Origin: Candidatus Omnitrophota bacterium
GTDB taxonomy: Bacteria > Omnitrophota > Gorgyraeia > JAHJTE01
DNA: 64,000 nt
Direction: 5' to 3'
Assembly: GCA_018830005.1 (NCBI GenBank)
Contig: JAHJTE010000002.1
Location: 331,809 to 395,808, forward strand
Part shown: positions 1-64,000 of the stretch, piece after piece
Layout of the letters: the number at the start of each line of letters is the position of its first letter
How positions within the stretch are numbered: the first letter of the stretch is position 1
Notes under the pieces: generated by a model
Told to the model about the DNA's origin: nothing
The model's database searches: none
Seen by the model: the letters and a program-made list of their open reading frames with translations, nothing else
Position numbers and translations under genes: made by a program

Positions 1-1202
1 AAAACTTTATAGCCATATCTATTTATAGTTTCAGACCGGCTAATTTCAGTTTCCTTAAGCATCTTAAGCGTCCCTATTGCTACGCTATCCAAGCGCAAAT
101 CAACAAGTTCATCTATTACATGCATAAATGAATTATAAGTTTCTCCTGGTAAGCCGAATATTATCTCTGTCGTAACATTAATGTTATTCTCGTGTGCCCA
201 TTTTACCGCCTCACGAAATTTTTCTAGCCTTATATTTTGCCTCCCGATATTTTTTAATACCGAGCCGGTCAACGTTTGGGAACTAATATTGAGCGGAATC
301 AAATCCCTTAATAACAAAATTATCTCTTTTATATTATTATTTACTTCCTTGTTGGTATATACGCGCAAGGCACTAGGATAGCTGCTCTTTGTTCGATTTT
401 GAGCAATGAATTTAGCTATCTCTAAATCTCTAGCAATAATACCGAAGTTTTCATCCGCAAAGCGAATTGTTCTATTTTTGGCATTGGCCTCTAAGTAACT
501 AATCTCTTTCTTTACTCTTTCTGTGTCAAATGAGCGTAGTCTATTCCAGGAATCCCTTGCAGAAACACAAAAAGAACATTTGAATGGACAACCTCTGCTA
601 GTCTGTAGAATCGGCATCAATTCGCTATTCAGAAATTGATCAAGGTATCCAGCCAGATAAGGCGACGGAAAAATATTGATATCTTCTATTAATGCCAATT
701 GTTTACCGCTGATTACTTGCTTCCTAGATCTAGATAAATAAAAGACACCATCAATAGAGGCTTGAAAAATAGCATCTCTGCCACCTTTAATGAAAACATT
801 TAGTAAATTAACAAAGGGAATCTCTCCCTCATTTGGAATCATAACATCTATACAAGGAAATTCCTCAAAATCCCTAAGACAATCTTGGGCTGTTTCAGGT
901 ACATTTGGTCCGCCTACAACTGTTATTATCTTTGGATACTTAGATTTCAAATAAGTTAATGCATTCGTAGTAAGCCAGCGACTCCAACCATACCAGGAGC
1001 ATCCAACAATATCAGGTTCTTTATTCTGAATCGCATTATGAAGCGACTCAAACGTCCTGAATAGCTTAATATCAACTGCCTCGCCTAATTTTGATACGGC
1101 ATAGGCCTTAATATAGCCTATTTCTAAAGGCACGGTAGCTGGACTAATCCCAAATTTGGTATTCGCAAGACTCGCTAAATATATCTGAACTTTTCTCTTC
1201 AA
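1..1202 (-). CDS. Cobalamin-binding (class B) radical SAM enzyme, partial; the C-terminus runs off the window edge
   Basis: My manual minus-strand translation gives an N-terminal B12-binding-like Rossmann region (…IVGCSWYGW…VVGGPNVPE…) followed by a CxxxCxxC cluster motif (SRGCPFKCSFCVSARDSW). It is absent from the ORF track because it is not closed within the window. The probable start is TTG at 1202, 9 nt downstream of the methyltransferase stop. Confidence 0.6.
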   Translation of the reverse strand, partial: MKRKVQIYLASLANTKFGISPATVPLEIGYIKAYAVSKLGEAVDIKLFRTFESLHNAIQNKEPDIVGCSWYGWSRWLTTNALTYLKSKYPKIITVVGGPNVPETAQDCLRDFEEFPCIDVMIPNEGEIPFVNLLNVFIKGGRDAIFQASIDGVFYLSRSRKQVISGKQLALIEDINIFPSPYLAGYLDQFLNSELMPILQTSRGCPFKCSFCVSARDSWNRLRSFDTERVKKEISYLEANAKNRTIRFADENFGIIARDLEIAKFIAQNRTKSSYPSALRVYTNKEVNNNIKEIILLLRDLIPLNISSQTLTGSVLKNIGRQNIRLEKFREAVKWAHENNINVTTEIIFGLPGETYNSFMHVIDELVDLRLDSVAIGTLKMLKETEISRSETINRYGYKV

Positions 1203-1211
1203 CTCAAACCT

Positions 1212-1883
1212 CTAAAAAATTAACCTAGATACCTTTTTCAACAGAAACATTACGTCAACATTGTCATCCTTGCGGTATTTGAGAAATTTTATCTTCTTAA
1301 CCCTTAAATCTTCAAATGTATCCGTGTAGATCTTCGGAAAATTTGTCTTCCAAAGCAAACTTTTCTTGCCTCTATAGTTGATTTCATTATAATCTTCGGC
1401 AAAATACTCAAACCCCCAAATATATTTACGACTGCATCTATGTATCTCGCTAATAGCTTTTTTTATATCTTTGGGATTAATATGTATGAGGACCCCTGAG
1501 GTAAAAACAATATCAAAATATTTATCCTTAAAAGGCAAATCAAAGATATTCCCTTTCAGGATATTAATATTTTTAGTTCTTTTTCTTGATAGTCTAAGTG
1601 CATAATCCTGTGGTTCAATGCCATACAAATTTTTAAAACCCATCTTTTGCAGACATAGTAATTGATTAGCGATGTTGCATCCTACTTCCAGAATCCTAGC
1701 ATTGCGGTCAATTTTATTTAGAAAAAGCCTATTTAGAGAAGTTCTTGTTATGCCGAAAAGGCTTTTGTATAATTTATCTAAGTCAGCAAGGGAATTATAA
1801 TTCCTATCAGTATAGGCCTTACCAAATTTGCCTGTCCATTCTTTTAACTGTTTGCTTCTCTTAACCATTATTTTTGCCTTCAA
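1212..1883 (-). CDS. Class I SAM-dependent methyltransferase, similar to pseudaminic-acid-associated methylases
   Basis: The 223 aa ORF has a glycine-rich SAM motif (ILEVGCNIANQL) and a DIVFTSGVLIHI motif II. It sits next to a PseA-like amidotransferase. Confidence 0.6.
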   Translation of the reverse strand: MKAKIMVKRSKQLKEWTGKFGKAYTDRNYNSLADLDKLYKSLFGITRTSLNRLFLNKIDRNARILEVGCNIANQLLCLQKMGFKNLYGIEPQDYALRLSRKRTKNINILKGNIFDLPFKDKYFDIVFTSGVLIHINPKDIKKAISEIHRCSRKYIWGFEYFAEDYNEINYRGKKSLLWKTNFPKIYTDTFEDLRVKKIKFLKYRKDDNVDVMFLLKKVSRLIF

Positions 1884-3006
1884 GTAGATCTTTATACACC
1901 GGTTCTTTCAAGAGCCATTCCTCATTAATCTTTTCAAAGATTTCCTGATTCCAAAATTTATCTGCTATATGCCAAAATTGCTTTGGTGTATAGCCGGCAA
2001 ATTTTATAAAATCTTCCATTATCCATGGATCTAATTTATGGTCATTTTCCATAATAAGCCTTTTACCTTCTTCCTTAGTCAAGCTTCCTTCTCTGATACG
2101 TCGGCTTACAATATCAGTTGTTCTCTGGAAGCCAAATTTAGGATACTTTAACCAGAAATTAAGCAGATAAGCAACGGAGTCTATTTGTTCGAAGTCTTCA
2201 ATATAGCCTTCTCTCTTCCATTCATGAGTTAGGTCTTTAAAGCCATACCTTTTGGCAATCTCAAGATGCTCTGTACTACTCCAGGGAATAAAATAGCTCA
2301 TAAAGATTACCTGTGGGTCTACGCGTTCAAGCTCTTCTTTTGTGGGTGGGATAAAGGGATTTAATTCTTTTTGAGAAAAGCCTTTTTTTAGCCAAAAATC
2401 AATATCTATTGTATTAAAACCTTGGGTGGTTTCATCTAATATATAGCTGTTAGCTGAATGAGTTTCGCTATCTTCCTTGCCACAATACTCGTATTCTGAA
2501 TTCTCCCCAAATACGACCAAAGAAATTCCAAGCTTTACAGCCATCTTCAAGCTAACAGTATAGGCAGCTACCTCTACAAAGCGTAAAGGATCACCAAATT
2601 CCTCAAAACCTATCCTTGCTGCGCGCCTTAAGACATCAGTACTTAAATTAAATAGGATATGATCACAATTAAAGGCATCACCAATATTGGTAAAATTACT
2701 CAATCCGGCCTTGGTCTTTGTGTATGGATCACCAACTGTTAGAAGAATCGGGTTCATCTTCATTTCAGTCTTGATCACATGAAGCAAGAAATGGCTATCC
2801 TTTCCACCACTTACCGGAACCATACAATCATAAGGACCATCGTCTCTTCTATATTTATCACAGAGCTTCTTTAACTCAGCTTTCCTTTTTGCCCAATTAA
2901 CACTCTTACGCCTTTCATAACTACGACAGGCCCCGCATACACCCTGTTTATCAAAGATAATTCTAGGCCTAGTATCAGGTAATAGACATCTTTTACAATA
3001 CTTCAT
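1861..3006 (-). CDS. N-acetyl sugar amidotransferase (PP-loop ATPase, PseA/PtmG/WbuX family)
   Basis: N-terminal MKYCKRCLLPDTRPRIIFDKQGVCGACRS zinc-ribbon and PP-loop SGGKDS motif; immediately downstream of pseB and pseC. Confidence 0.75.
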   Translation of the reverse strand: MKYCKRCLLPDTRPRIIFDKQGVCGACRSYERRKSVNWAKRKAELKKLCDKYRRDDGPYDCMVPVSGGKDSHFLLHVIKTEMKMNPILLTVGDPYTKTKAGLSNFTNIGDAFNCDHILFNLSTDVLRRAARIGFEEFGDPLRFVEVAAYTVSLKMAVKLGISLVVFGENSEYEYCGKEDSETHSANSYILDETTQGFNTIDIDFWLKKGFSQKELNPFIPPTKEELERVDPQVIFMSYFIPWSSTEHLEIAKRYGFKDLTHEWKREGYIEDFEQIDSVAYLLNFWLKYPKFGFQRTTDIVSRRIREGSLTKEEGKRLIMENDHKLDPWIMEDFIKFAGYTPKQFWHIADKFWNQEIFEKINEEWLLKEPVYKDLLEGKNNG

Positions 3007-3034
3007 TTTATTCCCCTCTCTTTTTCTAAATTAT

Positions 3035-4213
3035 CTAACATGATTTTATTTTATTAAATACATCGAAGATTATCCTTACAGTATACTTTATATCTTTATC
3101 ACTCATGCCTTGGTGCAAGGGAATGCTTATTTCTCTCTGATAGAATTCCTCAGCCTTAGGACATAATCCCTTTTTATATCCTAACTTTCTATAATAGGGA
3201 TGCCAATAAACAGGAATATAGTGAACCTGAACACCTATTCTGTTTTTTCTTAATTCATCGAAAATTAAACTCTTTTTAGAAATATACTTATTTTTCAGCC
3301 TTATTGGATACAAATGCCAAGAAGACTTTACGCCTTTGCCTTCAATCGGTAAATCAAAATAATCATTGTCCAAAAAGAGCTTTCTGTATTTTTCTACAAT
3401 TTCTCTTCTTCTTTTTATAAATCTATCTAATTTCTTCAGTTGAGATATTCCTAAGGCACATTGAAAATCAGTTATTCGATAATTAAAACCTAACTCCTGC
3501 ATCTCATAGAACCAAACGCCAATGGACTTAGTATTCTTAACGCTGAATTTTCTTCTCTCCTTAGTGATGCCGTGGCTACGAAGCAATAAAAGTCTTTCAT
3601 ATAGATCTTTCCTATTAGTTAAAACCGCCCCTCCTTCACCGGTTGTAATTGGCTTAACCGGATGAAAGCTAAAAACCGACATATCGGAATATTTACATGA
3701 GCCGATCTTAGCCCCAACGTAGTCTGCGCCTAATGCATGAGTTGCGTCTTCAATAACAATCAGATTATGCTTCTTTCTAATCTTATTGATTTCTCCTAAA
3801 TCACAAGGATGTCCGGCAAAATGAACGGGTATTAGGGCCTTTGTTTTCCTATTTATATTTTTTTTAATATTAACTGGCTCGATATTCGCTGAATCTTGCT
3901 GAATATCGGCAAAAACAGGCCTAGCCCCACAATAGAGAACACAATTTGCTGAAGCAACAAAGGTCAAAGGAGAAGTTATCACTTCATTGCAAGGTTCTAT
4001 TCCAGCTGCAAGGCAGGCAATATGCAACGCTGCGGTCCCGCTTGATACTGCAACTGCATATTGCGCATTGCAATAAGAAGAAAGCCTATTTTCAAATTCA
4101 CTTACCTTTGGTCCTTGAGTAAGCCAATCAGAATGCAAGACGCTGTTAACAGCTTTTAAGTCGTCACTATCTACAGATTGCCTCGAATAAGGTATAAATT
4201 TTCTATTAGGCAT
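3035..4213 (-). CDS. pseC: UDP-4-amino-4,6-dideoxy-N-acetyl-beta-L-altrosamine transaminase (DegT family)
   Basis: DegT/DnrJ/EryC1 PLP fold. The N-terminus YSRQSVDSDDLKAVNSVLHSDWLTQGPKV is typical of PseC. It has an 8-bp overlap with pseB. Confidence 0.8.
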   Translation of the reverse strand: MPNRKFIPYSRQSVDSDDLKAVNSVLHSDWLTQGPKVSEFENRLSSYCNAQYAVAVSSGTAALHIACLAAGIEPCNEVITSPLTFVASANCVLYCGARPVFADIQQDSANIEPVNIKKNINRKTKALIPVHFAGHPCDLGEINKIRKKHNLIVIEDATHALGADYVGAKIGSCKYSDMSVFSFHPVKPITTGEGGAVLTNRKDLYERLLLLRSHGITKERRKFSVKNTKSIGVWFYEMQELGFNYRITDFQCALGISQLKKLDRFIKRRREIVEKYRKLFLDNDYFDLPIEGKGVKSSWHLYPIRLKNKYISKKSLIFDELRKNRIGVQVHYIPVYWHPYYRKLGYKKGLCPKAEEFYQREISIPLHQGMSDKDIKYTVRIIFDVFNKIKSC

Positions 4214-5186
4214 TGTCTCTTTTTAATAACTTTTTCATCTGGCTCTTGGTAAGCCATCTCGGATTTTGATCACTACTATATCTAAAGCCATGATTTAATT
4301 TCTTCCCGCCTTTAAAATTTTTATCACTCCACCAATGAAAATCAGGCTCAATTATATAATAACCTTCGAATTCCCTCGTATGCCTAGCCTCATCTTCTGT
4401 CACCAATGCCTCGTGCATCTTCTCACCTGGTCTAATTCCTATTTGCTTAATCTTACAATCGGGAAGAATCAAATTTGCCAGATCTAAAATCTTCATACTG
4501 GGGATTTTTGGAACAAATACCTCGCCACCATTCATCATTTCAATACACTTAATAACAAAATTGACTCCTTGCTCTAAGGTAATCCAGAATCTTGTCATCC
4601 GCTTATCAGTAATTGTGAGCTCGCCAGATTTTTTCTGTTCTTTGAATTTTGGAATAACGCTTCCGCGACTTCCTATTACATTGCCATAGCGAACACAGCT
4701 AAACTTCGTTTTAGACTTTCCTGAATAAGAATTACCTTGAACAAAAATCTTTTCTGCACAAAGCTTTGTGGCCCCATATAGATTTATCGGGTTTACTGCC
4801 TTATCAGTGCTTAAAGCCATTACCTTATGTACTTTGTTATCTATAGCTGCATCTATTATATTCTGGGCACCGATGATGTTTGTCTTTACTGCCTCAAAAG
4901 GATTATATTCGCATGATGGCACCTGTTTTAAGGCCGCAGCGTGCACAACAATGTCAACGCTATCCATCGCCCTTTCTAATCTTTCTCTATCCCTTATATC
5001 GCCAATAAAAAATCTTAAATGTTCATTATTATTAAACTTTTTCTCCATCTCCCATTGCTTTAATTCATCCCGGCTAAAGATTCGTATAGCCTCTGGCTTA
5101 AATTTTTTCAGGACTATTTCTGTAAATTTTTGACCAAAAGATCCGGTTCCACCGGTGAGTAGTATTATTTTTCCATTCAAAGACAT
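4206..5186 (-). CDS. pseB: UDP-N-acetylglucosamine 4,6-dehydratase (inverting), FlaA1/CapD family
   Basis: LLTGGTGSFG Rossmann motif, SRDELKQWEM, and YGATKLCAEK catalytic YxxxK; near-colinear similarity to Helicobacter and Campylobacter PseB. Confidence 0.85.
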   Translation of the reverse strand: MSLNGKIILLTGGTGSFGQKFTEIVLKKFKPEAIRIFSRDELKQWEMEKKFNNNEHLRFFIGDIRDRERLERAMDSVDIVVHAAALKQVPSCEYNPFEAVKTNIIGAQNIIDAAIDNKVHKVMALSTDKAVNPINLYGATKLCAEKIFVQGNSYSGKSKTKFSCVRYGNVIGSRGSVIPKFKEQKKSGELTITDKRMTRFWITLEQGVNFVIKCIEMMNGGEVFVPKIPSMKILDLANLILPDCKIKQIGIRPGEKMHEALVTEDEARHTREFEGYYIIEPDFHWWSDKNFKGGKKLNHGFRYSSDQNPRWLTKSQMKKLLKRDNA

Positions 5187-5207
5187 AACGCCTCCTCCAA
5201 ATATTAT

Positions 5208-7556
5208 TTAAATCTTATTAAAAACCAGATTGAAAAGGAACTTTCTAAATCTAAATCTATTTGCATAGTCATCAATCCTGCTTGATAATGAAAGACTATT
5301 GCGCTGACTCAAAAATGAACGCATGTTTTTATCAGTCTTTATTAGATTAACTTTGCTAAGCCGGCAGACTAAGCTATCATAGTCTTGCTCGAGGAATCTA
5401 ATCTTAGAAAACCAATAGCGACTTGCCTGGAAATCCTTGGACTCATATTCTAAATATGATAGAAAAAAAAGACATTGGATATATTCATCTATCTCTTCAT
5501 CTAATATCTGCCAAATATAGCTAACCCTTTCCAACACTGTCTTTTCATGGATTAGGCCATATTCTGGCTTACTATATTGCAGTTTATAGAAAGATGTTAC
5601 TTTATTAACCCAACTATGCATATCCCCCATGGTAATCCATCTTAAGTCTTCTATCTTTAAGTCAGATAACAAATAATTGAACAAAAACGGCCTTTTCTCT
5701 ACCGCTTGCCTAAACAAATTATTGGCCTGTCTATAACGTTTAAGTTTTAATTGCTCAATCCCAGAGTTGAAAAGTTGCGAAAAAGGACTGCTGTTTTTAC
5801 CCTCTGAATTATTTATTCTATATCCTTCTAAAGAATAATTTAAAGAAACCTCATTAACATTCGGAACTTGATTGAATTTAATTCTTACTGGAACCTTATC
5901 AAAGACCTGGGCAAAAACATACCTTGCATTATCATTATATTTGTCAGTAGCAGAGAATCCTTTATAATGGGCAAATTCTACGGGTTTAATTTTATTCACA
6001 TAAATATCTTCAACACCAAGTTTATCTAGGCCGTAAGTATCTTCTAAATTGCTTCTGATCACGTTTGCGGCTCGTATAAAATCATAAGTCATGAAACTAT
6101 TCACCAGCTTACCCCTGAATAAAGCTAATTTTATTGCCATTAGATTAGGTAAACAAAGGAGAACGAGCAAAAAAACTAAGATTGTCTCCTTTGTCATTAT
6201 TTTTAATCTTGTCGAATCCAATAAATGCATAATAAAATAGAATAGAACAGAACAAAACGCAATACAAAATATTGGAGACAAAAAGATAAAATATCGAGAA
6301 GGAATAGGATTACGTAAATATAGATACCCTAAAGCAAAAAGATACCAAACCCCTAATGTTATAAGCGACTTGTTTTCGAGAACAAACTTTTTAATAAAGA
6401 TAATTATTATCAAAATCCCCAGTATAAGACTATAGGAGTCAAGCTGAAACGGTATAAAATGATAAGTCCGCACAGAGTCGATTAAGAAAACATTCGTCAA
6501 AGGATGTATAAATGAAGCCAAAATACCTAAAAATGGCACTAAAAAATTATATGGTATTAGGAGTCTCTTCGCACCGCCCATTGCAATCAATAACAAAGCT
6601 AAAACAAACAATGCTATTATTGATAGCCACTTTAATTTTTTTATAAAATGATTGAATTGGGGTAATCGTAATATTACCCTTAACGTAAATAAACAAAATG
6701 CTCCCGAAAAAAACATTATTAGATACTTTGTAAATATAGGGATGTTAACATTGTGGAAAAACATAAATAGGCGTGTCTCGCCAAATGCAAATGTAACTAA
6801 AGGATATATTAGATAAGTAGCAAATAGGGGTAACCAGATATCATACTTTCTAATTCTCTCATCATGATTTTTTGAGCAGAATAATATATGAGTCATTATC
6901 ATTGCAGGCAGAATAAAAATACTTGCCCGGCTAAAAGAAGCAACTAGATTAAATATCAAGGTTAAAATATAATAGCTTCTGTATTTTTTATTGCTGCTAA
7001 TGAGTTCGTCTGTTCTCAGATAAAAATTTAAAACAAATAAAATAAAAAAGACTACTATCAAGTGCTGAAAGGCCATTGGCCACATGTAGGCATGAAAATG
7101 GGCAAAAAGCGTCAGATATACTAAAGCGGAAAAAAAGCTGATTTTTGAATTTAGGCCCAATTTCTTACAGACAAAAAATAACAAAATAGAACAAGCAAAA
7201 TGAAATAAAACAGAGACAAATATGAAATACCTCGCTAATGGTCCAAACAAAGACATAATAATAAAGCTATAAATCTTTAATGATGCGCTTGCCTGTTCTA
7301 TTGGCAGCTGACTAAAGAAAAATCTAATTAATTGAAATACCGATAGATTCTTTGCCTCTTGTGCAACCGTGGGTAAAAGCCAGAGCAGATCTTCTTCAAA
7401 AAAAGTATTTATAGCATGTGAATAAATAACTTTTATAAATAACGCAGATAAAAATATGCCAACACAGATATAGATCAATCTTATCGTGTTTATTTGCGAA
7501 AGTTTACTTACTCTATTGTGAAAAAAATTCTTCATGTGATTATTGCCTGTCAACAA
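5208..7556 (-). CDS. Large polytopic membrane protein (GT-C / ArnT-PMT-like glycosyltransferase candidate) with a C-terminal soluble domain
   Basis: 782 aa. The first ~450 residues contain more than 10 hydrophobic helices, followed by a hydrophilic C-terminal ~300 aa domain. It lies within the glycan operon. The functional call is inferential. Confidence 0.4.
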
Positions 7557-8511
7557 ATTGCCTATTCTTTACTCTTTTTAAATACCATTGATAGGTAATC
7601 TCCAAGCCTGCTTTAAGCTCAACCTTTGGTTTCCAGCCTAAAGAAGTTAAACTACTTGTATCAAGCAGTTTCCTGAAAACCCCGTCTGGTTTCTTGGTAT
7701 CAAATTTAATAGTCCCTTTAAAACCCACGATTTTCTTTAGCAATAGACTTAGGCTTTTTATAGAAATATCCCTGCCAGTTCCGACATTGATAGGCTCTAG
7801 GAAATTGCTTTTATTCATAAGAAATATACCTGCATCCACCAAATCATCTACATATATAAACTCTCTTCGAGGTCTTCCGGAACCCCAAATAGTAACGCTC
7901 CTTTTTTTTCTAATCTTTGCTTCATGAAATCTTCGCATAAGTGCAGGAATTACATGAGAGTTATTTGGATTAAAATTATCATCTGGACCAAACGTAGTAG
8001 CTGGTATTACTGAAATAAAATTAGTTCTGTATTCTCGATTATAGGCTTGGCACATCTTGATGCCGGATAATTTTGCTACTGCATATGGCTCATTAGTCTG
8101 CTCCAGGGGACCACTCAATAAATACCCTTCCTTCATTGGTTGCGGACATTTCCTAGGATAAACACAGGAAGAAGCAAAAAACAAAAGCCTCTTTACTTTC
8201 ACCTGCCAAGCTGAGTGGATTACGTTAGCCTGAATTAATAAATTCTCATAAATTAATTCTGCCGGTTGTGAAATATTAGCTGCGATACCCCCTTCTTTAA
8301 CTGAAGGTAAAAAACAATATTCTACTCTTTCTTTTTTAAAAAACGAAAACACCTGCTTCTGATCAGTAAGATTAAGCTTGTATGCATCACTTAAAAACAA
8401 GTCAACAAACCCAAGCTGCTTCAACTTAAGAGATAAAGTTCGACCTACTAATCCACTGCCTCCGGCAATAAAAATTCTTGATTTCTTATTCATAGGCGCA
8501 AATTTGAGCAA
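7540..8511 (-). CDS. fcl: GDP-L-fucose synthase family (GDP-4-keto-6-deoxy-sugar 3,5-epimerase/4-reductase)
   Basis: [16 protein letters not shown] catalytic motif, and [14 protein letters not shown], typical of Fcl/WcaG. With HddA/HddC adjacent it could act on GDP-6-deoxyheptose instead of fucose. Confidence 0.8.
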
Positions 8512-8525
8512 AAATCCTATTGACC

Positions 8526-9728
8526 TTATTCCTTTAGAAAATTCCTGATTACGTTAAGAACGTAATCGAGTTCAGTTCTGCCCATATCCTGATGGATGCC
8601 GATATGTAAACCCTTTTCTCCCATATATTCTGCATTAGGAAATTCTCCTATTCTTTTTCCTAAAAATTTAAATCCGGGACATTGTGTGGGCATTGACAAA
8701 AAGAGATTACGCGTATCGATTCCATTTTTTTCTAAGAAGAAGACAAGCTTATCCCTGCTGAATTTAACGTCTTCAGCAATGATTATAGGAAAGGCATGTG
8801 GTCCGATCTCCTCATGAGGCTCTTCTTTAATCGTATAAAGAAAAGGCTCGAACTCTTTAAATTTCTCTATCATGTATAATAAATTTTGGCGTCTTTTTTT
8901 CAAAATCTGAGGGTAGATATCGATGTTGCCTAAGCCGATTGCTGCTTCTAATTCGTTCATCTTGGCCGAGAATCCTATGCGTTCAAAAATGAATCTAATG
9001 TCTCTATTTTGACCGTACTTGAATCTCTTGTCGCAATATCCGGAAGAGGTATTTAGTATGCAGCTTTCACATTTACAAGCTCTTCCGTGAGCCCTAAGGG
9101 AACGTAAAATTTCAGCAAAATCTCCTCTATCTGTAACAACCATGCCACCTTCTACTGTAGTTATCATATGTGCCACATAGAGACTAAAGGCCGCCATATC
9201 AGCCAATGTTCCTACCTGTCTTCCTTTGTATACTGTTCCATAGGCCTCAGCCGCATCCTCAATAACGAAAAGTTTATGTTTTTTGGCAATAGCGTTAATT
9301 GTATCCATTTCAGCAGGTTTACCCATAAGATGAACAGACATTATAGCCCTTGTCTTTTTAGTTATAGCTTCCTCTATTTTTAAAGGATCAATATTCAATG
9401 TCTTTCTATCAATATCGACAAATACAGGTGTAAAACCAGCCTGGAGAACAGAATTACCTGTACTAACAAAAGAAAGTGCTGGTACAATAATTTCATCGCC
9501 TCGCTTTGCACCAAAGTCATAGCAGACCGCCATGGCAAGACAATCAGCATCTGTTCCAGAACTTACGGCGATCGCCTCTTTTGTGCCGATAACATCAGCA
9601 AAGTTTTTCTCCAATTCTCTCACGTACTTGCCACCCGAAACTCTATTTGAAGAGAGAATCTTCTCAATAAGTTCTCTTGACTTATGGGTGATGGAAATAG
9701 TTCCAAAAGCAATTCTCATTTTTTTCAT
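8526..9728 (-). CDS. DegT/DnrJ/EryC1/StrS family sugar aminotransferase (PLP)
   Basis: 400 aa with the AVSSGTDA motif and PLP-lysine region of the DegT fold. Confidence 0.8.
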
Positions 9729-9788
9729 TTTTTATTTTTCCTAAAATATACTTAGGGTTCTCATCAAGGACTGCTGTGATCAATTCTT

Positions 9789-10499
9789 TCATTTTAAAAT
9801 TTTCTGGGCTTGCCGATATCTTTCTGGTGTTCCAATGTCAATAAAATCTGCGTCTGTCTTATACCCGTAAAAATCACTTTTAGTAATTTTGGGGAAAAGT
9901 TGTCGCTCTAGAGAAAAATTCTTATCAGATGGAATCATAGAAAATATCCTATTGTCAAAAAGATAAATCCCAGCACTTATAAAACAGCCTTCTCCTGTGT
10001 CCACTTTCTCATCAAATTTCAAAATCCTATCTGAATCCCCTATGCTAACAATGCCATAATCAGCTGCTTGTTCACTTTTAAGTAATACAGCTGAAAACAA
10101 TGCCTTTCTTTCGATATGAAACTTTATAAATTCCACAAGATCTAATTTACACAATGAATCCCCGTTTAAAACTAAAAAGGTAGGGCTTTTTATTAAGCTT
10201 TTAGCATTCTTTATTGCCCCTGCGGTACCCAATGGCTTTAACTCTTGGCTAAAACTTATCCTTAGATTCCTCAATTTATCCTTATAGTAGCTCTTAATTA
10301 AATCTGATTTATATCCTGTGCAAAGAATAAAGTGTTTAAATCCGAAGTTCGCAATATAATCAATCAGAATATCTAAAAAGGCGCGTCCATTAATTTCAGC
10401 CAGGACTTTTGGCCGATCATTCACAGCCGACTTAAGACGTTCGCCTTTTCCTCCACAAAGCAAAACTACATCTATAGATTCTGTCTCGATGCTATTCAT
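9789..10499 (-). CDS. hddC: Sugar-1-phosphate nucleotidyltransferase, D-glycero-alpha-D-manno-heptose-1-P guanylyltransferase-like
   Basis: LCGGKGERL nucleotidyltransferase motif; 236 aa; 4-bp ATGA overlap with the upstream GHMP kinase. The pairing is diagnostic of HddA/HddC. Confidence 0.6.
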   Translation of the reverse strand: MNSIETESIDVVLLCGGKGERLKSAVNDRPKVLAEINGRAFLDILIDYIANFGFKHFILCTGYKSDLIKSYYKDKLRNLRISFSQELKPLGTAGAIKNAKSLIKSPTFLVLNGDSLCKLDLVEFIKFHIERKALFSAVLLKSEQAADYGIVSIGDSDRILKFDEKVDTGEGCFISAGIYLFDNRIFSMIPSDKNFSLERQLFPKITKSDFYGYKTDADFIDIGTPERYRQAQKILK

Positions 10500-11500
10500 G
10501 ATCTCAATAAAGAATCACCTGGACTATAAAATATAATTTGACTTCCTAAACTTTCAAAACTAAAAGGCACATAAAGTAATTTGCTTAGTTTTTCTCTAAT
10601 GCGTGGCTGTACATTCGGCTCTGCAAAGATTAATATAAAACCACCTCCGCCAGCGCCCAATAACTTCCCCCCTAACGCACCTGCGTTAATGGCGCTATCG
10701 TATATCTCATCGATTTTAGGAGTGGTTATTTTTTTGGATAAATTGCGTTTAATTTTCCAGCTTTCGTGCAAAAGTTTCCCAAAATCCGTCAATCTGCTTT
10801 TACTATTCAAAATTTTTAATGCCTCCTTAACCAATTCCGACAGGGTTGTCAGTTCTGTTTTCTTATTAGGCGTTTCTTTAATTTGTTCTGCAGCAATCTT
10901 AGAGGCGGTGCGTGAAAATCCTGTAAAGAAAAGCATCAAATGTTCATGTAGACAATTAAGTCTGCTTACATCAACTGTTAGGGGGCTAACCTTAATATGC
11001 TCTTTGCCTCCGAATTCTATCAAATTAAATCCACCAAATGCAGCTTGCGCTTGATCTTGGCTTCCTACATTTTCGTTAATAAGTTCTTGCTCAACATGTA
11101 TAGCATCAAGTGCTAACTGCCTCTTCGTAGGCATAATACCTTTAAGGGCATAAAGGGCATGAAGCAATCCTACCGTAAAAGTCGAGCTCGATCCCATTCC
11201 CGTACGAGCAGGCAAGTCTCCATCATGATGGATTTCGATTCCATTTTTGACTTTCATAAATCTTAAACATTCACGAACAGAAGGATGGTGGATCTCAGAA
11301 ATTTCATTTATAAGCTCTACCTCAGAATAACTAATACGGGATTTATGTTCAAAAAAAGGCGGTAAATAACGACAATTAATATAGCAATATTTATTTATAG
11401 TAGTAGCTAAAACAGCTCCGCCATTTTCCTTATACCAAACAGGATAGTCTGTGCCACCTCCGAAAAAAGAAATACGAAAAGGCGTTCTGCTTATAACCAT
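10496..11500 (-). CDS. hddA: GHMP kinase, D-glycero-alpha-D-manno-heptose-7-phosphate kinase-like
   Basis: MVISRTPFRISFFGGGTDYPVWY N-terminus, GMGSSST GHMP motif, and a GAGGGG C-terminal motif. Confidence 0.7.
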   Translation of the reverse strand: MVISRTPFRISFFGGGTDYPVWYKENGGAVLATTINKYCYINCRYLPPFFEHKSRISYSEVELINEISEIHHPSVRECLRFMKVKNGIEIHHDGDLPARTGMGSSSTFTVGLLHALYALKGIMPTKRQLALDAIHVEQELINENVGSQDQAQAAFGGFNLIEFGGKEHIKVSPLTVDVSRLNCLHEHLMLFFTGFSRTASKIAAEQIKETPNKKTELTTLSELVKEALKILNSKSRLTDFGKLLHESWKIKRNLSKKITTPKIDEIYDSAINAGALGGKLLGAGGGGFILIFAEPNVQPRIREKLSKLLYVPFSFESLGSQIIFYSPGDSLLRS

Positions 11501-11503
11501 AAT

Positions 11504-13228
11504 TTATATCTCCTTAAGTTTGTATGAATTGACCCAATATAACTTTTTTCCAAAACCCAAAATATCCGCGGGACCAAATATTTCATCTAAAGAATATTTC
11601 TTTTCAATAAAATCTTCTATGCGGGGGGATATTGATTGGAAATCACTTAAATAATTATTACTGATTTTTAAAATTATTTTCGGATTTTCATTTTCAATTT
11701 TAGAAATTATACTATGTTCAAATGAAGTTACTATGGGCCTGAGGTCCTCTCTTTTAATAGACATCTTTACCAAGAATTCAAGTTTCTTTAAAAGGTATTC
11801 TTCTCTTACAAAGATATTATTTTGCTTAGTTAAGAAGCTTAATTGTGGATAATAGCCCATAACAACTATTTTTTCATTATCCTGGAGATTCTTTGATAGA
11901 TAAGAAAATAATGACTCATATAATTCCTTTTCATAAGCAGTGACTAGGATTCCTTGGGCTCGGACTAAATTTAACGGTTCTCGATATCTTTTTGAATTAG
12001 AGTAAGGATAAATAAAAAAGTTTAAAAAACTGATATAAAATAAAAATATCGCAATACAAATTCTTGTAATTACCGGCCTAGTAGAGTAAAAAGTCTTCAA
12101 AAAATAAAGCAAATAAACGGTAAGAATAAAAGTAAGTTGAATATTGTATGCCTTGGTCATATTATGACCCACTAGAAAACTCTCGAAAGAAATAAACACC
12201 GAAGGAATAATGATGATCAATAAAGAATTTTTGTCTCTAAGCAATTTTTCCTTAATCTCAAAGTTAACTTTATTAAATCTTGCCCTGATATAAATAAAGA
12301 TAATTGAAATAGGCACTATAAAATACAGGCAATTGATAAAGGCCTCAAATGAAGTAACCAATAATTGCTTAAACTCACCAAATGAAGATATATTTATAAG
12401 GCTGCTAATTGGAAATATGCCATTAATTTTTTTTAAAATTTCTGAAAAGGTAATTATATCAATCTTGGATGAGAGGCTAACGGATACGGCAGAATTAGGT
12501 TGAAAAAACAAAGGGTAAGCCACAGGTAAATCCTTTAGCGCAGTCTGAGAATAAAAATACAATAAATATATCAACGGTAAAATGAATACACCTATTAGAA
12601 ATATCAAATAATTATTAATTTTATTTCTAAATTCCCTTAAACCATCAAACAAAAACAAAAATAAAGATACAGCAACTAAAAAACTAACTCCTGCTAATAA
12701 CGGCTTAGTTAATAAGCAAATGGAACAAAAGATACCAGCCCAAAAAATATTATATATTTTTTTATTCGATTCCAAGTATCTACAGATCATCAATAAACAG
12801 GCAATCTCAGCCAAAACAATGAAGATATGATTAAATGTATAATATGGAACATTAAAAAATATAATTGATAGAAAAGCAGCTATGCCGGCCCAAAGACTTG
12901 GCATGATCCTTTTGGACAAAAAGAAAACAAGAGGTATGACTAATGAGGCAAAAATGATATAGCTAATTCTCAAAACAATTAAATTGACACCGAATATCTT
13001 CATGATGAACGGATAGACGAAGAAAGAAAATGGACCATATAACCATTCAAAATCACGATAGGCTAAATTGCCTTGCATAGCTAAAAGATAAGCGTTTGCA
13101 TCACGACTTTCCTCAAAATTCATACCTAAACGAAAACTTAAAACATGATGAATATAATAAATCAAGGCTACGGCTAAGATAATTAGCAAGCTTTTATACT
13201 GTTTCCAAAACTCATTCTTTTTAAACAT
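11504..13228 (-). CDS. Polytopic membrane protein (GT-C-like), paralog A of a tandem pair
   Basis: 574 aa, multi-TM, with a hydrophilic C-terminal domain. About 55% aa identity to the neighbouring 13286..14992 product across the full length. Confidence 0.5.
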   Translation of the reverse strand: MFKKNEFWKQYKSLLIILAVALIYYIHHVLSFRLGMNFEESRDANAYLLAMQGNLAYRDFEWLYGPFSFFVYPFIMKIFGVNLIVLRISYIIFASLVIPLVFFLSKRIMPSLWAGIAAFLSIIFFNVPYYTFNHIFIVLAEIACLLMICRYLESNKKIYNIFWAGIFCSICLLTKPLLAGVSFLVAVSLFLFLFDGLREFRNKINNYLIFLIGVFILPLIYLLYFYSQTALKDLPVAYPLFFQPNSAVSVSLSSKIDIITFSEILKKINGIFPISSLINISSFGEFKQLLVTSFEAFINCLYFIVPISIIFIYIRARFNKVNFEIKEKLLRDKNSLLIIIIPSVFISFESFLVGHNMTKAYNIQLTFILTVYLLYFLKTFYSTRPVITRICIAIFLFYISFLNFFIYPYSNSKRYREPLNLVRAQGILVTAYEKELYESLFSYLSKNLQDNEKIVVMGYYPQLSFLTKQNNIFVREEYLLKKLEFLVKMSIKREDLRPIVTSFEHSIISKIENENPKIILKISNNYLSDFQSISPRIEDFIEKKYSLDEIFGPADILGFGKKLYWVNSYKLKEI

Positions 13229-13285
13229 AAATATTAAAATGTTTTTCTATTTAGATGCAGTATGCTAATAACCGCGAATTCACTT

Positions 13286-14992
13286 TCAATTTAATTTATA
13301 TGCATACACCCTAGCTTTTTCGTTTTCATTTCCAAGAATCTGTGCTGGTTCAAATTTTCGCTCTAGAAGATAATTTTCTGCTAGATAGTCTTTAATCTTG
13401 GGGGATATCATCCTGAAGTTAGGCAGATAATCTGCATTTATCGTCAAAACTATCTTGGGTTTCTGCGTTCTCATCATAGACATTATTTTATTCTCTAGCA
13501 AATTGCCGGAGAGAATAGCCCGGCCTGTCTTCCGTGCTCTCCAAAAGAGAACTTCGAGATTTGGAAAAATATAATCGTCTTTCGCAAAAATATTTTCTTG
13601 TTCGGTTAAGAAACTTAATTGAGGATAATAACCTATAACAGCAATCTTATCTTTGGCTTTAAGATTATCGGATAAGTATAACGACAAAGACTCATACATT
13701 CTTTTTTCTTGAGGTGTTACCAAAATTCCCCTGCTGCGTTCAAGATTCAATATTTTAGTGTTCTTTTTTAATCTAGAGTACGGATAACGGAAGAAAGACA
13801 CGAAACTTAAGGAAAATAAAACAATAAGTATTGCAGCAAACAAACGCTTACGCTGATGAATTCTTTTAAATAAATAGAGTAAATATACAGTCACTATAAA
13901 TGGGGTTTGAATAGTAAATGATCTATTGTAAATATGAGACATTACTAAGCTCTCTAGAGAAATAAATATTGAAAAAAGACCGAATAGTAGGAAGAATCTT
14001 TTGTTTTTTTTAATTTCTTCTCTAATTTCTGTTCTTTGATTACTAAATTTAGATCGATTATAAACAAGCAAAAGTAAAGCGCAGGTTAGAAACGGCAAAA
14101 TAACAATAAAATTATCAAATGAGGCAATTAGGACTTTTTTTAACTCTGTGAATGAAGTTAAATTTATAATCGTTTTGATTGGCAATAAGGTTGTTATTCT
14201 TTCAATGAGCCTTGGAATAATGCTCATTATCCTTGGAGCCTGATCAGCAAACAGCGATGAATCTTTAGCAAAATATGGATGAGCTACAGCAATACCTTTA
14301 AGTCTAGTTTGAAAATAGAAATACAAAGAATATATTAAAGGCAAAAAAACTGCGGCAATACTAAACATTAAAATATCTTTAAATCTTTTTCCCAGGCTAC
14401 CTAAATCCTTGTACAATAAAATAAATAAAGATATTGCAGCAAAAATAGTTATTCCAGAAACTAAAGGCTTAGTTAATAAGCAAATGGAACAGGAGATACC
14501 GGCTAAAATTAAATACAAGATTTTTCGATTTGTTTCCATATATAAACATATCATCAAAAGACAGATCATTGCCCCCAATGTAAGAAAAATATGATTATAC
14601 GTATAATACGGGACATCAAAGAATACAATTGATAAGAATGCGGCGATACCTGCCCAAAGAGGCGGCATTATTCTTCTGGCTAAAAAGTATGCAAGAGGAA
14701 TAATCAAAGAAGTAAATACAATATAGCTAACCCTTAAAACAATAAGATTAAAACCAAATATCTTCATAAGCACAGGGTAAACAAAAAACGCGAAAGGTCC
14801 ATATACCCATTGGAAATCACGGTAGGCTAAATTGCCCTGTATAGCCAAAAGATAAGCGTTTGCGTCACGGCCCTCCTCAAAATGCAATCCCAAACGAAAA
14901 CTAAAATATTGTTTCAAGTAATAGCTAGCAACCACTACTAAAATTATTAAGAAGCTTTTATTTTGTTGCCAAAACTTATATCTATAATTCAT
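13286..14992 (-). CDS. Polytopic membrane protein (GT-C-like), paralog B of a tandem pair
   Basis: 568 aa. It shares the motif block FRLG..FEE.RDANAYLLA.QGNLAYRDF.W.YGPF.FFVYP with paralog A. Confidence 0.5.
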   Translation of the reverse strand: MNYRYKFWQQNKSFLIILVVVASYYLKQYFSFRLGLHFEEGRDANAYLLAIQGNLAYRDFQWVYGPFAFFVYPVLMKIFGFNLIVLRVSYIVFTSLIIPLAYFLARRIMPPLWAGIAAFLSIVFFDVPYYTYNHIFLTLGAMICLLMICLYMETNRKILYLILAGISCSICLLTKPLVSGITIFAAISLFILLYKDLGSLGKRFKDILMFSIAAVFLPLIYSLYFYFQTRLKGIAVAHPYFAKDSSLFADQAPRIMSIIPRLIERITTLLPIKTIINLTSFTELKKVLIASFDNFIVILPFLTCALLLLVYNRSKFSNQRTEIREEIKKNKRFFLLFGLFSIFISLESLVMSHIYNRSFTIQTPFIVTVYLLYLFKRIHQRKRLFAAILIVLFSLSFVSFFRYPYSRLKKNTKILNLERSRGILVTPQEKRMYESLSLYLSDNLKAKDKIAVIGYYPQLSFLTEQENIFAKDDYIFPNLEVLFWRARKTGRAILSGNLLENKIMSMMRTQKPKIVLTINADYLPNFRMISPKIKDYLAENYLLERKFEPAQILGNENEKARVYAYKLN

Positions 14993-14997
14993 TTATC

Positions 14998-15930
14998 TTA
15001 AACATTGGAGAATTGGTTTAGTCTGATAACCTGATAACCTTTGATTAATTCCCTAATACCATCCCGAAGTGAAAAAATAGGCTTGAATCCTGTCTTTTCA
15101 ATTTTTGAGTTACTTACGATGTAGTCTCTTTTGTCCGGATCCTCCCCAATCTTAGCTTCGACAAAATAAAACTCAGGGATCTCCTTTTTGATCTGTTCAC
15201 ATAATTCCCATTTGCTTAAATTTGCATCGCTAATGCCAACATTATAAGGTTCGTCTTTCATCAATTCGAAATTATCTAAGGAATGAATAAATGCCTTTGC
15301 CACATCTCGCACATGAATATAATTTCTCTTGAAGTGTGGCTCGAAAATTATAATAAAATAGTCAGCTACGGCGCGATAAACAAAATTATTCACTAGAAGG
15401 TCAAGCCGCATTCGTGGACTAACCCCAAATGCCGTTGCCAGACGTAAAGAAATTGAATTTTTAGCATCCAACAGCGCCTTCTCTGCTTCTACCTTCAATC
15501 TTCCATAAAGAGAAATAGGCCGCAAAGGGGTATCCTCGGTGCAGAAGTTATCTTTCTGGCCTACTCCATAACCGCTATTCGTAGTGGGATAAATTACTCT
15601 TTGATTTTTACTGCGTAAATCTAATATCAAATTTAGGCCATCAACAATGACTGCTTTAGCCTCTGTTGGATTTTTCTGACAAACAGGCGCGCCCGTCAAA
15701 CAAGCCAAAGGGAAAATTACATCGACGTTCTGGAGCAGTTTCGAAATCAATTTTTTATCTCGACAATCTCCTCTAGTAATAGTCAATTTTTTATCATAGC
15801 AACAATCTAAAAGAGAGGTTTGATTATAAATAAAATTATCCAGAGCGATAACTTCGCAACCCTTCTTTAATAATTCAGAGACTAATACTGAACCAATATA
15901 ACCTGCTGCTCCAGTAACTAAAATCTTCAT
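14998..15930 (-). CDS. NAD-dependent epimerase/dehydratase (extended SDR)
   Basis: VTGAAGYIGS Rossmann motif and YGRLK catalytic motif. Confidence 0.7.
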   Translation of the reverse strand: MKILVTGAAGYIGSVLVSELLKKGCEVIALDNFIYNQTSLLDCCYDKKLTITRGDCRDKKLISKLLQNVDVIFPLACLTGAPVCQKNPTEAKAVIVDGLNLILDLRSKNQRVIYPTTNSGYGVGQKDNFCTEDTPLRPISLYGRLKVEAEKALLDAKNSISLRLATAFGVSPRMRLDLLVNNFVYRAVADYFIIIFEPHFKRNYIHVRDVAKAFIHSLDNFELMKDEPYNVGISDANLSKWELCEQIKKEIPEFYFVEAKIGEDPDKRDYIVSNSKIEKTGFKPIFSLRDGIRELIKGYQVIRLNQFSNV

Positions 15931-15947
15931 AATTCCCCTCTCCTTTA

Positions 15948-17414
15948 CTAAACCTTGTTTGTCGTCTCCTGTTCTTCTAATAATCTTCTTTTTAATTTGA
16001 ATTTTAGCATATCTTGTATATGCGCTAGGGTCTGTATGCCAAATTTATCTAAAATCATATCTTGATAGCGCTTACTAGAAAAATATTCTTCAAAGGCATC
16101 GTCTCTAAACTTAAGAATTTGAGATGCAGTCAAATACTTGGTTGGCAGAGGCTGTGTTTCAAAACTAAATTGAGAATAACCTAACCAAGAATCCGGTAGA
16201 GGTAATTTATCAGCTAATGTCTGTTCATACAGCTTTGAGCCGGGATAAGCCATGGCTACATAAAAATTTGCGTATTCGCAATTAAGCTCTTTTGCTAAAT
16301 CTAAAGTCTGGCCCAAAGACTCTAAATCATCTTCTGGCAAACCAAAGATAAAATTAGCGCCAATATGAATACCGACTGAATGTATCAAACTAGTGATGCG
16401 CTTCATCTTTTCATTGTCAAACCTTCCCTTGCTTACTGCGTCTCTTACCCTCTTACTGCCTGACTCAAAACCAATACCCAACCAATTGATTCCAGCCTGC
16501 TTCATTCTCTTAAGCATATTCTCATTAAGCGTATCTACTCTAGCATATGCCCAAATATTTAAATTATAACCCCTTTGAATTAAAGAATCACAGATCTGTA
16601 TAACGCGTTCTTCTTTTAAGGCAAACATTTCATCCATGATTTTGAAATTCTTGATTCCGTAATTTTCTACCAGATAATCAATCTCCCTAATGACTTTATC
16701 GGGATCCCTATACCTGATTGTATGCTTGCCGAAGATTGCATTTATGCAACAAAAGGAACAGTTAAAAGGACATCCTAAGCTTGTATAAATTACTCCGTAA
16801 GGACTACGCTTATCTAAATGACCAAAGCAATGCCAGTTATGTGCTCTATATTTATTCATTGCCAATAAATCCCATGCCGGCATAGACAAATCATCCGAAT
16901 CAACTAATTCAGCTCTCGGGTTAGAAAGAATTTTACAATTCTCTTCATAGAATAAACCCTTGATATCTTTCAAAGGTTTGCCAGATAATAAATCTAATAC
17001 TGTAAAAAACCCCTCTCCTTCGCAAACGAAATCTACCGATTCTTCTCTAAGAGTCTTCTCTGGTAAGGCTGAAGGATGAAGTCCAATCAGAATAGTCGAA
17101 ATATCCCTATTGTTTTTTTTGATATTATCAAGCAACTCCCTTGCCCCTACCATACTAGTTGTGGAGGCTGAAGGATTGGTTCCAGAAGCGACTATAGCCA
17201 CTAATCTCGGCCTCATTTTAACGACTGCTGACAAGACTCTTTCCGGCTCAATCTCAGCATCTATTATATCTACATTAAAACCCCTCTCTCTGATAAAGCC
17301 ACCCAAAAGCCCAGCCCAAAGAGGCGGCTCAAGACCAGAAAGGGACTTGCTTAAATTCTGGTATATCTTCTTCTGTGCTCCGGGTTTTATAACTAATAAA
17401 TCTAAGTTTTTCAT
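15948..17414 (-). CDS. Cobalamin-binding (class B) radical SAM enzyme
   Basis: B12-binding-like N-terminal domain followed by SLGCPFNCSFC (CxxxCxxC). The track ORF extends to 17456, but the ATG at 17414 makes a 4-nt ATGA overlap with the stop of the upstream TPP-enzyme gene, so 17414 is the more likely start. Confidence 0.7.
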   Translation of the reverse strand: MKNLDLLVIKPGAQKKIYQNLSKSLSGLEPPLWAGLLGGFIRERGFNVDIIDAEIEPERVLSAVVKMRPRLVAIVASGTNPSASTTSMVGARELLDNIKKNNRDISTILIGLHPSALPEKTLREESVDFVCEGEGFFTVLDLLSGKPLKDIKGLFYEENCKILSNPRAELVDSDDLSMPAWDLLAMNKYRAHNWHCFGHLDKRSPYGVIYTSLGCPFNCSFCCINAIFGKHTIRYRDPDKVIREIDYLVENYGIKNFKIMDEMFALKEERVIQICDSLIQRGYNLNIWAYARVDTLNENMLKRMKQAGINWLGIGFESGSKRVRDAVSKGRFDNEKMKRITSLIHSVGIHIGANFIFGLPEDDLESLGQTLDLAKELNCEYANFYVAMAYPGSKLYEQTLADKLPLPDSWLGYSQFSFETQPLPTKYLTASQILKFRDDAFEEYFSSKRYQDMILDKFGIQTLAHIQDMLKFKLKRRLLEEQETTNKV

Positions 17415-19201
17415 TTTATCGGACCAGGATAAACAGGATTCTCCCATCCCTTCCAAGGCTTAATAATCATATTTCTTTTAAATTCTTCTCTCGGTAAAAA
17501 TGGATATTGATCTTCTATTGGTGTACCCCAACCAAGCTTTGGTTGATAATCATAGAAACCAACCATATTAACATCACAAATTACTGACTCCCGGCTTTTA
17601 AGGGCATCTTTTAGTTTTCTTTTCAATTCTTTGTGATCCTTAATTCTTAACGTCTTTAAGCCATAGGCCTTAGCAACTTTTACGTAATCAGGAAAAGACA
17701 CGCCATGTTCGGAATCAACGCCTGCATATTCTGATTTAAAATGCGTGTCACGATAAGCCTTAGTTATCCCAAATGCCTGATTATTAAAGATAAAGACCTT
17801 AACCGGAAGCTTGTAATGCTTTAACGTCTGAAGTTCTTGTATATTAAAATGCATACCACCGTCTCCGAGTATACAATTCACTTTCTTGCCAGTAGCAACA
17901 GCTGCTCCTATAGCAGCCGGAAGTGCATAACCCAAAGATGAATTTCCGTTGTTACTAAATACTCTTTGATTCGCCTTAGGCTGGAAGGCCTGAGAAGTTA
18001 CAACGCAATTACCTCCTGCCTCATGTACTAAAACATCACCCGAATTCATTAGCTCAGAAAGAACCTTAACAAAGATATATGGATTAACGCTCCCCTTTTG
18101 TTTGACGTATTCTTTCCTGACTACAGGATATCTATTCTCCCATTCCTTGACCCGAGCCAACCAAGTAGGATCAATATTCGCTCCAAATTTAGGAGATTTT
18201 CTAAAGGCTTTCGTAAATTCATTAATAAATACCTTCGCGTCGCAATAAATATTCAAATCGCCCTTTGTTTGTTGAAATTTCATTTCGTATTTATCAATAT
18301 CTACGATTATCTTCCTTGCAGCTCGAGCAAAGGTATGCTGCATACCTCCGGTAATTCTTCCGGAGATTCTGCTTCCTATAGCTAAAAGAAAATCGCAATT
18401 CTGGATACCGAAATTTCTGCCGTCGCCGCCGAATGTACCCACTTTTCCGCCAAAGAATTTAGGGTCGTAATGATCGATCATATTCCAAGTTACAAAAAAC
18501 GGCACACTCTTTAATTTGCGAGCTAAAATCTTTGCCTGTTCGCTGGCACCGGCCAACCATACCCCGCCGCCTAAAAGAATAGCTGGCCGCTTTGCTTGCC
18601 TTAGATAATTTAAAACACGAACAATCTTATTAATCTCCCACCCCTCTGAACTAGGGGGTAAATAACCTTTCAATTTTGAAGAAACCTTTGCTCTTTGTAT
18701 ATCCATAGGGACATCTAACAGTACTGGACCTGGCCTACCACTTGTTGCTAAAAAGTAAGCTTTCTCCAATTCATATCGAATATCAGCTGCCTTCCTAATA
18801 ACAGTAGCATATTTGGTAATCGGTTTAACCATTGACACAATATCACTTTCCTGAAAACCCCATTGCCTAACTAGATTATTAGGTTTTATAAAACGGGAAT
18901 TAACCTGACCTGTAAAATAGAGCGCTGGACAGGAATCGTAAAAACTAGCTGCAATGCCATTTAATAGATTCTGGCCTCCTGGACCGGAGGTGGCAATCAT
19001 TGCTGACATCTTGCGCGTGGCCTTAAAATAGCCATCAACCATGAATGCGCCTGCTTGTTCATGCAACGGACAATAATACTTGAGCTTCTTGTTTCTGGCA
19101 ACCGACACGACAAGACTTGCCGCAGCAGACCCCTCAATAAAAAACACATCACGAATACCTTTCTTAACTAAAAAATCAGCAATAAATTCCGAAACTATCA
19201 T
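17411..19201 (-). CDS. Thiamine-diphosphate-dependent enzyme, acetolactate-synthase large-subunit-like (YerE-like)
   Basis: 596 aa with the three-domain ALS/POX architecture: TPP Pyr domain (GPGGQNL), a central domain, and a TPP-binding C-terminal domain (GDGGMHFNIQEL). Confidence 0.8.
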   Translation of the reverse strand: MIVSEFIADFLVKKGIRDVFFIEGSAAASLVVSVARNKKLKYYCPLHEQAGAFMVDGYFKATRKMSAMIATSGPGGQNLLNGIAASFYDSCPALYFTGQVNSRFIKPNNLVRQWGFQESDIVSMVKPITKYATVIRKAADIRYELEKAYFLATSGRPGPVLLDVPMDIQRAKVSSKLKGYLPPSSEGWEINKIVRVLNYLRQAKRPAILLGGGVWLAGASEQAKILARKLKSVPFFVTWNMIDHYDPKFFGGKVGTFGGDGRNFGIQNCDFLLAIGSRISGRITGGMQHTFARAARKIIVDIDKYEMKFQQTKGDLNIYCDAKVFINEFTKAFRKSPKFGANIDPTWLARVKEWENRYPVVRKEYVKQKGSVNPYIFVKVLSELMNSGDVLVHEAGGNCVVTSQAFQPKANQRVFSNNGNSSLGYALPAAIGAAVATGKKVNCILGDGGMHFNIQELQTLKHYKLPVKVFIFNNQAFGITKAYRDTHFKSEYAGVDSEHGVSFPDYVKVAKAYGLKTLRIKDHKELKRKLKDALKSRESVICDVNMVGFYDYQPKLGWGTPIEDQYPFLPREEFKRNMIIKPWKGWENPVYPGPIK

Positions 19202-19295
19202 TCTTGTACCTCTCCTAGCTCCTATCTTATTAAAACGTCCTTCCTCAATTGTCCCAAGAGCTTACTTTGAAGGCTTAATTTATTTCCTAGATCTA

Positions 19296-20780
19296 TCATA
19301 ACTGCAATAAATGATGAATAGGTAATTTTCTGTTTCTATTTAAGCTTGCATAGCGTTGCGTGATTATATCCTCTGCTTTTTTTCGAAATTCAATTAATTC
19401 TTCGATATCCAAATTATAAGGTTTGATCCATGGCTTATCGCTAGCTTGATGAAAATTCTCGGCATATAAAATATCCTGATCAGGAACTAATAACAACTTA
19501 TTCCTAATAACTTCATCATATAATCTAGAGCCAGGAAGCGGGACGGCGGTATGGATTGATATGTTATCTAAATAAAGTTTATTTATCATCTCGTAAGTTT
19601 CCCTAAGAGTATCCGAGGTTTCTTGAGGTAGGCCAATAATAAAAAAAGCCCTTACAAAAATATCCTTTTCCTTGCGCATTAGTTCAAATACCTCAAATAT
19701 TTTTTCCCTCGGCAATTTTTTTCCCATAACTTTATTTCTAATGTAATCAGAACCGCTCTCTACAGCAAAGGATATCCTTAAAAGGCCCATAGCTTTTAGC
19801 GCCTCTAGAATATCCCTATCAAAAAACTTTATAGAGATACCGTTTGGTGTATCAACATAGATCTTGAGATTCTTTTTCCTAATCTTACTAGCGAGTTCAA
19901 GTACTCTACTTTTATCCATGCTAAAGTTATCATCTATTATTGAAAAATAATTAATACCATATTCATTATATAGGTATTCTATTTCTTTTAGGCAATTCTC
20001 AGCTGATCTGTATCTTATTTCTTTTCCATGAAGAAGATGCATAGCACAAAAATTACATCCCATAGGACAGCTACGACTTGAAAGGAAGGGGAATCTGTAT
20101 TTAAGGCTATATCCTTTGGGGTTGTGCCAATGCCTTTCCCACTTCTCTGACTCAATCTCATAATCCTGCAAATTTAAGAGTTCCCAGGCTGGATAGGGTA
20201 AAATGTCTAAATCATTAATGAAGTTTCTTTTAGGGTTGACTCTTATCCGGCCATCTCTGTAACATATTCCATCTATGTCTGATAGTGAACCACCATTGAA
20301 AATACAATTTAACAACTGAAGGAAAGACTCCTCCCCTTCACCAATAATAATAAAATCAACACAATCAAAGCGTTCAAGAATTTCCTTATAAAATACGGTC
20401 GGCTGGATACCACCTAGGACAACCGGAAGAGAACTATCTATCTTTTTTAAAACGGAACTTATGAAGATAGTGGCTGGAAATTTACCCGAAAATAAACAAC
20501 TAATACCAACAAGATCGGGTTTGTAATCATTGTAGGTGTCAGTAATTGTTTGCTCGACAAAAGCATCGAGATCATCTTTAAAAGATAAATTATGTCTTTT
20601 CAGAAGAGCTGGAATATCTAGATAAAATATATTATAACGGTTCTTCTTTAGAGTAGCTGCCAAAGAAAGCAAGCCTACCGAAGGATAAGGCTCCTCTCTC
20701 AAATTGCTAACCATTGAATCATTCGAGATATTACTGGATCTAACGTGAGAATTAATTAATAAAATCTTCTTACTATTCAT
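19296..20780 (-). CDS. Cobalamin-binding (class B) radical SAM enzyme
   Basis: N-terminal B12-binding-like domain (LVGISCLF…VVLGGIQPT), then SRSCPMGCNFC (CxxxCxxC). Confidence 0.75.
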   Translation of the reverse strand: MNSKKILLINSHVRSSNISNDSMVSNLREEPYPSVGLLSLAATLKKNRYNIFYLDIPALLKRHNLSFKDDLDAFVEQTITDTYNDYKPDLVGISCLFSGKFPATIFISSVLKKIDSSLPVVLGGIQPTVFYKEILERFDCVDFIIIGEGEESFLQLLNCIFNGGSLSDIDGICYRDGRIRVNPKRNFINDLDILPYPAWELLNLQDYEIESEKWERHWHNPKGYSLKYRFPFLSSRSCPMGCNFCAMHLLHGKEIRYRSAENCLKEIEYLYNEYGINYFSIIDDNFSMDKSRVLELASKIRKKNLKIYVDTPNGISIKFFDRDILEALKAMGLLRISFAVESGSDYIRNKVMGKKLPREKIFEVFELMRKEKDIFVRAFFIIGLPQETSDTLRETYEMINKLYLDNISIHTAVPLPGSRLYDEVIRNKLLLVPDQDILYAENFHQASDKPWIKPYNLDIEELIEFRKKAEDIITQRYASLNRNRKLPIHHLLQL

Positions 20781-21688
20781 CTTGACCTTTTATAGCTGGG
20801 GTCTTTTATCAATTGCTTTGCAGCTAGAGCAATTTGTTCAGCGGAAGGAGTGGAATTTCGAGACTCAAAATTAACGCCAATAGATCTATCCTCTAATCCT
20901 AATGCCTTTAGGGGCTTCCCGGTCTCCAACATCAACTGGTAGGCTATAGATTCAGATGCGCCACAAATTTCAAATCCGGCATCGATTACCAGCCCCGCCC
21001 TGCTATTACTTAGTGCTGCTATGATATGTTCCTTCTTAAACGGCTTTAACCATGCAACATGAGCAATATTACAACTAATGCCGTCCTTCTTTAAAATAGC
21101 TGCAGCCTCTTCTACTTCAAAACGAGCTGCTGAAATTGGAATTAATGTTATATCCGCGTCATTATCTGAATTTGTAAACTCTTCGGTGTTCTCAAAACTT
21201 GCTCTATGTTCACTAACGAACATGGGATCATCGTGCTCCATAAAATCATTCCAAGCCTGCTCATATTCAGTTGGTGTCATAGGAGAACAAACCCTCATAC
21301 CTGGCATATGCATAAATACGCTATGCAATACACCCGAATGGACACAACCCGCATCTTCCTGGGCTAATGCCCTTACAAATATAGGCATTAAAATTCCAAA
21401 AATATCTTTTGCCTTAGCAGCGTAATTTACTAACGTACTGCTATTAAGCCACATAAAATCTTGAAAACGAATTACAATAATAGGCCGTCTTCCTGTAATA
21501 CCTGCGCCGCAGGCAATACCCATATTTGATACATCTGACATAGGCAATTCAACCAGATTCTTAGAATTAGGTACTGTTTCGTTAATCCAGCCAACAGCTC
21601 TAATACATTGACCAAGTAGAAGGCCGTTATTTTCCTCAAGGTGCCTGCGAGTAATTTCTTTTATTGTCCCTGCAACTGTTTTCGCCAT
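20777..21688 (-). CDS. TPP-dependent dehydrogenase E1 beta-like / transketolase pyrimidine-binding and C-terminal domain protein
   Basis: 303 aa with Pyr-domain and transketolase-C-like segments; 4-bp overlap with the downstream rSAM gene and a 28-bp overlap with the E1 alpha-like gene. Confidence 0.6.
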   Translation of the reverse strand: MAKTVAGTIKEITRRHLEENNGLLLGQCIRAVGWINETVPNSKNLVELPMSDVSNMGIACGAGITGRRPIIVIRFQDFMWLNSSTLVNYAAKAKDIFGILMPIFVRALAQEDAGCVHSGVLHSVFMHMPGMRVCSPMTPTEYEQAWNDFMEHDDPMFVSEHRASFENTEEFTNSDNDADITLIPISAARFEVEEAAAILKKDGISCNIAHVAWLKPFKKEHIIAALSNSRAGLVIDAGFEICGASESIAYQLMLETGKPLKALGLEDRSIGVNFESRNSTPSAEQIALAAKQLIKDPSYKRSR

Positions 21689-22488
21689 AACTCTCCTACA
21701 TATCTTTTCATCTCATTCTCAATTAGTTTTGCATTAGAGATCTTCTTTTTTACCTCAGACAATCTATCTTGCTTAGGCGATCCATCATTACCTATACCAA
21801 CATGCCAAAGATGTCTACAGGTCTTTATATTAATAAAGGCGGGGAGACATTTAGTTAATTTCTTAATGCTATCAAAAATTATCTCAGGATCATCTACGAT
21901 TGATTCACTGACTAGCCCCATCGCCTTTGTTACGTCTGGAATCTTCCAATTTCTTCTTACCTCAATAGGCGTCAAAATAGACAAGTTGTTATCTTCACAA
22001 ACATACAAAATTGGCAATTTATTCTTTTCCGCAAAACCATAAGAGGATAATACATAATCCTCTTCGGCTGCTGCATCTCCGAAATAAACAACAGTAGGCT
22101 TTCCAGAGGCTAGGCAATAACCTGTAGCTAAAGGGATGTTTTCCCCTATAAGGCCATTATGGCTATACATAGGAATATTCAGATCTTTGATGCAAGGCGA
22201 TCCCCCCCTACCTTCACAACAGCCCGATCTTCTTCCTAATAACTCGTCAATGAGACGCTCGATATCGCCTCCGTACGACAAATAGGTTGAATGACAACGA
22301 TGTTGAGTAAAAACTGCGTAACCTTCTGTAAGAGCAGACATAGTTGCAGAAATTGCTTCTTGGCCTACTGACAAATAAACTACTCCGGGAACAAGGTTCT
22401 TTTTTACAGCTTCAACTACCTGAAACTCAAAATAACGAATAAGGCACATCTTCCTAAATATCTCTTCTAAATTTAGCTTTTTTTCCAT
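21661..22488 (-). CDS. TPP-dependent dehydrogenase E1 alpha-like subunit
   Basis: MCLIRYFEFQVVEAV…GVVYLSVGQEA resembles the pyruvate/acetoin dehydrogenase E1-alpha N-terminus; a GDAAAEE TPP-binding region. Confidence 0.65.
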   Translation of the reverse strand: MEKKLNLEEIFRKMCLIRYFEFQVVEAVKKNLVPGVVYLSVGQEAISATMSALTEGYAVFTQHRCHSTYLSYGGDIERLIDELLGRRSGCCEGRGGSPCIKDLNIPMYSHNGLIGENIPLATGYCLASGKPTVVYFGDAAAEEDYVLSSYGFAEKNKLPILYVCEDNNLSILTPIEVRRNWKIPDVTKAMGLVSESIVDDPEIIFDSIKKLTKCLPAFINIKTCRHLWHVGIGNDGSPKQDRLSEVKKKISNAKLIENEMKRYVGELWRKQLQGQ

Positions 22489-23627
22489 TTCTTATATAGG
22501 ATTAAAATATCACCATCTGTTAAAGATCTATTTTTTGCGGCATTATTTTTGCAAAACTTTAGGAATCCTCTCAGCTCTTCCTCTTCTAAATCAAGCTTTA
22601 GCTTTTTTAGTTTTTGCTCTAAGGCGCGCCTACCAGATAATTTTCCAATAACGAGTTGATAACCATCCAGGCCTATGTCTTGTGGATTTAAAAGCTGATA
22701 TGTTCGATTATATTTAATCATGCCATCTTGATGAATCCCTGATTCATGCAGGAATGCATTTGCCCCTACGATTGCCTTATTGGATGCAATTTTTATCCCC
22801 GATAATTCTTCAACTAACTTACTTGTATTTATAATTTCTTTCGTATTTATATAGCTTATATCTTCTTTAAATACATCTTCCCTGGCCTTTAGCGCCATAA
22901 TAACTTCTTCGCAAGCGGCATTTCCAACACGCTCTCCTATCCCATTAATGGTAACCTCTACTTGTCTGGCGCCTGCCTTTATCCCTGCCAAGGTATTTGC
23001 TACCGCCAATCCTAAATCATTGTGACAATGGGTGGAGACAACGATATCTTCTGGTAATTCCTTCGTGATGCTACCAATTAAAAAAGCATATTCTTCAGGA
23101 GTCGCATAACCAACTGTATCGGGCAGCTCAATTGTCAATGCACCTGCTTGCACGCAGGACTTACATACTTGTATAAGATAATCCAATTCGCTGCGAGTTG
23201 AATCCTCCGCAGCAAACTCGACATCTTGCCTAAAGCTCTTTGCATATTGAACCATTTCCACGCAAAGATCCAAAGCCTGCTGAGGAGAGATATTAAATTT
23301 ATGTTTCAAATGTATATCAGAAGTGCCCATTACAACTTGAATACGCCCTTTTTTTGCCTCGCCTAGAGCTTCTGCTGCCACCTCTATATCCTTTTTATGC
23401 GCCCTACACATGGTACTGATGATAATTGAATTTCCGAATTCCTTCGCGACAAGATTTACGCCTTTAGCATCTTGCTCAGAAGCTATAGGAAATCCTGCCT
23501 CAATAATAGGAAGTCCTAGCTTCACCAACTGCTCAGCGATCCTCAGCTTTTCTTCTGGTAAAAAATTTACGCCTGCTGCTTGCTCGCCGTCTCTTAAAGT
23601 AATATCATTTATTAACAAGTCTTTCAT
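22473..23627 (-). CDS. 2-isopropylmalate / homocitrate / citramalate synthase family (DRE-TIM metallolyase), short form without the LeuA regulatory domain
   Basis: LRDGEQ motif and the [16 protein letters not shown] signature; 384 aa. Confidence 0.75.
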
Positions 23628-24813
23628 TTCTCTTCACCACCTTCATATTCTTTGTCTCCATTAATACCTTCTTCATCTTTTCACAAGCCTCTTCAATAAT
23701 TTCAGGCCGCCTCATATAACAAAGTCTTATATAACCCTCCCCATATTCGCCAAAACAAGTTCCAGGAAGCAACACAACATTGCACTTCTCTAAAGCAAAA
23801 TCAGCAAACTGAGTACTGCTCATGCCTGTGCCTTTTATATTTGCAAAAACATAACAGGCGCCTTCCGGAAGACAACAAGAAACTCCCGGAATCTCATTTA
23901 ACTTCTTTACTATTAAATCCCTTAAGGATTTGTACTGCCTAATCCTATCCTCAATAACACTCTGGTCACCCTTTAAGGCACTTACACCCCCATATTGTAT
24001 AAAAGGAGGTGTACAAGAATAAATCGTTTGAAAAAGGCTGCCCATTTTTTCTATGACCTCTTTTGGACCTATTGCATAACCCAGGCGCCATCCAGGCATT
24101 GAATAGTTTTTGGCAAATCCATTTAGGATAATCGTACGCTCTTGACATTTATCAAGAGAGCTAGGGGAAAAATGCTCACCGTCGTAAATAATCTTAGAAT
24201 AAATTTCATCGCTTAAAAGATAGGTATCGTTATCTTTGGCCACTTTAGCAATAGCCTCCATCTCTTCCTTAGTCAGCACTGCGCCTGTGGGATTCTGGGG
24301 TGAATTTACAATTATCAGACGAGTCTTATCGGTAATCCGCTTTTCTATTGCATCGGCTTGTATATGGAATTTACTCTCTTCTTTAATAGGCACGCCAACC
24401 TTCTTTATGCCAGTATAATTCGTCACAGCCAGATAGGTGGAAAAGCCTGGGTCTGGATAAAGCACCTCTTCTCCCGGATTTGCCACGCAGCGCATTACAA
24501 AATCTATGATGCCATTTGCCGGCATAACCACTACTTGATCCAACTCTGGTTTAAAACCCAACGTCTCATGGGCATATTCACAGATGGCTTCCTTTAACTC
24601 AGGGATGCCTGCTGAATCAACATAATGAGTACAGCCATTATCTAAGGCCTCTTTAGTTGCATCTATTATGTGCTGATGAGCCCTAAAATCTGAATCGCCA
24701 ATCTCAAAATGAAAAATTTTCTTTCCAGCCTTCTCCATCTTCCTTATTTTAGCCATAAGCTTAAACATTGGCTGACCGATTAGTCCTTGCGTAATCTTAG
24801 CTAGTTTTTTCAT
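23605..24813 (-). CDS. Class I/II PLP aminotransferase (aspartate/aromatic aminotransferase-like)
   Basis: 402 aa; NSPQNPTG motif, SFAKNY (PLP-Lys region), and a GYIR C-terminal region. Confidence 0.75.
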   Translation of the reverse strand: MKKLAKITQGLIGQPMFKLMAKIRKMEKAGKKIFHFEIGDSDFRAHQHIIDATKEALDNGCTHYVDSAGIPELKEAICEYAHETLGFKPELDQVVVMPANGIIDFVMRCVANPGEEVLYPDPGFSTYLAVTNYTGIKKVGVPIKEESKFHIQADAIEKRITDKTRLIIVNSPQNPTGAVLTKEEMEAIAKVAKDNDTYLLSDEIYSKIIYDGEHFSPSSLDKCQERTIILNGFAKNYSMPGWRLGYAIGPKEVIEKMGSLFQTIYSCTPPFIQYGGVSALKGDQSVIEDRIRQYKSLRDLIVKKLNEIPGVSCCLPEGACYVFANIKGTGMSSTQFADFALEKCNVVLLPGTCFGEYGEGYIRLCYMRRPEIIEEACEKMKKVLMETKNMKVVKRNERLVNK

Positions 24814-24858
24814 TACGTTCTCCCTAAATAAAAATTTTCTGTTATTAATTCGCTGTAA

Positions 24859-25569
24859 TTAATGCCAAATGAATACTTCTCTTAAAACTTGAAAAAGATA
24901 AGCTGCTCCCCATTTAAAAACCTGTAATTTTGCTTCTCCGCCGATTCTTTTTGGTTCATCACCGGGGATCTCAGCAACTTTAAGTTTCCTTTTTGCTGCC
25001 CGAACTGACAATATCGGCTCCCAGCCGATTTTAGTCCTAAATAATTTCTCGGGTGTAGAATAAGTAATATCTTTATCTAAATCCAACTCTCTGACTAAAC
25101 TCTTTTTATATATTCGAAAGATATTCATAACATCTGTGTATTTACCGCCGTGTAATAAGTTCATGAGAGTAGTGAACATCCAATTGCCAAAGGCCGTAAC
25201 TGGAGTATCATCATAACTTTTAGCTCCTTTGGCGTAACGAGACGCAATAACCATGTCATAGCCTTCTTTCATCTTCTCGATTAATTTAGGAATAAGTTCA
25301 GGGATACAATTCCCATCCGGACTAAAGGTAATAAGTACCTCACTATTGACAGCTTCAAGGGCATCTATAAATGCATTACGCACGCCTGAACCTAGGTGCT
25401 TTTCAAATATTAAAGTCCAGCCATTCTCTTTAATGTAATCAATTGTCCCATCTGTAGAATAGCCATCAACAAAAACAATCTCATCGACCCACTCTCTTTT
25501 TATTCTGGGCATAATTTGTTTTAGACCATCAATTTCGTTAAGCGTAGGAATAAGTAAAGCTACTTTCAT
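24859..25569 (-). CDS. GT2 glycosyltransferase, polyprenyl-phosphate sugar synthase (DPM1/ArnC-like)
   Basis: LIPTLNE…VDGYSTDGT and DxD-type motifs; 236 aa soluble GT2. Confidence 0.7.
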   Translation of the reverse strand: MKVALLIPTLNEIDGLKQIMPRIKREWVDEIVFVDGYSTDGTIDYIKENGWTLIFEKHLGSGVRNAFIDALEAVNSEVLITFSPDGNCIPELIPKLIEKMKEGYDMVIASRYAKGAKSYDDTPVTAFGNWMFTTLMNLLHGGKYTDVMNIFRIYKKSLVRELDLDKDITYSTPEKLFRTKIGWEPILSVRAAKRKLKVAEIPGDEPKRIGGEAKLQVFKWGAAYLFQVLREVFIWH

Positions 25570-25596
25570 TCTTTGACCCCTTTCTAAGAATTAAGA

Positions 25597-26124
25597 TTAA
25601 TCGAACTCACTTCTTTTCCCTAAAATAATGATTTTTAATGCTATTATAATTTTTGAAATCCATAAAACAGTCGGCTTTCCAATATAATATTTACCATCTT
25701 TAAATATTATCTGACCACTGTTAATTAATCTATTCGTTCTCTTTTGGAATATCTCCTTGGCGCTGTATCGATTTAGAAGCTCTCCTAACTTGAGTCCGTC
25801 TCCTGCCTCATATAATTCCCTTAATATTCTTATACGACGTGCTGTCTCGCCTAAATTTATAAAATGAAAATAACAATAACCCAGACAACCGTAGCCTATC
25901 AAATTTATAACAAAAATATCACTAAGGCCTTCTAAGGAAACCTCTGGCCTAAAGGAGATAAAAGAGGTGAAAAATAAGAGATACAAAATGCCAATAACAA
26001 ATCCCAAATAAATTGAGTTCAATAATCCTATTTGTTTAAAATATCTAAAACTAAGTAGTTGTACTAAGACATTTATAATAAGGCAAATAACTGGCATAAA
26101 AACTAGAAAATAATCAAAAGTCAT
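25597..26124 (-). CDS. Small membrane protein with a C-terminal soluble domain (paralog 1)
   Basis: 175 aa; about 3 N-terminal TM helices; the C-terminal domain (…DGKYYIGKPT…) is similar to the neighbouring 26133..26645 product. Confidence 0.4.
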   Translation of the reverse strand: MTFDYFLVFMPVICLIINVLVQLLSFRYFKQIGLLNSIYLGFVIGILYLLFFTSFISFRPEVSLEGLSDIFVINLIGYGCLGYCYFHFINLGETARRIRILRELYEAGDGLKLGELLNRYSAKEIFQKRTNRLINSGQIIFKDGKYYIGKPTVLWISKIIIALKIIILGKRSEFD

Positions 26125-26132
26125 CTTATGAT

Positions 26133-26645
26133 CTATCCACCTTTTTCTAATCTGAGTAACTTACGATAAAAAACAAACAGCTTTGCTACTAAGGCTCCTG
26201 TTGCTCTTAACTTGTATTTGCCATTGCCAACGTAGATCATCTTCGCGGTAAGAAGATCATTCAATCTCGGCAATACTAAAACATCGTCATTCATATTTTG
26301 CTGTAACATATTTTCATCCAAGCCATTAGGACCTGCCTCATGGACTTTCATAACCATGACCAGAGAGGGACTATCTACCTCTAATCCTGAATAGGTCACA
26401 ATATAGGCTAATGTCAAAGAAATAAAAAGAATGCAAAGTTTTAGATATCCTAGAGGTAAGACTCTAGCGAAAATATCAGCTTGATTTGAAGATGTCCTCA
26501 AAAACAAAATCCCAACTAGCAAGATAGATAGAAAAATCAAAAACAATACATTAGTTTGATTTTTTGGGATACGAATCTTCCAAATTGCAAGATGAATAAA
26601 AAATGCTATTACAAATAGAACTATGCCATATAATAAAACGCTCAT
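26133..26645 (-). CDS. Small membrane protein with a C-terminal soluble domain (paralog 2)
   Basis: 170 aa; same architecture as the neighbouring 25597..26124 product (…EAGPNGLDENML…NGKYKLRATG…). Confidence 0.4.
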   Translation of the reverse strand: MSVLLYGIVLFVIAFFIHLAIWKIRIPKNQTNVLFLIFLSILLVGILFLRTSSNQADIFARVLPLGYLKLCILFISLTLAYIVTYSGLEVDSPSLVMVMKVHEAGPNGLDENMLQQNMNDDVLVLPRLNDLLTAKMIYVGNGKYKLRATGALVAKLFVFYRKLLRLEKGG

Positions 26646-26649
26646 AAAA

Positions 26650-27369
26650 TCAAAACTTCCCTTTAGTTATCGTTGCCTTATTAGCTTCTTTCCAGCTCAT
26701 ATAGAAATCATTTAATTTTTTAAACTCAAAGTAAGTCTGCAATGATGCTCTTGCCTCTGATACGACAAATCCAGAATACCCAGCCCTCCTAATCAAATCC
26801 AACATATATAAACTATGATCTGGCGATTGATGCAAGTGTGTATGCCATAAATCGCTACCAAAGACATAACCGGTCAAATGAATATGGGAGGCATCTTTTA
26901 TAACCGGTAAAAATTCCTCTTCATATACACCGCAACATTCTAACTGTAAATGCTCCACATCCAGACATCTGCCCAACCCAAATCGCCTCATAAATTTCAA
27001 AGGTTCATGCACGCTATGGGTATTTTCAACGCAGAGCTTAGTCTTAATGGGTGTAAAAATCTTTGTTATATCCAGCCATTCATCCTCCCAATAAATATTA
27101 TGAAAGACAACGATTTTTGCGCCGATTGCTTTCACTAACTCTGATAATTTATCTGGAGTTCCTAAGTCATGCGGTGCATGTACAGCATAGCTAAATGAAA
27201 ATCTCCTGCACAAAGCTATGAGGACATCTAGATTCCCTAGCATCTGTCCGTTTAGATAAAGTTCAACTCCACAGATGCCGGCCTTTTCAATATCGGATAA
27301 GATTCTCAGCTCTGGGGCAGACTTTACTGCCAAAACAATATCATTAATTTTATTCATAACTCTAGACAA
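26650..27369 (-). CDS. Sugar phosphate isomerase/epimerase (xylose-isomerase-like TIM barrel)
   Basis: 239 aa; the pattern of His/Glu/Asp metal ligands fits AP-endonuclease-2 / xylose isomerase-like barrels. Moderate confidence from composition and context. Confidence 0.5.
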   Translation of the reverse strand: MSRVMNKINDIVLAVKSAPELRILSDIEKAGICGVELYLNGQMLGNLDVLIALCRRFSFSYAVHAPHDLGTPDKLSELVKAIGAKIVVFHNIYWEDEWLDITKIFTPIKTKLCVENTHSVHEPLKFMRRFGLGRCLDVEHLQLECCGVYEEEFLPVIKDASHIHLTGYVFGSDLWHTHLHQSPDHSLYMLDLIRRAGYSGFVVSEARASLQTYFEFKKLNDFYMSWKEANKATITKGKF

Positions 27370-27389
27370 ACTACTAAAGCCTTAGATCT

Positions 27390-28157
27390 CTAACCAGATG
27401 AGCGTCTTATTGCCGTCAATGAATCTTTGGCAAAACCTGGTTCGCCTGCCTTATCTTTTTTAAAATAGAAATCTCTCAACAAGCGCAAATAACCACTAGC
27501 AACATGTAGAAGTGAAGGAAAACTAACAGCCTTGGAAATACCGTGTTCCCTTACGTCAAGCCTATATGGGACTTCAGCGAAGAGATAGCCTCGCTTTGCA
27601 GCTCTTATCAGTATGTCTGTCTGAAAGAAAAAGCCATTACTCCTAAATTTGAGCTCTTTTAAAATGGATTTTCTATAAAGTATGGTGCCATTTGTGTAAT
27701 GGAAGTTAACAACAAAAGTAGTATTAATAATAAAACGATAAATGAAAGAGAGAGCATTCCTGAATAAAGATCTTGCGTTTTTGTTAAAGACAAAAGGAAT
27801 AACTATATCTACCTGTTCAAGCAATTTGTAGTAACGCAAAATTTCCAAAGGGTCATTTTCATTATCCCCAGGCATCCAAAGCACAAAATCACCACCTGCC
27901 TTATCCACCCCATCCCAGAACGATGTCCCTACGCCTTTGGGCTTAGAGTGCGAAAGAATTTTAACCTTAGGATTCTTCTCCTTTAATATCTTTACTAAAT
28001 CTTCTGTCTTATCACAACTTCCGTCGTTAACTACAATAATCTCACCCTCAATATTAAAAACCTCAAAGGCCCTCAGGATATTCTCAATAGTTGCGGTGAT
28101 ATTCTTTTCTTCGTTAAGTGCAGTTACAACTACTGATACGCCTTTAACTTTATCCAT
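27390..28157 (-). CDS. GT2 glycosyltransferase, polyprenyl-phosphate sugar synthase-like
   Basis: VVVTALNEE…VNDGSCDKT…WMPGDNEND, typical of DPM-synthase-type GT2. Confidence 0.7.
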   Translation of the reverse strand: MDKVKGVSVVVTALNEEKNITATIENILRAFEVFNIEGEIIVVNDGSCDKTEDLVKILKEKNPKVKILSHSKPKGVGTSFWDGVDKAGGDFVLWMPGDNENDPLEILRYYKLLEQVDIVIPFVFNKNARSLFRNALSFIYRFIINTTFVVNFHYTNGTILYRKSILKELKFRSNGFFFQTDILIRAAKRGYLFAEVPYRLDVREHGISKAVSFPSLLHVASGYLRLLRDFYFKKDKAGEPGFAKDSLTAIRRSSG

Positions 28158-28178
28158 AATTTACTGTTTATCTAACCT

Positions 28179-29270
28179 TTAAACAAAATTAACATGCTCA
28201 GGTGGATTTTTTAACTGCCAAACAAACTCATTTATAGCGTGAGTCCTACAATTTGAGTAACATTTATTAACATCAATTTGTGCAACTTTTTCCACTATCT
28301 TCCAGTATCTATCACTTCTGATTATGTCTTTGAAAGACTCCTTAGTTAAATCACCCATGCGATATTCTTTCTCCATGCTAGTATCCTTATCAAAACACAT
28401 ACCGCAAGGATATATTCTTCCCTCACCGCTTGAATATAACAAAAATGGCACGCCAAGGCATTGTTTATAACCTCTTTCTCCTCTATTTGCGATCTTCCAC
28501 CATTTTATTATCACATTATAGTTCTGCTGACTTTCACTCTCTGCCTCTTTCAGTACTTTTTGGAAATTCTCATATTCAGCAAGTTTACTATATACACCAA
28601 TATCGCTTTCTACTGTATCACTGCACTGTTTTACGACCAAATAATCTACCCCTAATTCCTTACCAAGTTTTGCTAAAGGAACTACCTGATCTACATTTGT
28701 AGGAGTTAAAACCATCTGAAGACCGACAGTGACACCTAATTTCTTTCTTTTTTTAGTCTGGACACAGAATCTTATTTTCTCAACTGCCGTAGAGAATTCC
28801 TTGCTACGATGAACTCTTAGATAAGCTACATCACTAGCAGCGCTGATGTTAAATCTTATCCAACTTAAATGTTCTAATGCCTCCTGGCCTGCTTGGCCTG
28901 TATCAAATAAAATACCATTCGTACCCATAGAGACATCTACGCCAGCTCTTTTAGCCTCTACTATTGCTTCGTAGACATGGGGGTTCAGTAATGGCTCGCC
29001 TTCCCCAATAAGCCCAAGAGACCTGACCCCTGCCTCAGGAGCTTCTCTTACATATCTTAAGAGGGCTTCTCGTGGGAAGAATTTATCAGCACCTTTCTTA
29101 TAAAAATTTCCCTGGAGCACTCCAAAACAGTACTCGCATCTAATATTACAACCTTTGCTTAATCCTACATCTATATGTATGGGAACAATCCTCTTGCCAT
29201 TGAGCCAGTCAGTAACTCTATCCAGGTGCCAATAAAGTTTATGTCCATCCATTATATATTTATCAATCAC
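28179..29270 (-). CDS. Radical SAM enzyme with a C-terminal SPASM/twitch-like Cys cluster (paralog 1)
   Basis: GCNIRCEYC (CxxxCxxC) near the N-terminus; a C-terminal C…GEGRIYPCGMC auxiliary-cluster-like motif; the tail ends …NPPEHVNFV. Confidence 0.7.
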   Translation of the reverse strand: MIDKYIMDGHKLYWHLDRVTDWLNGKRIVPIHIDVGLSKGCNIRCEYCFGVLQGNFYKKGADKFFPREALLRYVREAPEAGVRSLGLIGEGEPLLNPHVYEAIVEAKRAGVDVSMGTNGILFDTGQAGQEALEHLSWIRFNISAASDVAYLRVHRSKEFSTAVEKIRFCVQTKKRKKLGVTVGLQMVLTPTNVDQVVPLAKLGKELGVDYLVVKQCSDTVESDIGVYSKLAEYENFQKVLKEAESESQQNYNVIIKWWKIANRGERGYKQCLGVPFLLYSSGEGRIYPCGMCFDKDTSMEKEYRMGDLTKESFKDIIRSDRYWKIVEKVAQIDVNKCYSNCRTHAINEFVWQLKNPPEHVNFV

Positions 29271-29283
29271 GATTCAATCTCCG

Positions 29284-30183
29284 TCAAATTTTGGCTTTTA
29301 TCCTATCGCAATATTCTCTTACGGCGTCTTGCCAAGGCCTTAAGCTGGGGATTTTCTCAGATTTCAGCGGTGTATTAGTATTTTTTATACAGGTAAAAGG
29401 GAAATCTTTATAAGATGCCTTCTGAATCTCAGCATCCAATTTAAGACATTTAATAATCTCTTTCATTAATTCAAACAATGATGCCTTGCCTTGGTTAGCT
29501 ATATGATAAAGCCCAAAGGCAGAGCTTGACCTTAGAATACGCAAGATCTCCCCTGCTACATCTCTACTGTATGTTGGCGATGAAATAATATCAGCAGCAA
29601 TCTTTAAAGCCTTTTGCCCTTGTTTTATTCTTTGTAGCATCTTTTCAACGAATTGATTGTCTTTTGTAGTTTCACCAAACAATACAGATACTCTAAAAAT
29701 ATAATATGTCTTCGCTATTGCCTGTATGAGACAATCAGCACCATACTTTGTAAGCCCATATAAATTTAGAGGATGAGGCGCATCACTTTCAACATAATAA
29801 TCCTGTTTTTCATCATTAAAAACAGCATCTGTACTAAAGTGAACCAGCAAAAATCCGTATTCATTTGAAAGTTCAGCTAACGCTTTAGGATATAGGGTAT
29901 TTACTGCCAGGGTATCTTGCGGGTCATCTGCGCAAGGATCAAGGCCTAAGGAGGCGACAGTATTTAAAACTACCTCTGGCTTATTTTCTTTAATAAGTGC
30001 GTGAACCTGTCTTGAGTCTCTTGCATCAAAATCCTTGCTATTTTTCCCGATGACCTCAAAATCATTGTTTGTAAAAACCTCAGTTAAAGCAAGTCCCATT
30101 TTGCCTGTGGAACCAAGCAATAAGACTCTTCCTTTTAAAGGATTAGGAAGGCCTATCCCTGTGGATAATACCCTTTTACTCAT
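29284..30183 (-). CDS. NAD(P)-dependent sugar 4-reductase, RmlD (dTDP-4-dehydrorhamnose reductase)-like
   Basis: LLLGSTGKMG Rossmann motif and YGLTK catalytic motif; 299 aa. Confidence 0.65.
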   Translation of the reverse strand: MSKRVLSTGIGLPNPLKGRVLLLGSTGKMGLALTEVFTNNDFEVIGKNSKDFDARDSRQVHALIKENKPEVVLNTVASLGLDPCADDPQDTLAVNTLYPKALAELSNEYGFLLVHFSTDAVFNDEKQDYYVESDAPHPLNLYGLTKYGADCLIQAIAKTYYIFRVSVLFGETTKDNQFVEKMLQRIKQGQKALKIAADIISSPTYSRDVAGEILRILRSSSAFGLYHIANQGKASLFELMKEIIKCLKLDAEIQKASYKDFPFTCIKNTNTPLKSEKIPSLRPWQDAVREYCDRIKAKI

Positions 30184-31087
30184 ACCTGAGTGCCTCCTTA
30201 ACTGCGCATCTAATAGCTTTTGAGGAAATCCCGTAATAATCTCTCATGCCTTTCCTATTTTTAATCTTATGTATAAATTCATTACTTATGCCCATTTTCT
30301 TTAATCTAATGCTGAGGCCTTGCTCAAGAATCCAATCAGCAATGATACTACCTAGCCCGCCATCTATGAAATGTTCCTCAACCGTTATTACGGTATGTAT
30401 ATTCTTTAGCTCCTTAAGAAGAGCTGGGAAATCCAGAGGACAAATCTTAGGAACAGATATTACCTTCACTGTCCCCTTAAAACCTTCTACTGCAGAGATT
30501 ACTTCCTCCCCAATTGAACCGTGAAATAAAACTGCCACTTCCTTGCCTTCTCTTATTACTATAGGTTTCTCTATTGTCTTTGGCGGCCTTTTGTGAATCC
30601 TAGGCTCACCGCTTTTGGCAAGGCGTATATAAACCGGTAACTTACTAGAAAAAGCATACTCAGCACATTTTTCTGCCTCAAGCGGATCTGAAGGAGAAAG
30701 TATGACTAAATTAGGTAAACTCCTTGCAATTTGTATATCCTCAATAGAATAATGTGTGACACCTTGCGGTGCATACGTCAGTCCACTTCCAATCCCCACT
30801 AAAGTAATCGGTAATCTCTGATAACAGATATCATTTCTAACCTGTTCATAGCACCTGAAAAGAAGAAAAGGAATGATATTGTATAAAAAGATCTTATACC
30901 CGGCAAGCGCTAAGCCAGCGGAAAAACTTATCATATTCTGTTCGGCAACGCCAAGGTTTAAGAATCTATCTGGAAACGTCTTTTTAAATTCATCCAAGAC
31001 CCCGAAGCCAGCGTCTCCGGTTATTAAGAAGATTCTTTTATTCTCTCTGGCGCAATCTGTTATTCTACTGATTACACTATCTCTCAT
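30176..31087 (-). CDS. Transketolase, C-terminal section (split transketolase subunit B)
   Basis: Pyrimidine-binding and C-terminal transketolase domains (VAEQNM…); 4-bp overlap with the N-terminal-section gene. Confidence 0.8.
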   Translation of the reverse strand: MRDSVISRITDCARENKRIFLITGDAGFGVLDEFKKTFPDRFLNLGVAEQNMISFSAGLALAGYKIFLYNIIPFLLFRCYEQVRNDICYQRLPITLVGIGSGLTYAPQGVTHYSIEDIQIARSLPNLVILSPSDPLEAEKCAEYAFSSKLPVYIRLAKSGEPRIHKRPPKTIEKPIVIREGKEVAVLFHGSIGEEVISAVEGFKGTVKVISVPKICPLDFPALLKELKNIHTVITVEEHFIDGGLGSIIADWILEQGLSIRLKKMGISNEFIHKIKNRKGMRDYYGISSKAIRCAVKEALRYE

Positions 31088-31899
31088 TTTGCCTTAGGGC
31101 ATAAATTCTTAAGCGCTTCTCTTTTTAAATCATCCGTAACAATAAAATAATGCCATTTATTCTCATTTTCCATGAAGGGAACGCCTTTGCCTTTCACTGT
31201 CTGAGCTATTATTATTTTAGGCCTTCCTTTAGAAGGCTCTTTTAGGGCTTTAAAAATCTGCGTAAAATTATGCCCATCAACTTTATGTGTCTGCCATCCA
31301 AACGCCTCCCATTTTTCAATAATAGGCTCAAAATAGCATATCTCTGTTGGCCGGCCGTAACCTTGAAGATTGTTATAATCTAGGATTGCAGTAAGATTAT
31401 CTACTCCTAATTTTGAAGCAAATAAGGCACCTTCCCAGATAGAACCCTCTTGTGATTCTCCGTCACCAATCAAAGTAAAAATTCTTCTCTTATCTTTTTT
31501 GAGTTTATAGCCGTAGGCCATTCCGATTGCCATATTAAACCCATGCCCTAAAGAACCACAGGATGCCTCAATCGGCTTTGCGCTGAATCTATCAAGATGA
31601 GCAGGTAATGTTCCATCATTTTGAAAATATCTCTTTAAGGTATCCTGGCTAATAAACTTCTTTAAAGCAAAAACAGCATAAAGCGCCATAGCTGCATGCG
31701 CTTTACTAAGTATGAATATATCTCTGTTTTTCCAATCCCCTAGATCTATTTTAAGTTCATGGAAATAAAGAGCTACTAGTAAATCCACGCACGATAAAGA
31801 TGATCCTACATGTGCGCTTCCTGATCTACAGGCAACATCTAGAATCAATTTTCTTGCTTCATCTGCGATTCTTTTAAATTTAGTTTCTAGTCCTGGCAT
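31084..31899 (-). CDS. Transketolase, N-terminal section (split transketolase subunit A)
   Basis: GHVGSSLS and GDGESQEG TPP-binding motifs. Confidence 0.8.
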   Translation of the reverse strand: MPGLETKFKRIADEARKLILDVACRSGSAHVGSSLSCVDLLVALYFHELKIDLGDWKNRDIFILSKAHAAMALYAVFALKKFISQDTLKRYFQNDGTLPAHLDRFSAKPIEASCGSLGHGFNMAIGMAYGYKLKKDKRRIFTLIGDGESQEGSIWEGALFASKLGVDNLTAILDYNNLQGYGRPTEICYFEPIIEKWEAFGWQTHKVDGHNFTQIFKALKEPSKGRPKIIIAQTVKGKGVPFMENENKWHYFIVTDDLKREALKNLCPKAK

Positions 31900-31919
31900 A
31901 TTTGTTTTAAAGAAAACTT

Positions 31920-33008
31920 TTATACAAAATTTACGTGTTCTGGCGGATGTTTTAATCTCCAGAGATACCTATTTACTTCATCCAAACGGCAAACTTCGCG
32001 ACACTCATCTATATTCCATTTGCTCTTCATCATCTTACGAATTGCCTTTCTTTTCTTTCCCTTCCATATCTTACTAAATGTTGCTTTGTTAATATTGCCA
32101 TAGCGAAAACGTTCCTCTCCTAAAAAGCTGCTACAGGCATATAAGTCGCCATTTGAAGCAAGATAGGCCCAAAAAGGAAGTCCTAAACATTTCCTGTAAG
32201 GTCTCGGTTGCGTGATCTTTGACATAGTATGTTTTCTAAATATTATTCTAAAATCTTCTCTTTTATATTTCTTCAGGCTCTCTTCTAAGGATAGCAATCT
32301 CTTGTAATCAAGCTTGGATTTAAGACGGTTAATACTTAAAGGGTGTTGCGAATAGGGCTTTATAATAAGGTAATCAGCTCCAATGTCCCTTAAGATCTTT
32401 GCTACTTTTTCTACCTCATTATAATTCTCATTTAAAAGCAGAAATTGAACACCGATAGTGCAGGCGTATCCCATTTTCTTTTTTAATCTAACCGCCTCTT
32501 TAATATTATTGATAACCTTGTTAAAATCGTTTTGCTTAGTGCGGTGAATCAAAGAATAGGTCTTTGCACTTCCAGCGTTAAGGCTTATCCTCAGCCAGCT
32601 AAGTGAAGAAAGAATCTGCCCTGAGATATGTTTAGTTAACAATACGCCATTTGTAGTAATGGCTACATCTAGACCATTTTTCTTTGCGTATTTTACTAAG
32701 GAGGCTAGGTCTTTATTAAGCAAGGGCTCCCCCTCACCGGCAAACATTATGCTTTTTACTCCTCTGGCGGCAATGTCTTTTATAAATCCTTTCAGGATTT
32801 TGGTGTCTAGGCGGCATGCCTTATATCCTAAATAGTCTAGGCCGCAAAAAATACAACGATGATTACATCCACCATAAGGCGTAATCTCCATATAAATAGG
32901 ATAGATATCTTTTCCTAGCAGCCAATCAGAAACGCGTTGCGGATGATAGATTAATTTTTGACTTTCAATTCTATATTCATCCATTGTTTTTAATAAAATA
33001 ATCAACAA
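31920..33008 (-). CDS. Radical SAM enzyme with a SPASM/twitch-like C-terminus (paralog 2)
   Basis: GGCNHRCIFC cluster motif; C…NGDLYACSSF auxiliary motif; the identical C-terminal tail …HPPEHVNFV to the 28179..29270 product. The likely true start is the internal MDEYRIE Met at 32984. Confidence 0.7.
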   Translation of the reverse strand: MLIILLKTMDEYRIESQKLIYHPQRVSDWLLGKDIYPIYMEITPYGGCNHRCIFCGLDYLGYKACRLDTKILKGFIKDIAARGVKSIMFAGEGEPLLNKDLASLVKYAKKNGLDVAITTNGVLLTKHISGQILSSLSWLRISLNAGSAKTYSLIHRTKQNDFNKVINNIKEAVRLKKKMGYACTIGVQFLLLNENYNEVEKVAKILRDIGADYLIIKPYSQHPLSINRLKSKLDYKRLLSLEESLKKYKREDFRIIFRKHTMSKITQPRPYRKCLGLPFWAYLASNGDLYACSSFLGEERFRYGNINKATFSKIWKGKKRKAIRKMMKSKWNIDECREVCRLDEVNRYLWRLKHPPEHVNFV

Positions 33009-33537
33009 TTAAATGACAGATTGCAAGATGGGTAATCTCTGCGTATCCATAAGAAGAAGACGGAACATAAAAATTTATATCCCCTAATGTCCTCAAGGGA
33101 TTACCTTTTTCAAATCCAGAGAGGGTAATTATAAAGCAGCCTCGACCCCTTACCTCTTCTGTGGCATTTAAAATATTTTTTGATTTTCCAGAGCTACTTA
33201 TAGAAAATAAAATATCGCCCTTTCTAGAGAGCATCTCTAGAGGCTTTTGAAATACTGCCTCGTATCCCAAATCATTACTCAAACAAGTAAGCAAACTAGC
33301 ATCATTAAAGACAATGGCTCTCACCTTGGCGTTTTTCAAGAAATCCGTGGCAATATGGCTGGCAATAGATGCGCTTCCGCCATTGCCGATAAGCATAATC
33401 TTATTCTCTTTTTTATCTAGTGCTGTAATTAAACTGGTTATTTCAGAAATTGCCTTATCAAAAGATATAATCTTACCCATCTTTTCAGTTATCTCTATTT
33501 TTGAAAAAAGATCTGATAATTCTTTAAAATAGTGCAT
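32977..33537 (-). CDS. gmhA: Sedoheptulose-7-phosphate isomerase (SIS domain)
   Basis: 186 aa SIS-domain protein with GNGGSA…SSSGKS motifs, typical of GmhA/LpcA. Confidence 0.8.
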   Translation of the reverse strand: MHYFKELSDLFSKIEITEKMGKIISFDKAISEITSLITALDKKENKIMLIGNGGSASIASHIATDFLKNAKVRAIVFNDASLLTCLSNDLGYEAVFQKPLEMLSRKGDILFSISSSGKSKNILNATEEVRGRGCFIITLSGFEKGNPLRTLGDINFYVPSSSYGYAEITHLAICHLIVDYFIKNNG

Positions 33538-33549
33538 TTTATTTTCCTC

Positions 33550-35085
33550 TTATTTAAGAAGAGTTAATATATATTTAAATAAAGGCCCTAGCTCTACAGA
33601 AGAGCGATTTCCCACGATCAAAACCTTCATTGCCCCTGCGGCATTGCCTATAAAACCTACGACTTGCATTGGATTATCATTCAGTACCCAAGGTGATGTC
33701 AGGGAAAAATAGGCATCTCCTGCCCCAATCCTATCTACCACCTCTTTAGAGAAAACCGGAATCTCACTAAAACCATCTTTTTTCGAATATATCAAAGAAC
33801 CTCTGTGGCCTCGCGTAATAATTATCTTTTCACATTTCAGCTTCTTGCTTATTTCAAGAATTAATCTTTCTAAGTTAGAAAATTTATCATGACATGCAAG
33901 CCTTATTTCAGGTTCATCAATACAGATATAGTCAGCTCTAGGAAATTTCGTAATAAGATTAAAACCGAGGTTTGCGCTATTGGTCTGGACATTAACAGCT
34001 AAATGCGGCGCATTCTTAGAAAGCACATCCACTACCTTAGGTGTAATCAATCCATGGCCAAAATCAGCCACCAGCACCATATCAAATTCCCTAAGCTGAG
34101 ACTTTAAATAGCCACATATCTCATTTTCTAATTCTCTCGGCAAATGATTTGCATCTTCTAGGTAGCAAATTTCAAATAATTTATTCAAAAAATTAGGGTC
34201 AACAAATCTACGTTTAACTACCGTAGGGGCTTCTTTATTATAATAAAACTTGGTTTTTATATTTTTCTTGAGATGACTCTTAATAAAATCTGCGTAGTCA
34301 TTTTTCTTGCCGATACAACTAAGCAAAGTTACCTTCTTAGAAAACCCTGCTAAGTGATTAGCAGCAGCTAAAGCGCCACCTGCGAATGTCTCCTCATTTA
34401 AGAATCTAGTAGCAATTATGTTGTCCTTGGCAGACTTTCCCATACCCACACAGTAGTGATATTCATCTATGATTATGTCTCCTATGACAAGGATCTTTAT
34501 ATCTTGTATTTTCTTGAATCGATCAATTATATCTTTGGCAGGATACCGCCTCTTAAATTTATTAAGAAAATCTCTTGCCTCTTCCGAATAAGGAGCAAGA
34601 AATGTATTTATAATATTGGAAGAACTAAAGGTAATTTCATCAGTAAAATGAAGCATGCCGCCAACAGATTTAACTACTGCCTCTTCTTCGTAGATCTTGC
34701 CTGTAATATCGTCTTCCTTTCTTGCATAATCGCTGCCCTTAACATAGAAGTGCGGTTTTATCTTTTTCAAGGTCTCGACTGCTGTTGGCCATTCATTTAT
34801 TGCTACAAAATCAACTGCCTCTATAGCTGCAATGCTTTCTGCACGTAATTGCTGATTAAATATGGGCCTGCCCGGACCCCTATTCACATGTTCATCGCGT
34901 GTTAACGTAACTACCAGAATATCCCCCTTTTCCTTTGCCGCTTCGAAATGCTTCAGATGTCCTGGATGTAGAAGATCAAATACGCCATGGCAATGAACTA
35001 TTCTTTTGCCCTTTTTCCTAAAACCTTCTAGGATTTTGCTAAGTTCATTGAGTGTTTTAATTTTTGAATCAATATTTTTACCCAT
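33550..35085 (-). CDS. Bifunctional heptose-phosphate nucleotidyltransferase / PfkB-family sugar kinase (HldE-like, but with inverted domain order)
   Basis: An N-terminal cytidylyltransferase-like domain with HCHGVFDLLHPGH (HxGH); a C-terminal ribokinase/PfkB domain with DRIGAGDAY (GAGD anion hole). Confidence 0.7.
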   Translation of the reverse strand: MGKNIDSKIKTLNELSKILEGFRKKGKRIVHCHGVFDLLHPGHLKHFEAAKEKGDILVVTLTRDEHVNRGPGRPIFNQQLRAESIAAIEAVDFVAINEWPTAVETLKKIKPHFYVKGSDYARKEDDITGKIYEEEAVVKSVGGMLHFTDEITFSSSNIINTFLAPYSEEARDFLNKFKRRYPAKDIIDRFKKIQDIKILVIGDIIIDEYHYCVGMGKSAKDNIIATRFLNEETFAGGALAAANHLAGFSKKVTLLSCIGKKNDYADFIKSHLKKNIKTKFYYNKEAPTVVKRRFVDPNFLNKLFEICYLEDANHLPRELENEICGYLKSQLREFDMVLVADFGHGLITPKVVDVLSKNAPHLAVNVQTNSANLGFNLITKFPRADYICIDEPEIRLACHDKFSNLERLILEISKKLKCEKIIITRGHRGSLIYSKKDGFSEIPVFSKEVVDRIGAGDAYFSLTSPWVLNDNPMQVVGFIGNAAGAMKVLIVGNRSSVELGPLFKYILTLLK

Positions 35086-35095
35086 AACTATCCTT

Positions 35096-36091
35096 TTATT
35101 TAGAGAGATACTTAAACCACTCTTTCGTGGTCTCTCCTATCTTCTCCGGAGTCCATACCGGAGCATCCTTCCAGTAATCTATGTTTTCTAAAATCTTATC
35201 GACTCCCGCTTGAAATGAAACTTGAGGTTGCCAGGAAAGTTTCTCGCTAATCTTATGTATATCCGCCCACGTGCAATCAGGCTCACCCGGCCTTTTAGGG
35301 ATATGTACAACCTCCCCGCCTAAAATGGAAACCAGCTTATTTACGCTCTGTGGATTGCCTGTGCCTACATTGAAAATTCCTGTTTTTACCTTAGAGCTTG
35401 CAGCCCTAACAAAGGCACTTACAACATCAGAGACATAGATAAAATCTCTTTTTTGCTCACCGTCACCAACTACTGTAAAAGGCATAGACTTTAACTTTTG
35501 TGCTAAAAATACTCCAAAAACAGCTCCGTAGGTACCGGATGTCCTTGAACGCGGACCGTAGACATTAAATAATCTTAATGATATAACCGGCATCTTATAT
35601 ACTTTACCCCAATGAAAAACTATTTGTTCTCCTAAATATTTTGTTAATGCATAAGGATATTGGGGACTAATCTTAGCTGTCTCTTTAGTAGGCAAAACCT
35701 TGGCTATACCGTAACAAGAAGAAGATGCGGCATAAATCAACTTTTTAACTTTAGAAACTCTAGAGGCCTCAGCCACACAGGCTGTACCTGTAACATTTGA
35801 ATCATAGTATTTTATGGGATTAACTATTGAAGGAACAATATCAGCTAATGCTCCAAGATGAAATACTATATCTATTCCTTTAAAATATTCTATTATCTTA
35901 TCAAGTTTTGTTATGTCCTCTTTAATCAAGGTAAAATTCTTATTTTTTTTCTGATGAGCTAAGTTCTCAGCCCTACCAGTTGAAAAGTTATCAATTACAG
36001 TAACCTTATTGCCCTCTAAAAGCAAGCAGTCAACTAAATGACTACCTATAAAACCTGCCCCACCTGTAACTAAACACCTTTTCATCTTCAT
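35096..36091 (-). CDS. NAD-dependent epimerase/dehydratase (UDP-glucuronate decarboxylase / heptose epimerase-like extended SDR)
   Basis: LVTGGAGFIGSHL and YALTK catalytic motif. It is the first gene of the long operon. Confidence 0.75.
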   Translation of the reverse strand: MKMKRCLVTGGAGFIGSHLVDCLLLEGNKVTVIDNFSTGRAENLAHQKKNKNFTLIKEDITKLDKIIEYFKGIDIVFHLGALADIVPSIVNPIKYYDSNVTGTACVAEASRVSKVKKLIYAASSSCYGIAKVLPTKETAKISPQYPYALTKYLGEQIVFHWGKVYKMPVISLRLFNVYGPRSRTSGTYGAVFGVFLAQKLKSMPFTVVGDGEQKRDFIYVSDVVSAFVRAASSKVKTGIFNVGTGNPQSVNKLVSILGGEVVHIPKRPGEPDCTWADIHKISEKLSWQPQVSFQAGVDKILENIDYWKDAPVWTPEKIGETTKEWFKYLSK

Positions 36092-36276
36092 TTTTCCCTT
36101 ATTATCATCTAGTCAGAGCTTTTAAAACACAAACATTAATGCTAACACAATTCAGTATGTAAATCAACTATCTTTTAGGGATAAAACTCTTTACAATACA
36201 ATCAGTTACAACAATTTTATACGTTAAAAATCCGCTCAATTTTTGCCTAATTTTGGGTATAATCTTTGACTATTTT
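36092..36276 (-). promoter_or_regulatory. Only sizeable intergenic gap (185 bp) upstream of the glycan operon; probable promoter/leader region
   Basis: AT-rich and non-coding, positioned between the manC stop and the start of the first operon gene. I could not pin down convincing -35/-10 hexamers by eye. Confidence 0.3.
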
Positions 36277-37710
36277 TCACCTTAGGAAATCATCATCGAA
36301 TCTTTTTATGTCATCTTCTTCCAAGTATTTCCCAGTCTGCACCTCAACAATCTTAAGCGTGGAATTTCTTGGATTCTCCAAACGGTGCTTCGTGCCCTTT
36401 GGGATATAGATACTCTGATTGCTCTTAATGAGTTTTTTCTTGCCGCAAGAGATAACCTTAGCGCAACCCGAAACCACAACCCAGTGTTCAGCGCGCTTAG
36501 AGTGGCTCTGAAGACTAAGACGTTTGCCTGATTCTATCTGGACTAATTTAATCTTAAATCCAGGGGCTGTTTGTAAGACTGTATAAGAGCCCCAGGGTCG
36601 CTTTTCAGTTAAATGTCTTATATGTTCTTTTCGCTTAGAAGACTTTAATTTCTCAATGATTTTCTTTACATCCTGTGATCTGGATCTGTCACATACCATT
36701 AAGGCATCAGGGGTATCGGCAATAATCAAATCCTCTAAACCGATTGTAGCAATCAATCTCTTACCTCGGCTGAAAACACAAATTCCCTTGCTATCCAAAT
36801 CCACAGAATCTGCCTGGATTAAGTTTCCATGCTTATCCTTGCCTAAAACATCCTCAAGGGCATCCCAGCTACCTAGGTCTGCCCAGCTAAAGGTTGCAGG
36901 TAAAAGAGCAATTTTTCCTGAGCGTTCCAGAATACCGTAATCAACTGATATCGGCTTAACTCTATGCCAAACCTTATTAATATCCTCAATTGAGTTTATG
37001 GACATTAATTGTGAATATAGTGCCGGTAGATAGCGTTTTAACTCCTCAAGAAAAGCCGCTACCTTCCAGACAAAAATACCGCTATTCCAAAAGTAATCCC
37101 GATCAGCCATATACTTTTTCGCCTTCTCTAAACTCGGCTTCTCCAGGAATCTATCAACCTTGTAATAACAAACTCTTTTATTTGTTCTTTTGTGAGGTCG
37201 CTTTATTTTTATATAACCATATCCGGTTGAGATTCTTTTTGGCTTTATGCCTAATGTCACCAAAAAACCAAGATCAGCAACATCTATAGCCCTAAGCAAA
37301 CTCATCTTAAATTTAGGAAGATCTCTAATGAAATGATCAGATGGCAGAACGATTAATGTTGCATCTTTATCTAGCTGCTCAATCAATCTTGCGCAATATC
37401 CTATAGCAGGAGCAGTGTTTTTCGCCTCGGGCTCTAATAATATATTTACTTCAGGAATATGAAACTTTTTTATCTGCCTCTTTAATTCGAAGAAATAAGA
37501 GAATCTGGTAATAATGTAGATCTGCCTAGGCCTTACTAATCCCTGAAGACGAAAGAGTGTATTTTGAATTAAGGAACCTCCTTCTCCCAGTTCCATAAAT
37601 TGCTTTGGCTCAAGCTCCCTGGAAAAAGGCCAAAAACGACTACCCACGCCGCCGGCTAAAATCAAGGCAAAAATATTTTTGTTGGAATGCCTATCACTGG
37701 CCATAAACAA
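36277..37710 (-). CDS. manC: Mannose-1-phosphate guanylyltransferase / mannose-6-phosphate isomerase (type II PMI-GMP)
   Basis: LAGGVGSRFWP N-terminal nucleotidyltransferase motif and a C-terminal cupin PMI domain (QSHSKRAEHWVVVSG). Confidence 0.85.
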   Translation of the reverse strand: MFMASDRHSNKNIFALILAGGVGSRFWPFSRELEPKQFMELGEGGSLIQNTLFRLQGLVRPRQIYIITRFSYFFELKRQIKKFHIPEVNILLEPEAKNTAPAIGYCARLIEQLDKDATLIVLPSDHFIRDLPKFKMSLLRAIDVADLGFLVTLGIKPKRISTGYGYIKIKRPHKRTNKRVCYYKVDRFLEKPSLEKAKKYMADRDYFWNSGIFVWKVAAFLEELKRYLPALYSQLMSINSIEDINKVWHRVKPISVDYGILERSGKIALLPATFSWADLGSWDALEDVLGKDKHGNLIQADSVDLDSKGICVFSRGKRLIATIGLEDLIIADTPDALMVCDRSRSQDVKKIIEKLKSSKRKEHIRHLTEKRPWGSYTVLQTAPGFKIKLVQIESGKRLSLQSHSKRAEHWVVVSGCAKVISCGKKKLIKSNQSIYIPKGTKHRLENPRNSTLKIVEVQTGKYLEEDDIKRFDDDFLR

Positions 37711-37714
37711 CTCC

Positions 37715-38467
37715 TTATTTTAACGCTAAAGAGATTATCTTCTTATTCATGAAGGCCTCGCCTATCAAAACTGCATCAATGCCTGCCTTCTTGAGATTAG
37801 AAATATCACTATTTCTTTTTATGCCACTCTCGCTAACTACTAACTTCCCTTTAGGAATTAATTTCATAAGCCGGGGTGTAGTCTTTAAATCTATTCGGAA
37901 GGTTTTTAGATTTCTATTGTTTATGCCTATAATACGAGGTTTAATAGCAAGCGCCTTTTTCAAGTCACTCTTTGAAAAAACCTCAACAACGCAATCCATG
38001 CCTAATTTCTCTGCAAGATCATATAGGATCTTAAGCCTCTTTTGGGTCAGAATTCTAGCAATTAAAAGAATTGCATCAGCACCAAAGGCACGTGATTCGT
38101 ATACCTGATATTCATCGATTATGAAATCTTTACGCAAGATAGGTAATTTTACTTTTGCCTTAATCTTACTTATATATGAAAGATGACCTTTAAAAAATTT
38201 TCTATCAGTAAGCACTGAGAGGGCATCTGCACCTGCCTTCTCTAGCTGCAAAGCCAACTGTACTGGATTGAAATTACTGCGTATGATGCCTGCTGAAGGC
38301 GAAGCCTTCTTAACCTCGGCAATAACACAAAGCTTATTTCTCTTAGCTATAGCCTTTTTAAAATCTCTAGGCCTTGCTCTATACCTTAAACTAGTCAGAG
38401 ATCTTCTCTTTTTTGCCTTGCTAATTTCGATTCTTTTATTTTTGATTATATTGCTTAAGATATCCAC
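37715..38467 (-). CDS. trpC: Indole-3-glycerol phosphate synthase
   Basis: CVIAEVKKASPS, RKDFIIDEYQ, and a GINNRNL C-terminal region. Confidence 0.85.
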   Translation of the reverse strand: MDILSNIIKNKRIEISKAKKRRSLTSLRYRARPRDFKKAIAKRNKLCVIAEVKKASPSAGIIRSNFNPVQLALQLEKAGADALSVLTDRKFFKGHLSYISKIKAKVKLPILRKDFIIDEYQVYESRAFGADAILLIARILTQKRLKILYDLAEKLGMDCVVEVFSKSDLKKALAIKPRIIGINNRNLKTFRIDLKTTPRLMKLIPKGKLVVSESGIKRNSDISNLKKAGIDAVLIGEAFMNKKIISLALK

Positions 38468-38471
38468 TCTC

Positions 38472-39482
38472 TCACCTGTTAGTGAACGCCTTCAAGTCTT
38501 GCAACTTATCCAAGGCCTTACCTGAGCCTATGGATTCTCGCGCCTTTTCTATTCCTGCTTCAATCGTTGCCGCGCTATCTGCTACATAAATTGCAACGCC
38601 TGCATTAAGAAGAACAATATCCTTTTTAGGGCCGTCTTTACCTTTTAAGACTTCCAACACAATCTGTGCATTAAAGACTGCATCGCCGCCCTTAAGATCT
38701 GCAAGCCTTGCCTGACTTATACCAAATTTATCAGGTTCAATCGTAAAATTTTTAAAATCATTATCTTTATATTCACAAACCAATGTATTGTCACAAGTCG
38801 TAATCTCATCTAAGCCGTCCTCACCATGTACGACCATTGCATGAGAAAGTCCTAAATTTGCCAAGACGTGTATAAGAGGATCAATCAGCTTTCTATCAAA
38901 AACACCTATAATCTGATGAGTCGCAAACGCAGGATTAGTCAAAGGGCCTAAGATATTGAATATTGTGCGTGTCTTTAATCTCTTGCGCACTGGCATTGCA
39001 TATTTCATTGCTGGATGTAGATTAGGAGCAAATAAAAAAACAACACCAATCTCCTCTAATGCCTGTTCAATAGCCTTCGCGTCAATTAACAAATTAACCC
39101 CTAACGCCTCTAGGACATCAGCGCTACCACAAGAGGAAGAAACGCCTCTATTGCCATGTTTTGCAACCCTTATATCAGCTCCTGCTAAGACAAATGCAAC
39201 TATTGTTGAAATATTAAACGTTTGGGCATTATCTCCACCTGTGCCACAGGTATCAAAGATAATACCTGTGGGTGCTTTTATTCTTTTTACAAACTTGCGC
39301 ATTGTTAAGCTAGCACCAGTAATCTCATCGACTGTCTCGCCTTTAGCCTTCAAGAGCAGCAGAAAAGATTCAATATCAGACTCAGCCGCATGTCCAGTCA
39401 TAATCTCCTCCATGCAAATGCGCATCTCTCCTTGAGTTAAATCTGTTTTTTGTTCTAAGATTTTAATGGCTTCTTTTAACAT
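38472..39482 (-). CDS. trpD: Anthranilate phosphoribosyltransferase
   Basis: DTCGTGGD, NISTIVAFVLA, and KHGNRGVSS motifs. Confidence 0.85.
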   Translation of the reverse strand: MLKEAIKILEQKTDLTQGEMRICMEEIMTGHAAESDIESFLLLLKAKGETVDEITGASLTMRKFVKRIKAPTGIIFDTCGTGGDNAQTFNISTIVAFVLAGADIRVAKHGNRGVSSSCGSADVLEALGVNLLIDAKAIEQALEEIGVVFLFAPNLHPAMKYAMPVRKRLKTRTIFNILGPLTNPAFATHQIIGVFDRKLIDPLIHVLANLGLSHAMVVHGEDGLDEITTCDNTLVCEYKDNDFKNFTIEPDKFGISQARLADLKGGDAVFNAQIVLEVLKGKDGPKKDIVLLNAGVAIYVADSAATIEAGIEKARESIGSGKALDKLQDLKAFTNR

Positions 39483-39498
39483 ATTTGCCCTCTTAAGA

Positions 39499-40062
39499 TC
39501 ATAGGTCTAGAAAATTCTTCAAAATCTTTTTACCTTCTCCTGTCAATATTGATTCCGGATGAAATTGAACACCAAAAACAGGTTTCCTCTTATGTTGCAA
39601 ACCCATAATCTCACCCTGTTTTGTCCAGGCAGTAATCTCTAAACTAGAAGGCAGGCCTCTCTTCTCTACGATAAGCGAATGATAGCGAGTAGCGAGGAAG
39701 GGATTTCTAATATCTTTAAAGATCTTGCAATTGTTATGATAAATTAGAGATGTCTTGCCGTGCATTAGCTTTTTTGCACCTACAATCTTAGCGCCAAAGG
39801 CCTCGCCAATACACTGATGCCCCAGACATACACCCAGGATAGGGACAGAATTGCAAAAATTAGTTACAACCTCAAGAGATATGCCTGCATGCTTAGGCCT
39901 TCCCGGACCTGGAGATATGACTATTCTTTTTGGCATAAGCCTTTTTATTTCTTTAATTGTGATCTTGTCATTGCGAAAGACCTTAAGATTAGCGCCAAGT
40001 TCACCTAGATACTGAACAAGGTTATATGTGAAAGAATCATAGTTATCAATTACTAAAATCAT
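39499..40062 (-). CDS. trpG: Anthranilate synthase component II / PabA-type glutamine amidotransferase
   Basis: [26 protein letters not shown] catalytic Cys, and HPES C-terminal His. Confidence 0.8.
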
Positions 40063-40065
40063 ACC

Positions 40066-41334
40066 TTACTCCTTCTCTCTCCAGATCTTTGCGCCTAAAT
40101 TCTGTAGCTTTAAGTCTAATTTTTCATATCCGCGATCAAGATGATATATTCGCGATATTGTGCTTTTGCCTTCTGATACTAGGGCTGCTAAAACAAGCGC
40201 AGCTGAAGCCCGCAAATCACATGCCATTAGTGAAGCACCCGAAAGACGCTTGACTCCATGCACAACAGCATAAGGACCTTCACGCTGGATATGTGCGCCC
40301 ATACGGTTTAACTCTGCCACATGCATAAATCTATCAGGATATACCTTTTCATGGATAATACTGATTCCTGAGGTAACGCTCATCAGAGACATTGTCTGGG
40401 CTTGCATATCTGTAGGAAACCCAGGATAAGGAAAGGTAGTTACATTAATTGCTTTTGTATTCCTAATGCTCTTAACCCTTAATTCATTATCCCTGGCCTT
40501 GATTTCAACTCCGGCTCTTATCAAAACATCTATTATTGCTCCTAAATGTTCTGCAACGCAGTTTTTTATGAGTATGTCACCTTTGGTAATCGCAGCTGCC
40601 ACCATGAATGTACCGGCCTCAATCCTATCAGGTATAACAGTATGTTCTGCACCACCTAATTTATCTACGCCATCAATCTTTATAATCGGTGTACCAGCCC
40701 CTTTAATCTTTGCTCCCATTTTTATAAGAAATTCAGCTAGGTCGGAAATTTCAGGCTCACAGGCAGCAGCCTCAATTATTGTACTGCCGCGAGCTAACGT
40801 AGCTGCCATCATTATATTAGCCGTTGCTGTTACTGAAGGACCAAATTCACCACCAAGATAAATACGATTGCCGCGTAAATGATTATTCTTGGCAGAAGCA
40901 ATGACATAGCCAGAATCAATGTTAATATCAACACCCAGACCAATTAAGCCTTTTAAATGTAAATCCACTGGTCGTACACCAATAATGCAGCCACCTGGCA
41001 AAGATACCTTAGCATGCTTCAAGCGGGCAACCAATGGACCCAAGACACAAAAAGAAGCACGCATAGTTGATACTAGCTTATAAGGTGCTAAGCTATTTAA
41101 TTCCTTTCGCGGCTTCACTACCACTGTACCATTCTGAAAATCAACCCTTTTACCTAGATACTCGATAATCTTAATCATTGTCTGCACATCTTTGAGTTTA
41201 GGGGAAGAGTGAATCTTGCATACCTCATCTGTCAAGAGTGTTGCCGCTAAAATAGGAAGAAAGGCATTCTTAGCACCACTCACCTCAACCTTACCCTCTA
41301 ACTTAACGCCACCTTCAATAACTAACTTATCCAT
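40066..41334 (-). CDS. murA: UDP-N-acetylglucosamine 1-carboxyvinyltransferase
   Basis: EPSP-synthase-fold protein with the MDKLVIEGG…GAKNAFLPILAA N-terminus. Confidence 0.9.
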   Translation of the reverse strand: MDKLVIEGGVKLEGKVEVSGAKNAFLPILAATLLTDEVCKIHSSPKLKDVQTMIKIIEYLGKRVDFQNGTVVVKPRKELNSLAPYKLVSTMRASFCVLGPLVARLKHAKVSLPGGCIIGVRPVDLHLKGLIGLGVDINIDSGYVIASAKNNHLRGNRIYLGGEFGPSVTATANIMMAATLARGSTIIEAAACEPEISDLAEFLIKMGAKIKGAGTPIIKIDGVDKLGGAEHTVIPDRIEAGTFMVAAAITKGDILIKNCVAEHLGAIIDVLIRAGVEIKARDNELRVKSIRNTKAINVTTFPYPGFPTDMQAQTMSLMSVTSGISIIHEKVYPDRFMHVAELNRMGAHIQREGPYAVVHGVKRLSGASLMACDLRASAALVLAALVSEGKSTISRIYHLDRGYEKLDLKLQNLGAKIWREKE

Positions 41335-41348
41335 TAGTTCTGGCCCTC

Positions 41349-42155
41349 TTATATCCTATCTAAACATATAACTCTTTCGATGCCATTATAATCATTGATG
41401 ATTTCTCTAATTTCAAATTGAGGATAATCAGCGATAATCTTACTTATGCCCTCAACCTGGCCTAAGCCAATTTCAAATAATAAAATGCCTCGTGGTTTTA
41501 ATAGATCTTTGGCTGTCTTTAAAATTTGTCCATAAAAATGTAGCCCATCCTTACCGCCATCCAAGGCAGGCCTTGGTTCATTTTTTACCTCAGGCGCAAG
41601 ATGCCCTAAATCTGTGGTCGTTATATAAGGAGGATTGGAAACAATCATATCAAAGCTAGAAGCTAAAAACTGCAAGCCAGAAGCTGAGAATAAATCTACC
41701 TTCCTAAAATCTATTTTCTTCTGGACTGCATGCAACCTTGCATTCTGCTCTGCCAGATCTAGTGTGATTACAGCAATATCTATTGCTGTAATCTTTGCAT
41801 TTGTAAGATTTTTAGCTAAACTGATAGCGATATTACCGGCACCAGTTCCTATATCTAGGATCTTTAGATCTTGCCCTTTACATCTTGGCCCTTGCATCAG
41901 GGAAATTGCCTCCTCAACCAATATCTCGGTCTCAGGACGAGGAATAAACGTACCAGGCTGAATCTTAAATTCCAGCCCAAAGAATTCACATCTGCCTAAG
42001 ATATATTGAAGCGGCACGCCCTTTTGCCTTTCTCTATTAATTGCAAGCCTACGAGACTCCTGTTCTCCAGATAAATGCAAGGTCCGAGGATCTGAGTATA
42101 ATTGGGCACGCGTACAATTTAATAAATCACAAAGTATCAACTCTTGCTCATTCAT
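41349..42155 (-). CDS. prmC: Release factor glutamine N5-methyltransferase
   Basis: DIGTGAGNIAI SAM motif and NPPY motif (VSNPPYI). Confidence 0.85.
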   Translation of the reverse strand: MNEQELILCDLLNCTRAQLYSDPRTLHLSGEQESRRLAINRERQKGVPLQYILGRCEFFGLEFKIQPGTFIPRPETEILVEEAISLMQGPRCKGQDLKILDIGTGAGNIAISLAKNLTNAKITAIDIAVITLDLAEQNARLHAVQKKIDFRKVDLFSASGLQFLASSFDMIVSNPPYITTTDLGHLAPEVKNEPRPALDGGKDGLHFYGQILKTAKDLLKPRGILLFEIGLGQVEGISKIIADYPQFEIREIINDYNGIERVICLDRI

Positions 42156-43227
42156 TGTTCATTAGCCGCTTGCGCTTATCCTTATCTTCATTCTCAATAA
42201 GGGCTTGGATGATTTCATCAAGACTACCCTCTAATATCTCTTCTAACCTATGAATTACAAGGCCGATGCGGTGATCAGTAACGCGATGCTCAGAGAAATT
42301 ATAGGTGCGAATTTTCTCACTTCGATCACCACTTCTAATCTGGGAACGCCGCTGATTAGAGATTTCGTTTTCATTCTTTTCTCTTTCTGCCTCTAAGAGC
42401 CTGGTTCGCAATACGCGCATTGCCTTATATTTGTTCTTAAGCTGAGAACGCTCATCCTGACAGATAATAACCAAACCCGAAGGCAAATGAGTAATTCTAA
42501 CAGCTGAATCTGTAGTATTAACACTCTGGCCACCTGGCCCGGATGATTTGAACACATCAATCTTTAAATCCTTGGGGTCAACTTTTACATCTGCCTCTTT
42601 TGCCTCAGGTAAAACTGCAACTGTTGCTGCAGAGGTATGAATCCTGCCTGAGGCCTCGGTAACTGGCACGCGCTGGACTCGATGAACGCCGCTTTCAAAT
42701 CTTAACTTTCTAAAGGCATCCTTTCCTCTCACGGAAAATATGACTTCTTTGAAGCCCCCTGCTTCAGAAGGATGACTACTTAAGATCTCAGCCCTCCAGC
42801 CGCACTTATCAGCAAATCTAGAATACATTCTGAATAGATCAGCGGCAAATAGGCTCGCCTCCTGGCCTCCGGTTCCAGCCCGAATCTCGACAATAACGTC
42901 TAGACTGGCATCTTTATCTTCGCCTAATAAAAACTGCTCCAGTTTCTTTCCTAGGTCTTTCTGGGTAGCCTCAAGCACTTCTATCTCCGCCTTTGCAAGA
43001 TCCAAAAACTCCTGATCATGCTTTTCTTCTAATACATTTTCTAATTGAACCAATTCCAGCGTAATCTTCTTCCATTTACGGAAATCCCTAACCGGTTCAA
43101 CCAAGGCGGATAATTCCTTTGCCAAGGATAGACACTTAGGCTGATCAGAGATAATTTTAGGATCAGCCAAAAGATGCTCAATATCTACTAGCCGTTTTTC
43201 TAAATCTTCGAATTTTTTCTTAAACAT
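42148..43227 (-). CDS. prfA: Peptide chain release factor 1
   Basis: GGQ motif (SGPGGQSVN) and a PxT-type decoding region. Confidence 0.9.
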   Translation of the reverse strand: MFKKKFEDLEKRLVDIEHLLADPKIISDQPKCLSLAKELSALVEPVRDFRKWKKITLELVQLENVLEEKHDQEFLDLAKAEIEVLEATQKDLGKKLEQFLLGEDKDASLDVIVEIRAGTGGQEASLFAADLFRMYSRFADKCGWRAEILSSHPSEAGGFKEVIFSVRGKDAFRKLRFESGVHRVQRVPVTEASGRIHTSAATVAVLPEAKEADVKVDPKDLKIDVFKSSGPGGQSVNTTDSAVRITHLPSGLVIICQDERSQLKNKYKAMRVLRTRLLEAEREKNENEISNQRRSQIRSGDRSEKIRTYNFSEHRVTDHRIGLVIHRLEEILEGSLDEIIQALIENEDKDKRKRLMNNE

Positions 43228-43287
43228 TTTATATAAATAGAAAAATGGATTAAAGATACTCTAAAATTCAGTAATCTTTAATTCCAC

Positions 43288-43491
43288 TTATTTTTCTTTC
43301 TTATATTTCTTAAGAAATTTTTCGACCCTTCCTGCAGAATCAACAAATTTCTGTCTACCTGTAAAAAAAGGATGACATTTTGAACAGATTTCAACCCTGA
43401 TATTCTGTTTTGTTGAACGCGTGTGGATAACCTCTCCACAGGCACAGGTAATCGTTGCTTGCTTATATTCTGGATGTATACTCTTCTTCAT
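43288..43491 (-). CDS. rpmE: 50S ribosomal protein L31
   Basis: [10 protein letters not shown]…CxxC…[10 protein letters not shown]; a strong GGGAGGTGAAA Shine-Dalgarno sequence upstream. Confidence 0.85.
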
Positions 43492-43518
43492 TACTTCTTA
43501 TTTCACCTCCCTAAAAGT

Positions 43519-44814
43519 TTAAGTCTTGGCTTGATTCATGCTGTTTAAAAACTCTTCATTATCTTTGGTCTTATTCAACTTATCAATTAAAAGCTCCATT
43601 GCCTCAGCAGAATTAAGTTCATTGAGGACCTTACGCAGAATCCACGTCTTTTGCAACTGCTCTCGATTAACAAGCAGTTCTTCTCTGCGCGTATTGGAGC
43701 GTTTTATATCTATTGCCGGATAAATCCTTCGTTGGAATAGAGTCCTATCAAGCTGCAGTTCCATATTACCCGTGCCTTTAAATTCTTCAAATATTACCTC
43801 ATCCATACGCGAACCAGTATCTACTAAGGCAGTAGCAACAATGGTTAGACTTCCGCCTTCTTCTATAGCACGTGCAGCTCCGAAGAAGCGTTTAGGCTTA
43901 TGCAAGGCATTGGAATCTACGCCACCAGTAAGAATCTTGCCGCTGTGCGGAACAACTGTGTTATAAGCACGCGCTAATCTTGTAATGCTGTCAAGCAAGA
44001 TAACAACATCTTTCTTATGCTCAACGAGGCGTTTAGCCTTCTCCAATACAATCTCTGCTACCTGTACGTGCCGTTCTGCTGGCTCATCAAAGGTAGAAGA
44101 AATAACCTCACCCTTAACAATCCTCTGCATATCTGTTACCTCTTCCGGCCGTTCATCTATAAGCAGTACGATTAATGTAACCTCTGGATAATTCTCTGCT
44201 ATTGAATTGGCAATCTTTTGCAAGAGAACCGTCTTTCCACTATAAGGAGCAGCCACAATCATAGAGCGCTGGCCCTTTCCAATCGGAGTAAGCAAGTCCA
44301 TTACCCGCATTGATACTTCCTCAGGTTTTACCTCAAGCTTCAATCTTTGATTCGGGTATAAAGGCGTAAGATTATCAAAGAGGACCTTATCCTTAATCGA
44401 TTCCGGATTCTCAAAATTTACAGCCTCTACCTTTAAAAGGGCAAAATATTTCTCACCTTCTTTGGGCGGTCGAATCTGTCCACTAACAGTATCTCCGGTG
44501 TGTAAATCAAATTTTCTTATTTGAGACGGCGAAATATAAATATCATCCGGACAGGGCAGGTAGTTATAATTGGGGGAACGCAAGAAGCCAAAGCCATCTG
44601 GTAAGACCTCCAAGACTCCCTCCCCGAACATCAACCCTTCCTTCTCTGCCTGGGCCTGCAGGATTTTAAAAATTAAGTCCTGCTTCCTTAAACTACTTAT
44701 GCCATTAACATTTAAACTCCTGGCAACCTTGTTTAATTCTGATACCTTCATTTCCTTTAGATGTACAATATCAACCTTAGCAACTTTTATCTCTTTCTTT
44801 GCTTCTGTAGTCAT
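43519..44814 (-). CDS. rho: Transcription termination factor Rho
   Basis: N-terminal RNA-binding domain ([14 protein letters not shown]), Walker A (AAPYSGKT), and a RecA-like core. Confidence 0.9.
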
Positions 44815-45407
44815 CTCGCCACCTCTTTGTAAATCTTTTTTATTTGCCCTTTTAACTGATTTAAAGATCCTGAGTTATTAATAACAAAATGCGCATGCCT
44901 CTTTTTATCTATAAACGGAAGCTGATGATTAAGGCGCATCCTGAACTCTGCTTCCGATAACTTATGTTTTCCTAAGGCGCGTTTCAACCTTAGCCGCAAC
45001 GGACAATTTATCAAAAGGACATAATCAACAAAACGATTAAAACCGCTCTCTATCAAAAGCGCAGCATCAACTATGATTAAGCCGTATTTTTTTCCTATCT
45101 CTTGCTTTAGTCTTTTTATAATATGGGGGTGCACTATTCTATTCAAGGCCCTTAGTGCATTTTTATCGCAAAATGCTCTCAGACTAAGTTTTTTTCTATC
45201 TAAATGACCCTTGGCAGTCAACACATCCTTACCAAAGGTCTCGGCTATTTTTTTTACAACTGCTGGTCTCATCCTGTAGATATCTTTTGTGAGCCTGTCG
45301 GCATCAAGAACCTTTGCGCCCAATTTCTTAAAGATTGATGCGGCCGTGCTTTTTCCGCTTCCGATACTGCCGGTAACTCCAATAACAATCCTGTTTTTAA
45401 TCTGCAT
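44811..45407 (-). CDS. coaE: Dephospho-CoA kinase
   Basis: [13 protein letters not shown]-loop. Confidence 0.85.
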
Positions 45408-45469
45408 TGTTTAATATTTTTTCATAAAGTTTTCGGCAAGCCTAGATGTCATAGCAATAAATTATTGCC

Positions 45470-46039
45470 TTAGACTGATGTAGTAGGCCTTGCGATTAGA
45501 GAAACGGTTATTACGATAATTATAAACTGAATTATCCAGCCGATAATACAAACTGCAACTGCCCTAAATGTGCTGCGATAATCAAGTGCCTGTCTGACAG
45601 CAATTACCATTGCCGCTAACATCCAGAATGCAGCTACAAAAAACACAATATTAGTAAGAAAAGGAATAATGCCTAAAATCCGAATAAGTCCGGGTGAAGT
45701 CGAGAATCCTATAGTGCGCAATAACTGTCCCAAATCTGCCTTTGTATCTGGGGTTGGTAGCAATTTTGTGCCGACAAAGTAAGTAATAAAGGCCCAAATA
45801 TACCAGGCTACCAATGCTAAAATCGTACCTGCTAAGACTGAACTAAAGCCTCCTGTTGTAATAGTGCCTAAACCAGCAGCAAGACTTGATAAAACCACAA
45901 CCAGCATAGCCTGAGTCATGGCAGACTTATCTGCCTCTACCTCTTCGTACAATTTAGGCTCTAACTGTGCTGCCCGAATCATCCTCTCCCTCAACTTCTT
46001 CCAATCAACCATTTCCAACCTCCCATTTTGTACCGCCAT
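45470..46039 (-). CDS. Yip1-family membrane protein
   Basis: 189 aa; a hydrophilic N-terminus followed by about 5 TM helices. The family assignment is tentative. Confidence 0.45.
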   Translation of the reverse strand: MAVQNGRLEMVDWKKLRERMIRAAQLEPKLYEEVEADKSAMTQAMLVVVLSSLAAGLGTITTGGFSSVLAGTILALVAWYIWAFITYFVGTKLLPTPDTKADLGQLLRTIGFSTSPGLIRILGIIPFLTNIVFFVAAFWMLAAMVIAVRQALDYRSTFRAVAVCIIGWIIQFIIIVITVSLIARPTTSV

Positions 46040-46049
46040 TGTTTATACT

Positions 46050-48581
46050 CTAACATTCTTCCATCTCTAGCCAATTCTTCCCTTTTTTTATAGTAACCTT
46101 GATCGGAACAGAAAGACTAAAAGCATGTTCCATCTTACTCTTAATAATCGCAATAATATCTTCTAGTTCTTTCTTTTCACAATCAAAGATAAGTTCATCA
46201 TGCACTTGCAGCACCATCTTCGAAGAAAAACCTTTTTCTTTAAACTCCCCAAATATATCTAACATTGCCTTTTTTATTAAATCTGCGGCTGAACCCTGTA
46301 CTGGCATATTTATTGCCTGACGCTCGGCAAAAGAACGCACTCTAATATTCTGAGAGTTAATTGCAGGCAAGTAGCGCCGGCGACCCATGATTGTACTGAT
46401 AAAACCATCGCGCCTTGCGTCTTCAATGCAAGAGATCATAAAATCCTTCACCTTAGGATAACGCAAGAAATAATTTTCTATAAATTCCTCCGCCTCATAC
46501 AAGGCTACTCCTAAATCCTTTGCCAGGCCAAATGAACTTATACCGTAGATTATTCCAAAATTTACTCTTTTGGCAATATTGCGCATTGATTCATCCAGAT
46601 CTTTTTTGTCTACTCCAAAGATCAAAGAAGCAGTATGATTATGGACATCCTCATTGTTCTTAAAGGCCTCGATAAGATTCTCCTCACCTGAGAGATGCGC
46701 TAGGATACGCAGTTCTATCTGAGAATAATCAGCGCTTAATAGGAAATTGCTAACCTTGGAGGGAATAAATGCCTTTCTGATTTGAGCACCCACCTCGGTT
46801 TTAATCGGTATATTTTGTAAATTTGGATTAGAGGAACTTAAACGGCCTGTCTGGGTTCCTGTCTGATTAAGAGAGGTATGTAGTCTTGCCTTTTTATCAA
46901 TTAACTTCGGAAAGACATCAAGATAGGTAGTCTTAAGTTTGGTTAACTGCCTAATTTTGAGTATCTCCTCTACGATGGGATGCTCATTAGATAGGCTCTT
47001 TAATACTGCCTCATCAGTTGCAGCATGGGTTTTTCTACGCTTTCTTATTGGTAGTTTCAACTCTTCAAAAAGAACCTGACTTAACTGCTTGGGAGAATTT
47101 ATATTGAATTCTCTACCCGCCAGTCCAATAATGTCTTCTCGCAGTTTATTTATCTGTCTATCTACTTTTTTAGACAGTGCCTCCAAGATCTGCCTATCGA
47201 TTCCTACTCCAGTCATTTCTAAATCAGCCAATACTTCTAAAAGCGGCATCTCAATGTCGAAAAAGAGTTGCTGCATACCTTTTTCTTCTAGCTCTGTTTC
47301 AACAGGACGCAGATCATCCATAAGCGAAAAAGCTGAATCAAGCATAAGATGCTGGCTATCCGCAACAACCTTGTTAGCATAATTAAGTGCCAGACTAGAT
47401 AAACTGTAGTCACTGCGGCCAGAATCCAAAAGATAAAATGCAATGGAAAAATCCAAGAACAATCCTTTCAAATCAATGCCTTTATCAGCTAAGAAAATCT
47501 TGACCCTTTTAAGGTCATTGGAGATCTTTTTAATCCCTGCATCAGAAAGTATATCCCTCATCTGTTGGCTAATTTCTTGGAGTTCACAAAAATAACGAAT
47601 ACTAGCCAAGTTTAGCGAATCCTTGACTTCATCATAATAAAGATACAATTCTTTTTTTTCTCTTGCCTGCTTTATTAACAAAGAAGCATCGTTAGAGCGC
47701 TCTCTTGTTTTTTCTACATTTTCTCTATTTGTATCCAAGGCCTGCAGCAGAGATTTAAACTCCATCTCCTTAAATAATGAAAATAGCTTATCCTTATCAG
47801 GGGAACTGACCTTCATATCTTCTGTCTTTATTTTGATAGGGACGTTGAAATCTAACGTTGCAAGCTGCCGACTCAATAATATGTTCTCTTTCTCGGATGC
47901 AATGCGCTTGCCTTGAGAATCTCCTATTCTTTTAAGATTCTTGAGTAAATTATCAAGTGAACCAAATTGATTTATTAATTTAACTGCTGTCTTGTCTCCT
48001 ATACCAGCTGCTCCGGGAATATTGTCGCTTTTATCTCCGGCTAAAGCTAAAAAGTCAACTATCTGCTGTGGACCTATGCCAAAACGTTCTTTAACAGACT
48101 TTGCATCAAGGATTACAGATTCCTTGCCTGGCTTATAAATCTTAGTATGCCCATTAACAAGCTGACACATATCCTTATCTGAACTAATGATATAAACAGA
48201 AAATCCTTTCTTGGCTAATGTCTTGGCTAAAGTCGCAATAATATCATCTGCTTCAAATCTATCACACTCAAAGGTCTTCAGGCGATATGCTGCTATAAGT
48301 TCCCTAATCTTGGAAAGCTGGACTTTTAGTTCGTCCGGCATCTTAGGCCGATGTATCTTATAATCCTTGAATTGCTCAGTGCGAAAACTTGGTTTTCCCG
48401 AATCAAAGCAAAATGCTAAATAGTCAGGTTGCTCCTCTCTTAAAATCCGAGAAATAAAGGTAGTAAAACCATAAACAGCGCCTGTAGGCATTCCTGAACT
48501 CGTTGTTAACGCCGGCAGGGCATAATAAGCACGATAAAGATAGGAGTTGGCATCAACAAGAAATACTTTTTTCTTCTTCAT
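46050..48581 (-). CDS. polA: DNA polymerase I
   Basis: 843 aa; 5'-nuclease N-terminus (LVDANSYLYRAYYA); polymerase motifs A, B and C (…RRxxKxxNFGxxYG… as KRVNFGIIYG; QVHDEL). Confidence 0.9.
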   Translation of the reverse strand: MKKKKVFLVDANSYLYRAYYALPALTTSSGMPTGAVYGFTTFISRILREEQPDYLAFCFDSGKPSFRTEQFKDYKIHRPKMPDELKVQLSKIRELIAAYRLKTFECDRFEADDIIATLAKTLAKKGFSVYIISSDKDMCQLVNGHTKIYKPGKESVILDAKSVKERFGIGPQQIVDFLALAGDKSDNIPGAAGIGDKTAVKLINQFGSLDNLLKNLKRIGDSQGKRIASEKENILLSRQLATLDFNVPIKIKTEDMKVSSPDKDKLFSLFKEMEFKSLLQALDTNRENVEKTRERSNDASLLIKQAREKKELYLYYDEVKDSLNLASIRYFCELQEISQQMRDILSDAGIKKISNDLKRVKIFLADKGIDLKGLFLDFSIAFYLLDSGRSDYSLSSLALNYANKVVADSQHLMLDSAFSLMDDLRPVETELEEKGMQQLFFDIEMPLLEVLADLEMTGVGIDRQILEALSKKVDRQINKLREDIIGLAGREFNINSPKQLSQVLFEELKLPIRKRRKTHAATDEAVLKSLSNEHPIVEEILKIRQLTKLKTTYLDVFPKLIDKKARLHTSLNQTGTQTGRLSSSNPNLQNIPIKTEVGAQIRKAFIPSKVSNFLLSADYSQIELRILAHLSGEENLIEAFKNNEDVHNHTASLIFGVDKKDLDESMRNIAKRVNFGIIYGISSFGLAKDLGVALYEAEEFIENYFLRYPKVKDFMISCIEDARRDGFISTIMGRRRYLPAINSQNIRVRSFAERQAINMPVQGSAADLIKKAMLDIFGEFKEKGFSSKMVLQVHDELIFDCEKKELEDIIAIIKSKMEHAFSLSVPIKVTIKKGKNWLEMEEC

Positions 48582-48713
48582 GAATCAGCTATATGTAAAA
48601 ACCTTGTTTCTTGTTTAATTTTCTAACGCTGTAAATGGGATTCATTTGCTCGGCGTGAGCTACATTTTCGAATTGAATTTAAAGAGAATAAAAATCGGAA
48701 AGTAAATCTTGTG

Positions 48714-49457
48714 CTATGGTGTCAAAAGTGCACGTTTCTGAGCCTCAATTAAAAGCTGTTCAACCTCCTTATTATGCGGGTCGAAATTAAAAGCCCTATG
48801 AAGCTGTCTTAAGGCCTTCACATATTCACCTCGATCATAATACTCCTTGCCTCTGGCAAAATAAGCCTCAGCTGCAAGTTGACTACTATCTCTAATGTCC
48901 TGTTTTAATTCTTTGACCTCTGCGATAAGCTCTAAGGTCTGGGTCTCCTCATATACCTTATATGATCCCTTATCAATCTTGCCTAATCTCTCTAAATGCT
49001 TCTTTGCTTTCTGGGTCCAGGCCTGGGATGAATCTCCCAGCTCAATCCTCTTACTCCATAAGCGGGCAGCATTTTCAAAATCCTTATTTTTCTCATAGAT
49101 TAATGCAAGATTGGTATAAGGACAAGGATATTGCGGATCTAGCTCAATTGCGCGTTTATATGCCTTCTCAGCTTCATGCAGTAGATTCATCTTTTCGTAA
49201 ACTATGCCTAAATCATTGTGGCTAACTGCATAATTCGGGGCAAGCTTAATTGCTTCCTTATAAAGCCTTAAGGCCTTAGCATAATCCCCGTTCAGTTGCG
49301 CTTGAAACCCTTGTTGCCGGAACAAATGAGCTTTATTTTCTGATAATTCGTTAGCCCAGAGGGGATTATTTACGCAAGAAAGGCAATAAACTAAAAGCGT
49401 AAAAATAAGTATAAAATAGGTCTTTTTGGTGGACATTTTTGAAGGCGAATCTAACAT
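48714..49457 (-). CDS. Secreted/lipoprotein-like TPR-repeat protein
   Basis: N-terminal signal-like hydrophobic segment with Cys (LLVYCLSC); several TPR units (…AKALRLYKEAIKLAPNYAVSHNDLG…). Confidence 0.7.
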   Translation of the reverse strand: MLDSPSKMSTKKTYFILIFTLLVYCLSCVNNPLWANELSENKAHLFRQQGFQAQLNGDYAKALRLYKEAIKLAPNYAVSHNDLGIVYEKMNLLHEAEKAYKRAIELDPQYPCPYTNLALIYEKNKDFENAARLWSKRIELGDSSQAWTQKAKKHLERLGKIDKGSYKVYEETQTLELIAEVKELKQDIRDSSQLAAEAYFARGKEYYDRGEYVKALRQLHRAFNFDPHNKEVEQLLIEAQKRALLTP

Positions 49458-49515
49458 TTAAATTAACACAAAAAAAATCCTAAGTCAAGTGAAATCTATA
49501 AGTTATCGCAATATT

Positions 49516-51699
49516 TTATATAAGAGAAGGCATGTTTAATGCAGGGTGATTTTTCTCTTTTAAATACTTCACTAGATCCTCTGCTGTAACAGCAATAGTC
49601 TCATCTGCAATCTTTTCAAAGAAATCTGGCTCATTGATCTCTTTACTTCGCTGTTTTAAGCGGCTCATTAGAGCCTCTTTCAATTCCTTAGGCATCCAGA
49701 CTAAGCGCTTCAAGCCGCCATCAGCTGATATGAATTTCTTACTGGCAACATAAAGTTTACCCACTCCCAGAAACCCCGGAGTCTGTAATCCGCCACCAAC
49801 AGAACTGGCCAAAGTAGTAAATGTCATGCCAACCGGAGTCATGCCTGTGTGATCACGATGCACTACCATAACGCCATTGGCCTCTGGAATAACAGCAAGT
49901 ATGCACTCAAAACAGCCACAGGAAGTCTGAGGATTGTCCATAATTGAATACATGCTAACTATGGGAATACTCTTATTGGATTTCTCGTATACAAATTTAT
50001 TGGTATTTTCCCATTGTCCTAACTTCGTATCTATAGGCTTGCCCTTTGTCACCGGCTGGTTAGGACCTGTGGGAGTAATTTCATAAGATGCCTTTCCGTC
50101 TAACCAAGAATAAGCACCACAAAGGCCAAGACGCTCAGGAGTGATAATGCAGACATGATTAGGGGCAAAGGACTGACATAAAAGACAAGAAAAGAAGGTA
50201 TCCACTGATTCATCTGTCATGCCCATAATTCTCTCATCCCGTTCCTGAAAGGACTGGTTTGCCTTAACCAATAACTTCTCCACATCCTCTTGTTTCGTGT
50301 AAAGAGTTACCTGGACTTTATCTACAATTGCACTATATTCTTGGTGCAGCATTGCATGAATCAGAAGCCCTATGTGTTTTAAGCGAAATCCTTTATCAAA
50401 CGCATCTTTACTAATTCTAATCCAACACATATCTCTCTGACCAATATGCATTACGCCCATTGCACCATTGACATAACGATGAATCTGGCGTTCCATTATT
50501 GGCTCAAAATCCTTCTGCATCTTACGACCATAGACATTAACTACAATACCTAAAGGCATTGATTTTTTAACGCTATCTTCGATGGAATCCAAGTCCTGGC
50601 CGACTAATTCTACCTTAGCATCTTCAACTTCCTCTGTATCTTTAGTTTCTAAAAATTCTAAAGCTGTAGATGCCTTACCGCCAAATTCTACTGCCAAGTT
50701 CTCTTTCCTTACCCTTTCTCCTTCAAATGCAGCAGCGTAGGGAACCGGAATCGGAACCTTGCTTACCTTTACCTTTACCCCGCGCACATCAACACAGCGA
50801 GAGACTATTTTTTTATAATCAAATTCTTTTACTAATGCCTCGTAAATAGTTACTCCGCTTGGTTTAATCTCCGGAATATCTGTATCCGCAATCACGGGAA
50901 ATCCCATTGCGATTGCGCCAGCACCAGTGGCATACTTGATATCATCCAAAGGCCCTAAAGCAAGTCCAAATGCAAACACCCTATTCTTTGTATATAAAAG
51001 GCATTTTTGCACCTGACCCGGCTTTATGCCGCCAAAGGTAATTGCTGATCTTATTGCCCAATTAAGAGGATAGATTGCTGATTGGGTATCTCTACCATAA
51101 GGCACGATATAAGTATCCCAGCCCATCTCTACTTTTTCTTCTTTAAGCTGGTCAACAATAGAACGGCCGTTGCTTGAGCAACCCACAAAGGTAAGTATAT
51201 TTCTCTTCTGCAACTCTCTGACAATATCTACAGCGATTTTATTATCAGGCGCAGCGCCTAAGATAGCAGCAAATCCTGGCATACGGCCATCAACTAATTG
51301 TATGCCTAAAGAGCGCATTGCTGTATCAGAAAAGAATCCATTACAATCAACCTGGGGTTCCTCCTCTTTTAGATATCTTAAGGCCATGATGATTTCTTCT
51401 GCTAGGAGTGCTGCTATTCCAGCATCAAGCGTTACTCCTAAATAGGGCAACCAGAGCTTTTCACTCGGCACCTCTGGCAATAAAGACTTTGCGTGTTTTA
51501 ATATTTTAGTTACATCAGCGAGTGTCTTTGTCTCATAGGCAAATAAGGCATAAGAAAATGGAAGATAGAATGCTGTCTCAGGATACGCTATTTTTGTTTC
51601 AGGGCCTTTTTCTTTTAAGGCTTGTTCAAAAAGGCTTGCAGCCTCATTTACTAAACTGTGTGCACCCCTTATCGCACTCGTTGCAACAATCTTTGACAT
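49516..51699 (-). CDS. acsB: CO-methylating acetyl-CoA synthase (ACS) catalytic subunit, AcsB/CdhC family
   Basis: 727 aa; A-cluster motif SCGCFEC (Cys-Gly-Cys Ni-binding) plus upstream Cys ligands. Confidence 0.85.
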   Translation of the reverse strand: MSKIVATSAIRGAHSLVNEAASLFEQALKEKGPETKIAYPETAFYLPFSYALFAYETKTLADVTKILKHAKSLLPEVPSEKLWLPYLGVTLDAGIAALLAEEIIMALRYLKEEEPQVDCNGFFSDTAMRSLGIQLVDGRMPGFAAILGAAPDNKIAVDIVRELQKRNILTFVGCSSNGRSIVDQLKEEKVEMGWDTYIVPYGRDTQSAIYPLNWAIRSAITFGGIKPGQVQKCLLYTKNRVFAFGLALGPLDDIKYATGAGAIAMGFPVIADTDIPEIKPSGVTIYEALVKEFDYKKIVSRCVDVRGVKVKVSKVPIPVPYAAAFEGERVRKENLAVEFGGKASTALEFLETKDTEEVEDAKVELVGQDLDSIEDSVKKSMPLGIVVNVYGRKMQKDFEPIMERQIHRYVNGAMGVMHIGQRDMCWIRISKDAFDKGFRLKHIGLLIHAMLHQEYSAIVDKVQVTLYTKQEDVEKLLVKANQSFQERDERIMGMTDESVDTFFSCLLCQSFAPNHVCIITPERLGLCGAYSWLDGKASYEITPTGPNQPVTKGKPIDTKLGQWENTNKFVYEKSNKSIPIVSMYSIMDNPQTSCGCFECILAVIPEANGVMVVHRDHTGMTPVGMTFTTLASSVGGGLQTPGFLGVGKLYVASKKFISADGGLKRLVWMPKELKEALMSRLKQRSKEINEPDFFEKIADETIAVTAEDLVKYLKEKNHPALNMPSLI

Positions 51700-51739
51700 A
51701 TCAGGCCTCCAACGAATTAGTCAATTTATCGATTTTTTA

Positions 51740-52999
51740 TTATTTCTTCAAGTAGACTTCATCCCTACCAAATAAATCAATCACCTTAGCATAGCTGAAA
51801 GAATCAGCCAATAACTGCGTCTTTATAGACGAGATATCTGTTCTTTCCCTTATTAATCTTAAGAATATTCCGCTATTTTCTATTTTACCTACACCGATAA
51901 ACCCTTTCAGGATATTGTCCTTTATGATAAATTTCTTATAGATTGAATTCTTTTTATCACTAAATCTTAAAGTTTCGCAATCCTCTTCTTCTTTTTTCAG
52001 GCCAATAGAGATAACCGGCAGAGCAAAAAAGTCAACAGAATTCATGGCGACGGAACCTGAATAAGCGCATTTTTCTCCTCTAATATTAGAGCCGGCAATT
52101 CTTCCTTGTTCAACAGCATTTGGCCAGAGGGCATTTATGTAAGATGCGCCTCTTGCAACGTCAAAGGTCTCAGCCACATCACCAGCAGCAAAAACTCCCT
52201 CAACGTTAGTTTGCAAGTATTCATTTGTCAATATTCCAAAATTCGTATTAATTCCTGATTGCTTAACCAGTTCTATATTCGGACTAACGCCTTTTCCAAC
52301 AATTACTATGGCAGATTCAATAATCTTGCCGGATGAAAGTTTTACTGCCCTTACCTGGCCATTACCGATAATTTCCACTGCCTCCTCGCCTGTTAAAATC
52401 TCTATACCCTGATTCTCTAAATGCGCACCAACAATAGATGCAGCTTCCTCATCCAGGACCTGTGACATAACTTGTTTTGATTTAATAAGCACCTTTACAC
52501 TCAGTCCTCTCCTCTTTAGTGCATAAGCAGCCTTTAGACCAATAAGACCGCCTCCTAAAATGCAAGCAGCCTTTGCATAGACAGCTATAGATATTATATC
52601 CTTGGCATCGTTAAGCGTGCGAAAACCTGAAACCCCTTCTCTTTTAATACCTTTTGTCTCCGGTAGCTTAGACCTTGCTCCAGTTGCAATTAAGGCAATA
52701 TCAAAATCAAGTTTTGAATTATCTAATAAGGTTAAACGTCGCTTCTTAGGATCAAGTTTTATAACCTTTTTACCCAATGCTAAATCAACTGAATTCTCCT
52801 TATAAAAATCTTCTGGCCGAAGCCTCAGCTTGGCCTGGAGGACCTCACCTGAAACAAAAGAAGTAATGAGGCAACGACAATATGCCGGATATTCTTCATC
52901 GGAAATTAGCGTTATCTTCGAATCCTTGTCACGGCTTCTTATAGCCTCAACGCAAGAGACAGCTGCAGCAGAATTTCCAATAATACAGATATGCTTCAT
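51740..52999 (-). CDS. FAD-dependent pyridine-nucleotide-disulfide-family oxidoreductase (CooS-associated FNOR-like)
   Basis: ICIIGNSAAAVS and ACILGGGLIGLKAA dinucleotide-binding motifs. Confidence 0.65.
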   Translation of the reverse strand: MKHICIIGNSAAAVSCVEAIRSRDKDSKITLISDEEYPAYCRCLITSFVSGEVLQAKLRLRPEDFYKENSVDLALGKKVIKLDPKKRRLTLLDNSKLDFDIALIATGARSKLPETKGIKREGVSGFRTLNDAKDIISIAVYAKAACILGGGLIGLKAAYALKRRGLSVKVLIKSKQVMSQVLDEEAASIVGAHLENQGIEILTGEEAVEIIGNGQVRAVKLSSGKIIESAIVIVGKGVSPNIELVKQSGINTNFGILTNEYLQTNVEGVFAAGDVAETFDVARGASYINALWPNAVEQGRIAGSNIRGEKCAYSGSVAMNSVDFFALPVISIGLKKEEEDCETLRFSDKKNSIYKKFIIKDNILKGFIGVGKIENSGIFLRLIRERTDISSIKTQLLADSFSYAKVIDLFGRDEVYLKK

Positions 53000-53448
53000 T
53001 TTACGCCCTCTTCCTCTTCGTAACTAATCGCCTTTGTAGGACAATTCTTTGCACATTGGGGCTGGCCAATCTCAACACAATGATCACAGCGAGTAGGGAT
53101 TTTAACGCGTTTATCAGGTCTTATCGCACCATAAGGACAGACCATAATACACATCCAACAGCCAACGCATTTGTCTTTATCGTGAATTACCTCTTTTTTC
53201 TCAAGATCATAAGTCAAGGCACGCGCTATGCAGGCGTCAACACATTTAGGATCATCACAATGCCTACAGGCAACAGGAAAATTTTTACCTTTATCTTGAA
53301 AGACCTTTACCTTAGGCAGGTGTATCTTTTTCTCACTTATTGCCTCAAAGATATCTTTGCTCAAGGAATGACCCACAAAACAGACAAGTTCACAAGTCCT
53401 GCAGGCCACACATTTAGTCACATCATAATGTAGTCTTTTCTTTTTCAT
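52996..53448 (-). CDS. cooF: CooF-type 4Fe-4S ferredoxin (CODH electron-transfer subunit)
   Basis: 150 aa with several CxxCxxCxxxCP motifs (CVACRTCELVC, CVGCWMCIMVCP, CDHC). Confidence 0.75.
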   Translation of the reverse strand: MKKKRLHYDVTKCVACRTCELVCFVGHSLSKDIFEAISEKKIHLPKVKVFQDKGKNFPVACRHCDDPKCVDACIARALTYDLEKKEVIHDKDKCVGCWMCIMVCPYGAIRPDKRVKIPTRCDHCVEIGQPQCAKNCPTKAISYEEEEGVK

Positions 53449-53454
53449 TGTCCT

Positions 53455-55383
53455 TTACCTACCTACCTCTACCTTGGATTCATACATCATTGGCTTTAGA
53501 CTGAGTGCCTTTCTTTTAGAATCTATGTGTTCAATCATAATCTTGGCCATTTTCAAAGGGTCTTTATCAAAGGCCCATTTCCCGCCTGTAATCTTCTCCA
53601 CGTCTTCAAAAACGTATTTAGTCATATTATCGCTGCCATAAACAGGCAAAGGTTCACCCAGCACAACCAAAAGTCCAGAAGCAACAAAATACCAACCAAT
53701 GGCGATTGCCTTCTCGCTCATCCATTCTGGAGCAGCGCCTGCCACAGGAAGCTCATCTAGGCTCCTACCAATGCCGCCTTCTTTTACCATCTCACAACAG
53801 GCAGTAAGTATTCTAGAATTATCCACACAAGAACCCAAATGCAGAACCGGCGGACAACCTACTGCCTCACATACCTCTTTTAAACCTTTGCCAGCATAAT
53901 CAAAAGCAGCCTCAGGAGTCAACAGGCCTGCTCGACCGCAGGAAAGCGCAGAACAGCCCGTTTGAACCACCAATACATCATTTTTTATCAATTCTTTAAC
54001 CAATGTAACGTGGCTTGCGCTACTTGCCATTTTCGGATTATCGCATCCCACAACACCAGCAACACCTCTAATGCGTCCGTTAATAATTGCCTCGTTCAAC
54101 GGCTTGTAGCTTGGCCTATATCTTCCGCCTAACATATCAAACACATATTCAGTAGTAAAACCAGGTATTAGGTCTTTTCCTTCTCCCTTAGGAATACAAA
54201 CCTTTTCCTTATTACGATTCGGAAAATTCTCAATTGCCATACGAACTATTGCTTTGGCAATAGGCAGGGCCTCTTCTTCATGGAATTCTACATGATTCAT
54301 GCCTGGAAAGCGTGCCTTTTCAGAAGTTGATACTATTTTTGTATGAAAGCAATTCCCTAACTCAGATAACGAAGGCATAATACATTGTAAATCAACAAGC
54401 ATCAAATCTACAGCGCCAGTCATAATTGCCAACTCCTGCTGCAAAAAATCCCCTGCTACTGGATATCCACGACGAACAAGAATCTCATTGGCAGTACAGC
54501 AAATACCAGCAAGGTTTATTCCCAAGGCACCATGCTCTTTAGCCAGAGAAATAAGCTCTGGATCACTTGAGGCATCACAAATAACCTCTGATAAAAGCGG
54601 AACATGCCCATGCACTATTAAGTTTACCTGATCCTCTTTTAGAACTGACAAATTCGCCTTTGCTCTTTTAGGAGAAGGTTTGCCAAATAATATATCAGTT
54701 AATTCTGTAGCAATCATTGAACCGCCCCAGCCATCAGCTAAAGCTACACGCATACCATGCTGCATTAAATTATTATAATCATTGTCTACTCCAATATGAG
54801 TGCGACTCAAGGCCTCAACTGGCTCTCTGTCAATGCCGCGCGGCATAAGAGAATATTTTCTCCAGATCTTTTTCTGTTTCTCAGGAGCACGCTGTATAAG
54901 GGCAAGCTCTCCTTCCTGCTGACCAAATTCAGCAAACATTTTTTCCGCCAGCTCTTTTGCAATTGTCTCTACTGTCCGGCCATCAACATTTACCTTATAT
55001 TCTTTTGCAACTGCTTTAAGTTTTTCTTCATCCCTAACCTTATAGAATTTAGTTTTACCAACAGCAGTTAAATGTAAAGTCTTGACTATTTCGCGACCAT
55101 GATCACTATGACAAGAAGCCCCAGCAGCAATATGGCGTACCAAATTCCTTGCCGAAATTGTATCTGCATCTGCACCGCAGACACCACGAGTAGCACCTTC
55201 CCCAAAAGGATCAATGCGACAAGGACCCAGGTTGCAATTCTTGCAACACAGGCCCAACGTGCCAAAACCACAATGTGGCTGTTGTTTTTCCTCGCGCTCC
55301 CAAATTGTCTGAATGCCTTCTTGTTGGCTGCGTTCGTATAATTGATTCTGTATTGGGTCTTTTTTTAAATCTTCACGACTCAT
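53455..55383 (-). CDS. cooS: Anaerobic Ni-dependent carbon-monoxide dehydrogenase catalytic subunit
   Basis: HCGFGTLGLCCKNCNLGPCRI N-terminal B/D-cluster motifs; 642 aa; hybrid-cluster/CODH fold. Confidence 0.9.
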   Translation of the reverse strand: MSREDLKKDPIQNQLYERSQQEGIQTIWEREEKQQPHCGFGTLGLCCKNCNLGPCRIDPFGEGATRGVCGADADTISARNLVRHIAAGASCHSDHGREIVKTLHLTAVGKTKFYKVRDEEKLKAVAKEYKVNVDGRTVETIAKELAEKMFAEFGQQEGELALIQRAPEKQKKIWRKYSLMPRGIDREPVEALSRTHIGVDNDYNNLMQHGMRVALADGWGGSMIATELTDILFGKPSPKRAKANLSVLKEDQVNLIVHGHVPLLSEVICDASSDPELISLAKEHGALGINLAGICCTANEILVRRGYPVAGDFLQQELAIMTGAVDLMLVDLQCIMPSLSELGNCFHTKIVSTSEKARFPGMNHVEFHEEEALPIAKAIVRMAIENFPNRNKEKVCIPKGEGKDLIPGFTTEYVFDMLGGRYRPSYKPLNEAIINGRIRGVAGVVGCDNPKMASSASHVTLVKELIKNDVLVVQTGCSALSCGRAGLLTPEAAFDYAGKGLKEVCEAVGCPPVLHLGSCVDNSRILTACCEMVKEGGIGRSLDELPVAGAAPEWMSEKAIAIGWYFVASGLLVVLGEPLPVYGSDNMTKYVFEDVEKITGGKWAFDKDPLKMAKIMIEHIDSKRKALSLKPMMYESKVEVGR

Positions 55384-55424
55384 ATTTAGCCTCCGTAAAA
55401 TTAAATCAGCGCCATCCCAAGCTA

Positions 55425-56183
55425 TTAATTGCTTAACGTATACAATTTATTAAAAATTTCGTCAAATTCAACCTTCAGGTTATCATCAAACTTAAATACT
55501 CCCCGATTAGCCTGTAAAGATTCACTTAAGTGTATAAAACCCAAAAACTCATTTCCTAAATTTTTGAGTAGGAAATCTCTATCCTGTTCACTCTCTATTT
55601 TGTTACCGACAAAAAAACTCATTCTTATGCCTAATTCTTTTACTAAACTCTTAATGCGGCCTGCGGTAACCACGCCTAGCTGGGTTGGTTCGACTACAAT
55701 TAAGGCCACGTCTACATTAGCTGCTGTTGCCCGGCCTAAATGTTCACTGCCAGCCACCATATCCAGAATAACGACTTCATTCTTTCTTAATACCAGGTGT
55801 GAAATTAGCCTTTTAATAAATGTGTTTTCCGGACACATGCAGCCGCTGCCAGCCTTGGAAACCTTACCCATAACAATGAGCTTTATGCCATTATGGATTT
55901 TGCAAAATTTATCCGGTATATCATCTACTTTGGGATTTATCTTAAAAAAAGTGGAGGGCGTATCAAGAGACTCGACCTCAGTACGTTCTGCAATAAGCTG
56001 CTTCATTTCAGAGATAGGGACGATCTCTTCCTCGAGGGGAAAACCTAAGCAAATAGAAAAATTTGCATCAGGGTCACAATCCACAATAATGACCTGCTTG
56101 CCTTGCTCTTTAAATTCTAAAGCAAGAGCACTTGCTAGGGTTGTTTTACCGGCTCCTCCTTTACCGGTTACGGCAATCTTCAT
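55425..56183 (-). CDS. cooC: CODH nickel-insertion accessory ATPase (MinD/ParA family)
   Basis: VTGKGGAGKTT deviant Walker A and CxC motif (GSGCMCPEN). Confidence 0.85.
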   Translation of the reverse strand: MKIAVTGKGGAGKTTLASALALEFKEQGKQVIIVDCDPDANFSICLGFPLEEEIVPISEMKQLIAERTEVESLDTPSTFFKINPKVDDIPDKFCKIHNGIKLIVMGKVSKAGSGCMCPENTFIKRLISHLVLRKNEVVILDMVAGSEHLGRATAANVDVALIVVEPTQLGVVTAGRIKSLVKELGIRMSFFVGNKIESEQDRDFLLKNLGNEFLGFIHLSESLQANRGVFKFDDNLKVEFDEIFNKLYTLSN

Positions 56184-56184
56184 G

Positions 56185-57054
56185 TTATAATCCTGCTGCC
56201 TCTAGAACAAGCGGCACTTTCTTATCCCATCCTATAGGCATAATATGAACACCATCACACATCGGCTTTAAAGCCTTTATCAGCCCTGCTGCAATATCAA
56301 TTGATGTAGCAACCTTATCAGTTGTATCCTGCATCTGGCTTATTAATTCTTGAGGCACATTAACACCAGCTACGTTTTTATTCATATACTTTGCCATACC
56401 AGCTGATTTTAAAAGTACGATTCCTACTAAGATTTTTGTCTTTAGATGCTTAATTTTTTTAATGAAATTCTCGAATATCTCCACATCATATACTGCCTGG
56501 GTTTGAAAGAATTCTGCTCCTGCTTCGATCTTTTTCTCCATCTTTATAATCTGCGGCTCTAAAGGGTCGGCGCCTGGATTTACTACAGCTCCGACGCAAA
56601 ACTTCCCAGATTCACCCTCTAAGGCATTGCCTGCCATATCCTTACCAGCCTCCAGACCCCTTATAACCTTAATCAATTGTACAGAATCCAAATCAAATAC
56701 TGGTTTTGCCTGAGGATGATCGCCCAAAGAAGGATGATCACCTGTTAAGGCCAAGACATTTTCAATGCCTAAACTCGCAGCAGATAAAATATCTGATTGT
56801 AAGGCAAGGCGATTCCTATCCCTACAGGTAAGCTGATAAATCGGCTCATATCCTTTTTCCTTCAAGAGCCGACAGACCGCCAGGGAGCCTAAGCGCATCA
56901 CTGAACTCTGCAGGTCTGTAACATTTATTGCATCAACGCGGCTGCGAATGAGTTCTGCATCCTCTAGGAGGGTTTCGGTGTGTATTCCTTTAGGCGGGCC
57001 AATCTCGCTGGTAATTAGAAATTTTTCCTGTTTGATTTTTTCTTTAAAACTCAT
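56185..57054 (-). CDS. metF: Methylenetetrahydrofolate reductase
   Basis: 289 aa MTHFR TIM-barrel (…SFEIGPPKG…TCRD…). Confidence 0.8.
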   Translation of the reverse strand: MSFKEKIKQEKFLITSEIGPPKGIHTETLLEDAELIRSRVDAINVTDLQSSVMRLGSLAVCRLLKEKGYEPIYQLTCRDRNRLALQSDILSAASLGIENVLALTGDHPSLGDHPQAKPVFDLDSVQLIKVIRGLEAGKDMAGNALEGESGKFCVGAVVNPGADPLEPQIIKMEKKIEAGAEFFQTQAVYDVEIFENFIKKIKHLKTKILVGIVLLKSAGMAKYMNKNVAGVNVPQELISQMQDTTDKVATSIDIAAGLIKALKPMCDGVHIMPIGWDKKVPLVLEAAGL

Positions 57055-57902
57055 TTTGAATTTAGGAACTTGTAGGCCTGAACTAGATTCTTCATCAACA
57101 TTGTAACTGTAAGCGGTCCGACTCCGCCGGGAACAGGGGTAATAAAAGAGGCTCTTTTGGCTGCATTTTCAAACTCAACATCTCCAACAAGCTTACCCTC
57201 AACTCTATTTATTCCTACATCAATAACAATTGCACCTTGTTTTATCCAGTCACCTGGGATTAGATTCGGCCTACCCACAGCAACGATTAAGATTTCTGCT
57301 TTTCTAACATGTTCCTCTAACTTGAGAGCCTTACTTGTAGCTATATGGCAAGTAGTAACAGTAGCAAATTCTTCCAAAAGAAGAAGACTTAAAGGTTTTC
57401 CTACTATCTCACTATGTCCAACTACTACAACCTCTTTACCATAAAGTTTAACCCCGGTCTCCTTCAACAATTGCATACAGGCAGCAGGCGTACAAGGTAG
57501 GATTTTGGCTTTACCAAACACAATCTTTCCCATATTGGCTGGATGCATGCCTTCAACATCCTTGTCTGGACTGATATATTGGCTAATCTTCTTATAATCA
57601 ATAGCAGCAGGTAAAGGCATCTGTATAATGATGCCATGGACAGCAGTATCGGAGTTGAATTTATATATAAATTCAATTAGTGCGCTCTCAGTTGTGTCCT
57701 GATTTAATTTATGATACCGATAATCTATTCCTAAATTCTCGGCTGTTTTCTTTTGGCTTTTGGCATAACTTTCAGAGCCGGCATTGTCTCCCACCTGCAC
57801 GCTGACTAGAACTGGCTTAGAAGAAAACTCTTCCACTTCCTTCTTTATCTCTTCTTTTATTCTAACGGCAATCGGTTTACCTTCTAACAATTTCGCGCAC
57901 AT
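57051..57902 (-). CDS. folD: Bifunctional methylene-THF dehydrogenase / methenyl-THF cyclohydrolase
   Basis: VVVGHSEIVGKPL and PGGVGP motifs. Confidence 0.9.
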   Translation of the reverse strand: MCAKLLEGKPIAVRIKEEIKKEVEEFSSKPVLVSVQVGDNAGSESYAKSQKKTAENLGIDYRYHKLNQDTTESALIEFIYKFNSDTAVHGIIIQMPLPAAIDYKKISQYISPDKDVEGMHPANMGKIVFGKAKILPCTPAACMQLLKETGVKLYGKEVVVVGHSEIVGKPLSLLLLEEFATVTTCHIATSKALKLEEHVRKAEILIVAVGRPNLIPGDWIKQGAIVIDVGINRVEGKLVGDVEFENAAKRASFITPVPGGVGPLTVTMLMKNLVQAYKFLNSK

Positions 57903-58437
57903 AAGTCACTACCTCATCTCTTATTGCTTTAAGCATATCTTCGTTTTTATCAAGCTCTTGTATTATATTTGCTTTTTTCTCATCTTCCAAGATATTTTTT
58001 AGATTTATCTCTACATTAATCCTAGCACAAGAAAAAGCAGCCATTAAACAATCAATTCCACATGCTACATCTGTTATTAGATTAGGATTGCCTTTCTTGG
58101 CAAGGTCAGGACATAGACAAGCTGCCTCAGATGCTAAGTGAGAGATCTCAAGCGGGACGCTTAAGGATTTCTGGATATCTTTGGACTTAAAGGCTGCTAC
58201 ATCTTCATCAATAAGTTCTTGAAAACGGCTGTTTAATTTCCGGGACTCCTCCAAGATCTTACTTACGTCATTCTCTACTGATTTGTGCTTTTCTTTTCCG
58301 ACAGTGAAATTACAAACCATGTTTATGAGGCTTGTTCCCAGACAAGCCAAAACAGCAGCTGCTGAACCTCCACCAGGTGCAGGTAACTTATCTGATAAAT
58401 CGTCGAGATATTTTTTCAATGAGTCGTTAATGTACAT
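57877..58437 (-). CDS. fchA: Methenyltetrahydrofolate cyclohydrolase (formiminotransferase-cyclodeaminase family)
   Basis: 186 aa alpha-helical protein with PAPGGGSAAA. It sits between fhs and folD as in acetogen clusters. Confidence 0.7.
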   Translation of the reverse strand: MYINDSLKKYLDDLSDKLPAPGGGSAAAVLACLGTSLINMVCNFTVGKEKHKSVENDVSKILEESRKLNSRFQELIDEDVAAFKSKDIQKSLSVPLEISHLASEAACLCPDLAKKGNPNLITDVACGIDCLMAAFSCARINVEINLKNILEDEKKANIIQELDKNEDMLKAIRDEVVTYVREIVRR

Positions 58438-58464
58438 ACTAACTCCGGTTTAAGCTATTATTAT

Positions 58465-60156
58465 TTAAAATAATCCGACAATCCTGCCTTCACTGTCAAT
58501 ATCCACATTCTCGCCAGCAGGGTTTGTAGGCAGCCCGGGCATAGTGCGCATCGTGCCACAGAGAGGATACAGGAATCCTGCACCTACTGAAGCGTTGATA
58601 TCGCGAATCGGTAATATAAAATCCTTTGGCGCTCCTTTTAATTTAGGGTCATGCGATAAGGACAGATGGGTCTTTGCCATACAAATCGGCAGTTTATCAA
58701 ACCCGAGCTTTGAAAACTCTGCAATCTTCTTTTGGGCCAAATCAGAATACTCCACATCTTTAGCACCATAAATTTTAGTCGCAATTGTTTTTATCTTGTC
58801 CTTAATTGGGATATCTAAAGCGTACAGGAACTTAAAATTCTTTTTAACTTTAGAGGCTGCGATAACTGACCTTGCTAACATCTCGCCGCCCTTGCCACCT
58901 TTTTCCCAAACCTCGCTTGCCACAGCATCCTCTGCTCCGGCCTTTAATGCCAAATCTCTCACCAAGTTAACTTCAGAATTTGTATCAGCACTAAATTTAT
59001 TAATCGCTACAACAACCGGGACTCCGAATAACTTCATATTCTCGATTTGTCTTAGGAGATTGCAGCTACCCAGCTTTACTGCCTCTAGATTCTCTTCTAA
59101 AAGAGCCTTATCCAAAGGCCTTCCGGCAATAACTTCAAATTTTCCCGAATGCATCTTGAGTGCCCTAATAGAGGAAACAATTACTACGCAATCCGGGCTA
59201 AGTCCGCTATAGCGGCACTTGATATTCATAAACTTCTCTGCGCCGCAATCTGCACCAAATCCTGCCTCAGTAACCACATAATCAGCTAATTTAAGGGCAA
59301 TCTTATCAGCTATAATTGAACTGTTACCATGAGCAATATTGGCAAAAGGCCCGGCATGAACAAAGCAAGGCGTATTCTCTAATGTCTGGATAAGGGTCGG
59401 TTTTATGGCATCCTTCAGCAACACAGCCATTGCTCCGGCAACCTTTATATCCTCGCATGTTACAGGCCTGCCGTCTTTTGTCCTTGCTAAAACAATCCTG
59501 CCAAGTCTTTTCCTTAAATCAGAGAGGCTATCTGTCAAGGCAAGAATAGCCATTACCTCTGAGGCAACCGTAATATCAAAACCTGAATCACGCGGGATGC
59601 CATCCTGAGAGGTCCCTAGGCCTATTTTTACATTTCGCAGGAATCTATCGCTTACATCAACAACGCGGCGCCAGCTGATTGTTGTAGGATCTATATCGAT
59701 CTTTTTCTTAAAATGCGCATTGTCTAAAAATGCGGCAGCCAAATTATGAGCAAGCCCAATCGCATGTACGTCTCCGGTAAAATGAAGATTAAAATCCTCC
59801 ATTGGTATTACTTGAGAATATCCGCCGCCTGCAGCGCCTCCTTTTATACCGAATACAGGCCCTAGGGAAGGTTGTCGAATACAAGCTAGTGTATTACCTA
59901 CTATCCGATTCAAACCCATAGAAAGCCCAATAGTAGTAACGGTCTTGCCTTCTCCCAAAGGCGTTGGGGTGATTGCCGTGACAAGGATATACTTAGCGCT
60001 AGGCCTGTTTTTTATCCTGTCTAAAATAGAAAGCGAAACCTTAGCTTTATGCTCGCCGTATAATTCTAATTCAGAAGTGCGAATCCCTGCTCTTGAGGCG
60101 ATTTTTTTAATCGGTTTAATCTTTGCAGCTTGAGCAATTCCTAAATCAGGCAACAT
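58465..60156 (-). CDS. fhs: Formate--tetrahydrofolate ligase
   Basis: [17 protein letters not shown]-loop; 563 aa. Confidence 0.9.
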
Positions 60157-60168
60157 ATTTTTTTCTTG

Positions 60169-60176
60169 ACCTCCTT
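60169..60176 (-). promoter_or_regulatory. Shine-Dalgarno (AAGGAGGT) for fhs
   Basis: The plus-strand acctcctt at 60169-60176 is AAGGAGGT on the minus strand, 12 nt upstream of the fhs ATG (60156). Confidence 0.5.
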
Positions 60177-60213
60177 ATTAGAAAACACCTGCTGCAATCA
60201 AGCGACTATTCTC

Positions 60214-60801
60214 TCATCGGGAAAGAGGACGAAAACTCAACCTATGAATAGAACAAGGACCAAACTTCCTGATTGCCGCAAGATGGGTCTTTGTCGCATA
60301 ACCTTTATGAAATTTAAATCCGTATTTTGGATATACCTTATGATAAAGCTCCATTATCCGATCGCGGATTACCTTGGCGATAATAGAGGCGGCAGCAATT
60401 GTTATACTCTTGCTATCTCCACCGATGATCTTTTTCGATGGTATATCTACTTCCAAATCCATATTGCCGTCAATAAGAAGAAAGTCAGCCCTTACAGATA
60501 GATTAGCAAGCGCTCGCTGCATTGAAATCTTGCTTGCCTCTAAAATGTTAATATGGTCTATCGCTTTCTCATTGACAATCCCGATGCCGAAATCGCAATG
60601 TTTAATTAATTCATGATAAGCTAAGGTCCTTGCCTTTCTTGATAATTTTTTTGAATCGTCTATTCTATTTTTAAATCTCATCTTTTTAAGATGCACTGCG
60701 CAAGATACCACAGGACCAGCCAAGGTTCCACGGCCAACTTCATCTACTCCTGCAACAAACTTAAAACCTGAAAGCTTAGCCTTTCTTTCGTGATATCTCA
60801 T
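60214..60801 (-). CDS. rnhB: Ribonuclease HII
   Basis: GVDEVGRGTLAGPVV and DDSKKLS motifs. Confidence 0.9.
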   Translation of the reverse strand: MRYHERKAKLSGFKFVAGVDEVGRGTLAGPVVSCAVHLKKMRFKNRIDDSKKLSRKARTLAYHELIKHCDFGIGIVNEKAIDHINILEASKISMQRALANLSVRADFLLIDGNMDLEVDIPSKKIIGGDSKSITIAAASIIAKVIRDRIMELYHKVYPKYGFKFHKGYATKTHLAAIRKFGPCSIHRLSFRPLSR

Positions 60802-60817
60802 AATAAACTCTAAAGAT

Positions 60818-61159
60818 CTACCCTGCAGAACGAACCTTGGCGGCTTTACCTTTTCTTGCGCGTAGATAATATAATTTTGCGCGCCTTACCTTTCCTTTAT
60901 GCAACAGTTCTATTCTTTCCAGATTAGGGGAATTAATAGGAAATATCCTCTCCACGCCTTCTCCGTAAGAAATCTTGCGCAAGGTAAAGGTTTCAGAAAT
61001 ACCCTTTCCCTTTTTAGCAATAACTATGCCTTCAAAGGGATGTATGCGCACCTTACCTGCTTCCAAGACCTTTCCATACACCTTTAAAGTATCGCCGATA
61101 TTAAACTGCGGCAAGTCCTTTCTTAACTGCTTCTTCGTAAATTCTTCTAATCTTTTCAT
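60818..61159 (-). CDS. rplS: 50S ribosomal protein L19
   Basis: 113 aa with a …FNIGDTLKV…[10 protein letters not shown]… motif. Confidence 0.9.
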
Positions 61160-61177
61160 TTCGCATCTCCGCTTTTT

Positions 61178-61870
61178 TTATTTTTGTTTTAAAAGGTCAG
61201 CCCTTTTCTTCTTTGTCTCTAACAACGCCTGCTTACGCCTCCAGTCTGCAATTGCCTTATGATCTCCTGAAAGCAACAATGCAGGCACCTTCATCTTTCT
61301 GAAATCTGCTGGTCGGGTATATTGAGGGTACTCTAGAATTCCGGACTCAAAACTCTCTTCCTTCAAAGATTCGCTTCTTCCTAAGACACCCGGCAGAAGA
61401 CGAACAACAGAATCAATTAACACCATTGCTGGTAATTCTCCACCCGTCAAGACATAATCTCCGATTGAAATCTCTTCATCAACCAGATATCCTTTTACCC
61501 TCTCATCCACTCCTTCATAATGACCGCAAATCAAAACAAGATGTTTAAATTTAGAAAGCTGCTTGGCTCTTTCTTGCGTTAACTTACGGCCTTGGGGCGA
61601 AAGCAATATTATCTTTCTTTTATCCTTCCTGACTTTATTCTTTTTGCATATTGCCTCCACAGCGCTAAAGATTGGCTGCGGACACATTACCATACCTGGA
61701 CCACCGCCAAAAGGACGATCATCAACCTTTTTGTGCTTATCTTCTGTATAATCCCTTATGTCATTAATACGTATCTTAACCTTGCCAGCGCGCTGGGCAC
61801 GTTTAAGTATTGATTCATTCAGAACTGCTGGGAAACTTGCAGGAAAAATAGTCAGGACGTCAATTAACAT
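61178..61870 (-). CDS. trmD: tRNA (guanine37-N1)-methyltransferase
   Basis: IDVLTIFP and [13 protein letters not shown] motifs. Confidence 0.9.
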
Positions 61871-61876
61871 CGTAAT

Positions 61877-64000
<2,124 letters not shown>

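Follow-up and report, generated by a model that had tools for sequence, protein, structure and literature searches.

The rfb locus of Leptospira is a long, co-directional surface-polysaccharide locus. SAR11 and Omnitrophota carry hypervariable polysaccharide cassettes (bioRxiv 10.64898/2026.05.20.726742), and the capsular GDP-heptose pathways of Campylobacter jejuni provide a toolbox made up of GmhA, HddA, GmhB, HddC and the C4-dehydrogenase Cj1427, together with a PLP-dependent C3-dehydratase, epimerases and C4-reductases (PMC10680097). Two-carbon branched deoxysugars are represented by yersiniose, which depends on YerE, and by paulomycose and eurekanate, which depend on Plm8/Plm9 and AviB1/AviB2; YerE-type and PDH-E1-like enzymes are the two types known to install a pyruvate-derived two-carbon branch at C4 (PMC4802897).

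In this study, we analyzed a 64 kb stretch (the window) of a 403 kb contig from a Candidatus Omnitrophota MAG, in which positions 1-36091, together with an extension past the window start, probably form a composite surface-glycan locus of three consecutive modules: module A (25597-36091), module B (7540-25569) and module C (1-5186 and beyond). All window genes given below lie on the minus strand. The first-pass annotation had described a large surface-glycan locus of unusual complexity that was likely to run beyond the window, and both points hold. Nonulosonate and heptose-type genes occur together with GT2 and GT-C genes, and the cluster continues past the edge for at least 8 kb on a second contig (L002) that is 100% identical to positions 1-4599, giving at least 44 kb and at least 41 genes in total. 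The GmhA-, HldE-, HddA-, HddC- and Fcl-like genes, two GT2 genes and PMT_2/GT-C genes listed earlier were all recovered. To these we add five radical-SAM genes in the window (three B12-binding, two SPASM), three thiamine-diphosphate systems, a LeuA-like gene, a class-I aminotransferase and a third GT-C-fold gene. Most enzyme assignments (GmhA, HldE, HddA, HddC, Fcl, RmlD, PseF and PseG) fall under the NCBIfam equivalog cut-offs, so that the substrates may differ. GC and GC3 are lower in the cluster than in the flank (0.36/0.32 versus 0.40/0.36; p ~4e-6), and the two near-identical strains compared (99.75% identity) carry the same cluster in identical gene order. Within the 46 kb seen, we identified no initiating phosphoglycosyltransferase and no Wzx/Wzy, Wzz or ABC exporter, so that the route of assembly is either incomplete or relies on genes lying elsewhere; likewise, neither a GmhB phosphatase nor a PseH acetyltransferase nor a flippase was identified in the cluster. 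The modules are found apart from one another in other genomes.

Module A is conserved across Omnitrophota. It begins with a GalE/WbpP/HldD-like SDR (35096..36091; Pfam Epimerase), a putative nucleotide-sugar epimerase or dehydratase for which every NCBIfam match is under its cut-off (heptose_epim, 142 versus 274.6). The next gene encodes an HldE-like bifunctional protein with swapped domain order (33550..35085), that is, an N-terminal cytidylyl/adenylyltransferase and a C-terminal PfkB kinase. Among the 120 matches listed for this protein, lengths range from 506 to 519 aa, most being exactly 511, at 69-88% identity, and those with a source name are all from Omnitrophota except one. A GmhA-like SIS sedoheptulose-7-phosphate isomerase follows (32977..33537; Pfam SIS_2; TIGR00441 at 105 bits, below the cut-off of 209), and then a first radical SAM/SPASM gene (31920-32984), a split transketolase-like TPP enzyme (31084-31899 and 30176-31087), an RmlD-like reductase (29284-30183) and a second radical SAM/SPASM gene (28179-29270). 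The two SPASM proteins share 32% identity; among solved structures they come closest, by weak matches, to BlsE and DesII, two radical-SAM enzymes that act on sugars. At the end of the module come a GT2 similar to polyprenyl-phosphate sugar synthases (27390-28157), a TIM-barrel protein that resembles xylose isomerase (26650-27357) and a pair of small proteins with three TM helices each (26133-26645 and 25597-26124). Module A recurs in three other Omnitrophota genomes (L068-L070), where the stretch from the first to the second radical SAM/SPASM gene keeps its order with a TPP pair and an SDR of 328-330 aa precedes the HldE-like gene; L069 repeats the series GT2, radical SAM and proteins of ~220, 173 and 179 aa, and in one of the three genomes module A stands alone between unrelated genes. 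The ManC-type mannose-1-phosphate guanylyltransferase/mannose-6-phosphate isomerase gene just upstream (36277..37704; Pfam NTP_transferase, MannoseP_isomer and ManC_GMP_beta-helix) is a possible source of GDP-sugar; it lies outside the conserved module and is missing upstream of module A in L068-L070. From these families we propose that module A would start from sedoheptulose-7-phosphate by way of the GmhA-like, HldE-like and SDR proteins, that the TPP enzyme and the two SPASM enzymes would remodel the sugar, and that the GT2 would then load it onto polyprenyl phosphate.

Module B opens with a second GT2, resembling dolichyl/polyprenyl-phosphate hexose synthases (AglJ/DPM-like; 24859..25569), whose 72% identical orthologue sits beside the cassette in a Planctomycetota locus (L003). 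It continues with a class-I aminotransferase (23605-24813), a LeuA-like acyl-CoA:2-oxoacid condensing enzyme without the regulatory C-terminal domain (22473-23627) and a pyruvate-dehydrogenase-E1-alpha/beta-like TPP enzyme pair (20777..22488), predicted to be a two-carbon branching enzyme; the aminotransferase and LeuA-like pair also adjoins E1 alpha/beta in L003, L005, L011, L013 and L035. Two B12-binding radical SAM genes (19296-20780 and 15948-17414) enclose a YerE/JanthE-like ThDP carboligase (17411-19201), which matches JanthE best among solved relatives (8rph, 336 bits), the best true acetolactate synthase reaching 237 bits and 5ahk lying between (253.5 bits). An SDR (14998..15930), which is predicted to generate the 4-keto acceptor, aligns along its whole length with PDB 6vo6 (E = 1e-116, residues 2-309), a structure that we take to be the C. 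jejuni GDP-heptose C4-dehydrogenase Cj1427. Beyond two tandem GT-C genes lie an HddA-like GHMP sugar kinase (10496-11500) and an HddC-like sugar-1-phosphate nucleotidyltransferase (9789-10499), which share an ATGA overlap and both score under the equivalog cut-offs, an E1/ColD-type PMP/PLP-dependent sugar 3-dehydratase (8526-9728), whose catalytic Lys is replaced by a His that aligns with His220 of E1, and a GDP-fucose-synthase-like 3,5-epimerase/4-reductase (7540-8511; E = 8e-101 to E. coli GDP-fucose synthetase).

The substrates, step order and products that we infer for module B are as follows. The HddA-like kinase and HddC-like transferase would yield a nucleotide-activated, probably GDP-linked, heptose-type sugar; the Cj1427-like dehydrogenase would oxidize C4, and the E1/ColD-type dehydratase would remove the 3-OH. 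The 4-keto group could then serve as acceptor for TPP-dependent carbon-carbon bond formation by the E1 alpha/beta-like pair and the YerE-like enzyme, a two-carbon branching of 4-keto sugars for which Plm8/Plm9 and AviB1/B2 set the precedent (PMC4802897). C-methylation by the B12 radical-SAM enzymes and a final step by the Fcl-like epimerase/reductase may complete the sugar, which would be passed to the second GT2 lipid-phosphate sugar synthase. This scheme assigns no step to the LeuA-like enzyme or the class-I aminotransferase. The gene neighborhoods of E1 homologues bear on this scheme. We found 829 E1 alpha/beta-like homologues, and the module B core occurs in 59 species genomes of bacteria and archaea. 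Within 10 kb across the 59 cassette loci, E1 beta is accompanied by E1 alpha in 58, by the GHMP kinase in 41, by the Cj1427-like SDR in 30, by the B12 radical SAM of the 15948 family and by DegT/dehydratase genes in 29 each, and by the nucleotidyltransferase in 27, with a LeuA-like gene alongside E1 alpha/beta in 12; no genes of module A, module C or the GT-C type co-occurred within this distance. The core has its top identity to Planctomycetota and is spread over phyla, which suggests lateral transfer, and the cassette is found even in tiny CPR, DPANN and SAR11 genomes.

The tandem GT-C (PMT_2/GT39-like) membrane glycosyltransferases (11504..14992) score above the Pfam gathering score for PMT_2, are 49% identical to each other with ~9-10 TM helices each, and have the lowest GC of the window (0.29-0.32). 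At the junction of modules B and C lies a 775-aa membrane protein (5208..7535) that has 11-13 TM helices and, following TM1, a conserved E47-x-D49 motif; its C-terminal part is helical and TPR-like. Neither Pfam nor NCBIfam gave a match, and its model (pLDDT 86.8) is of GT-C fold, the top 17 Foldseek hits being the oligosaccharyltransferase catalytic subunits STT3/PglB/AglB, although at TM-scores of only 0.30-0.38. Its 33 homologues are confined to Omnitrophota; it occupies the B/C junction in four genomes, with the order module B, 775-aa protein and nonulosonate genes recurring in L007, L071 and L072. Judged by sequence and fold, the three GT-C-fold and two GT2 (lipid-phosphate-sugar-synthase-like) proteins point to glycosylation outside the cytoplasm, in which the GT-C-fold transferases would move lipid-linked sugars onto an acceptor at the outer surface of the inner membrane; candidate acceptors are LPS, another polysaccharide or protein. 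Module C contains PseB (4206-5186), PseC (3035-4213), a WbuX N-acetyl-sugar amidotransferase (1861-3006) and a Pse-associated methylase (1212-1868), all above NCBIfam curated cut-offs, in line with the nonulosonate genes recognized in the first pass, and a KedN5-like B12 radical SAM cut by the window edge (3-1202). The extension on L002 adds a B12 radical SAM, PseF-like and PseG-like genes, an SDR, a phosphodiesterase, an ATP-grasp gene, PseI (which exceeds its curated cut-off) and a cut Epimerase_2/Glyphos_transf gene. With at least 8 kb added to positions 1-5186, module C may produce CMP-pseudaminic acid derivatives bearing acetamidino and methyl groups.

Three other readings of what the locus makes, or for what target, have to be weighed against a composite surface-glycan locus. 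The central block of aminotransferase, LeuA-like, E1 alpha/beta, YerE-like and B12 radical-SAM genes might yield a small-molecule natural product, or else an uncommon acid or amino acid, which might go on to acylate sugars: 2-oxo acids are the usual substrates of LeuA-like enzymes and class-I aminotransferases, many free keto acids and ketones are substrates of JanthE, and an ATP-grasp ligase lies downstream in a cluster lacking a PseH acetyltransferase. We consider this unlikely, given that E1 alpha/beta travels chiefly with sugar kinase, nucleotidyltransferase, Cj1427-like SDR and 3-dehydratase genes and only in the minority of loci given above with a LeuA-like gene, that PKS, NRPS and carrier-protein genes are absent, and that very small genomes carry the cassette. 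As for the target, the earlier proposal of a flagellin/S-layer or capsule island stands as regards a surface glycan, whereas flagellin is the least likely of the targets it named. PseB, PseC, PseI, an acetamidino-forming amidotransferase and a Pse-associated methylase are typical of the flagellin or pilin islands of Campylobacter and Helicobacter, where Pse derivatives decorate the filament protein. Yet structural genes for flagella or pili are lacking in the window, as are transferases of the Maf/PseD/PseE type, and neither appears among the Pfam labels of the extension; nonulosonate synthesis takes up only ~5 kb of the 36 kb window region (~13 kb of the 44 kb seen), and GT-C enzymes work outside the cytoplasm with lipid-linked donors, whereas flagellin glycosylation is intracellular, which together make such an island very improbable. 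Lineage-wide core LPS biosynthesis (lipid A-core heptosylation and decoration), which the first-pass annotation had set against a variable island, is helped by the resemblance of the module A SDR, HldE-like and GmhA-like proteins, highly conserved in Omnitrophota, to the ADP-heptose pathway, by GT-C and GT2 pairs like the ArnC/ArnT pair that decorates lipid A, and by the persistence of the cluster in both strains. Conservation is partial, however: module A and the order of module B, 775-aa protein and nonulosonate genes recur in Omnitrophota, but the gene content around them varies (extra DAO, WbuX2/HisH/HisF), as do the TPP pairs and nonulosonate genes themselves. With heptosyltransferase (GT9), Kdo and lipid A genes absent from the window, a module B core closest to Planctomycetota and scattered over phyla in a way that suggests lateral transfer, and GC below that of the flank, we regard core LPS as a doubtful reading.

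The layout of the cluster had been read as that of a super-operon with pervasive translational coupling. The 33 co-oriented ORFs, the first at 35096-36091 and the last, truncated by the window edge, at 3-1202, are indeed present, as are the ATGA overlaps (TCAT on the plus strand) at 10496-10499, 17411-17414, 20777-20780 and 31084-31087; several longer overlaps are artefacts of choosing the longest ORF, and for the ORF 15948-17456 a start at 17414 fits better. Gaps are not all 30 bp or less, five junctions being larger (32, 45, 57, 60 and 94 bp). The AT-rich gap at 36092-36276 (185 bp), a candidate transcription-unit start, is the widest non-coding gap of the whole window when the small rpmE (43288-43491) is counted. 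These features could reflect a dedicated operon in which at least 33 genes are read as one transcript from 36092-36276, coupling having been selected for fixed enzyme proportions, and the unbroken co-orientation, the 11 overlapping junctions (four of the ATGA type among them), the position of the widest gap directly upstream and the lack of enrichment of terminator-like sites inside the cluster agree with it. However, the minus strand carries every one of the 60 window genes (rpmE and 59 ORFs of 80 aa or more), with rho, polA and Wood-Ljungdahl genes among them; the coding share is ~98%, and GC skew, a check proposed in the first pass, is negative across the whole window and not only in the cluster. 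The adjoining 28 kb, with 27 housekeeping genes of unrelated functions, show the same co-orientation and coupling, with further ATGA overlaps at 44811, 52996 and 57051; neither overlapping junctions (11/32 inside versus 5/26 outside; Fisher p = 0.25) nor gap sizes (Mann-Whitney p = 0.23) set the cluster apart, and other Omnitrophota loci look alike. The one-directional, overlapping arrangement thus characterizes the entire window, as well as the other Omnitrophota loci seen, and is a regional layout, not a device specific to the cluster. Moreover, modules that are separate in other genomes must each be expressible alone, a 45 bp gap (24814-24858) lies just inside module B near the proposed break, and gaps of 94, 57 and 60 bp (19202-19295, 13229-13285 and 9729-9788) surround module B sub-blocks. 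The sole promoter-like site in 36092-36276 is weak (TTGATT at 36167-36162 and TAGCAT at 36144-36139, 17 nt apart, minus strand) and scores under the threshold of the scan, and the gap has no Rfam match. Promoter- and terminator-like sites are as frequent as in shuffled sequence and carry no weight either way. On the evidence of layout and modules, a dedicated operon seems improbable to us.

Set beside the described systems, the composite surface-glycan locus combines familiar and divergent elements. Like rfb-type loci and the SAR11 and Omnitrophota cassettes, it holds tens of co-oriented sugar genes at a GC below that of the surrounding genome; unlike them, its co-orientation covers all neighboring housekeeping genes, and, unlike hypervariable cassettes, it is identical in gene order in both available strains. 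Module C shares with the Pse pathway (PseB, PseC, PseH, PseG, PseI and PseF, with a PseA-type amidotransferase and a Pse methylase) the usual clustering and scores above curated cut-offs for PseB, PseC, PseI, WbuX and the Pse-associated methylase, but differs in having no PseH, in PseF-like and PseG-like proteins under the cut-off and in two B12 radical-SAM, ATP-grasp ligase, SDR and phosphodiesterase genes interleaved with it. A soluble GT2 beside multi-span GT-C proteins recalls ArnC/ArnT, GtrA/B/C, mycobacterial PpgS, protein O-mannosyltransferases and PglB/AglB, although no GtrA-type flippase was recognized here. The 775-aa protein shares with PglB/AglB an OST-like transmembrane fold and the acidic motif after TM1, but has neither the WWDYG motif nor an OST-type periplasmic domain, its C-terminal domain being helical and TPR-like. 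The C. jejuni GDP-heptose pathways are matched by kinase, nucleotidyltransferase, C4-dehydrogenase, 3-dehydratase and Fcl-like homologues and by a GmhA-like isomerase in the same cluster. Unlike in C. jejuni, GmhB is missing, the kinase and transferase score far under the HddA and HddC equivalog cut-offs, delivery is apparently via GT2/GT-C proteins instead of capsule polymerases, and TPP carbon-carbon, B12 radical-SAM, LeuA-like and aminotransferase enzymes, which C. jejuni lacks, are added. Finally, as in the yersiniose, paulomycose and eurekanate systems, a predicted 4-keto, 3-deoxy nucleotide sugar is associated with a YerE/JanthE-like ThDP enzyme, and a PDH-E1 alpha/beta-like pair also lies beside the predicted 4-keto sugar genes. 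In contrast to those systems, the sugar is probably a GDP-heptose and not a CDP- or dTDP-hexose, the setting is a surface glycan locus and not an antibiotic cluster or the Yersinia O-antigen, and the two enzyme types are found in one locus, to which module A adds a third TPP pair.

The cluster on the minus strand at 1-36091 draws its main interest from the predicted sugar chemistry and the wide distribution of its module B cassette, not from its operon layout. Read from 25569 down to 7540, module B encodes an AglJ/DPM-like GT2, a class-I aminotransferase, a LeuA-like protein without regulatory domain (22473-23627), a PDH-E1 alpha/beta-like pair (20777-22488), a B12 radical-SAM enzyme, an acetolactate-synthase-like ThDP enzyme (17411-19201), another B12 radical-SAM enzyme, an SDR (14998-15930), two tandem PMT_2 GT-C paralogues, an HddA-like GHMP kinase, an HddC-like nucleotidyltransferase, a DegT-family protein (8526-9728), and an Fcl-like epimerase/reductase. 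The HddA- and HddC-like proteins score 146.5 bits against NF049969 (cut-off 600) and 146 bits against NF049965 (cut-off 300), respectively. The SDR matches PDB 6vo6/6vo8 over its full length (E = 1e-116), and we take 6vo6 to be the C4-dehydrogenase Cj1427 from C. jejuni. In the DegT-family protein, the Schiff-base lysine position of aminotransferases is occupied by a histidine that aligns with His220 of the CDP-6-deoxy-4-hexulose 3-dehydrase E1; the alignment reads AHM where wild-type E1 has AHH, its H220K mutant AKH and perosamine synthase NK. Because histidine replaces the catalytic lysine, we rejected a perosamine-type aminotransferase and assigned the protein to the 3-dehydratases of the E1/ColD type, with the Fe-S ligand pattern of E1 present in part only. 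Among solved structures, the best relative of the acetolactate-synthase-like ThDP enzyme is JanthE (8rph), at 336 bits, compared with 237 bits for the best true acetolactate synthase; between the two (253.5 bits) falls 5ahk, deposited as an acetolactate synthase and presumably a Pseudomonas YerE homologue. Judged by these scores, the window enzyme resembles YerE-like enzymes, which accept ketones, more than it does acetolactate synthases. JanthE itself belongs to the YerE-like ThDP enzymes and joins keto acids, as donors, to ketones, as acceptors (PMC12188165).

The LeuA-like protein reaches 497 bits against the 2-isopropylmalate synthase model and ends at residue 384, short of the leucine-binding regulatory domain; its gene is always paired with the class-I aminotransferase gene and adjoins E1 alpha/beta. 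A phosphonate pathway for the LeuA-like, TPP, and P-methyltransferase-like radical-SAM genes was rejected, given that no PEP mutase domain was found anywhere in the window.

Homologues of the E1 beta-like protein number 829; at 56-76% identity, their sources are Planctomycetota, CPR bacteria, and DPANN archaea. In a scan with one genome per species, counting partners within 10 kb of the E1 beta gene, this gene was found in 59 species genomes, which span Planctomycetota, Omnitrophota, five CPR lineages, Nanoarchaeota, Pacearchaeota, Woesearchaeota, Methanosarcinales (L022), Nitrospira, Magnetovibrio, Paramagnetospirillum kuznetsovii LBB-42 (L035), Colwellia, Terriglobia, SAR11 (including Pelagibacteraceae loci L055-L061), and others. 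E1 alpha accompanies it at 58 of the 59 loci, followed by an Fcl-like protein or SDR (45), the GHMP kinase (41), the Cj1427-like SDR (30), a B12 radical-SAM enzyme of the 15948 type (29), the DegT/dehydratase protein (29), the nucleotidyltransferase (27), the class-I aminotransferase (18), the LeuA-like protein (12), and a GT2 (8). The YerE-like enzyme, the transketolase pair, the SPASM enzymes, the HldE-like protein, and the GT-C proteins were each counted at 0 loci, and the Pse genes (PseB, amidotransferase, methylase) at 0-1. A compact version of the cassette is present in a Planctomycetota chromosome, with orthologues of 10 window genes (40-75% identity), and also in a Methanosarcinales MAG; in P. 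kuznetsovii LBB-42 we find a block of aminotransferase, B12 radical-SAM, LeuA-like, and E1 alpha/beta genes. Overall, the E1 alpha/beta pair and its sugar kinase, Cj1427-like SDR, and B12 radical-SAM partners are scattered over bacterial and archaeal phyla at 38-76% identity. This patchy distribution, together with top identities to Planctomycetota over the other Omnitrophota in the scan, points to lateral spread, and the pattern of the module B core would argue for a laterally transferred cassette. Its 59 carriers include the ultra-small symbiotic CPR and DPANN lineages, SAR11, and at least one cultured bacterium, P. kuznetsovii LBB-42, which makes the module B core experimentally approachable.

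Within the cluster, putative transferases of the GT-C fold lie in module B and next to it. The PMT_2 pair (11504-14992) arose by tandem duplication, with 49% amino-acid identity and 68% nucleotide identity over 300 nt; the ORFs starting at 11504 and 13286 score 27.8 and 27.2 bits against PMT_2 (gathering score 26.1), and their GC contents of 0.29 and 0.32 are the minimum of the window. At the junction with module C (1-5186 and beyond), the ORF 5208-7535 encodes a 775-aa protein that matches no Pfam or NCBIfam model even at E = 1. It consists of 11-13 predicted transmembrane helices and, after these, some 300 residues that are mostly helical and TPR-like, and the source-named members among the 33 homologues found are all from Omnitrophota. 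A confident AlphaFold model built from the homologue alignment (pLDDT 86.8, pTM 0.88) was compared with the PDB by Foldseek: the best 17 matches are all catalytic subunits of oligosaccharyltransferases (STT3, PglB, AglB), at probability 1.0 and TM-scores of only 0.30-0.38, with ArnT and AftA lower in the list. E47 and D49 are near-invariant in the family and lie directly after TM1, at the position of the acidic first-loop motif of GT-C enzymes. The WWDYG motif is absent from the sequence, and a periplasmic domain of the WWDYG type is also missing. We read the 775-aa protein as a probable new GT-C-fold family, not an oligosaccharyltransferase proper. Members of about 770 aa occupy the same place in three other Omnitrophota loci (L007, 5484-7796; L071, 10001-12310; L072, 10001-12295), with heptose-type genes upstream (GHMP kinase, nucleotidyltransferase, B12 radical SAM, TPP pair, dehydratase, and Fcl-like) and nonulosonate genes downstream. 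A PMT_2 GT-C protein heads the upstream series in L071, which comes from a 1.55 Mb chromosome (CP070837.1), and probably in L007. A GT-C-fold family without a database model appears fixed at the junction between the two sugar modules in Omnitrophota, a phylum with barely described cell-surface biology and host interactions.

Upstream of module B, module A encodes, from 36091 to 25597, a GalE/HldD-like SDR, a swapped-domain HldE-like protein, a GmhA-like SIS isomerase, a radical SAM/SPASM enzyme, a split transketolase-like pair, an RmlD-like reductase, a second radical SAM/SPASM enzyme, a GT2 resembling polyprenyl-phosphate sugar synthases of the ArnC/PgfS/PpgS type, a xylose-isomerase-like TIM-barrel protein, and two small proteins with three transmembrane helices. 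The HldE-like protein (33550-35085) carries both domains of HldE in reversed order, the cytidylyl/adenylyltransferase at the N terminus and the PfkB kinase at the C terminus, where the E. coli enzyme has an N-terminal kinase and a C-terminal adenylyltransferase. Its scores lie far under the cut-offs (159 against 521 for the full model, 114 against 345 and 103 against 181.5 for the single-domain models). The 120 homologues listed are 506-519 aa long, most exactly 511, at 69-88% identity, and the source-named ones among these matches are from Omnitrophota, save one labelled Patescibacteria. The GmhA-like protein scores 105 bits against TIGR00441 (cut-off 209.45), and no HAD-type phosphatase that could correspond to GmhB was found in the window. 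Three further Omnitrophota loci (L068, L069, and L070) carry the same series of SDR, HldE-like, SIS, radical SAM/SPASM, a TPP pair of differing subtype, and GT2, ending in a variable tail. In L069 this tail consists of a radical SAM enzyme, a protein of roughly 220 aa, and two small ones, and in L070 of a TIM barrel and unannotated proteins. L069 has the series in isolation, with unrelated genes on both sides. This recurrence in three other genomes, once alone, indicates that module A is a conserved unit of the lineage.

The TPP pair of module A varies among these loci (30176-31899 in the window; L068, 15392-16694; L069, 13185-15214; L070, 13163-14474): some pairs combine Transketolase_N with a short Transket_pyr, one combines E1_dh with Transket_pyr/C, and that of the window combines Transketolase_N with Transket_pyr/C. 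Judging from these domain compositions, the pairs look like non-orthologous enzyme replacement at a fixed position.

Module C bears the signature of pseudaminic acid (Pse) synthesis. PseB, an inverting UDP-GlcNAc 4,6-dehydratase, reaches 521 bits against TIGR03589 (cut-off 407.75), the aminotransferase PseC 518.7 bits against TIGR03588 (cut-off 423.5), and a WbuX amidotransferase and a Pse-associated methylase score above their curated cut-offs. For the methylase ORF, an exact look-up with a TTG start was empty, because the real start is an ATG at 1868. More of the module was read from another contig. The window proteins fall in the NCBI range MBU25414xx-MBU25415xx, on a contig of 403,156 bp; a second MAG contig (L001) matches at 99.75% identity over 21 kb with unchanged gene order, and a third (L002) is 100% identical to window 1-4599 and runs about 8 kb further. 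There, the gene cut by the window edge is found at full length and encodes a 693-aa KedN5-like B12 radical-SAM enzyme. Past it, the extension continues on the same strand with genes for another B12 radical-SAM enzyme, a PseF-like cytidylyltransferase, a PseG-like protein, an SDR, a YfcE-type phosphodiesterase, an ATP-grasp ligase, PseI, and a cut Epimerase_2/Glyphos_transf protein. The PseI synthase, just past the window, scores 453 bits against TIGR03586 (cut-off 340.25), and the PseG-like and PseF-like proteins score 113 bits (cut-off 153.55) and 122.6 bits (cut-off 205.7). Since L002 continues with glycan genes, the cluster comprises at least 44 kb and at least 41 genes and ends beyond this contig, in line with the first-pass annotation, which took the operon to be probably longer than the window shows. 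Neither window 1-36091 nor the extension of 8 kb has an acetyltransferase domain indicative of PseH, which may lie further downstream. The Pse block (L002 3398-12739) without a recognizable PseH contains the ATP-grasp ligase, the SDR, and the phosphodiesterase. This combination suggests that the N-acyl group of the nonulosonate may not be acetyl.

Whether the cluster forms one operon is a separate matter. Large co-directional sugar clusters are common. In a six-frame ORF listing, all 33 cluster ORFs are on the minus strand, from 35096-36091 down to 3-1202, which the window start truncates, as the first-pass annotation described, and the four ATGA overlaps it cited are real, with TCAT read on the plus strand at 10496-10499, 17411-17414, 20777-20780, and 31084-31087. 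Its statement that gaps are of 30 bp or less was near correct: with start codons picked by ribosome-binding sites and by the public record's gene calls, gaps at the 32 junctions have a median of 8.5 bp, 11 junctions overlap, and five gaps are larger than stated (32, 45, 57, 60, and 94 bp). The 185-bp gap at 36092-36276, which it singled out as sizeable, is the largest non-coding stretch of the window once rpmE is counted; an apparently larger one of 291 bp (43228-43518) was rejected because it holds this gene (43288-43491, minus strand). What does not set the cluster apart is the layout behind the proposed super-operon with pervasive translational coupling, because the housekeeping flank has the same orientation, overlaps, and spacing. 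Above 36.3 kb lie manC, trpC, trpD, trpG, aroA, prmC, prfA, rpmE, rho, coaE, polA, a CODH/ACS-FTHFS-FolD-MTHFR block, rnhB, rplS, trmD, and tgt, and all 60 genes of the whole window (59 ORFs of at least 80 aa and rpmE) are on the minus strand, at a coding fraction of about 98%. In the flank, gaps have a median of 10 bp and overlaps occur at 5 of 26 junctions, with ATGA among them at 44811, 52996, and 57051; tighter spacing in the cluster was not found (11/32 against 5/26 overlaps, Fisher p = 0.25; Mann-Whitney p = 0.23). Near-complete co-direction is also seen in the other Omnitrophota loci fetched (L068-L072), non-glycan genes included. Co-orientation common to the whole window does not discriminate a single operon, and since flank and other loci are equally packed, one-directionality and translational coupling describe this genome region and the other Omnitrophota loci seen, not the cluster. 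The GC-skew check proposed with the annotation gave negative skew along the whole window. Consensus scans of the window returned promoter-like and terminator-like sites at the same counts as shuffled sequence and are thus uninformative on operon structure; an Rfam scan of the window found no riboswitch, tRNA, or other RNA. The layout of the cluster belongs to the whole region and is not peculiar to the cluster.

Some observations concern the flank itself. The rpmE gene, which encodes the 67-aa ribosomal protein L31 between rho and prfA, is missed by ORF lists with an 80-aa minimum. A Wood-Ljungdahl block on the minus strand (49516-60156) contains acetyl-CoA synthase (49516-51699), a pyridine-nucleotide-disulphide oxidoreductase, a ferredoxin, CODH (53455-55383), a CooC-like ATPase, MTHFR, FolD, an FTCD_C cyclodeaminase-like protein, and formate-tetrahydrofolate ligase (58465-60156), which suggests acetogenic or C1 metabolism in this Omnitrophota MAG. 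Within it, a 253-aa plus-strand ORF (55429-56190) was dismissed as a shadow of the CooC-like gene (55425-56183, minus strand), because the domain matches belong to the minus-strand product. The ORF 63046-63999, cut by the window end, shows an unusual fusion of the C-terminal part of an amino-acid permease domain to PTS EIIA-2.

The first-pass annotation saw in the cluster a candidate flagellin/S-layer or capsule glycosylation island, and conserved core LPS biosynthesis would be the opposite reading. In favor of an island, the GC and GC3 contents of the cluster (0.36/0.32) are lower than those of the flank (0.40/0.36; p ~4e-6), and gene content differs among the Omnitrophota loci, with an extra DAO and WbuX2/HisH/HisF in L007, varying TPP pairs, and another nonulosonate set in L072. 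Signs of mobile elements were not found: a repeat search of the window turned up neither flanking direct repeats nor inverted repeats of the IS type, the GT-C paralogue pair being the sole real repeat, and the absence of tRNAs from the Rfam scan rules out a tRNA-linked integration site. Between the two strains at 99.75% identity, the cluster does not differ. The comparison with related genomes that the annotation called for found both conservation and variation, in that module A and the order of module B, GT-C protein, and nonulosonate genes are conserved among Omnitrophota and the gene content varies. The flagellin variant of the island loses ground, as neither a Maf-type transferase nor flagellar genes occur in the 64 kb window or among the Pfam labels of the L002 extension. 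As for polymer assembly and export, the window has no Bac_transf, Glycos_transf_4, Polysacc_synt, Wzy_C, Wzz, or ABC2 domains, and no phosphoglycosyltransferase, Wzx, Wzy, Wzz, ABC exporter, or GT9 was found in it or among the Pfam labels of the extension; in L070, Bac_transf and Wzy_C lie upstream of module A. The locus is best described as a lineage-typical surface-glycan locus with exchangeable parts, neither a strain-specific island nor invariant core LPS synthesis. Hypervariable polysaccharide cassettes have been described in Omnitrophota (bioRxiv 10.64898/2026.05.20.726742), so that large, plastic glycan loci are unsurprising in themselves in this phylum.

From the gene families, signature residues, synteny, and module recurrence observed here, we infer a likely route for each module. 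In module B, a heptose-type sugar would be phosphorylated and nucleotide-activated, oxidized at C4, and relieved of its 3-OH group. These kinase-to-dehydratase steps are drawn by parallel with the GDP-heptose toolbox of C. jejuni, in which Cj1427 and a PLP-dependent C3-dehydratase yield GDP-3-deoxy-4-keto-heptose (PMC10680097). The resulting 4-keto group would be the type of acceptor to which YerE-like or E1 alpha/beta-like enzymes could, by analogy, add a pyruvate-derived two-carbon branch; on deoxysugars, such branches are attached by YerE or by PDH-E1 alpha/beta-like pairs such as Plm8/Plm9 and AviB1/B2 (PMC4802897). The B12 radical-SAM enzymes may add C-methyl groups to this sugar, and the Fcl-like enzyme may set its stereochemistry and reduce it. 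The LeuA-like protein and the aminotransferase could supply or elaborate the keto-acid donor, or make an acyl substituent for the ATP-grasp ligase. The module B GT2 would then load the sugar onto polyprenyl phosphate, from which the GT-C proteins would pass it to a putative acceptor outside the cytoplasm. Module A may feed a further remodelled sugar of the heptose type into the same lipid-carrier route, and CMP-pseudaminic acid derivatives would come from module C.

Taken together, we tentatively speculate that module B might be an uncharacterized, laterally mobile pathway to a nucleotide-activated, 3-deoxy, C4-branched, C-methylated heptose for surface decoration, delivered in Omnitrophota by the new 775-aa GT-C family, although we hold this to be doubtful as a whole. 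On that reading, the pathway would comprise the E1 alpha/beta-like TPP pair, the Cj1427-like C4-dehydrogenase, the GHMP kinase, the nucleotidyltransferase, the 3-dehydratase, and the B12 radical-SAM methylases, with YerE-like, LeuA-like, and aminotransferase genes added in this cluster. Its users would include Omnitrophota, Planctomycetota, CPR bacteria, DPANN archaea, Methanosarcinales, Nitrospira, and SAR11, and its product would be a higher-carbon analogue of yersiniose.

In the literature, we did not find a description of three TPP systems, at least six radical-SAM enzymes, a LeuA-like protein with an aminotransferase, and a model-less GT-C family together in one surface-glycan locus, nor anything relevant on Omnitrophota and pseudaminic acid or on cobalamin radical-SAM enzymes acting on polysaccharide nucleotide sugars. 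From the combination of a GDP-heptose toolbox with three thiamine-dependent systems for C-C bond formation and at least six radical-SAM enzymes, we predict higher sugars with branches and C-methyl groups, of a sort that, to our knowledge, has not been described in surface glycans. The parts of the cluster have known counterparts in the Pse pathway, the GDP-heptose toolbox, YerE-/PDH-like branching, and lipid-carrier glycosylation of the Arn/Gtr/PMT type.

Follow-up and report, generated by a model that had tools for sequence, protein, structure and literature searches.

Two adjacent genes in a 64,000-nt stretch of DNA from a Candidatus Omnitrophota bacterium (here called the window) encode membrane proteins whose sequences are very similar in some places and divergent in others, which raises the question of whether the two genes exchange sequence or are held alike by constraint on their products. 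The downstream copy, gene A (11504-13228, minus strand; ORF, Pfam and AlphaFold2), encodes 574 amino acids, and the upstream copy, gene B (13286-14992, minus strand; ORF and Pfam), encodes 568, with a 57-nt spacer between them that was read from the sequence (13229-13285, minus strand). An earlier note on this DNA had described two tandem ORFs of ~570 aa for membrane proteins, and they are present as described, on the same strand and homologous along their full length. The tandem is also found in an independent Logan assembly of run SRR6514730, with 100% identity across 8799 nt including both genes, indicating that it is not an artefact of a single assembly. While the earlier note took the pair for a recombination or variation hotspot, we favor, with a probability of roughly 0.7, the explanation that A and B are old paralogs whose mosaic identity stems from purifying selection, and that they are candidate transferases using a lipid-linked donor and different acceptors.

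Gene B (P0010) carries the NCBI name 'glycosyltransferase family 39 protein'. Both proteins match the Pfam model PMT_2 (PF13231), A with 27.8 bits and B with 27.2 bits, which are marginal passes of the cut-off of 26.1, and B also matches Pfam PMT (24.8 bits, cut-off 22.7). No NCBIfam model matched A or B. A search of PDB sequences with the A/B family profile gave no match at E<=1, and a fold comparison was therefore needed. The AlphaFold2 model of A (pTM 0.80) contains ~20 helices up to residue 406, followed by an alpha/beta domain (417-571). All 21 Foldseek matches of this model in the PDB at E<=0.001 are GT-C enzymes (AglB, STT3, PglB, DPY19, ArnT and AftA), with E-values from 3.6e-6 to 8e-4, a probability of 1.00 and moderate TM-scores of 0.35-0.52 for a model of pLDDT 77.6. 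The profile matches and the predicted fold support the assignment of A and B as GT-C-type membrane glycosyltransferases, in line with the GT-C-like reading of the earlier note, and disfavor the alternative that they are transporters. Across an alignment of 21 family members, E39, E40 and R42 are invariant and D43 is nearly so. This acidic motif (E39-E40-x-R42-D43) directly follows helix 12-34 of the A model and probably lies in the first periplasmic loop. L173, K175 and P176 are also invariant in the family, within the conserved segment LLTKP, and all invariant residues of this alignment are by definition present in A and B.

The two proteins had been put at about 55% identity; we measured 49% at the protein level and 62% at the DNA level. 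The A-B alignment offset is 1764 nt, and the coordinates previously given for the similar blocks were slightly out of register. With this offset, 12700-12745 and 14464-14509 are identical at 39 of 46 nt (85%), and 13020-13150 and 14784-14914 at 104 of 131 nt (79%). The top 50-nt window (from 13050) reaches 92% and the top 100-nt window 85%. The longest exact run is 26 nt (12702-12727 = 14466-14491), followed by runs of 17 and 14 nt; as unrelated genes of the cluster reach exact runs of 10-16 nt against A or B, only the 26-nt run stands out. Thus, the mosaic reported for the two genes exists, in that their identity is uneven rather than uniformly low, but its blocks fall short of near-identity. 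At the protein level, A and B share 72% identity over residues 1-135 and 40% over residues 200-574, and the same gradient from the N- to the C-terminus is observed between A and homologs from other genomes. Over the whole gene, synonymous sites are close to saturated, with the same codon used at 138 positions compared to 119 expected from codon usage, and A-B dS is 2.58 for codons 2-135, 0.74 for codons 136-200 and 2.18 for codons 201-574, so that it exceeds 2 in about 90% of the gene.

The larger of the two blocks (13020-13150, minus strand), which encodes the predicted first periplasmic loop with the acidic motif, had been regarded as a sign of gene conversion. Conversion would make A and B closer to each other inside the tract than to foreign homologs. 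Within 13019-13141, however, A shares 81% nucleotide identity with B, 80% with L001 and 82% with L008, the latter two being homologs from other organisms; the A-B same-codon fraction of the block is 0.49 against a background near 0.50, and its synonymous sites are saturated, as the dS for codons 2-135 indicates. The equal similarity to other organisms, together with the saturated synonymous sites, indicates that this block reflects protein-level conservation, not gene conversion. As judged from the sequences, the uneven identity between A and B appears to track the conservation profile of the family, with the similar DNA blocks being a likely by-product of purifying selection on the protein. 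The N-terminal core (residues ~30-135 and 165-177) would be constrained in every family member, while the remaining 400 residues would evolve fast.

Phylogenetic analysis by neighbor-joining gave bootstrap values for A and B as sisters of 1% with the whole protein, 10% with residues 1-135, 37% with residues 1-200, 14% with residues 136-230 and 0% with residues 200-574, and thus no segment tree joined the two as gene conversion would predict. The closest relative of B is a gene from another genome (L008:1351-3105), sharing 63% identity with B compared to 49% between B and A, while the closest relatives of A share just 52-55% with it. Given these identities and the 1% bootstrap value, neither gene is the closest relative of the other. 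The subfamily is small, with 33 representatives at E<=1e-30 among 1.84 billion, and its distant members match only profile positions about 10-240. The genomic contexts of relatives were taken from contigs encoding family homologs; a scan of genome contigs with protein A alone matched 77 patterns, 0 of which were confirmed as relatives. In the literature on Omnitrophota glycosyltransferases and on gene conversion between GT-C paralogs, nothing relevant was found. These comparisons suggest that A and B are intact, anciently diverged paralogs in a small, mostly Omnitrophota GT-C (PMT_2/ArnT-like) family. As the tree of the family is star-like with poor resolution, it is uncertain how old the second copy is and where it came from.

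A and B adjoin each other on the chromosome, in a surface-glycan gene cluster that spans about 37 kb. The conserved upstream neighbor of the GT-C gene encodes a 310-aa SDR epimerase/dehydratase (14998-15930, minus strand; Pfam Epimerase), and the conserved downstream neighbors encode an HddA-like GHMP sugar kinase (10496-11500, minus strand) and an HddC-like nucleotidyltransferase (9789-10499, minus strand), both found with Pfam and with best NCBIfam matches, to HddA and HddC respectively, that are below the cut-offs. In L001, L003 and L004, the same gene order is found, and the epimerase is 71-76%, the kinase 75-78% and the nucleotidyltransferase 54-57% identical to its counterparts. The GT-C gene is single-copy in this context (epimerase, GT-C, GHMP kinase, NTP-transferase) in L001/L002, L003 and L004. 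The cluster also encodes a 236-aa GT2 protein (24859-25569, minus strand; Pfam Glycos_transf_2), a candidate polyprenyl-phosphate sugar synthase, whose best NCBIfam similarities are to AglJ and a dolichyl-phosphate hexose transferase, neither of which reaches the equivalog cut-off. Orthologs with 51-79% identity occur in the corresponding clusters of relatives, at a position 0-4 genes upstream of the GT-C gene.

Based on this context, A and B most likely take a sugar from a lipid carrier, which the GT2 would load, and attach it to a surface glycan, each enzyme at a different acceptor site. In the proposed scheme, the GT2 would load the sugar onto polyprenyl phosphate at the cytoplasmic face of the membrane, the carrier would flip, and A and B would each pass that sugar to the cluster-made glycan at the periplasmic face. 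The shared core of A and B would handle the same lipid-linked donor, and their divergent loops and C-terminal domain would lead to different acceptor sites. We infer the supply of the donor by the GT2 from its AglJ/Dol-P-hexose-transferase-like similarity and from its conserved cluster position in relatives, and the division of labor between A and B is equally presumptive. The analysis documents a small, poorly annotated GT-C subfamily whose three syntenic carriers (L001/L002, L003 and L004) share the GT2, the epimerase, the GT-C gene, the HddA-like kinase and the HddC-like transferase, and this could assist the annotation of surface-glycan loci in a phylum that is uncultured and has an essentially unknown cell-surface biology.

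Further downstream, the earlier note had pointed to a third, more divergent large membrane protein, and this 782-aa protein (5208-7556, minus strand) is predicted to be a third GT-C-fold enzyme with a helical C-terminal domain. It matched no Pfam or NCBIfam model and had no detectable relationship to the A/B family profile (hhalign probability 0.9%), and among its 35 homologs every name supplied by the source is 'hypothetical protein', from Omnitrophica/Omnitrophota MAGs. Its AlphaFold2 model (pLDDT 86.2, pTM 0.88) gave STT3, AglB or PglB as each of the top 17 Foldseek matches in the PDB, suggesting a GT-C fold in a separate unannotated family. This second GT-C-fold family travels together with the cassette. 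At 12-14 kb and 6-8 kb, GC is low and AT skew positive, but this was rejected as a mark of foreign DNA, since these stretches coincide with the three membrane-protein genes and fit a composition of hydrophobic codons.

Pure protein-level constraint does not predict a synonymous excess between A and B at codons 136-200, an observation that counts against our preferred explanation. In this segment (A 12629-12823, minus strand, paired with B 14393-14587), the only stretch in which the codon and dS comparisons show such an excess, the same codon is used at 24 of 32 conserved degenerate codons, compared to about 0.50 elsewhere. The dS of 0.74 for the segment, against more than 2 elsewhere, falls to 0.26 in its 13-codon core (codons 165-177; 12698-12736, minus strand), which contains the 26-nt exact run and encodes the conserved motif GI(F/S)CSICLLTKPL. 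A-B gave a scan-permutation p of 0.0005, the lowest among 28 gene pairs and before correction for multiple pairs, and ranks first over a 16-codon core (165-180) with 85%, versus <=75% for other pairs. One short ancient exchange of A with the B lineage (<=200 nt, ~12629-12823 / 14393-14587), since eroded by mutation, would account for this and is compatible with old paralogs under purifying selection; we regard it as a possibility of some substance that still falls short of probable. Consistent with such an exchange, C171 occurs in A and B alone, with the same ATT TGC codons at 170-171, and the dS values in the segment for A-L008 (0.95) and B-L008 (0.93) are about equal, as expected if the A segment dates to around the B/L008 split. 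However, the segment is small (65 codons, 32 of them informative), and its p-value rises to about 0.03 when 28 pairs and two window sizes are corrected for. Residues 178-195 are identical at just 6 of 18 positions, and since nucleotide identity there is at background (~65% in the codon alignment), the high-identity core spans only ~39 nt. Moreover, part of the codon similarity is common to L008, a different organism, and could stem from ancestry specific to the clade or from constraint on codons in the motif that is most conserved.

Two other features of the pair were assessed and set aside. Residues private to A and B at otherwise conserved positions (A56, which is P in 19/19 others; Y151, F in 17/19; and C171) were rejected as proof of exchange, as A and B share 8 private residues, compared to a median of 5 for random pairs and up to 15 for unrelated ones. 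The 15-nt near-palindrome GCTTAGTTAATAAGC at 12703 and 14467, with a variant at 11824, was set aside as a candidate binding site, as its simplest reading at all three places is L-T-K codons.

A further alternative, which we hold to be unlikely, is modular recombination between the alleles of different lineages, in which an N-terminal core is joined to a C-terminal body and the second copy was acquired horizontally, not by in-place duplication. The A/B/L008 triplet has a significant breakpoint at both the protein and the nucleotide level (permutation p<0.002). Informative sites at which B=L008, A=L008 or A=B number 3, 15 and 7 before codon 103 and 116, 41 and 29 after it for the protein, and 46, 70 and 65 before codon 173 and 268, 114 and 115 after it for the DNA. 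B-L008 dS is 3.5 in codons 2-135 and 1.0 in codons 201-574, with same-codon fractions of 0.48 and 0.64, respectively (Fisher p=0.016). However, the N-terminal groupings are not significantly different from a star (7:16:11, protein level), the signal could reflect information loss at a few fast sites in a conserved region instead of a different history, and the L008 gene carries an in-frame stop and may be decaying. The restriction of distant members to profile positions ~10-240 speaks for modular recombination, and so does the divergence of the GT-C gene, which is among the highest in the cassette (47-54% identity versus 71-81% for the epimerase, kinase and DegT), although the NTP-transferase (54-57%) and the third GT-C protein (49-56%) are nearly as divergent. 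Contig L007, which may be phage-like, carries a family homolog, and comparison of this contig with PHROGs gave one strong radical-SAM match and tail-protein matches (E 1e-4 to 5e-4) that are weak, leaving its phage origin uncertain. The wider proposal that the A/B family is the specificity-determining, fast-turnover part of a conserved Omnitrophota glycan-modification cassette, with recombination between alleles of different lineages that combines a conserved donor-handling N-terminal core with a variable body for acceptor recognition, alleles that may be phage-carried and a second allele captured beside the resident one, appears doubtful to us. If modular recombination did occur, it would have left its marks in the A/B/L008 breakpoint and in the short tract shared by A and B.

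Paired or tandem GT-C paralogs form heterodimers in mycobacteria (EmbA-EmbB) and in yeast (Pmt1-Pmt2), and A and B, whose genes are neighbors in the same orientation and are not separated by a terminator, could likewise be an obligate heterodimer instead of independent enzymes. We consider this improbable: three relatives have a single copy in the same cassette, indicating that a homomeric or monomeric enzyme suffices in the family, and both A and B keep every invariant residue of the catalytic core.

Active or recent conversion between A and B at a variation hotspot would fit the mosaic, the single 26-nt run and the local excess of shared codons at 165-197, but it is very improbable. Identity peaks at 92% in windows of 50 nt and at 85% in windows of 100 nt, dS lies above 2 in about 90% of the gene and is 0.74 even in the best segment, and a run of 26 nt is at the lower limit for RecA-dependent exchange. 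In addition, the larger block matches genes from other genomes just as well, A and B are not sisters, and the 90%-identity clusters of A and of B hold one distinct sequence each. No variant alleles of either gene were found in the databases searched. The region contains no simple-sequence repeats, just trivial tandem repeats with scores <=36, and no strong inverted repeats (>=16 nt), the best pair being 20 nt long with 90% complementarity, while the longest pairs (34-36 nt) reach only ~71%; the repeats or invertible segments that act as switch elements in phase or antigenic variation were thus not seen. Promoter-like and terminator-like sites across 11300-15300 are no commoner than in shuffled sequence. 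The conversion reading is largely refuted by these data. With the mosaic explained as a probable product of purifying selection on the catalytic core of old paralogs, a false lead is removed, and the locus does not belong on a list of recombination hotspots.

Converted paralogs such as tufA/tufB are typically close to identical at their synonymous sites along hundreds of bases, and trees place them together. A and B resemble them in being two paralogs per genome with one short stretch of raised synonymous identity, and differ from them in the high dS over most of the gene, the short exact runs and the lack of a sister relationship. The mycobacterial embC-embA-embB genes are adjacent, co-oriented GT-C paralogs of moderate identity with diverged acceptor specificity. 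A and B share this arrangement and, presumably, the divergence of acceptors, whereas the Emb proteins are ~1100 aa long with different periplasmic domains and an EmbA-EmbB heterodimer, and the relatives of the present organism carry a single copy.

In the gtrABC O-antigen glucosylation systems of Shigella, Salmonella and their phages, the GT2 that produces the lipid-linked sugar is conserved, and the point of attachment is determined by a GT-C-type transferase. The same logic appears here, with the GT2 being 64-79% identical to its counterparts in L001, L003 and L004 and the GT-C protein just 47-54%, and the homolog on the possibly phage-like contig L007 recalls the phage link. Unlike the three-gene mobile gtrABC cassette, A and B belong to a large sugar-biosynthesis cluster on the chromosome in which no GtrA-like flippase was identified, and the likeness to gtrABC lies in its logic. 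In architecture, A and B resemble ArnT/PMT_2-type GT-C enzymes (CAZy GT83/GT39; PF13231). Although sequence similarity to these is marginal (27-28 bits versus the cut-off of 26.1, with no NCBIfam model and no PDB sequence match), A and B share with them a polytopic protein of ~570 aa with a C-terminal soluble domain and a PMT_2 match above the cut-off, a predicted fold, for A, that matches ArnT (5ezm, 5f15), AftA, PglB, AglB, STT3 and DPY19, invariant acidic residues right after the first transmembrane helix, and a polyprenyl-phosphate sugar synthase-like GT2 encoded in the same cluster.

Genes A (11504-13228, minus strand, 574 aa) and B (13286-14992, minus strand, 568 aa) adjoin each other with a spacer of 57 nt, and share 49% protein identity in an end-to-end BLASTP alignment and 62% nucleotide identity in a codon alignment. 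Both proteins narrowly pass the Pfam cut-off of 26.1 bits for PMT_2 (27.8 bits for A and 27.2 bits for B), and B also matches Pfam PMT. In public databases, the exact A and B sequences are annotated as 'glycosyltransferase family 39 protein' on a 403-kb contig of a Candidatus Omnitrophica metagenome-assembled genome. A Logan assembly made independently from run SRR6514730 agrees at 100% identity across 8799 nt including A and B, indicating that the tandem is no single-assembler artefact. The AlphaFold2 model of A, based on a 21-sequence alignment, reached a pLDDT of 77.6 and a pTM of 0.80, and all 21 Foldseek PDB matches of A at E ≤ 0.001 are GT-C glycosyltransferases (AglB, STT3, PglB, DPY19, ArnT and AftA), with transporters found among its PDB matches at non-significant scores only. 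The adjacent co-stranded ORFs, the end-to-end match, the PMT_2 passes and the GT-C fold of A bear out the tandem GT-C paralogs that the earlier note had proposed here. Directly after the first transmembrane helix, E39, E40 and R42 are invariant in the family and D43 is nearly so; in GT-C enzymes, the catalytic acidic loop occupies this place. A profile search of 1.84 billion proteins returned 33 family representatives at E ≤ 1e-30, rising to 199 at E ≤ 1e-10, and farther matches cover the N-terminal positions 10-240 only; by this measure the A/B family is small.

The two genes had also been described as a mosaic with near-identical blocks. In the correct A-to-B register of +1764 nt, 39/46 positions of 12700-12745 (85%) and 104/131 positions of 13020-13150 (79%) are identical. 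The sole long exact run between A and B measures 26 nt (12702-12727, equal to 14466-14491), followed by runs of 17 and 14 nt, and exact runs of 10-16 nt are also common to A or B and unrelated cluster genes; the best windows reach 92% over 50 nt and 85% over 100 nt. These figures indicate that A-B identity is uneven and nowhere near-identical, so that the description is confirmed in part, for real tandem paralogs of uneven identity. Three sites, 12703-12717, 14467-14481 and 11824-11838, share a 15-nt near-palindrome, GCTTAGTTAATAAGC or its variant GCTTAGTTAAGAAGC; because it represents L-T-K codons each time, its threefold recurrence is probably coincidental.

Among 21 aligned family members from various metagenomes, invariant and near-invariant columns cluster in residues 35-136 and 165-180, and the A-B identity profile is the conservation profile of the whole family. 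Across codons 30-70, the larger of the proposed blocks, A is 81% identical in nucleotides to B and 80% to the homolog of another organism (L001); across codons 41-70, it is 82% identical to the homolog on contig L008 (GCA_017973895.1). Overall, codon choice agrees between A and B at 138 of 272 conserved degenerate codons, with 119 expected from codon usage alone. Codons 1-135 show a same-codon fraction of 0.49 and codons 200-574 one of 0.47, compared with ~0.50 for unrelated inter-genome pairs, and the Nei-Gojobori dS amounts to 2.58 for codons 2-135 and 2.18 for codons 201-574; synonymous sites in codons 1-135 and 200-574 are thus saturated by these estimates. The neighbour-joining family tree is star-like, with 1% support for A and B as sisters overall and 0% for residues 200-574. 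The best relatives of A are 52-55% identical to it, and B is 63% identical to the L008 gene but 49% to A, so the closest relative of either copy is not the other copy. The A/B locus yielded neither simple-sequence repeats nor strong inverted repeats, and promoter-like sites occur at the same rate as in shuffled sequence. Among ~15 billion proteins, no population variants of A or B were found, the 90%-identity cluster of each comprising one distinct sequence. Together, the conservation profile, the saturated synonymous sites, the non-sister copies and the lack of switch machinery or variants argue that the mosaic is mostly not a product of gene conversion.

One segment differs from the rest of the gene, namely codons 136-200 (12629-12823 in A, paired with 14393-14587 in B). 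Here codon choice coincides between A and B at 24/32 conserved degenerate positions, and at 17/19 within codons 165-197; dS falls to 0.74, and to 0.26 in a 13-codon core. A permutation scan with 20-codon windows gave p=0.0005 for A-B, the lowest among 28 pairs of eight family genes, or roughly 0.03 once corrected for pairs and window sizes, and C171 is common to A and B alone. The codon sharing, low dS, scan result and private C171 are all compatible with one short exchange between the copies around this segment. However, protein identity over residues 178-195 is just 6/18, which reduces the truly similar core to ~39 nt, and the codon similarity extends partly to L008; with a dS of 0.74, any such exchange would be very old. 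For these reasons, we consider an ancient micro-conversion possible but rather doubtful.

A different kind of recombination is hinted at by informative sites in the triplet of A, B and the L008 gene (counts given as B=L008 / A=L008 / A=B). In fixed protein regions, the counts were 7 / 16 / 11 for residues 1-135 and 104 / 35 / 26 for residues 166-574. The best protein breakpoint, at codon 103, separated 3 / 15 / 7 from 116 / 41 / 29, and the best nucleotide breakpoint, at codon 173, separated 46 / 70 / 65 from 268 / 114 / 115, both with permutation p<0.002. Between B and L008, dS drops from 3.5 over the first 135 codons to 1.0 downstream. These breakpoints and the dS contrast would fit modular recombination between alleles, in which B or the L008 gene had an N-terminal core of separate ancestry; yet the N-terminal counts do not depart significantly from a star, and the contrast may instead reflect lost signal in a highly conserved region with few variable sites. 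The L008 gene (1351-3105) contains an in-frame TAA at 2518-2520 and has no glycan cluster around it, its neighbours being T2SSE, dCMP deaminase, dnaX and recR; either this copy is in decay, or the stop is a sequencing error. Least of all is an active recombination or variation hotspot supported, as claimed in the earlier note, being very improbable given the saturated dS, the non-sister copies, a larger block equally similar to other organisms, the lack of switch elements, and the small, old and partly L008-like core.

The surrounding sugar-biosynthesis cluster extends from the window start to ~37.7 kb, giving way there to trpC and other housekeeping genes. In the local gene order, numbered 1-17 in the direction of transcription, a GT2 (1; 24859-25569, closest to AglJ and a dolichyl-phosphate hexose transferase, below cut-off) is followed by a class I aminotransferase (2), an HMGL-like enzyme (3), a split TPP enzyme (4), a B12-radical SAM enzyme (5), an acetolactate-synthase-like TPP enzyme (6), another B12-radical SAM enzyme (7), a 310-aa epimerase (8), B (9), A (10), an HddA-like GHMP kinase (11), an HddC-like nucleotidyltransferase (12), a DegT aminotransferase (13), an epimerase (14), a 782-aa membrane protein (15), a PseB/CapD-like dehydratase (16) and a second DegT aminotransferase (17). 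Epimerase, GT-C, GHMP kinase and NTP-transferase follow one another in this order also in the syntenic relatives L001/L002, L003 (complete genome CP070837) and L004, with one GT-C gene each. Identity to these relatives is 71-81% for the epimerase, kinase and DegT proteins, 64-79% for GT2, 54-57% for the NTP-transferase, 49-56% for the 782-aa protein and 47-54% for A and B, which ranks the GT-C genes, compared with their 71-81% neighbours, with the most rapidly evolving members of a conserved cassette.

Between 15948 and 33008 (minus strand), the cluster encodes an unusual enzyme set: two proteins each of the B12-binding radical SAM and radical SAM/SPASM types, a TPP enzyme resembling acetolactate synthase, two split pairs resembling transketolase/E1, a class I aminotransferase and an HMGL-like enzyme akin to homocitrate/isopropylmalate synthases. 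This set suggests that the cluster makes a sugar or side group with heavy modification, possibly C-branching or methylation, and similar sets recur beside the GT-C gene of relatives. On L006, the contig of homolog P0012, two shorter PMT_2 proteins of 437 and 455 aa lie in the same cluster (1218-2531 and 12689-14056), indicating that multiple GT-C genes per glycan locus recur in the group, though the A/B type is single there. The 45-kb contig L007 (locus 7355-10386) carries the family homolog P0021, a B12-radical SAM gene and otherwise mostly small ORFs without Pfam matches; its PHROG matches are weak for tail fiber and tape-measure proteins and strong for a phage radical-SAM family, and it may be a phage with glycan-modification genes. 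Throughout 1-64000, the minus strand carries all sizeable family-matched ORFs, and cumulative GC skew drops steadily, consistent with one long co-oriented replichore stretch.

The 782-aa membrane protein (5208-7556, minus strand), annotated as 'hypothetical', has no Pfam or NCBIfam matches, and its 35 homologs bear the sole name 'hypothetical protein', all named ones being from Omnitrophica/Omnitrophota genomes; synteny is kept in L003 and L004. AlphaFold2 modelled it confidently (pLDDT 86.2, pTM 0.88) as a GT-C-like part followed by a helical, TPR-like C-terminal domain, and the 17 best PDB matches of the model are without exception STT3, AglB or PglB oligosaccharyltransferases. The earlier note had mentioned it as a third, more divergent large membrane protein; as regards the fold this holds, but profile similarity to the A/B family is absent (hhalign probability 0.9%), and descent as a diverged A/B paralog is not detectable. 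From its predicted structure, it appears to represent an unannotated GT-C family.

The locus is of value mainly for annotating Omnitrophota surface-glycan loci, the hint of modular allele recombination being of further interest. In the proposed mechanism, GT2 would load a sugar onto polyprenyl phosphate, and A and B would pass that sugar to the cluster-made glycan at the outer face of the inner membrane. Their common conserved core suggests that A and B use the same donor, and their divergent 400 residues suggest that they act at different acceptor sites. Such a pathway would be akin in logic to gtrABC O-antigen modification and to ArnC/ArnT.

Follow-up and report, generated by a model that had tools for sequence, protein, structure and literature searches.

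The window, a stretch of 64,000 nucleotides from a Candidatus Omnitrophota genome, contains seven genes between positions 15948 and 24813, which were verified as open reading frames at the coordinates given by the initial annotation and have strong Pfam domain support, far above chance. These genes, and the neighbours listed with coordinates in the next two paragraphs, lie on the minus strand. They encode a class-I (AspAT/AroAT-like) PLP aminotransferase (AT1, 23605–24813; Aminotran_1_2, 1.8e-66), a LeuA-like homologue of 2-isopropylmalate synthase (IPMS) (22473–23627; HMGL-like, 3.5e-84, with HCS_D2), a short E1α-like ThDP subunit of 275 aa (21661–22488; E1_dh, 4.1e-19), an E1β-like subunit (20777–21688; Transket_pyr and Transketolase_C), cobalamin-binding radical SAM enzyme 2 (rSAM 2, 19296–20780; B12-binding 4.8e-17, Radical_SAM 1.3e-20, CPMGCNFC), a YerE-like ThDP carboligase of the ALS superfamily (17411–19201; TPP_enzyme_N/M/C, up to 1.8e-35) and cobalamin-binding radical SAM enzyme 1 (rSAM 1, 15948–17414; B12-binding 5.6e-18, Radical_SAM 1.9e-19, CPFNCSFC, a CxxxCxxC motif). 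The cobalamin-binding domain expected in these two radical SAM genes is thus present. A third B12-dependent enzyme had also been claimed, but the B12-binding domain occurs in only two window ORFs, and the operon's remaining radical SAM genes, 28179–29270 and 31920–33008, are both SPASM-type. The genes had been described as joined throughout by overlaps of 4–28 bp; this holds for five junctions and fails for the one between 19296–20780 and 17411–19201, where a 94-nt spacer (19202–19295) with a ribosome-binding site is found.

The setting is a very large surface-glycan operon, in line with the earlier proposal. The neighbouring genes encode polyprenyl-phosphate glycosyltransferases, GT-C transferases and nucleotide-sugar enzymes. 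A Cj1427-like NAD-dependent nucleotide-sugar C4-dehydrogenase (14998–15930; PDB 6VO6/6VO8, E = 1e-116) shows 55.5% identity, gapless over 308 aa, to 6VO6, which we take to be Cj1427, the GDP-heptose C4-dehydrogenase of C. jejuni. The gene at 8526–9728 encodes a ColD/E1-type PMP-dependent 3-dehydratase of the DegT family, whose closest matches among solved structures are ColD and CDP-6-deoxy-4-hexulose 3-dehydrase, and in which the PLP lysine is replaced by His within a 14-residue stretch. There are also a GHMP sugar kinase (10496–11500; GHMP_kinases_N/C, nearest to HddA and then fucokinase), a sugar-1-phosphate nucleotidyltransferase resembling HddC and mannose-1-phosphate guanylyltransferase (9789–10499; NTP_transferase, 146 and 145 bits) and a GDP-L-fucose-synthase-like epimerase/reductase (7540–8511; NF047922 414 bits, cut-off 500; 341 bits to E. 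coli GDP-fucose synthetase). Further away, a GmhA-like sedoheptulose-7-phosphate isomerase is encoded at 32977–33537 (SIS_2; gmhA 105 bits).

GT2a (24859–25569; Glycos_transf_2), like GT2b, is similar to polyprenyl-phosphate glycosyltransferases, and its NCBIfam matches are AglJ, Dol-P-hexose transferase, PpgS and ArnC-like proteins. Two tandem GT-C membrane glycosyltransferases share 49% identity: paralogue a (11504–13228; PMT_2, 12 predicted TM segments) and the PMT_2/ArnT-like paralogue b (13286–14992; PMT_2 and PMT, 10 predicted TM segments). A polytopic membrane protein of 782 aa with 12 predicted TM segments (5208–7556) gave no match in family searches; it has homologues in loci L010, L042 and L088, and it is possibly a further glycosyltransferase or polymerase.

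The best PDB match of the ALS-like protein is JanthE (8RPH, 336 bits; a genuine acetolactate synthase reaches 253 bits), a YerE-like enzyme (PMC12188165). The ALS-like protein scores 358 against the ilvB profile with a cut-off of 538, and its homologues (45–79% identity) are located in sugar cassettes, in line with the YerE-like assignment made at first. The E1α/β-like pair was likewise recognised correctly; it belongs to a short, divergent family which, at the loci inspected, is found in clusters for nucleotide sugars. The E1_dh match spans only profile positions 2–174 of 300, and the alignment to human PDH E1α is limited to residues 10–176; the ThDP motif GDA...EDNN is visible. This short E1α family, of about 270–304 aa, is present in many phyla. 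The alternative that these are housekeeping ilv, leu or pdh genes can be set aside from these comparisons, because all seven proteins fall below the NCBIfam equivalog cut-offs, the IPMS homologue lacks the regulatory domain (LeuA_dimer absent in Pfam), the E1α match to PDH is partial, and no E2/E3 domains occur in the Pfam tables of the scanned window ORFs or of three E1α loci; the nucleotide-sugar neighbours also do not support it.

The comparison covered about 160 related loci; the E1α set comprised 80 loci from GTDB species genomes, and the YerE-like set comprised 53 loci from metagenomes, each 8 kb or longer. Many uncultured phyla, both bacterial and archaeal, carry the cassette. The sugar-core genes are constant between loci, whereas the class-I aminotransferase, the ThDP carboligase and the B12-rSAM form a module that varies, with the carboligase slot taken by either a YerE-like enzyme or the short E1α/β pair. 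The E1α loci carry a Cj1427-like gene in 46/80, a GHMP kinase in 43/80 and any B12-rSAM in 64/80, with E1β immediately after E1α in 78/80; for the YerE-like loci the counts are 33/53, 34/53 and 45/53, with an aminotransferase in 36/53. In E1-type and YerE-type cassettes alike, AT1 adjoins the ThDP enzyme. Orthologues of rSAM 1 (46–76% identity) are also found in both types; rSAM 1 is the ThDP enzyme's conserved partner. The GHMP kinase is 52–90% conserved across cassettes, GT2a orthologues (72–79% identity) lie at the cassette edge in L003, L008, L010 and L088, and GmhA homologues lie within the cassette at several other loci (e.g. L017, L018, L024, L051, L096 and L144).

A YerE-like gene was found in 0/80 E1α loci and E1α/β in 0/53 YerE-like loci, so that the two ThDP types co-occur in 0/133 sampled loci. 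The window carries both, and the initial view that this is unusual is borne out. In Nitrospira-type pairs the sugar-core identity is 77–90%, with two exceptions, about 60% for the Fcl-like protein and about 45% for the nucleotidyltransferase; within the same pairs the ThDP enzyme is swapped. L088 is syntenic with the window, with 76–81% identity for most shared genes, and is without LeuA, E1α, E1β and rSAM 2; the AT1-LeuA-E1α-E1β block is present in Planctomycetota loci at 69–76% identity to the window. The sole non-overlapping junction falls exactly where the E1-type and YerE-type blocks meet, and comparison with L088 and L003 suggests that the spacer marks the seam. The two ThDP systems resemble interchangeable modules, alternatives within a single cassette, that have become fused in the window. 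It had been supposed that both build one sugar; both are indeed present, but they do not look like successive designed steps. Taken as a whole, the data are best explained by a fusion, within the window, of two alternative forms of a single nucleotide-sugar branching cassette that is widespread and so far uncharacterised; this reading, together with the route proposed below, is given a probability of roughly 60%.

Most likely the pathway adds an acyl branch, with decarboxylation of the donor, to a GDP-3-deoxy-4-keto-heptose; radical tailoring would follow, and then transfer to a surface glycan by way of a lipid carrier. The GHMP kinase would phosphorylate a heptose whose skeleton likely comes from the GmhA-like protein, and the nucleotidyltransferase would activate it, probably to a GDP-sugar; homology further suggests oxidation of C4 by the Cj1427-like dehydrogenase and removal of the 3-OH by the ColD-type dehydratase to give a 3-deoxy-4-keto sugar. 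In C. jejuni, Cj1427 and a PLP C3-dehydratase take GDP-heptose through the 4-keto sugar to its 3-deoxy-4-keto form (PMC10680097). The acceptor is probably a GDP-heptose-derived 3-deoxy-4-keto sugar, with heptose and GDP assigned by homology, although the scores lie far below the family cut-offs, at 146 bits against 600 (HddA) for the kinase and 146 against 300 (HddC) for the nucleotidyltransferase. The ThDP enzyme would decarboxylate a 2-oxoacid and add the resulting acyl anion at the C4 ketone, which would become a tertiary alcohol bearing an acyl branch; the two non-homologous enzymes that replace each other elsewhere could both take this step.

The source of the 2-oxoacid is less certain. 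In the PDB, AT1 is closest to two Pyrococcus enzymes, the aromatic aminotransferase 1DJU and the aspartate aminotransferase 1GD9, and its closest solved relatives use free amino acids. The LeuA-like protein scores 497 bits against NF002086 (cut-off 532); among PDB entries it is most similar to the catalytic domain of IPMS from N. meningitidis (3RMJ, 349 bits) and next to the chain-elongating MAM synthase 6E1J. All 11 cassette copies have EFAAED and ELPDTVGY, with an Asn-to-Glu change in the pocket, and retain the metal and carboxylate ligands while pocket residues are altered. We propose that it is an acetyl-CoA:2-oxoacid condensing enzyme of altered specificity. As AT1 and the LeuA-like protein keep α-carboxylate-binding residues, they probably act in 2-oxoacid donor synthesis rather than on the sugar; of the amino-acid-like side chain suggested earlier, the two enzymes are there, but donor synthesis is more likely. 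AT1 may convert an amino acid to a 2-oxoacid, and the LeuA-like enzyme may initiate the one-carbon elongation of a 2-oxoacid, completed by housekeeping LeuCD/LeuB, to yield a tailor-made non-pyruvate donor. An IPMS-type product is a 2-alkylmalate and not a 2-oxoacid, and the elongation idea therefore requires LeuCD/LeuB in trans. If the preference of characterised αKADH2 enzymes for pyruvate (PMC12247030) holds here, no dedicated donor pathway would be needed. AT1 might instead act after branching, as the acetyl branch is transaminated in kibdelomycin; against this, the α-carboxylate-binding R363 and all PLP residues (K235, R243, N174, D202, Y205) are invariant in the 58 cassette homologues.

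After acyl-branching by either ThDP enzyme, its own B12-radical-SAM enzyme would modify unactivated carbons, most likely by C-methylation. This reaction is plausible, although neither of the two enzymes, which are 29% identical, reaches the cut-off for any characterised NCBIfam subfamily, and the best match of rSAM 1 is HpnJ (186 bits, cut-off 578), presumably a ring-contracting enzyme and not a methylase. GT2a may then load the finished sugar onto polyprenyl phosphate, and the two GT-C paralogues may transfer it outside the membrane to the surface glycan, perhaps delivering two related sugars.

Literature searches directed at these features turned up no pathway that uses the same gene set, as had been anticipated. 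The sugar-branching chemistry itself is already known, and the proposed route is a new variation on it; keto-sugar branching is established or has been suggested for the three ThDP superfamilies DC, αKADH2 and TK (PMC12247030). The 3-deoxy-4-keto sugar proposed here is the kind of acceptor used by YerE and ErwE. In the erwiniose cluster, ErwI/ErwJ produce a 2-oxoacid donor for ErwE, which rejects pyruvate (PMC9306805), and this is a precedent for the cluster-encoded donor synthesis proposed for the window.

The window is a single long gene array on the minus strand. Window 1-64000 has 60 ORFs that reach 150 aa or more, and 57 of them lie on this strand; each of the three plus-strand ORFs overlaps a minus-strand ORF, and the GC skew is negative in all 2-kb bins. 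All seven ORFs assigned to the module by the initial annotation are present on the minus strand with strong Pfam domain support. They encode two proteins with B12-binding and radical SAM domains and a CxxxCxxC motif (rSAM1, 15948-17414, and rSAM2, 19296-20780), a ThDP enzyme with three domains (17411-19201), an E1β-like protein (20777-21688) and a short E1α-like one (21661-22488), an IPMS/NifV-family synthase that lacks the regulatory domain (22473-23627) and a class-I aminotransferase, AT1 (23605-24813). Two details had to be corrected. The genes were said to overlap at every junction, but 19296-20780 and 17411-19201 are separated by a 94-nt spacer (19202-19295), which holds a ribosome-binding site only. 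Three B12-dependent radical SAM enzymes had also been counted, whereas the B12 domain was found in only two window genes; the other two radical SAM genes are of the SPASM type. No Rfam family reached its gathering score anywhere in the window, and promoter-like and terminator-like sites did not exceed their frequency in shuffled sequence.

The ThDP enzyme at 17411-19201 has the ALS-type three-domain fold, with TPP_enzyme_N, M and C domains and the cofactor motif GDGG...NN. A score of 358 bits against TIGR00118, below the cut-off of 538, indicates that it is no ilvB equivalog. In the PDB comparison its closest solved relative was JanthE (8RPH), at 336 bits vs 253 bits for ALS II, and JanthE is reported to be a characterised YerE-like enzyme (PMC12188165). 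In the window the gene accompanies those of a ColD-type dehydratase and a Cj1427-like dehydrogenase, the latter of which most related loci also have. The enzyme would catalyse the decarboxylative addition of a 2-oxoacid to a sugar ketone.

The dehydrogenase is a 310-aa SDR encoded directly downstream of the module (14998-15930). It is 55.5% identical to PDB 6VO6/6VO8, gapless over 308 aa (E = 1e-116), which we take to be Cj1427, the GDP-D-glycero-α-D-manno-heptose C4-dehydrogenase of C. jejuni, and it is a predicted Cj1427-type C4-dehydrogenase. It is reported that Cj1427 oxidises GDP-D-glycero-α-D-manno-heptose at C4 with 2-oxoglutarate as co-substrate, and that Cj1427 and a PLP C3-dehydratase together give GDP-3-deoxy-4-keto-heptose in C. 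jejuni (PMC10680097). This product is an acceptor of the same kind as the 3-deoxy-4-keto sugars branched by YerE and ErwE (PMC9306805). The DegT-family protein of the operon (8526-9728) has a His in place of the Schiff-base PLP lysine, and its top PDB matches are CDP-4-hexulose 3-dehydrase (E1) and ColD. A GDP-fucose-synthase-like reductase is also encoded in the operon and GmhA upstream; the nearest families of the GHMP kinase and the nucleotidyltransferase are HddA and HddC, both with scores well below cut-off. Further downstream, two GT-C membrane transferases share 49% identity. This tandem PMT_2-like pair (11504-14992, minus strand) corresponds to one gene in the syntenic related locus L088, and the duplication accompanies two ThDP modules. 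Two GT-C paralogues and two polyprenyl-phosphate-type GT2 enzymes would fit two lipid-linked sugar donors.

The E1α and E1β genes (20777-22488) overlap each other and encode an E1_dh protein and a protein with Transket_pyr and Transketolase_C domains (Pfam). The alignment with human PDH E1α covers only residues 10-176 of the window E1α, which has about 275 aa. Lipoyl and E2/E3 domains were absent from the operon and from the related loci L003, L005 and L006. The short E1α family is large, and its members measure roughly 270-304 aa among the best 120 matches. Window proteins were mapped onto each of 80 E1α loci sampled by a scan of GTDB species genomes, and in most of them nucleotide-sugar genes surround the pair. 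The loci belong to Planctomycetota, Omnitrophota, CPR bacteria, DPANN archaea, Methanosarcinales, Brocadia, Nitrospira, Elusimicrobia, Deltaproteobacteria, Bdellovibrionales and others. E1β adjoins E1α in 78 of the 80, and they also contain a B12-rSAM (64/80), a Cj1427-like SDR (46/80), a GHMP kinase (43/80) and a nucleotidyltransferase (38/80), with a YerE-like gene in none (0/80). The IPMS homologue, immediately preceded by a closely similar copy of the aminotransferase, is confined to the nearest subset, 10 of the 80. The YerE-like family is as large as the E1α family. It was sampled as 53 loci of at least 8 kb from a metagenome scan, mapped in the same way, and these contain a Cj1427-like SDR (33/53), a kinase (34/53), a class-I aminotransferase (36/53) and a B12-rSAM (45/53), while E1α/β and the IPMS homologue occurred in none (0/53 each).

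The relation between the two ThDP types can be seen in Nitrospira-type loci. Between L053, L058 and L064 on one side and L116, L122 and L127 on the other, the E1α/β pair and the YerE-like enzyme are swapped. The DegT protein, SDR and GHMP kinase of these pairs are 77-90% identical, the Fcl-like protein about 60% and the nucleotidyltransferase about 45%; the ThDP enzyme is non-homologous, the adjoining aminotransferase is about 30% identical and the conserved rSAM 55%. Therefore, the sugar core is constant, and aminotransferase, ThDP enzyme and B12-rSAM form a module that can be exchanged, with the YerE-like type taking the place of the E1α/β type or the reverse. The window itself is a hybrid of two cassette versions. 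L088 has the order GT2a-AT-YerE-like-rSAM1-SDR-GT-C-kinase-NTP transferase-DAO-DegT-Fcl-like, with trpC upstream as in the window. Its GT2a, YerE-like enzyme, rSAM1, SDR, kinase and DegT protein are 76-81% identical to those of the window and the other common genes 47-62%, and it is without the LeuA-E1α-E1β-rSAM2 block. Planctomycetota loci, on the other hand, carry AT-LeuA-E1α-E1β at 69-76% identity to the window. The two blocks meet exactly at 19202-19295, the one place in the module where adjacent genes do not overlap.

The IPMS homologue, of 384 aa, keeps the catalytic DRE-TIM domain (HMGL-like, 3.5e-84) and has no LeuA_dimer, that is, no leucine-binding regulatory domain (Pfam). R12, D13, the Thr of PDTVGY and the HCH motif, which provide the metal and 2-oxoacid ligands, are conserved. 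Its best PDB match was the catalytic domain of N. meningitidis IPMS (349 bits), followed by 6E1J, a MAM synthase that elongates chains. All 11 cassette IPMS homologues have EFAAED and ELPDTVGY, in which the pocket Asn is changed to Glu and Ser-Cys to Ala-Ala. The class-I catalytic residues of AT1, including the α-carboxylate-binding Arg, were all kept in 58 of 58 cassette homologues, and the nearest solved relatives of AT1 are the aromatic and aspartate aminotransferases of Pyrococcus. Both proteins thus resemble enzymes that handle free amino acids and 2-oxoacids, and such acids are also the donors of ThDP carboligases. In the erwiniose cluster, ErwI and ErwJ make the 4-hydroxy-2-oxoacid donor of ErwE, which rejects pyruvate (PMC9306805). 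On these grounds, donor tailoring is the role that we favour for AT1 and the IPMS homologue. The caveat is that an IPMS product is turned into a 2-oxoacid only via LeuCD/LeuB.

It is possible, though we consider it doubtful, that all seven enzymes act in turn on one nucleotide-sugar, which is close to the idea of the initial annotation. The ThDP enzyme or enzymes would add a pyruvate-derived acetyl group, the aminotransferase would convert it to a 1-aminoethyl group, the IPMS homologue would add the carboxymethyl unit of acetyl-CoA to a sugar ketone, and the B12-rSAMs would then C-methylate. This scheme stays alive because in kibdelomycin the ketone of the acetyl branch introduced by E1α/β is transaminated; moreover, the αKADH2 sugar-branching enzymes, a group with no solved structure, prefer pyruvate (PMC12247030). 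The aminotransferase directly adjoins the ThDP enzyme in both cassette types, and an α-hydroxy-ketone could chelate the metal like a 2-oxoacid. However, an Arg for the α-carboxylate that is invariant in the 58 aminotransferases, and free-amino-acid transaminases as nearest solved relatives, are not what a sugar-bound substrate would lead one to expect, and the IPMS homologue retains the Arg and Thr that hold the carboxylate of the 2-oxoacid. The two ThDP types were found together in 0 of 133 other loci, which argues against a designed two-branch pathway. Across the listed E1α loci, the presence of the aminotransferase showed no clean pattern with the absence of extra SDR reductases.

Both B12-rSAMs have the class-B domain make-up. 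For rSAM1 and rSAM2, respectively, Pfam gave 65 and 62 bits for B12-binding (cut-off 32) and 71 and 75 bits for Radical_SAM, and the CxxxCxxC motifs of the two ORFs read CPFNCSFC and CPMGCNFC. None of the characterised C-methyltransferase subfamilies (GenK, Fom3, TsrM, KedN5, HpnR and others) was reached at the NCBIfam cut-off; the scores were 73 bits vs 650 for HpnR, 34 and 62 vs 700 for KedN5 and 35 vs 500 for the TsrM type. Characterised class-B radical SAM enzymes are mostly methyltransferases, and C-methylation would be the default expectation for both proteins. This established knowledge, together with the presence of one to three B12-rSAMs per locus, which fits repeated methylation, makes it unlikely that their radical chemistry on the sugar is of another kind, such as a ring contraction or rearrangement as in HpnJ and OxsB or a dehydration as in AprD4. 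Such a reaction is nevertheless suggested by the nearest NCBIfam family of rSAM1, which is HpnJ (186 bits) with BchE second, and by the solved relatives found for the B12-rSAMs, of which AprD4 and one unnamed rSAM are the only ones. The nearest family of rSAM2 is a P-methyltransferase family (162 bits vs a cut-off of 575). Every one of these scores lies far below its cut-off. A different radical reaction would be compatible with our preferred reading, the acyl-branching of GDP-3-deoxy-4-keto-heptose.

The LeuA-like, aminotransferase, ThDP and B12-rSAM genes might instead make a free methylated hydroxy- or amino-acid, which would be joined to an amino sugar as an N-acyl group or ester, with no sugar carbon branched. 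Small 2-oxoacids are usable by all these enzymes, O-antigens are known with unusual N-acyl substituents of the methylated hydroxy-oxoprolyl type, and three small ORFs without assignment (25597-27369) adjoin the module. But neither a ligase nor an ATP-grasp protein nor an acyltransferase was found in the module, and the window cassette has a single DegT protein, a dehydratase and not an aminotransferase. Over about 130 loci the ThDP enzymes are tied to enzymes forming 3-deoxy-4-keto-sugars, the classical YerE-type acceptor. We therefore regard this possibility as quite improbable. Of the three small ORFs, 26650-27369 (minus strand) encodes a soluble protein of 239 aa, whose sole, weak family match is CbiR, a cobamide-remodelling phosphodiesterase (34 bits vs a cut-off of 105). 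The other two (25597-26645) encode small membrane proteins, and homologues of these were absent from all related loci.

It is very improbable that the module consists of ordinary ilvB, pdhAB or acoAB, leuA and aspC genes placed in a glycan locus by chance. The IPMS homologue does come near the leuA cut-off (497 vs 532 bits) and the ALS-like protein matches ilvB models at 1e-107, yet all module proteins score below the NCBIfam equivalog cut-off of the nearest family (ilvB 358 vs 538, PDH E1α 123 vs 394). Further points against it are the missing regulatory domain of LeuA, the truncated and divergent E1α, and the overlap of the module genes with sugar genes; in the related loci that were looked at, the orthologues too are surrounded by nucleotide-sugar genes. 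Neither among the annotated ORFs, which are a part of the window ORFs, nor in the gene tables of four related loci was an ALS small subunit, an ilvC/D or leuBCD gene, or an E2/E3 gene found. Sub-threshold scores, missing partner genes, the lack of a regulatory domain in LeuA and a conserved sugar setting together led to the rejection of the housekeeping ilv/leu/pdh reading. The initial annotation had named ordinary ilv/leu/pdh genes or a missing cobalamin-binding domain as evidence against its view; neither is seen here, since the scores are below cut-off, the leucine-binding domain is absent, E1α is partial, partner genes are missing and the B12 domain is present in both rSAM proteins. Decoration with a phosphonate is still more improbable: the enzyme classes of the module do recall phosphonate clusters (a phosphonopyruvate-decarboxylase-like ThDP enzyme, an FrbC of the homocitrate synthase type, a Fom3/PhpK-like B12-rSAM and an AEP transaminase) and the best NCBIfam match of rSAM2 is a P-methyltransferase family, but the pathway was ruled out by the lack of a PEP mutase (pepM) domain in the scanned ORFs, which make up most of the window, and in the Pfam tables of seven related loci.

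The rest of the window holds further sugar genes. An apparent second module of unusual type (28179-35085, minus strand) encodes an RmlD-like reductase, two rSAM/SPASM enzymes, GmhA and an HldE-like protein, in which the cytidylyltransferase domain precedes the PfkB kinase domain; E. coli HldE has the reverse domain order. It also contains a split transketolase (30176-31899, minus strand), with the N-terminal part at 31084-31899 and the C-terminal part at 30176-31087. Split transketolase genes adjoin YerE-like or E1 genes in the related loci L037, L102 and L146. Branching of keto-sugars by split transketolases has been proposed, not proven, for miharamycin and amipurimycin. Three ThDP superfamilies are described as branching keto-sugars, namely YerE-like enzymes in LPS and, in actinomycete products, αKADH2 E1α/β pairs and split transketolases, the last as a proposal only (PMC12247030). 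Owing to the split transketolase, the operon holds all three of these superfamilies. Further downstream, a block at 1212-5186 (minus strand) encodes a PseB/FlaA1-like 4,6-dehydratase (4206-5186), a DegT aminotransferase (3035-4213), a SAM methyltransferase (1212-1883) and an N-acetyl sugar amidotransferase (1861-3006) that passes the NCBIfam cut-off of the WbuX family. The block suggests an acetamidino-type amino sugar.

The glycan operon starts right after the genes trpC/trpD/trpG, aroA, prmC, prfA, rho, coaE and polA (37715-48581). In L088 an IGPS (trpC) gene is likewise located just upstream of the cassette (345-1109). As trpC precedes the cassette in both, the glycan region may form a variable island whose position on the chromosome is conserved. 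Wood-Ljungdahl genes are present at 49516-60156 (minus strand), encoding the ACS/CODH β subunit, a prismane/CODH-family protein and formate-tetrahydrofolate ligase. They point to a corrinoid-using anaerobe, which fits the use of B12-dependent rSAM enzymes.

Taken together, the locus and about 160 relatives suggest that both ThDP types are interchangeable in a widespread cell-surface sugar pathway of Nitrospira, anammox bacteria, Omnitrophota, Planctomycetota, CPR and DPANN, which has a GDP-heptose-type core and nearly always coupled B12-rSAMs. We infer every mechanistic step from homology and gene context. The data point to a new family of higher sugars, branched and probably C-methylated, that would coat the envelopes of mostly uncultured microbes of environmental importance, to ThDP carboligases and class-B rSAMs that are new and come with defined candidate substrates for use in biocatalysis, and to a natural case of non-homologous enzyme replacement. 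A bolder reading, which we offer as rather unlikely, is that the product of the cassette belongs to a class of surface sugars new to chemists: heptose-derived, carrying at C4 a long branch of acyl or aminoalkyl type from a donor made by dedicated AT/IPMS-type chain elongation, and rebuilt by cobalamin radical chemistry, as repeated C-methylation or even an HpnJ-like ring contraction. The product of the hybrid would then be either a pair of such sugars or a single one modified twice. If this is true, sugar branching by E1α/β would be a common envelope trait of uncultured bacteria and DPANN archaea, beyond the actinomycete antibiotics.

The enzyme families and the reaction type are already known. 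The predicted acceptor, the coupling to B12-rSAMs and an aminotransferase, the spread in uncultured lineages, the interchangeability of the ThDP enzymes and the hybrid are not described in the literature covered. This literature, which did not extend to subscription papers including the αKADH2 cluster survey, contained no description of this ThDP/B12-rSAM/Cj1427-type gene set. The anammox glycoproteomics and SugarBase preprints mention GDP-heptose and no branched heptose, and by calculation their '232' sugar is more simply explained as a dimethyl-HexNAc.

Among known systems, the class-B C-methyltransferases GenK, Fom3 and TokK share with the window B12-rSAMs an N-terminal B12-binding domain, the rSAM core with CxxxCxxC and the sugar-tailoring context; they differ in that the window proteins match no characterised subfamily at cut-off, HpnJ, BchE and the P-methyltransferase family being the nearest. 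In glucosinolate elongation, as here, an aminotransferase (BCAT) is paired with an IPMS that lacks the regulatory domain and has a changed pocket (MAM synthase). By this proposed analogy the window pair would differ in its bacterial surface-sugar setting and in a cluster that holds no dedicated isomerase or dehydrogenase. The capsular heptose pathway of C. jejuni (GmhA, HddA, HddC, Cj1427, the HS:5 C3-dehydratase and C4-reductases) has a homologous gene set here, namely a Cj1427 homologue, a PLP/PMP 3-dehydratase, Fcl-like reductases, a GHMP kinase, a nucleotidyltransferase and GmhA. In C. jejuni, however, the 4-keto intermediates are only epimerised or reduced, and ThDP branching, B12-rSAM and aminotransferase steps are not described there.

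The yersiniose A system (YerE/YerF), JanthE and PpYerE also combine an ALS-superfamily ThDP enzyme with an E1/ColD-type 3-dehydratase and SDR reductases. The acceptor of yersiniose comes from CDP-6-deoxyglucose, whereas here it is predicted to come from GDP-heptose via a Cj1427-type C4-dehydrogenase, and the B12-rSAMs and class-I aminotransferase flanking the YerE-like enzyme are not part of the yersiniose pathway (PMC9306805, PMC12247030). The clusters of erwiniose, caryophyllose and gastriose (ErwE with ErwI/ErwJ, MMAR_2332, MyGE) encode the supply of a special 2-oxoacid donor, and the same logic would apply here. The donor enzymes of erwiniose are a pyruvate aldolase and an aldehyde dehydrogenase, while the candidates here comprise a transaminase and a Claisen condensing enzyme of the IPMS type. 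The BphI aldolase belongs to the DRE-TIM/HMGL-like superfamily, as does the IPMS homologue. ErwI is homologous to BphI (PMC9306805).

The actinomycete αKADH2 pairs (AviB1/B2, those of aldgamycin and paulomycin, and KbDH-α/β of kibdelomycin) are two-subunit E1 ThDP enzymes without E2/E3, as here, a likeness that rests on subunit architecture and gene neighbourhood. There, later steps reduce, methylate, oxidise or transaminate the ketone of the branch (PMC12247030, PMC4753412). The actinomycete pairs are found in antibiotic clusters, whereas the window pair lies in a surface-glycan operon, has a short E1α (about 275 aa) and is coupled to the IPMS homologue and B12-rSAMs. Unlike them, the short E1α family occurs in Omnitrophota, Planctomycetota, Nitrospira, Brocadia, CPR and DPANN, outside antibiotic clusters.
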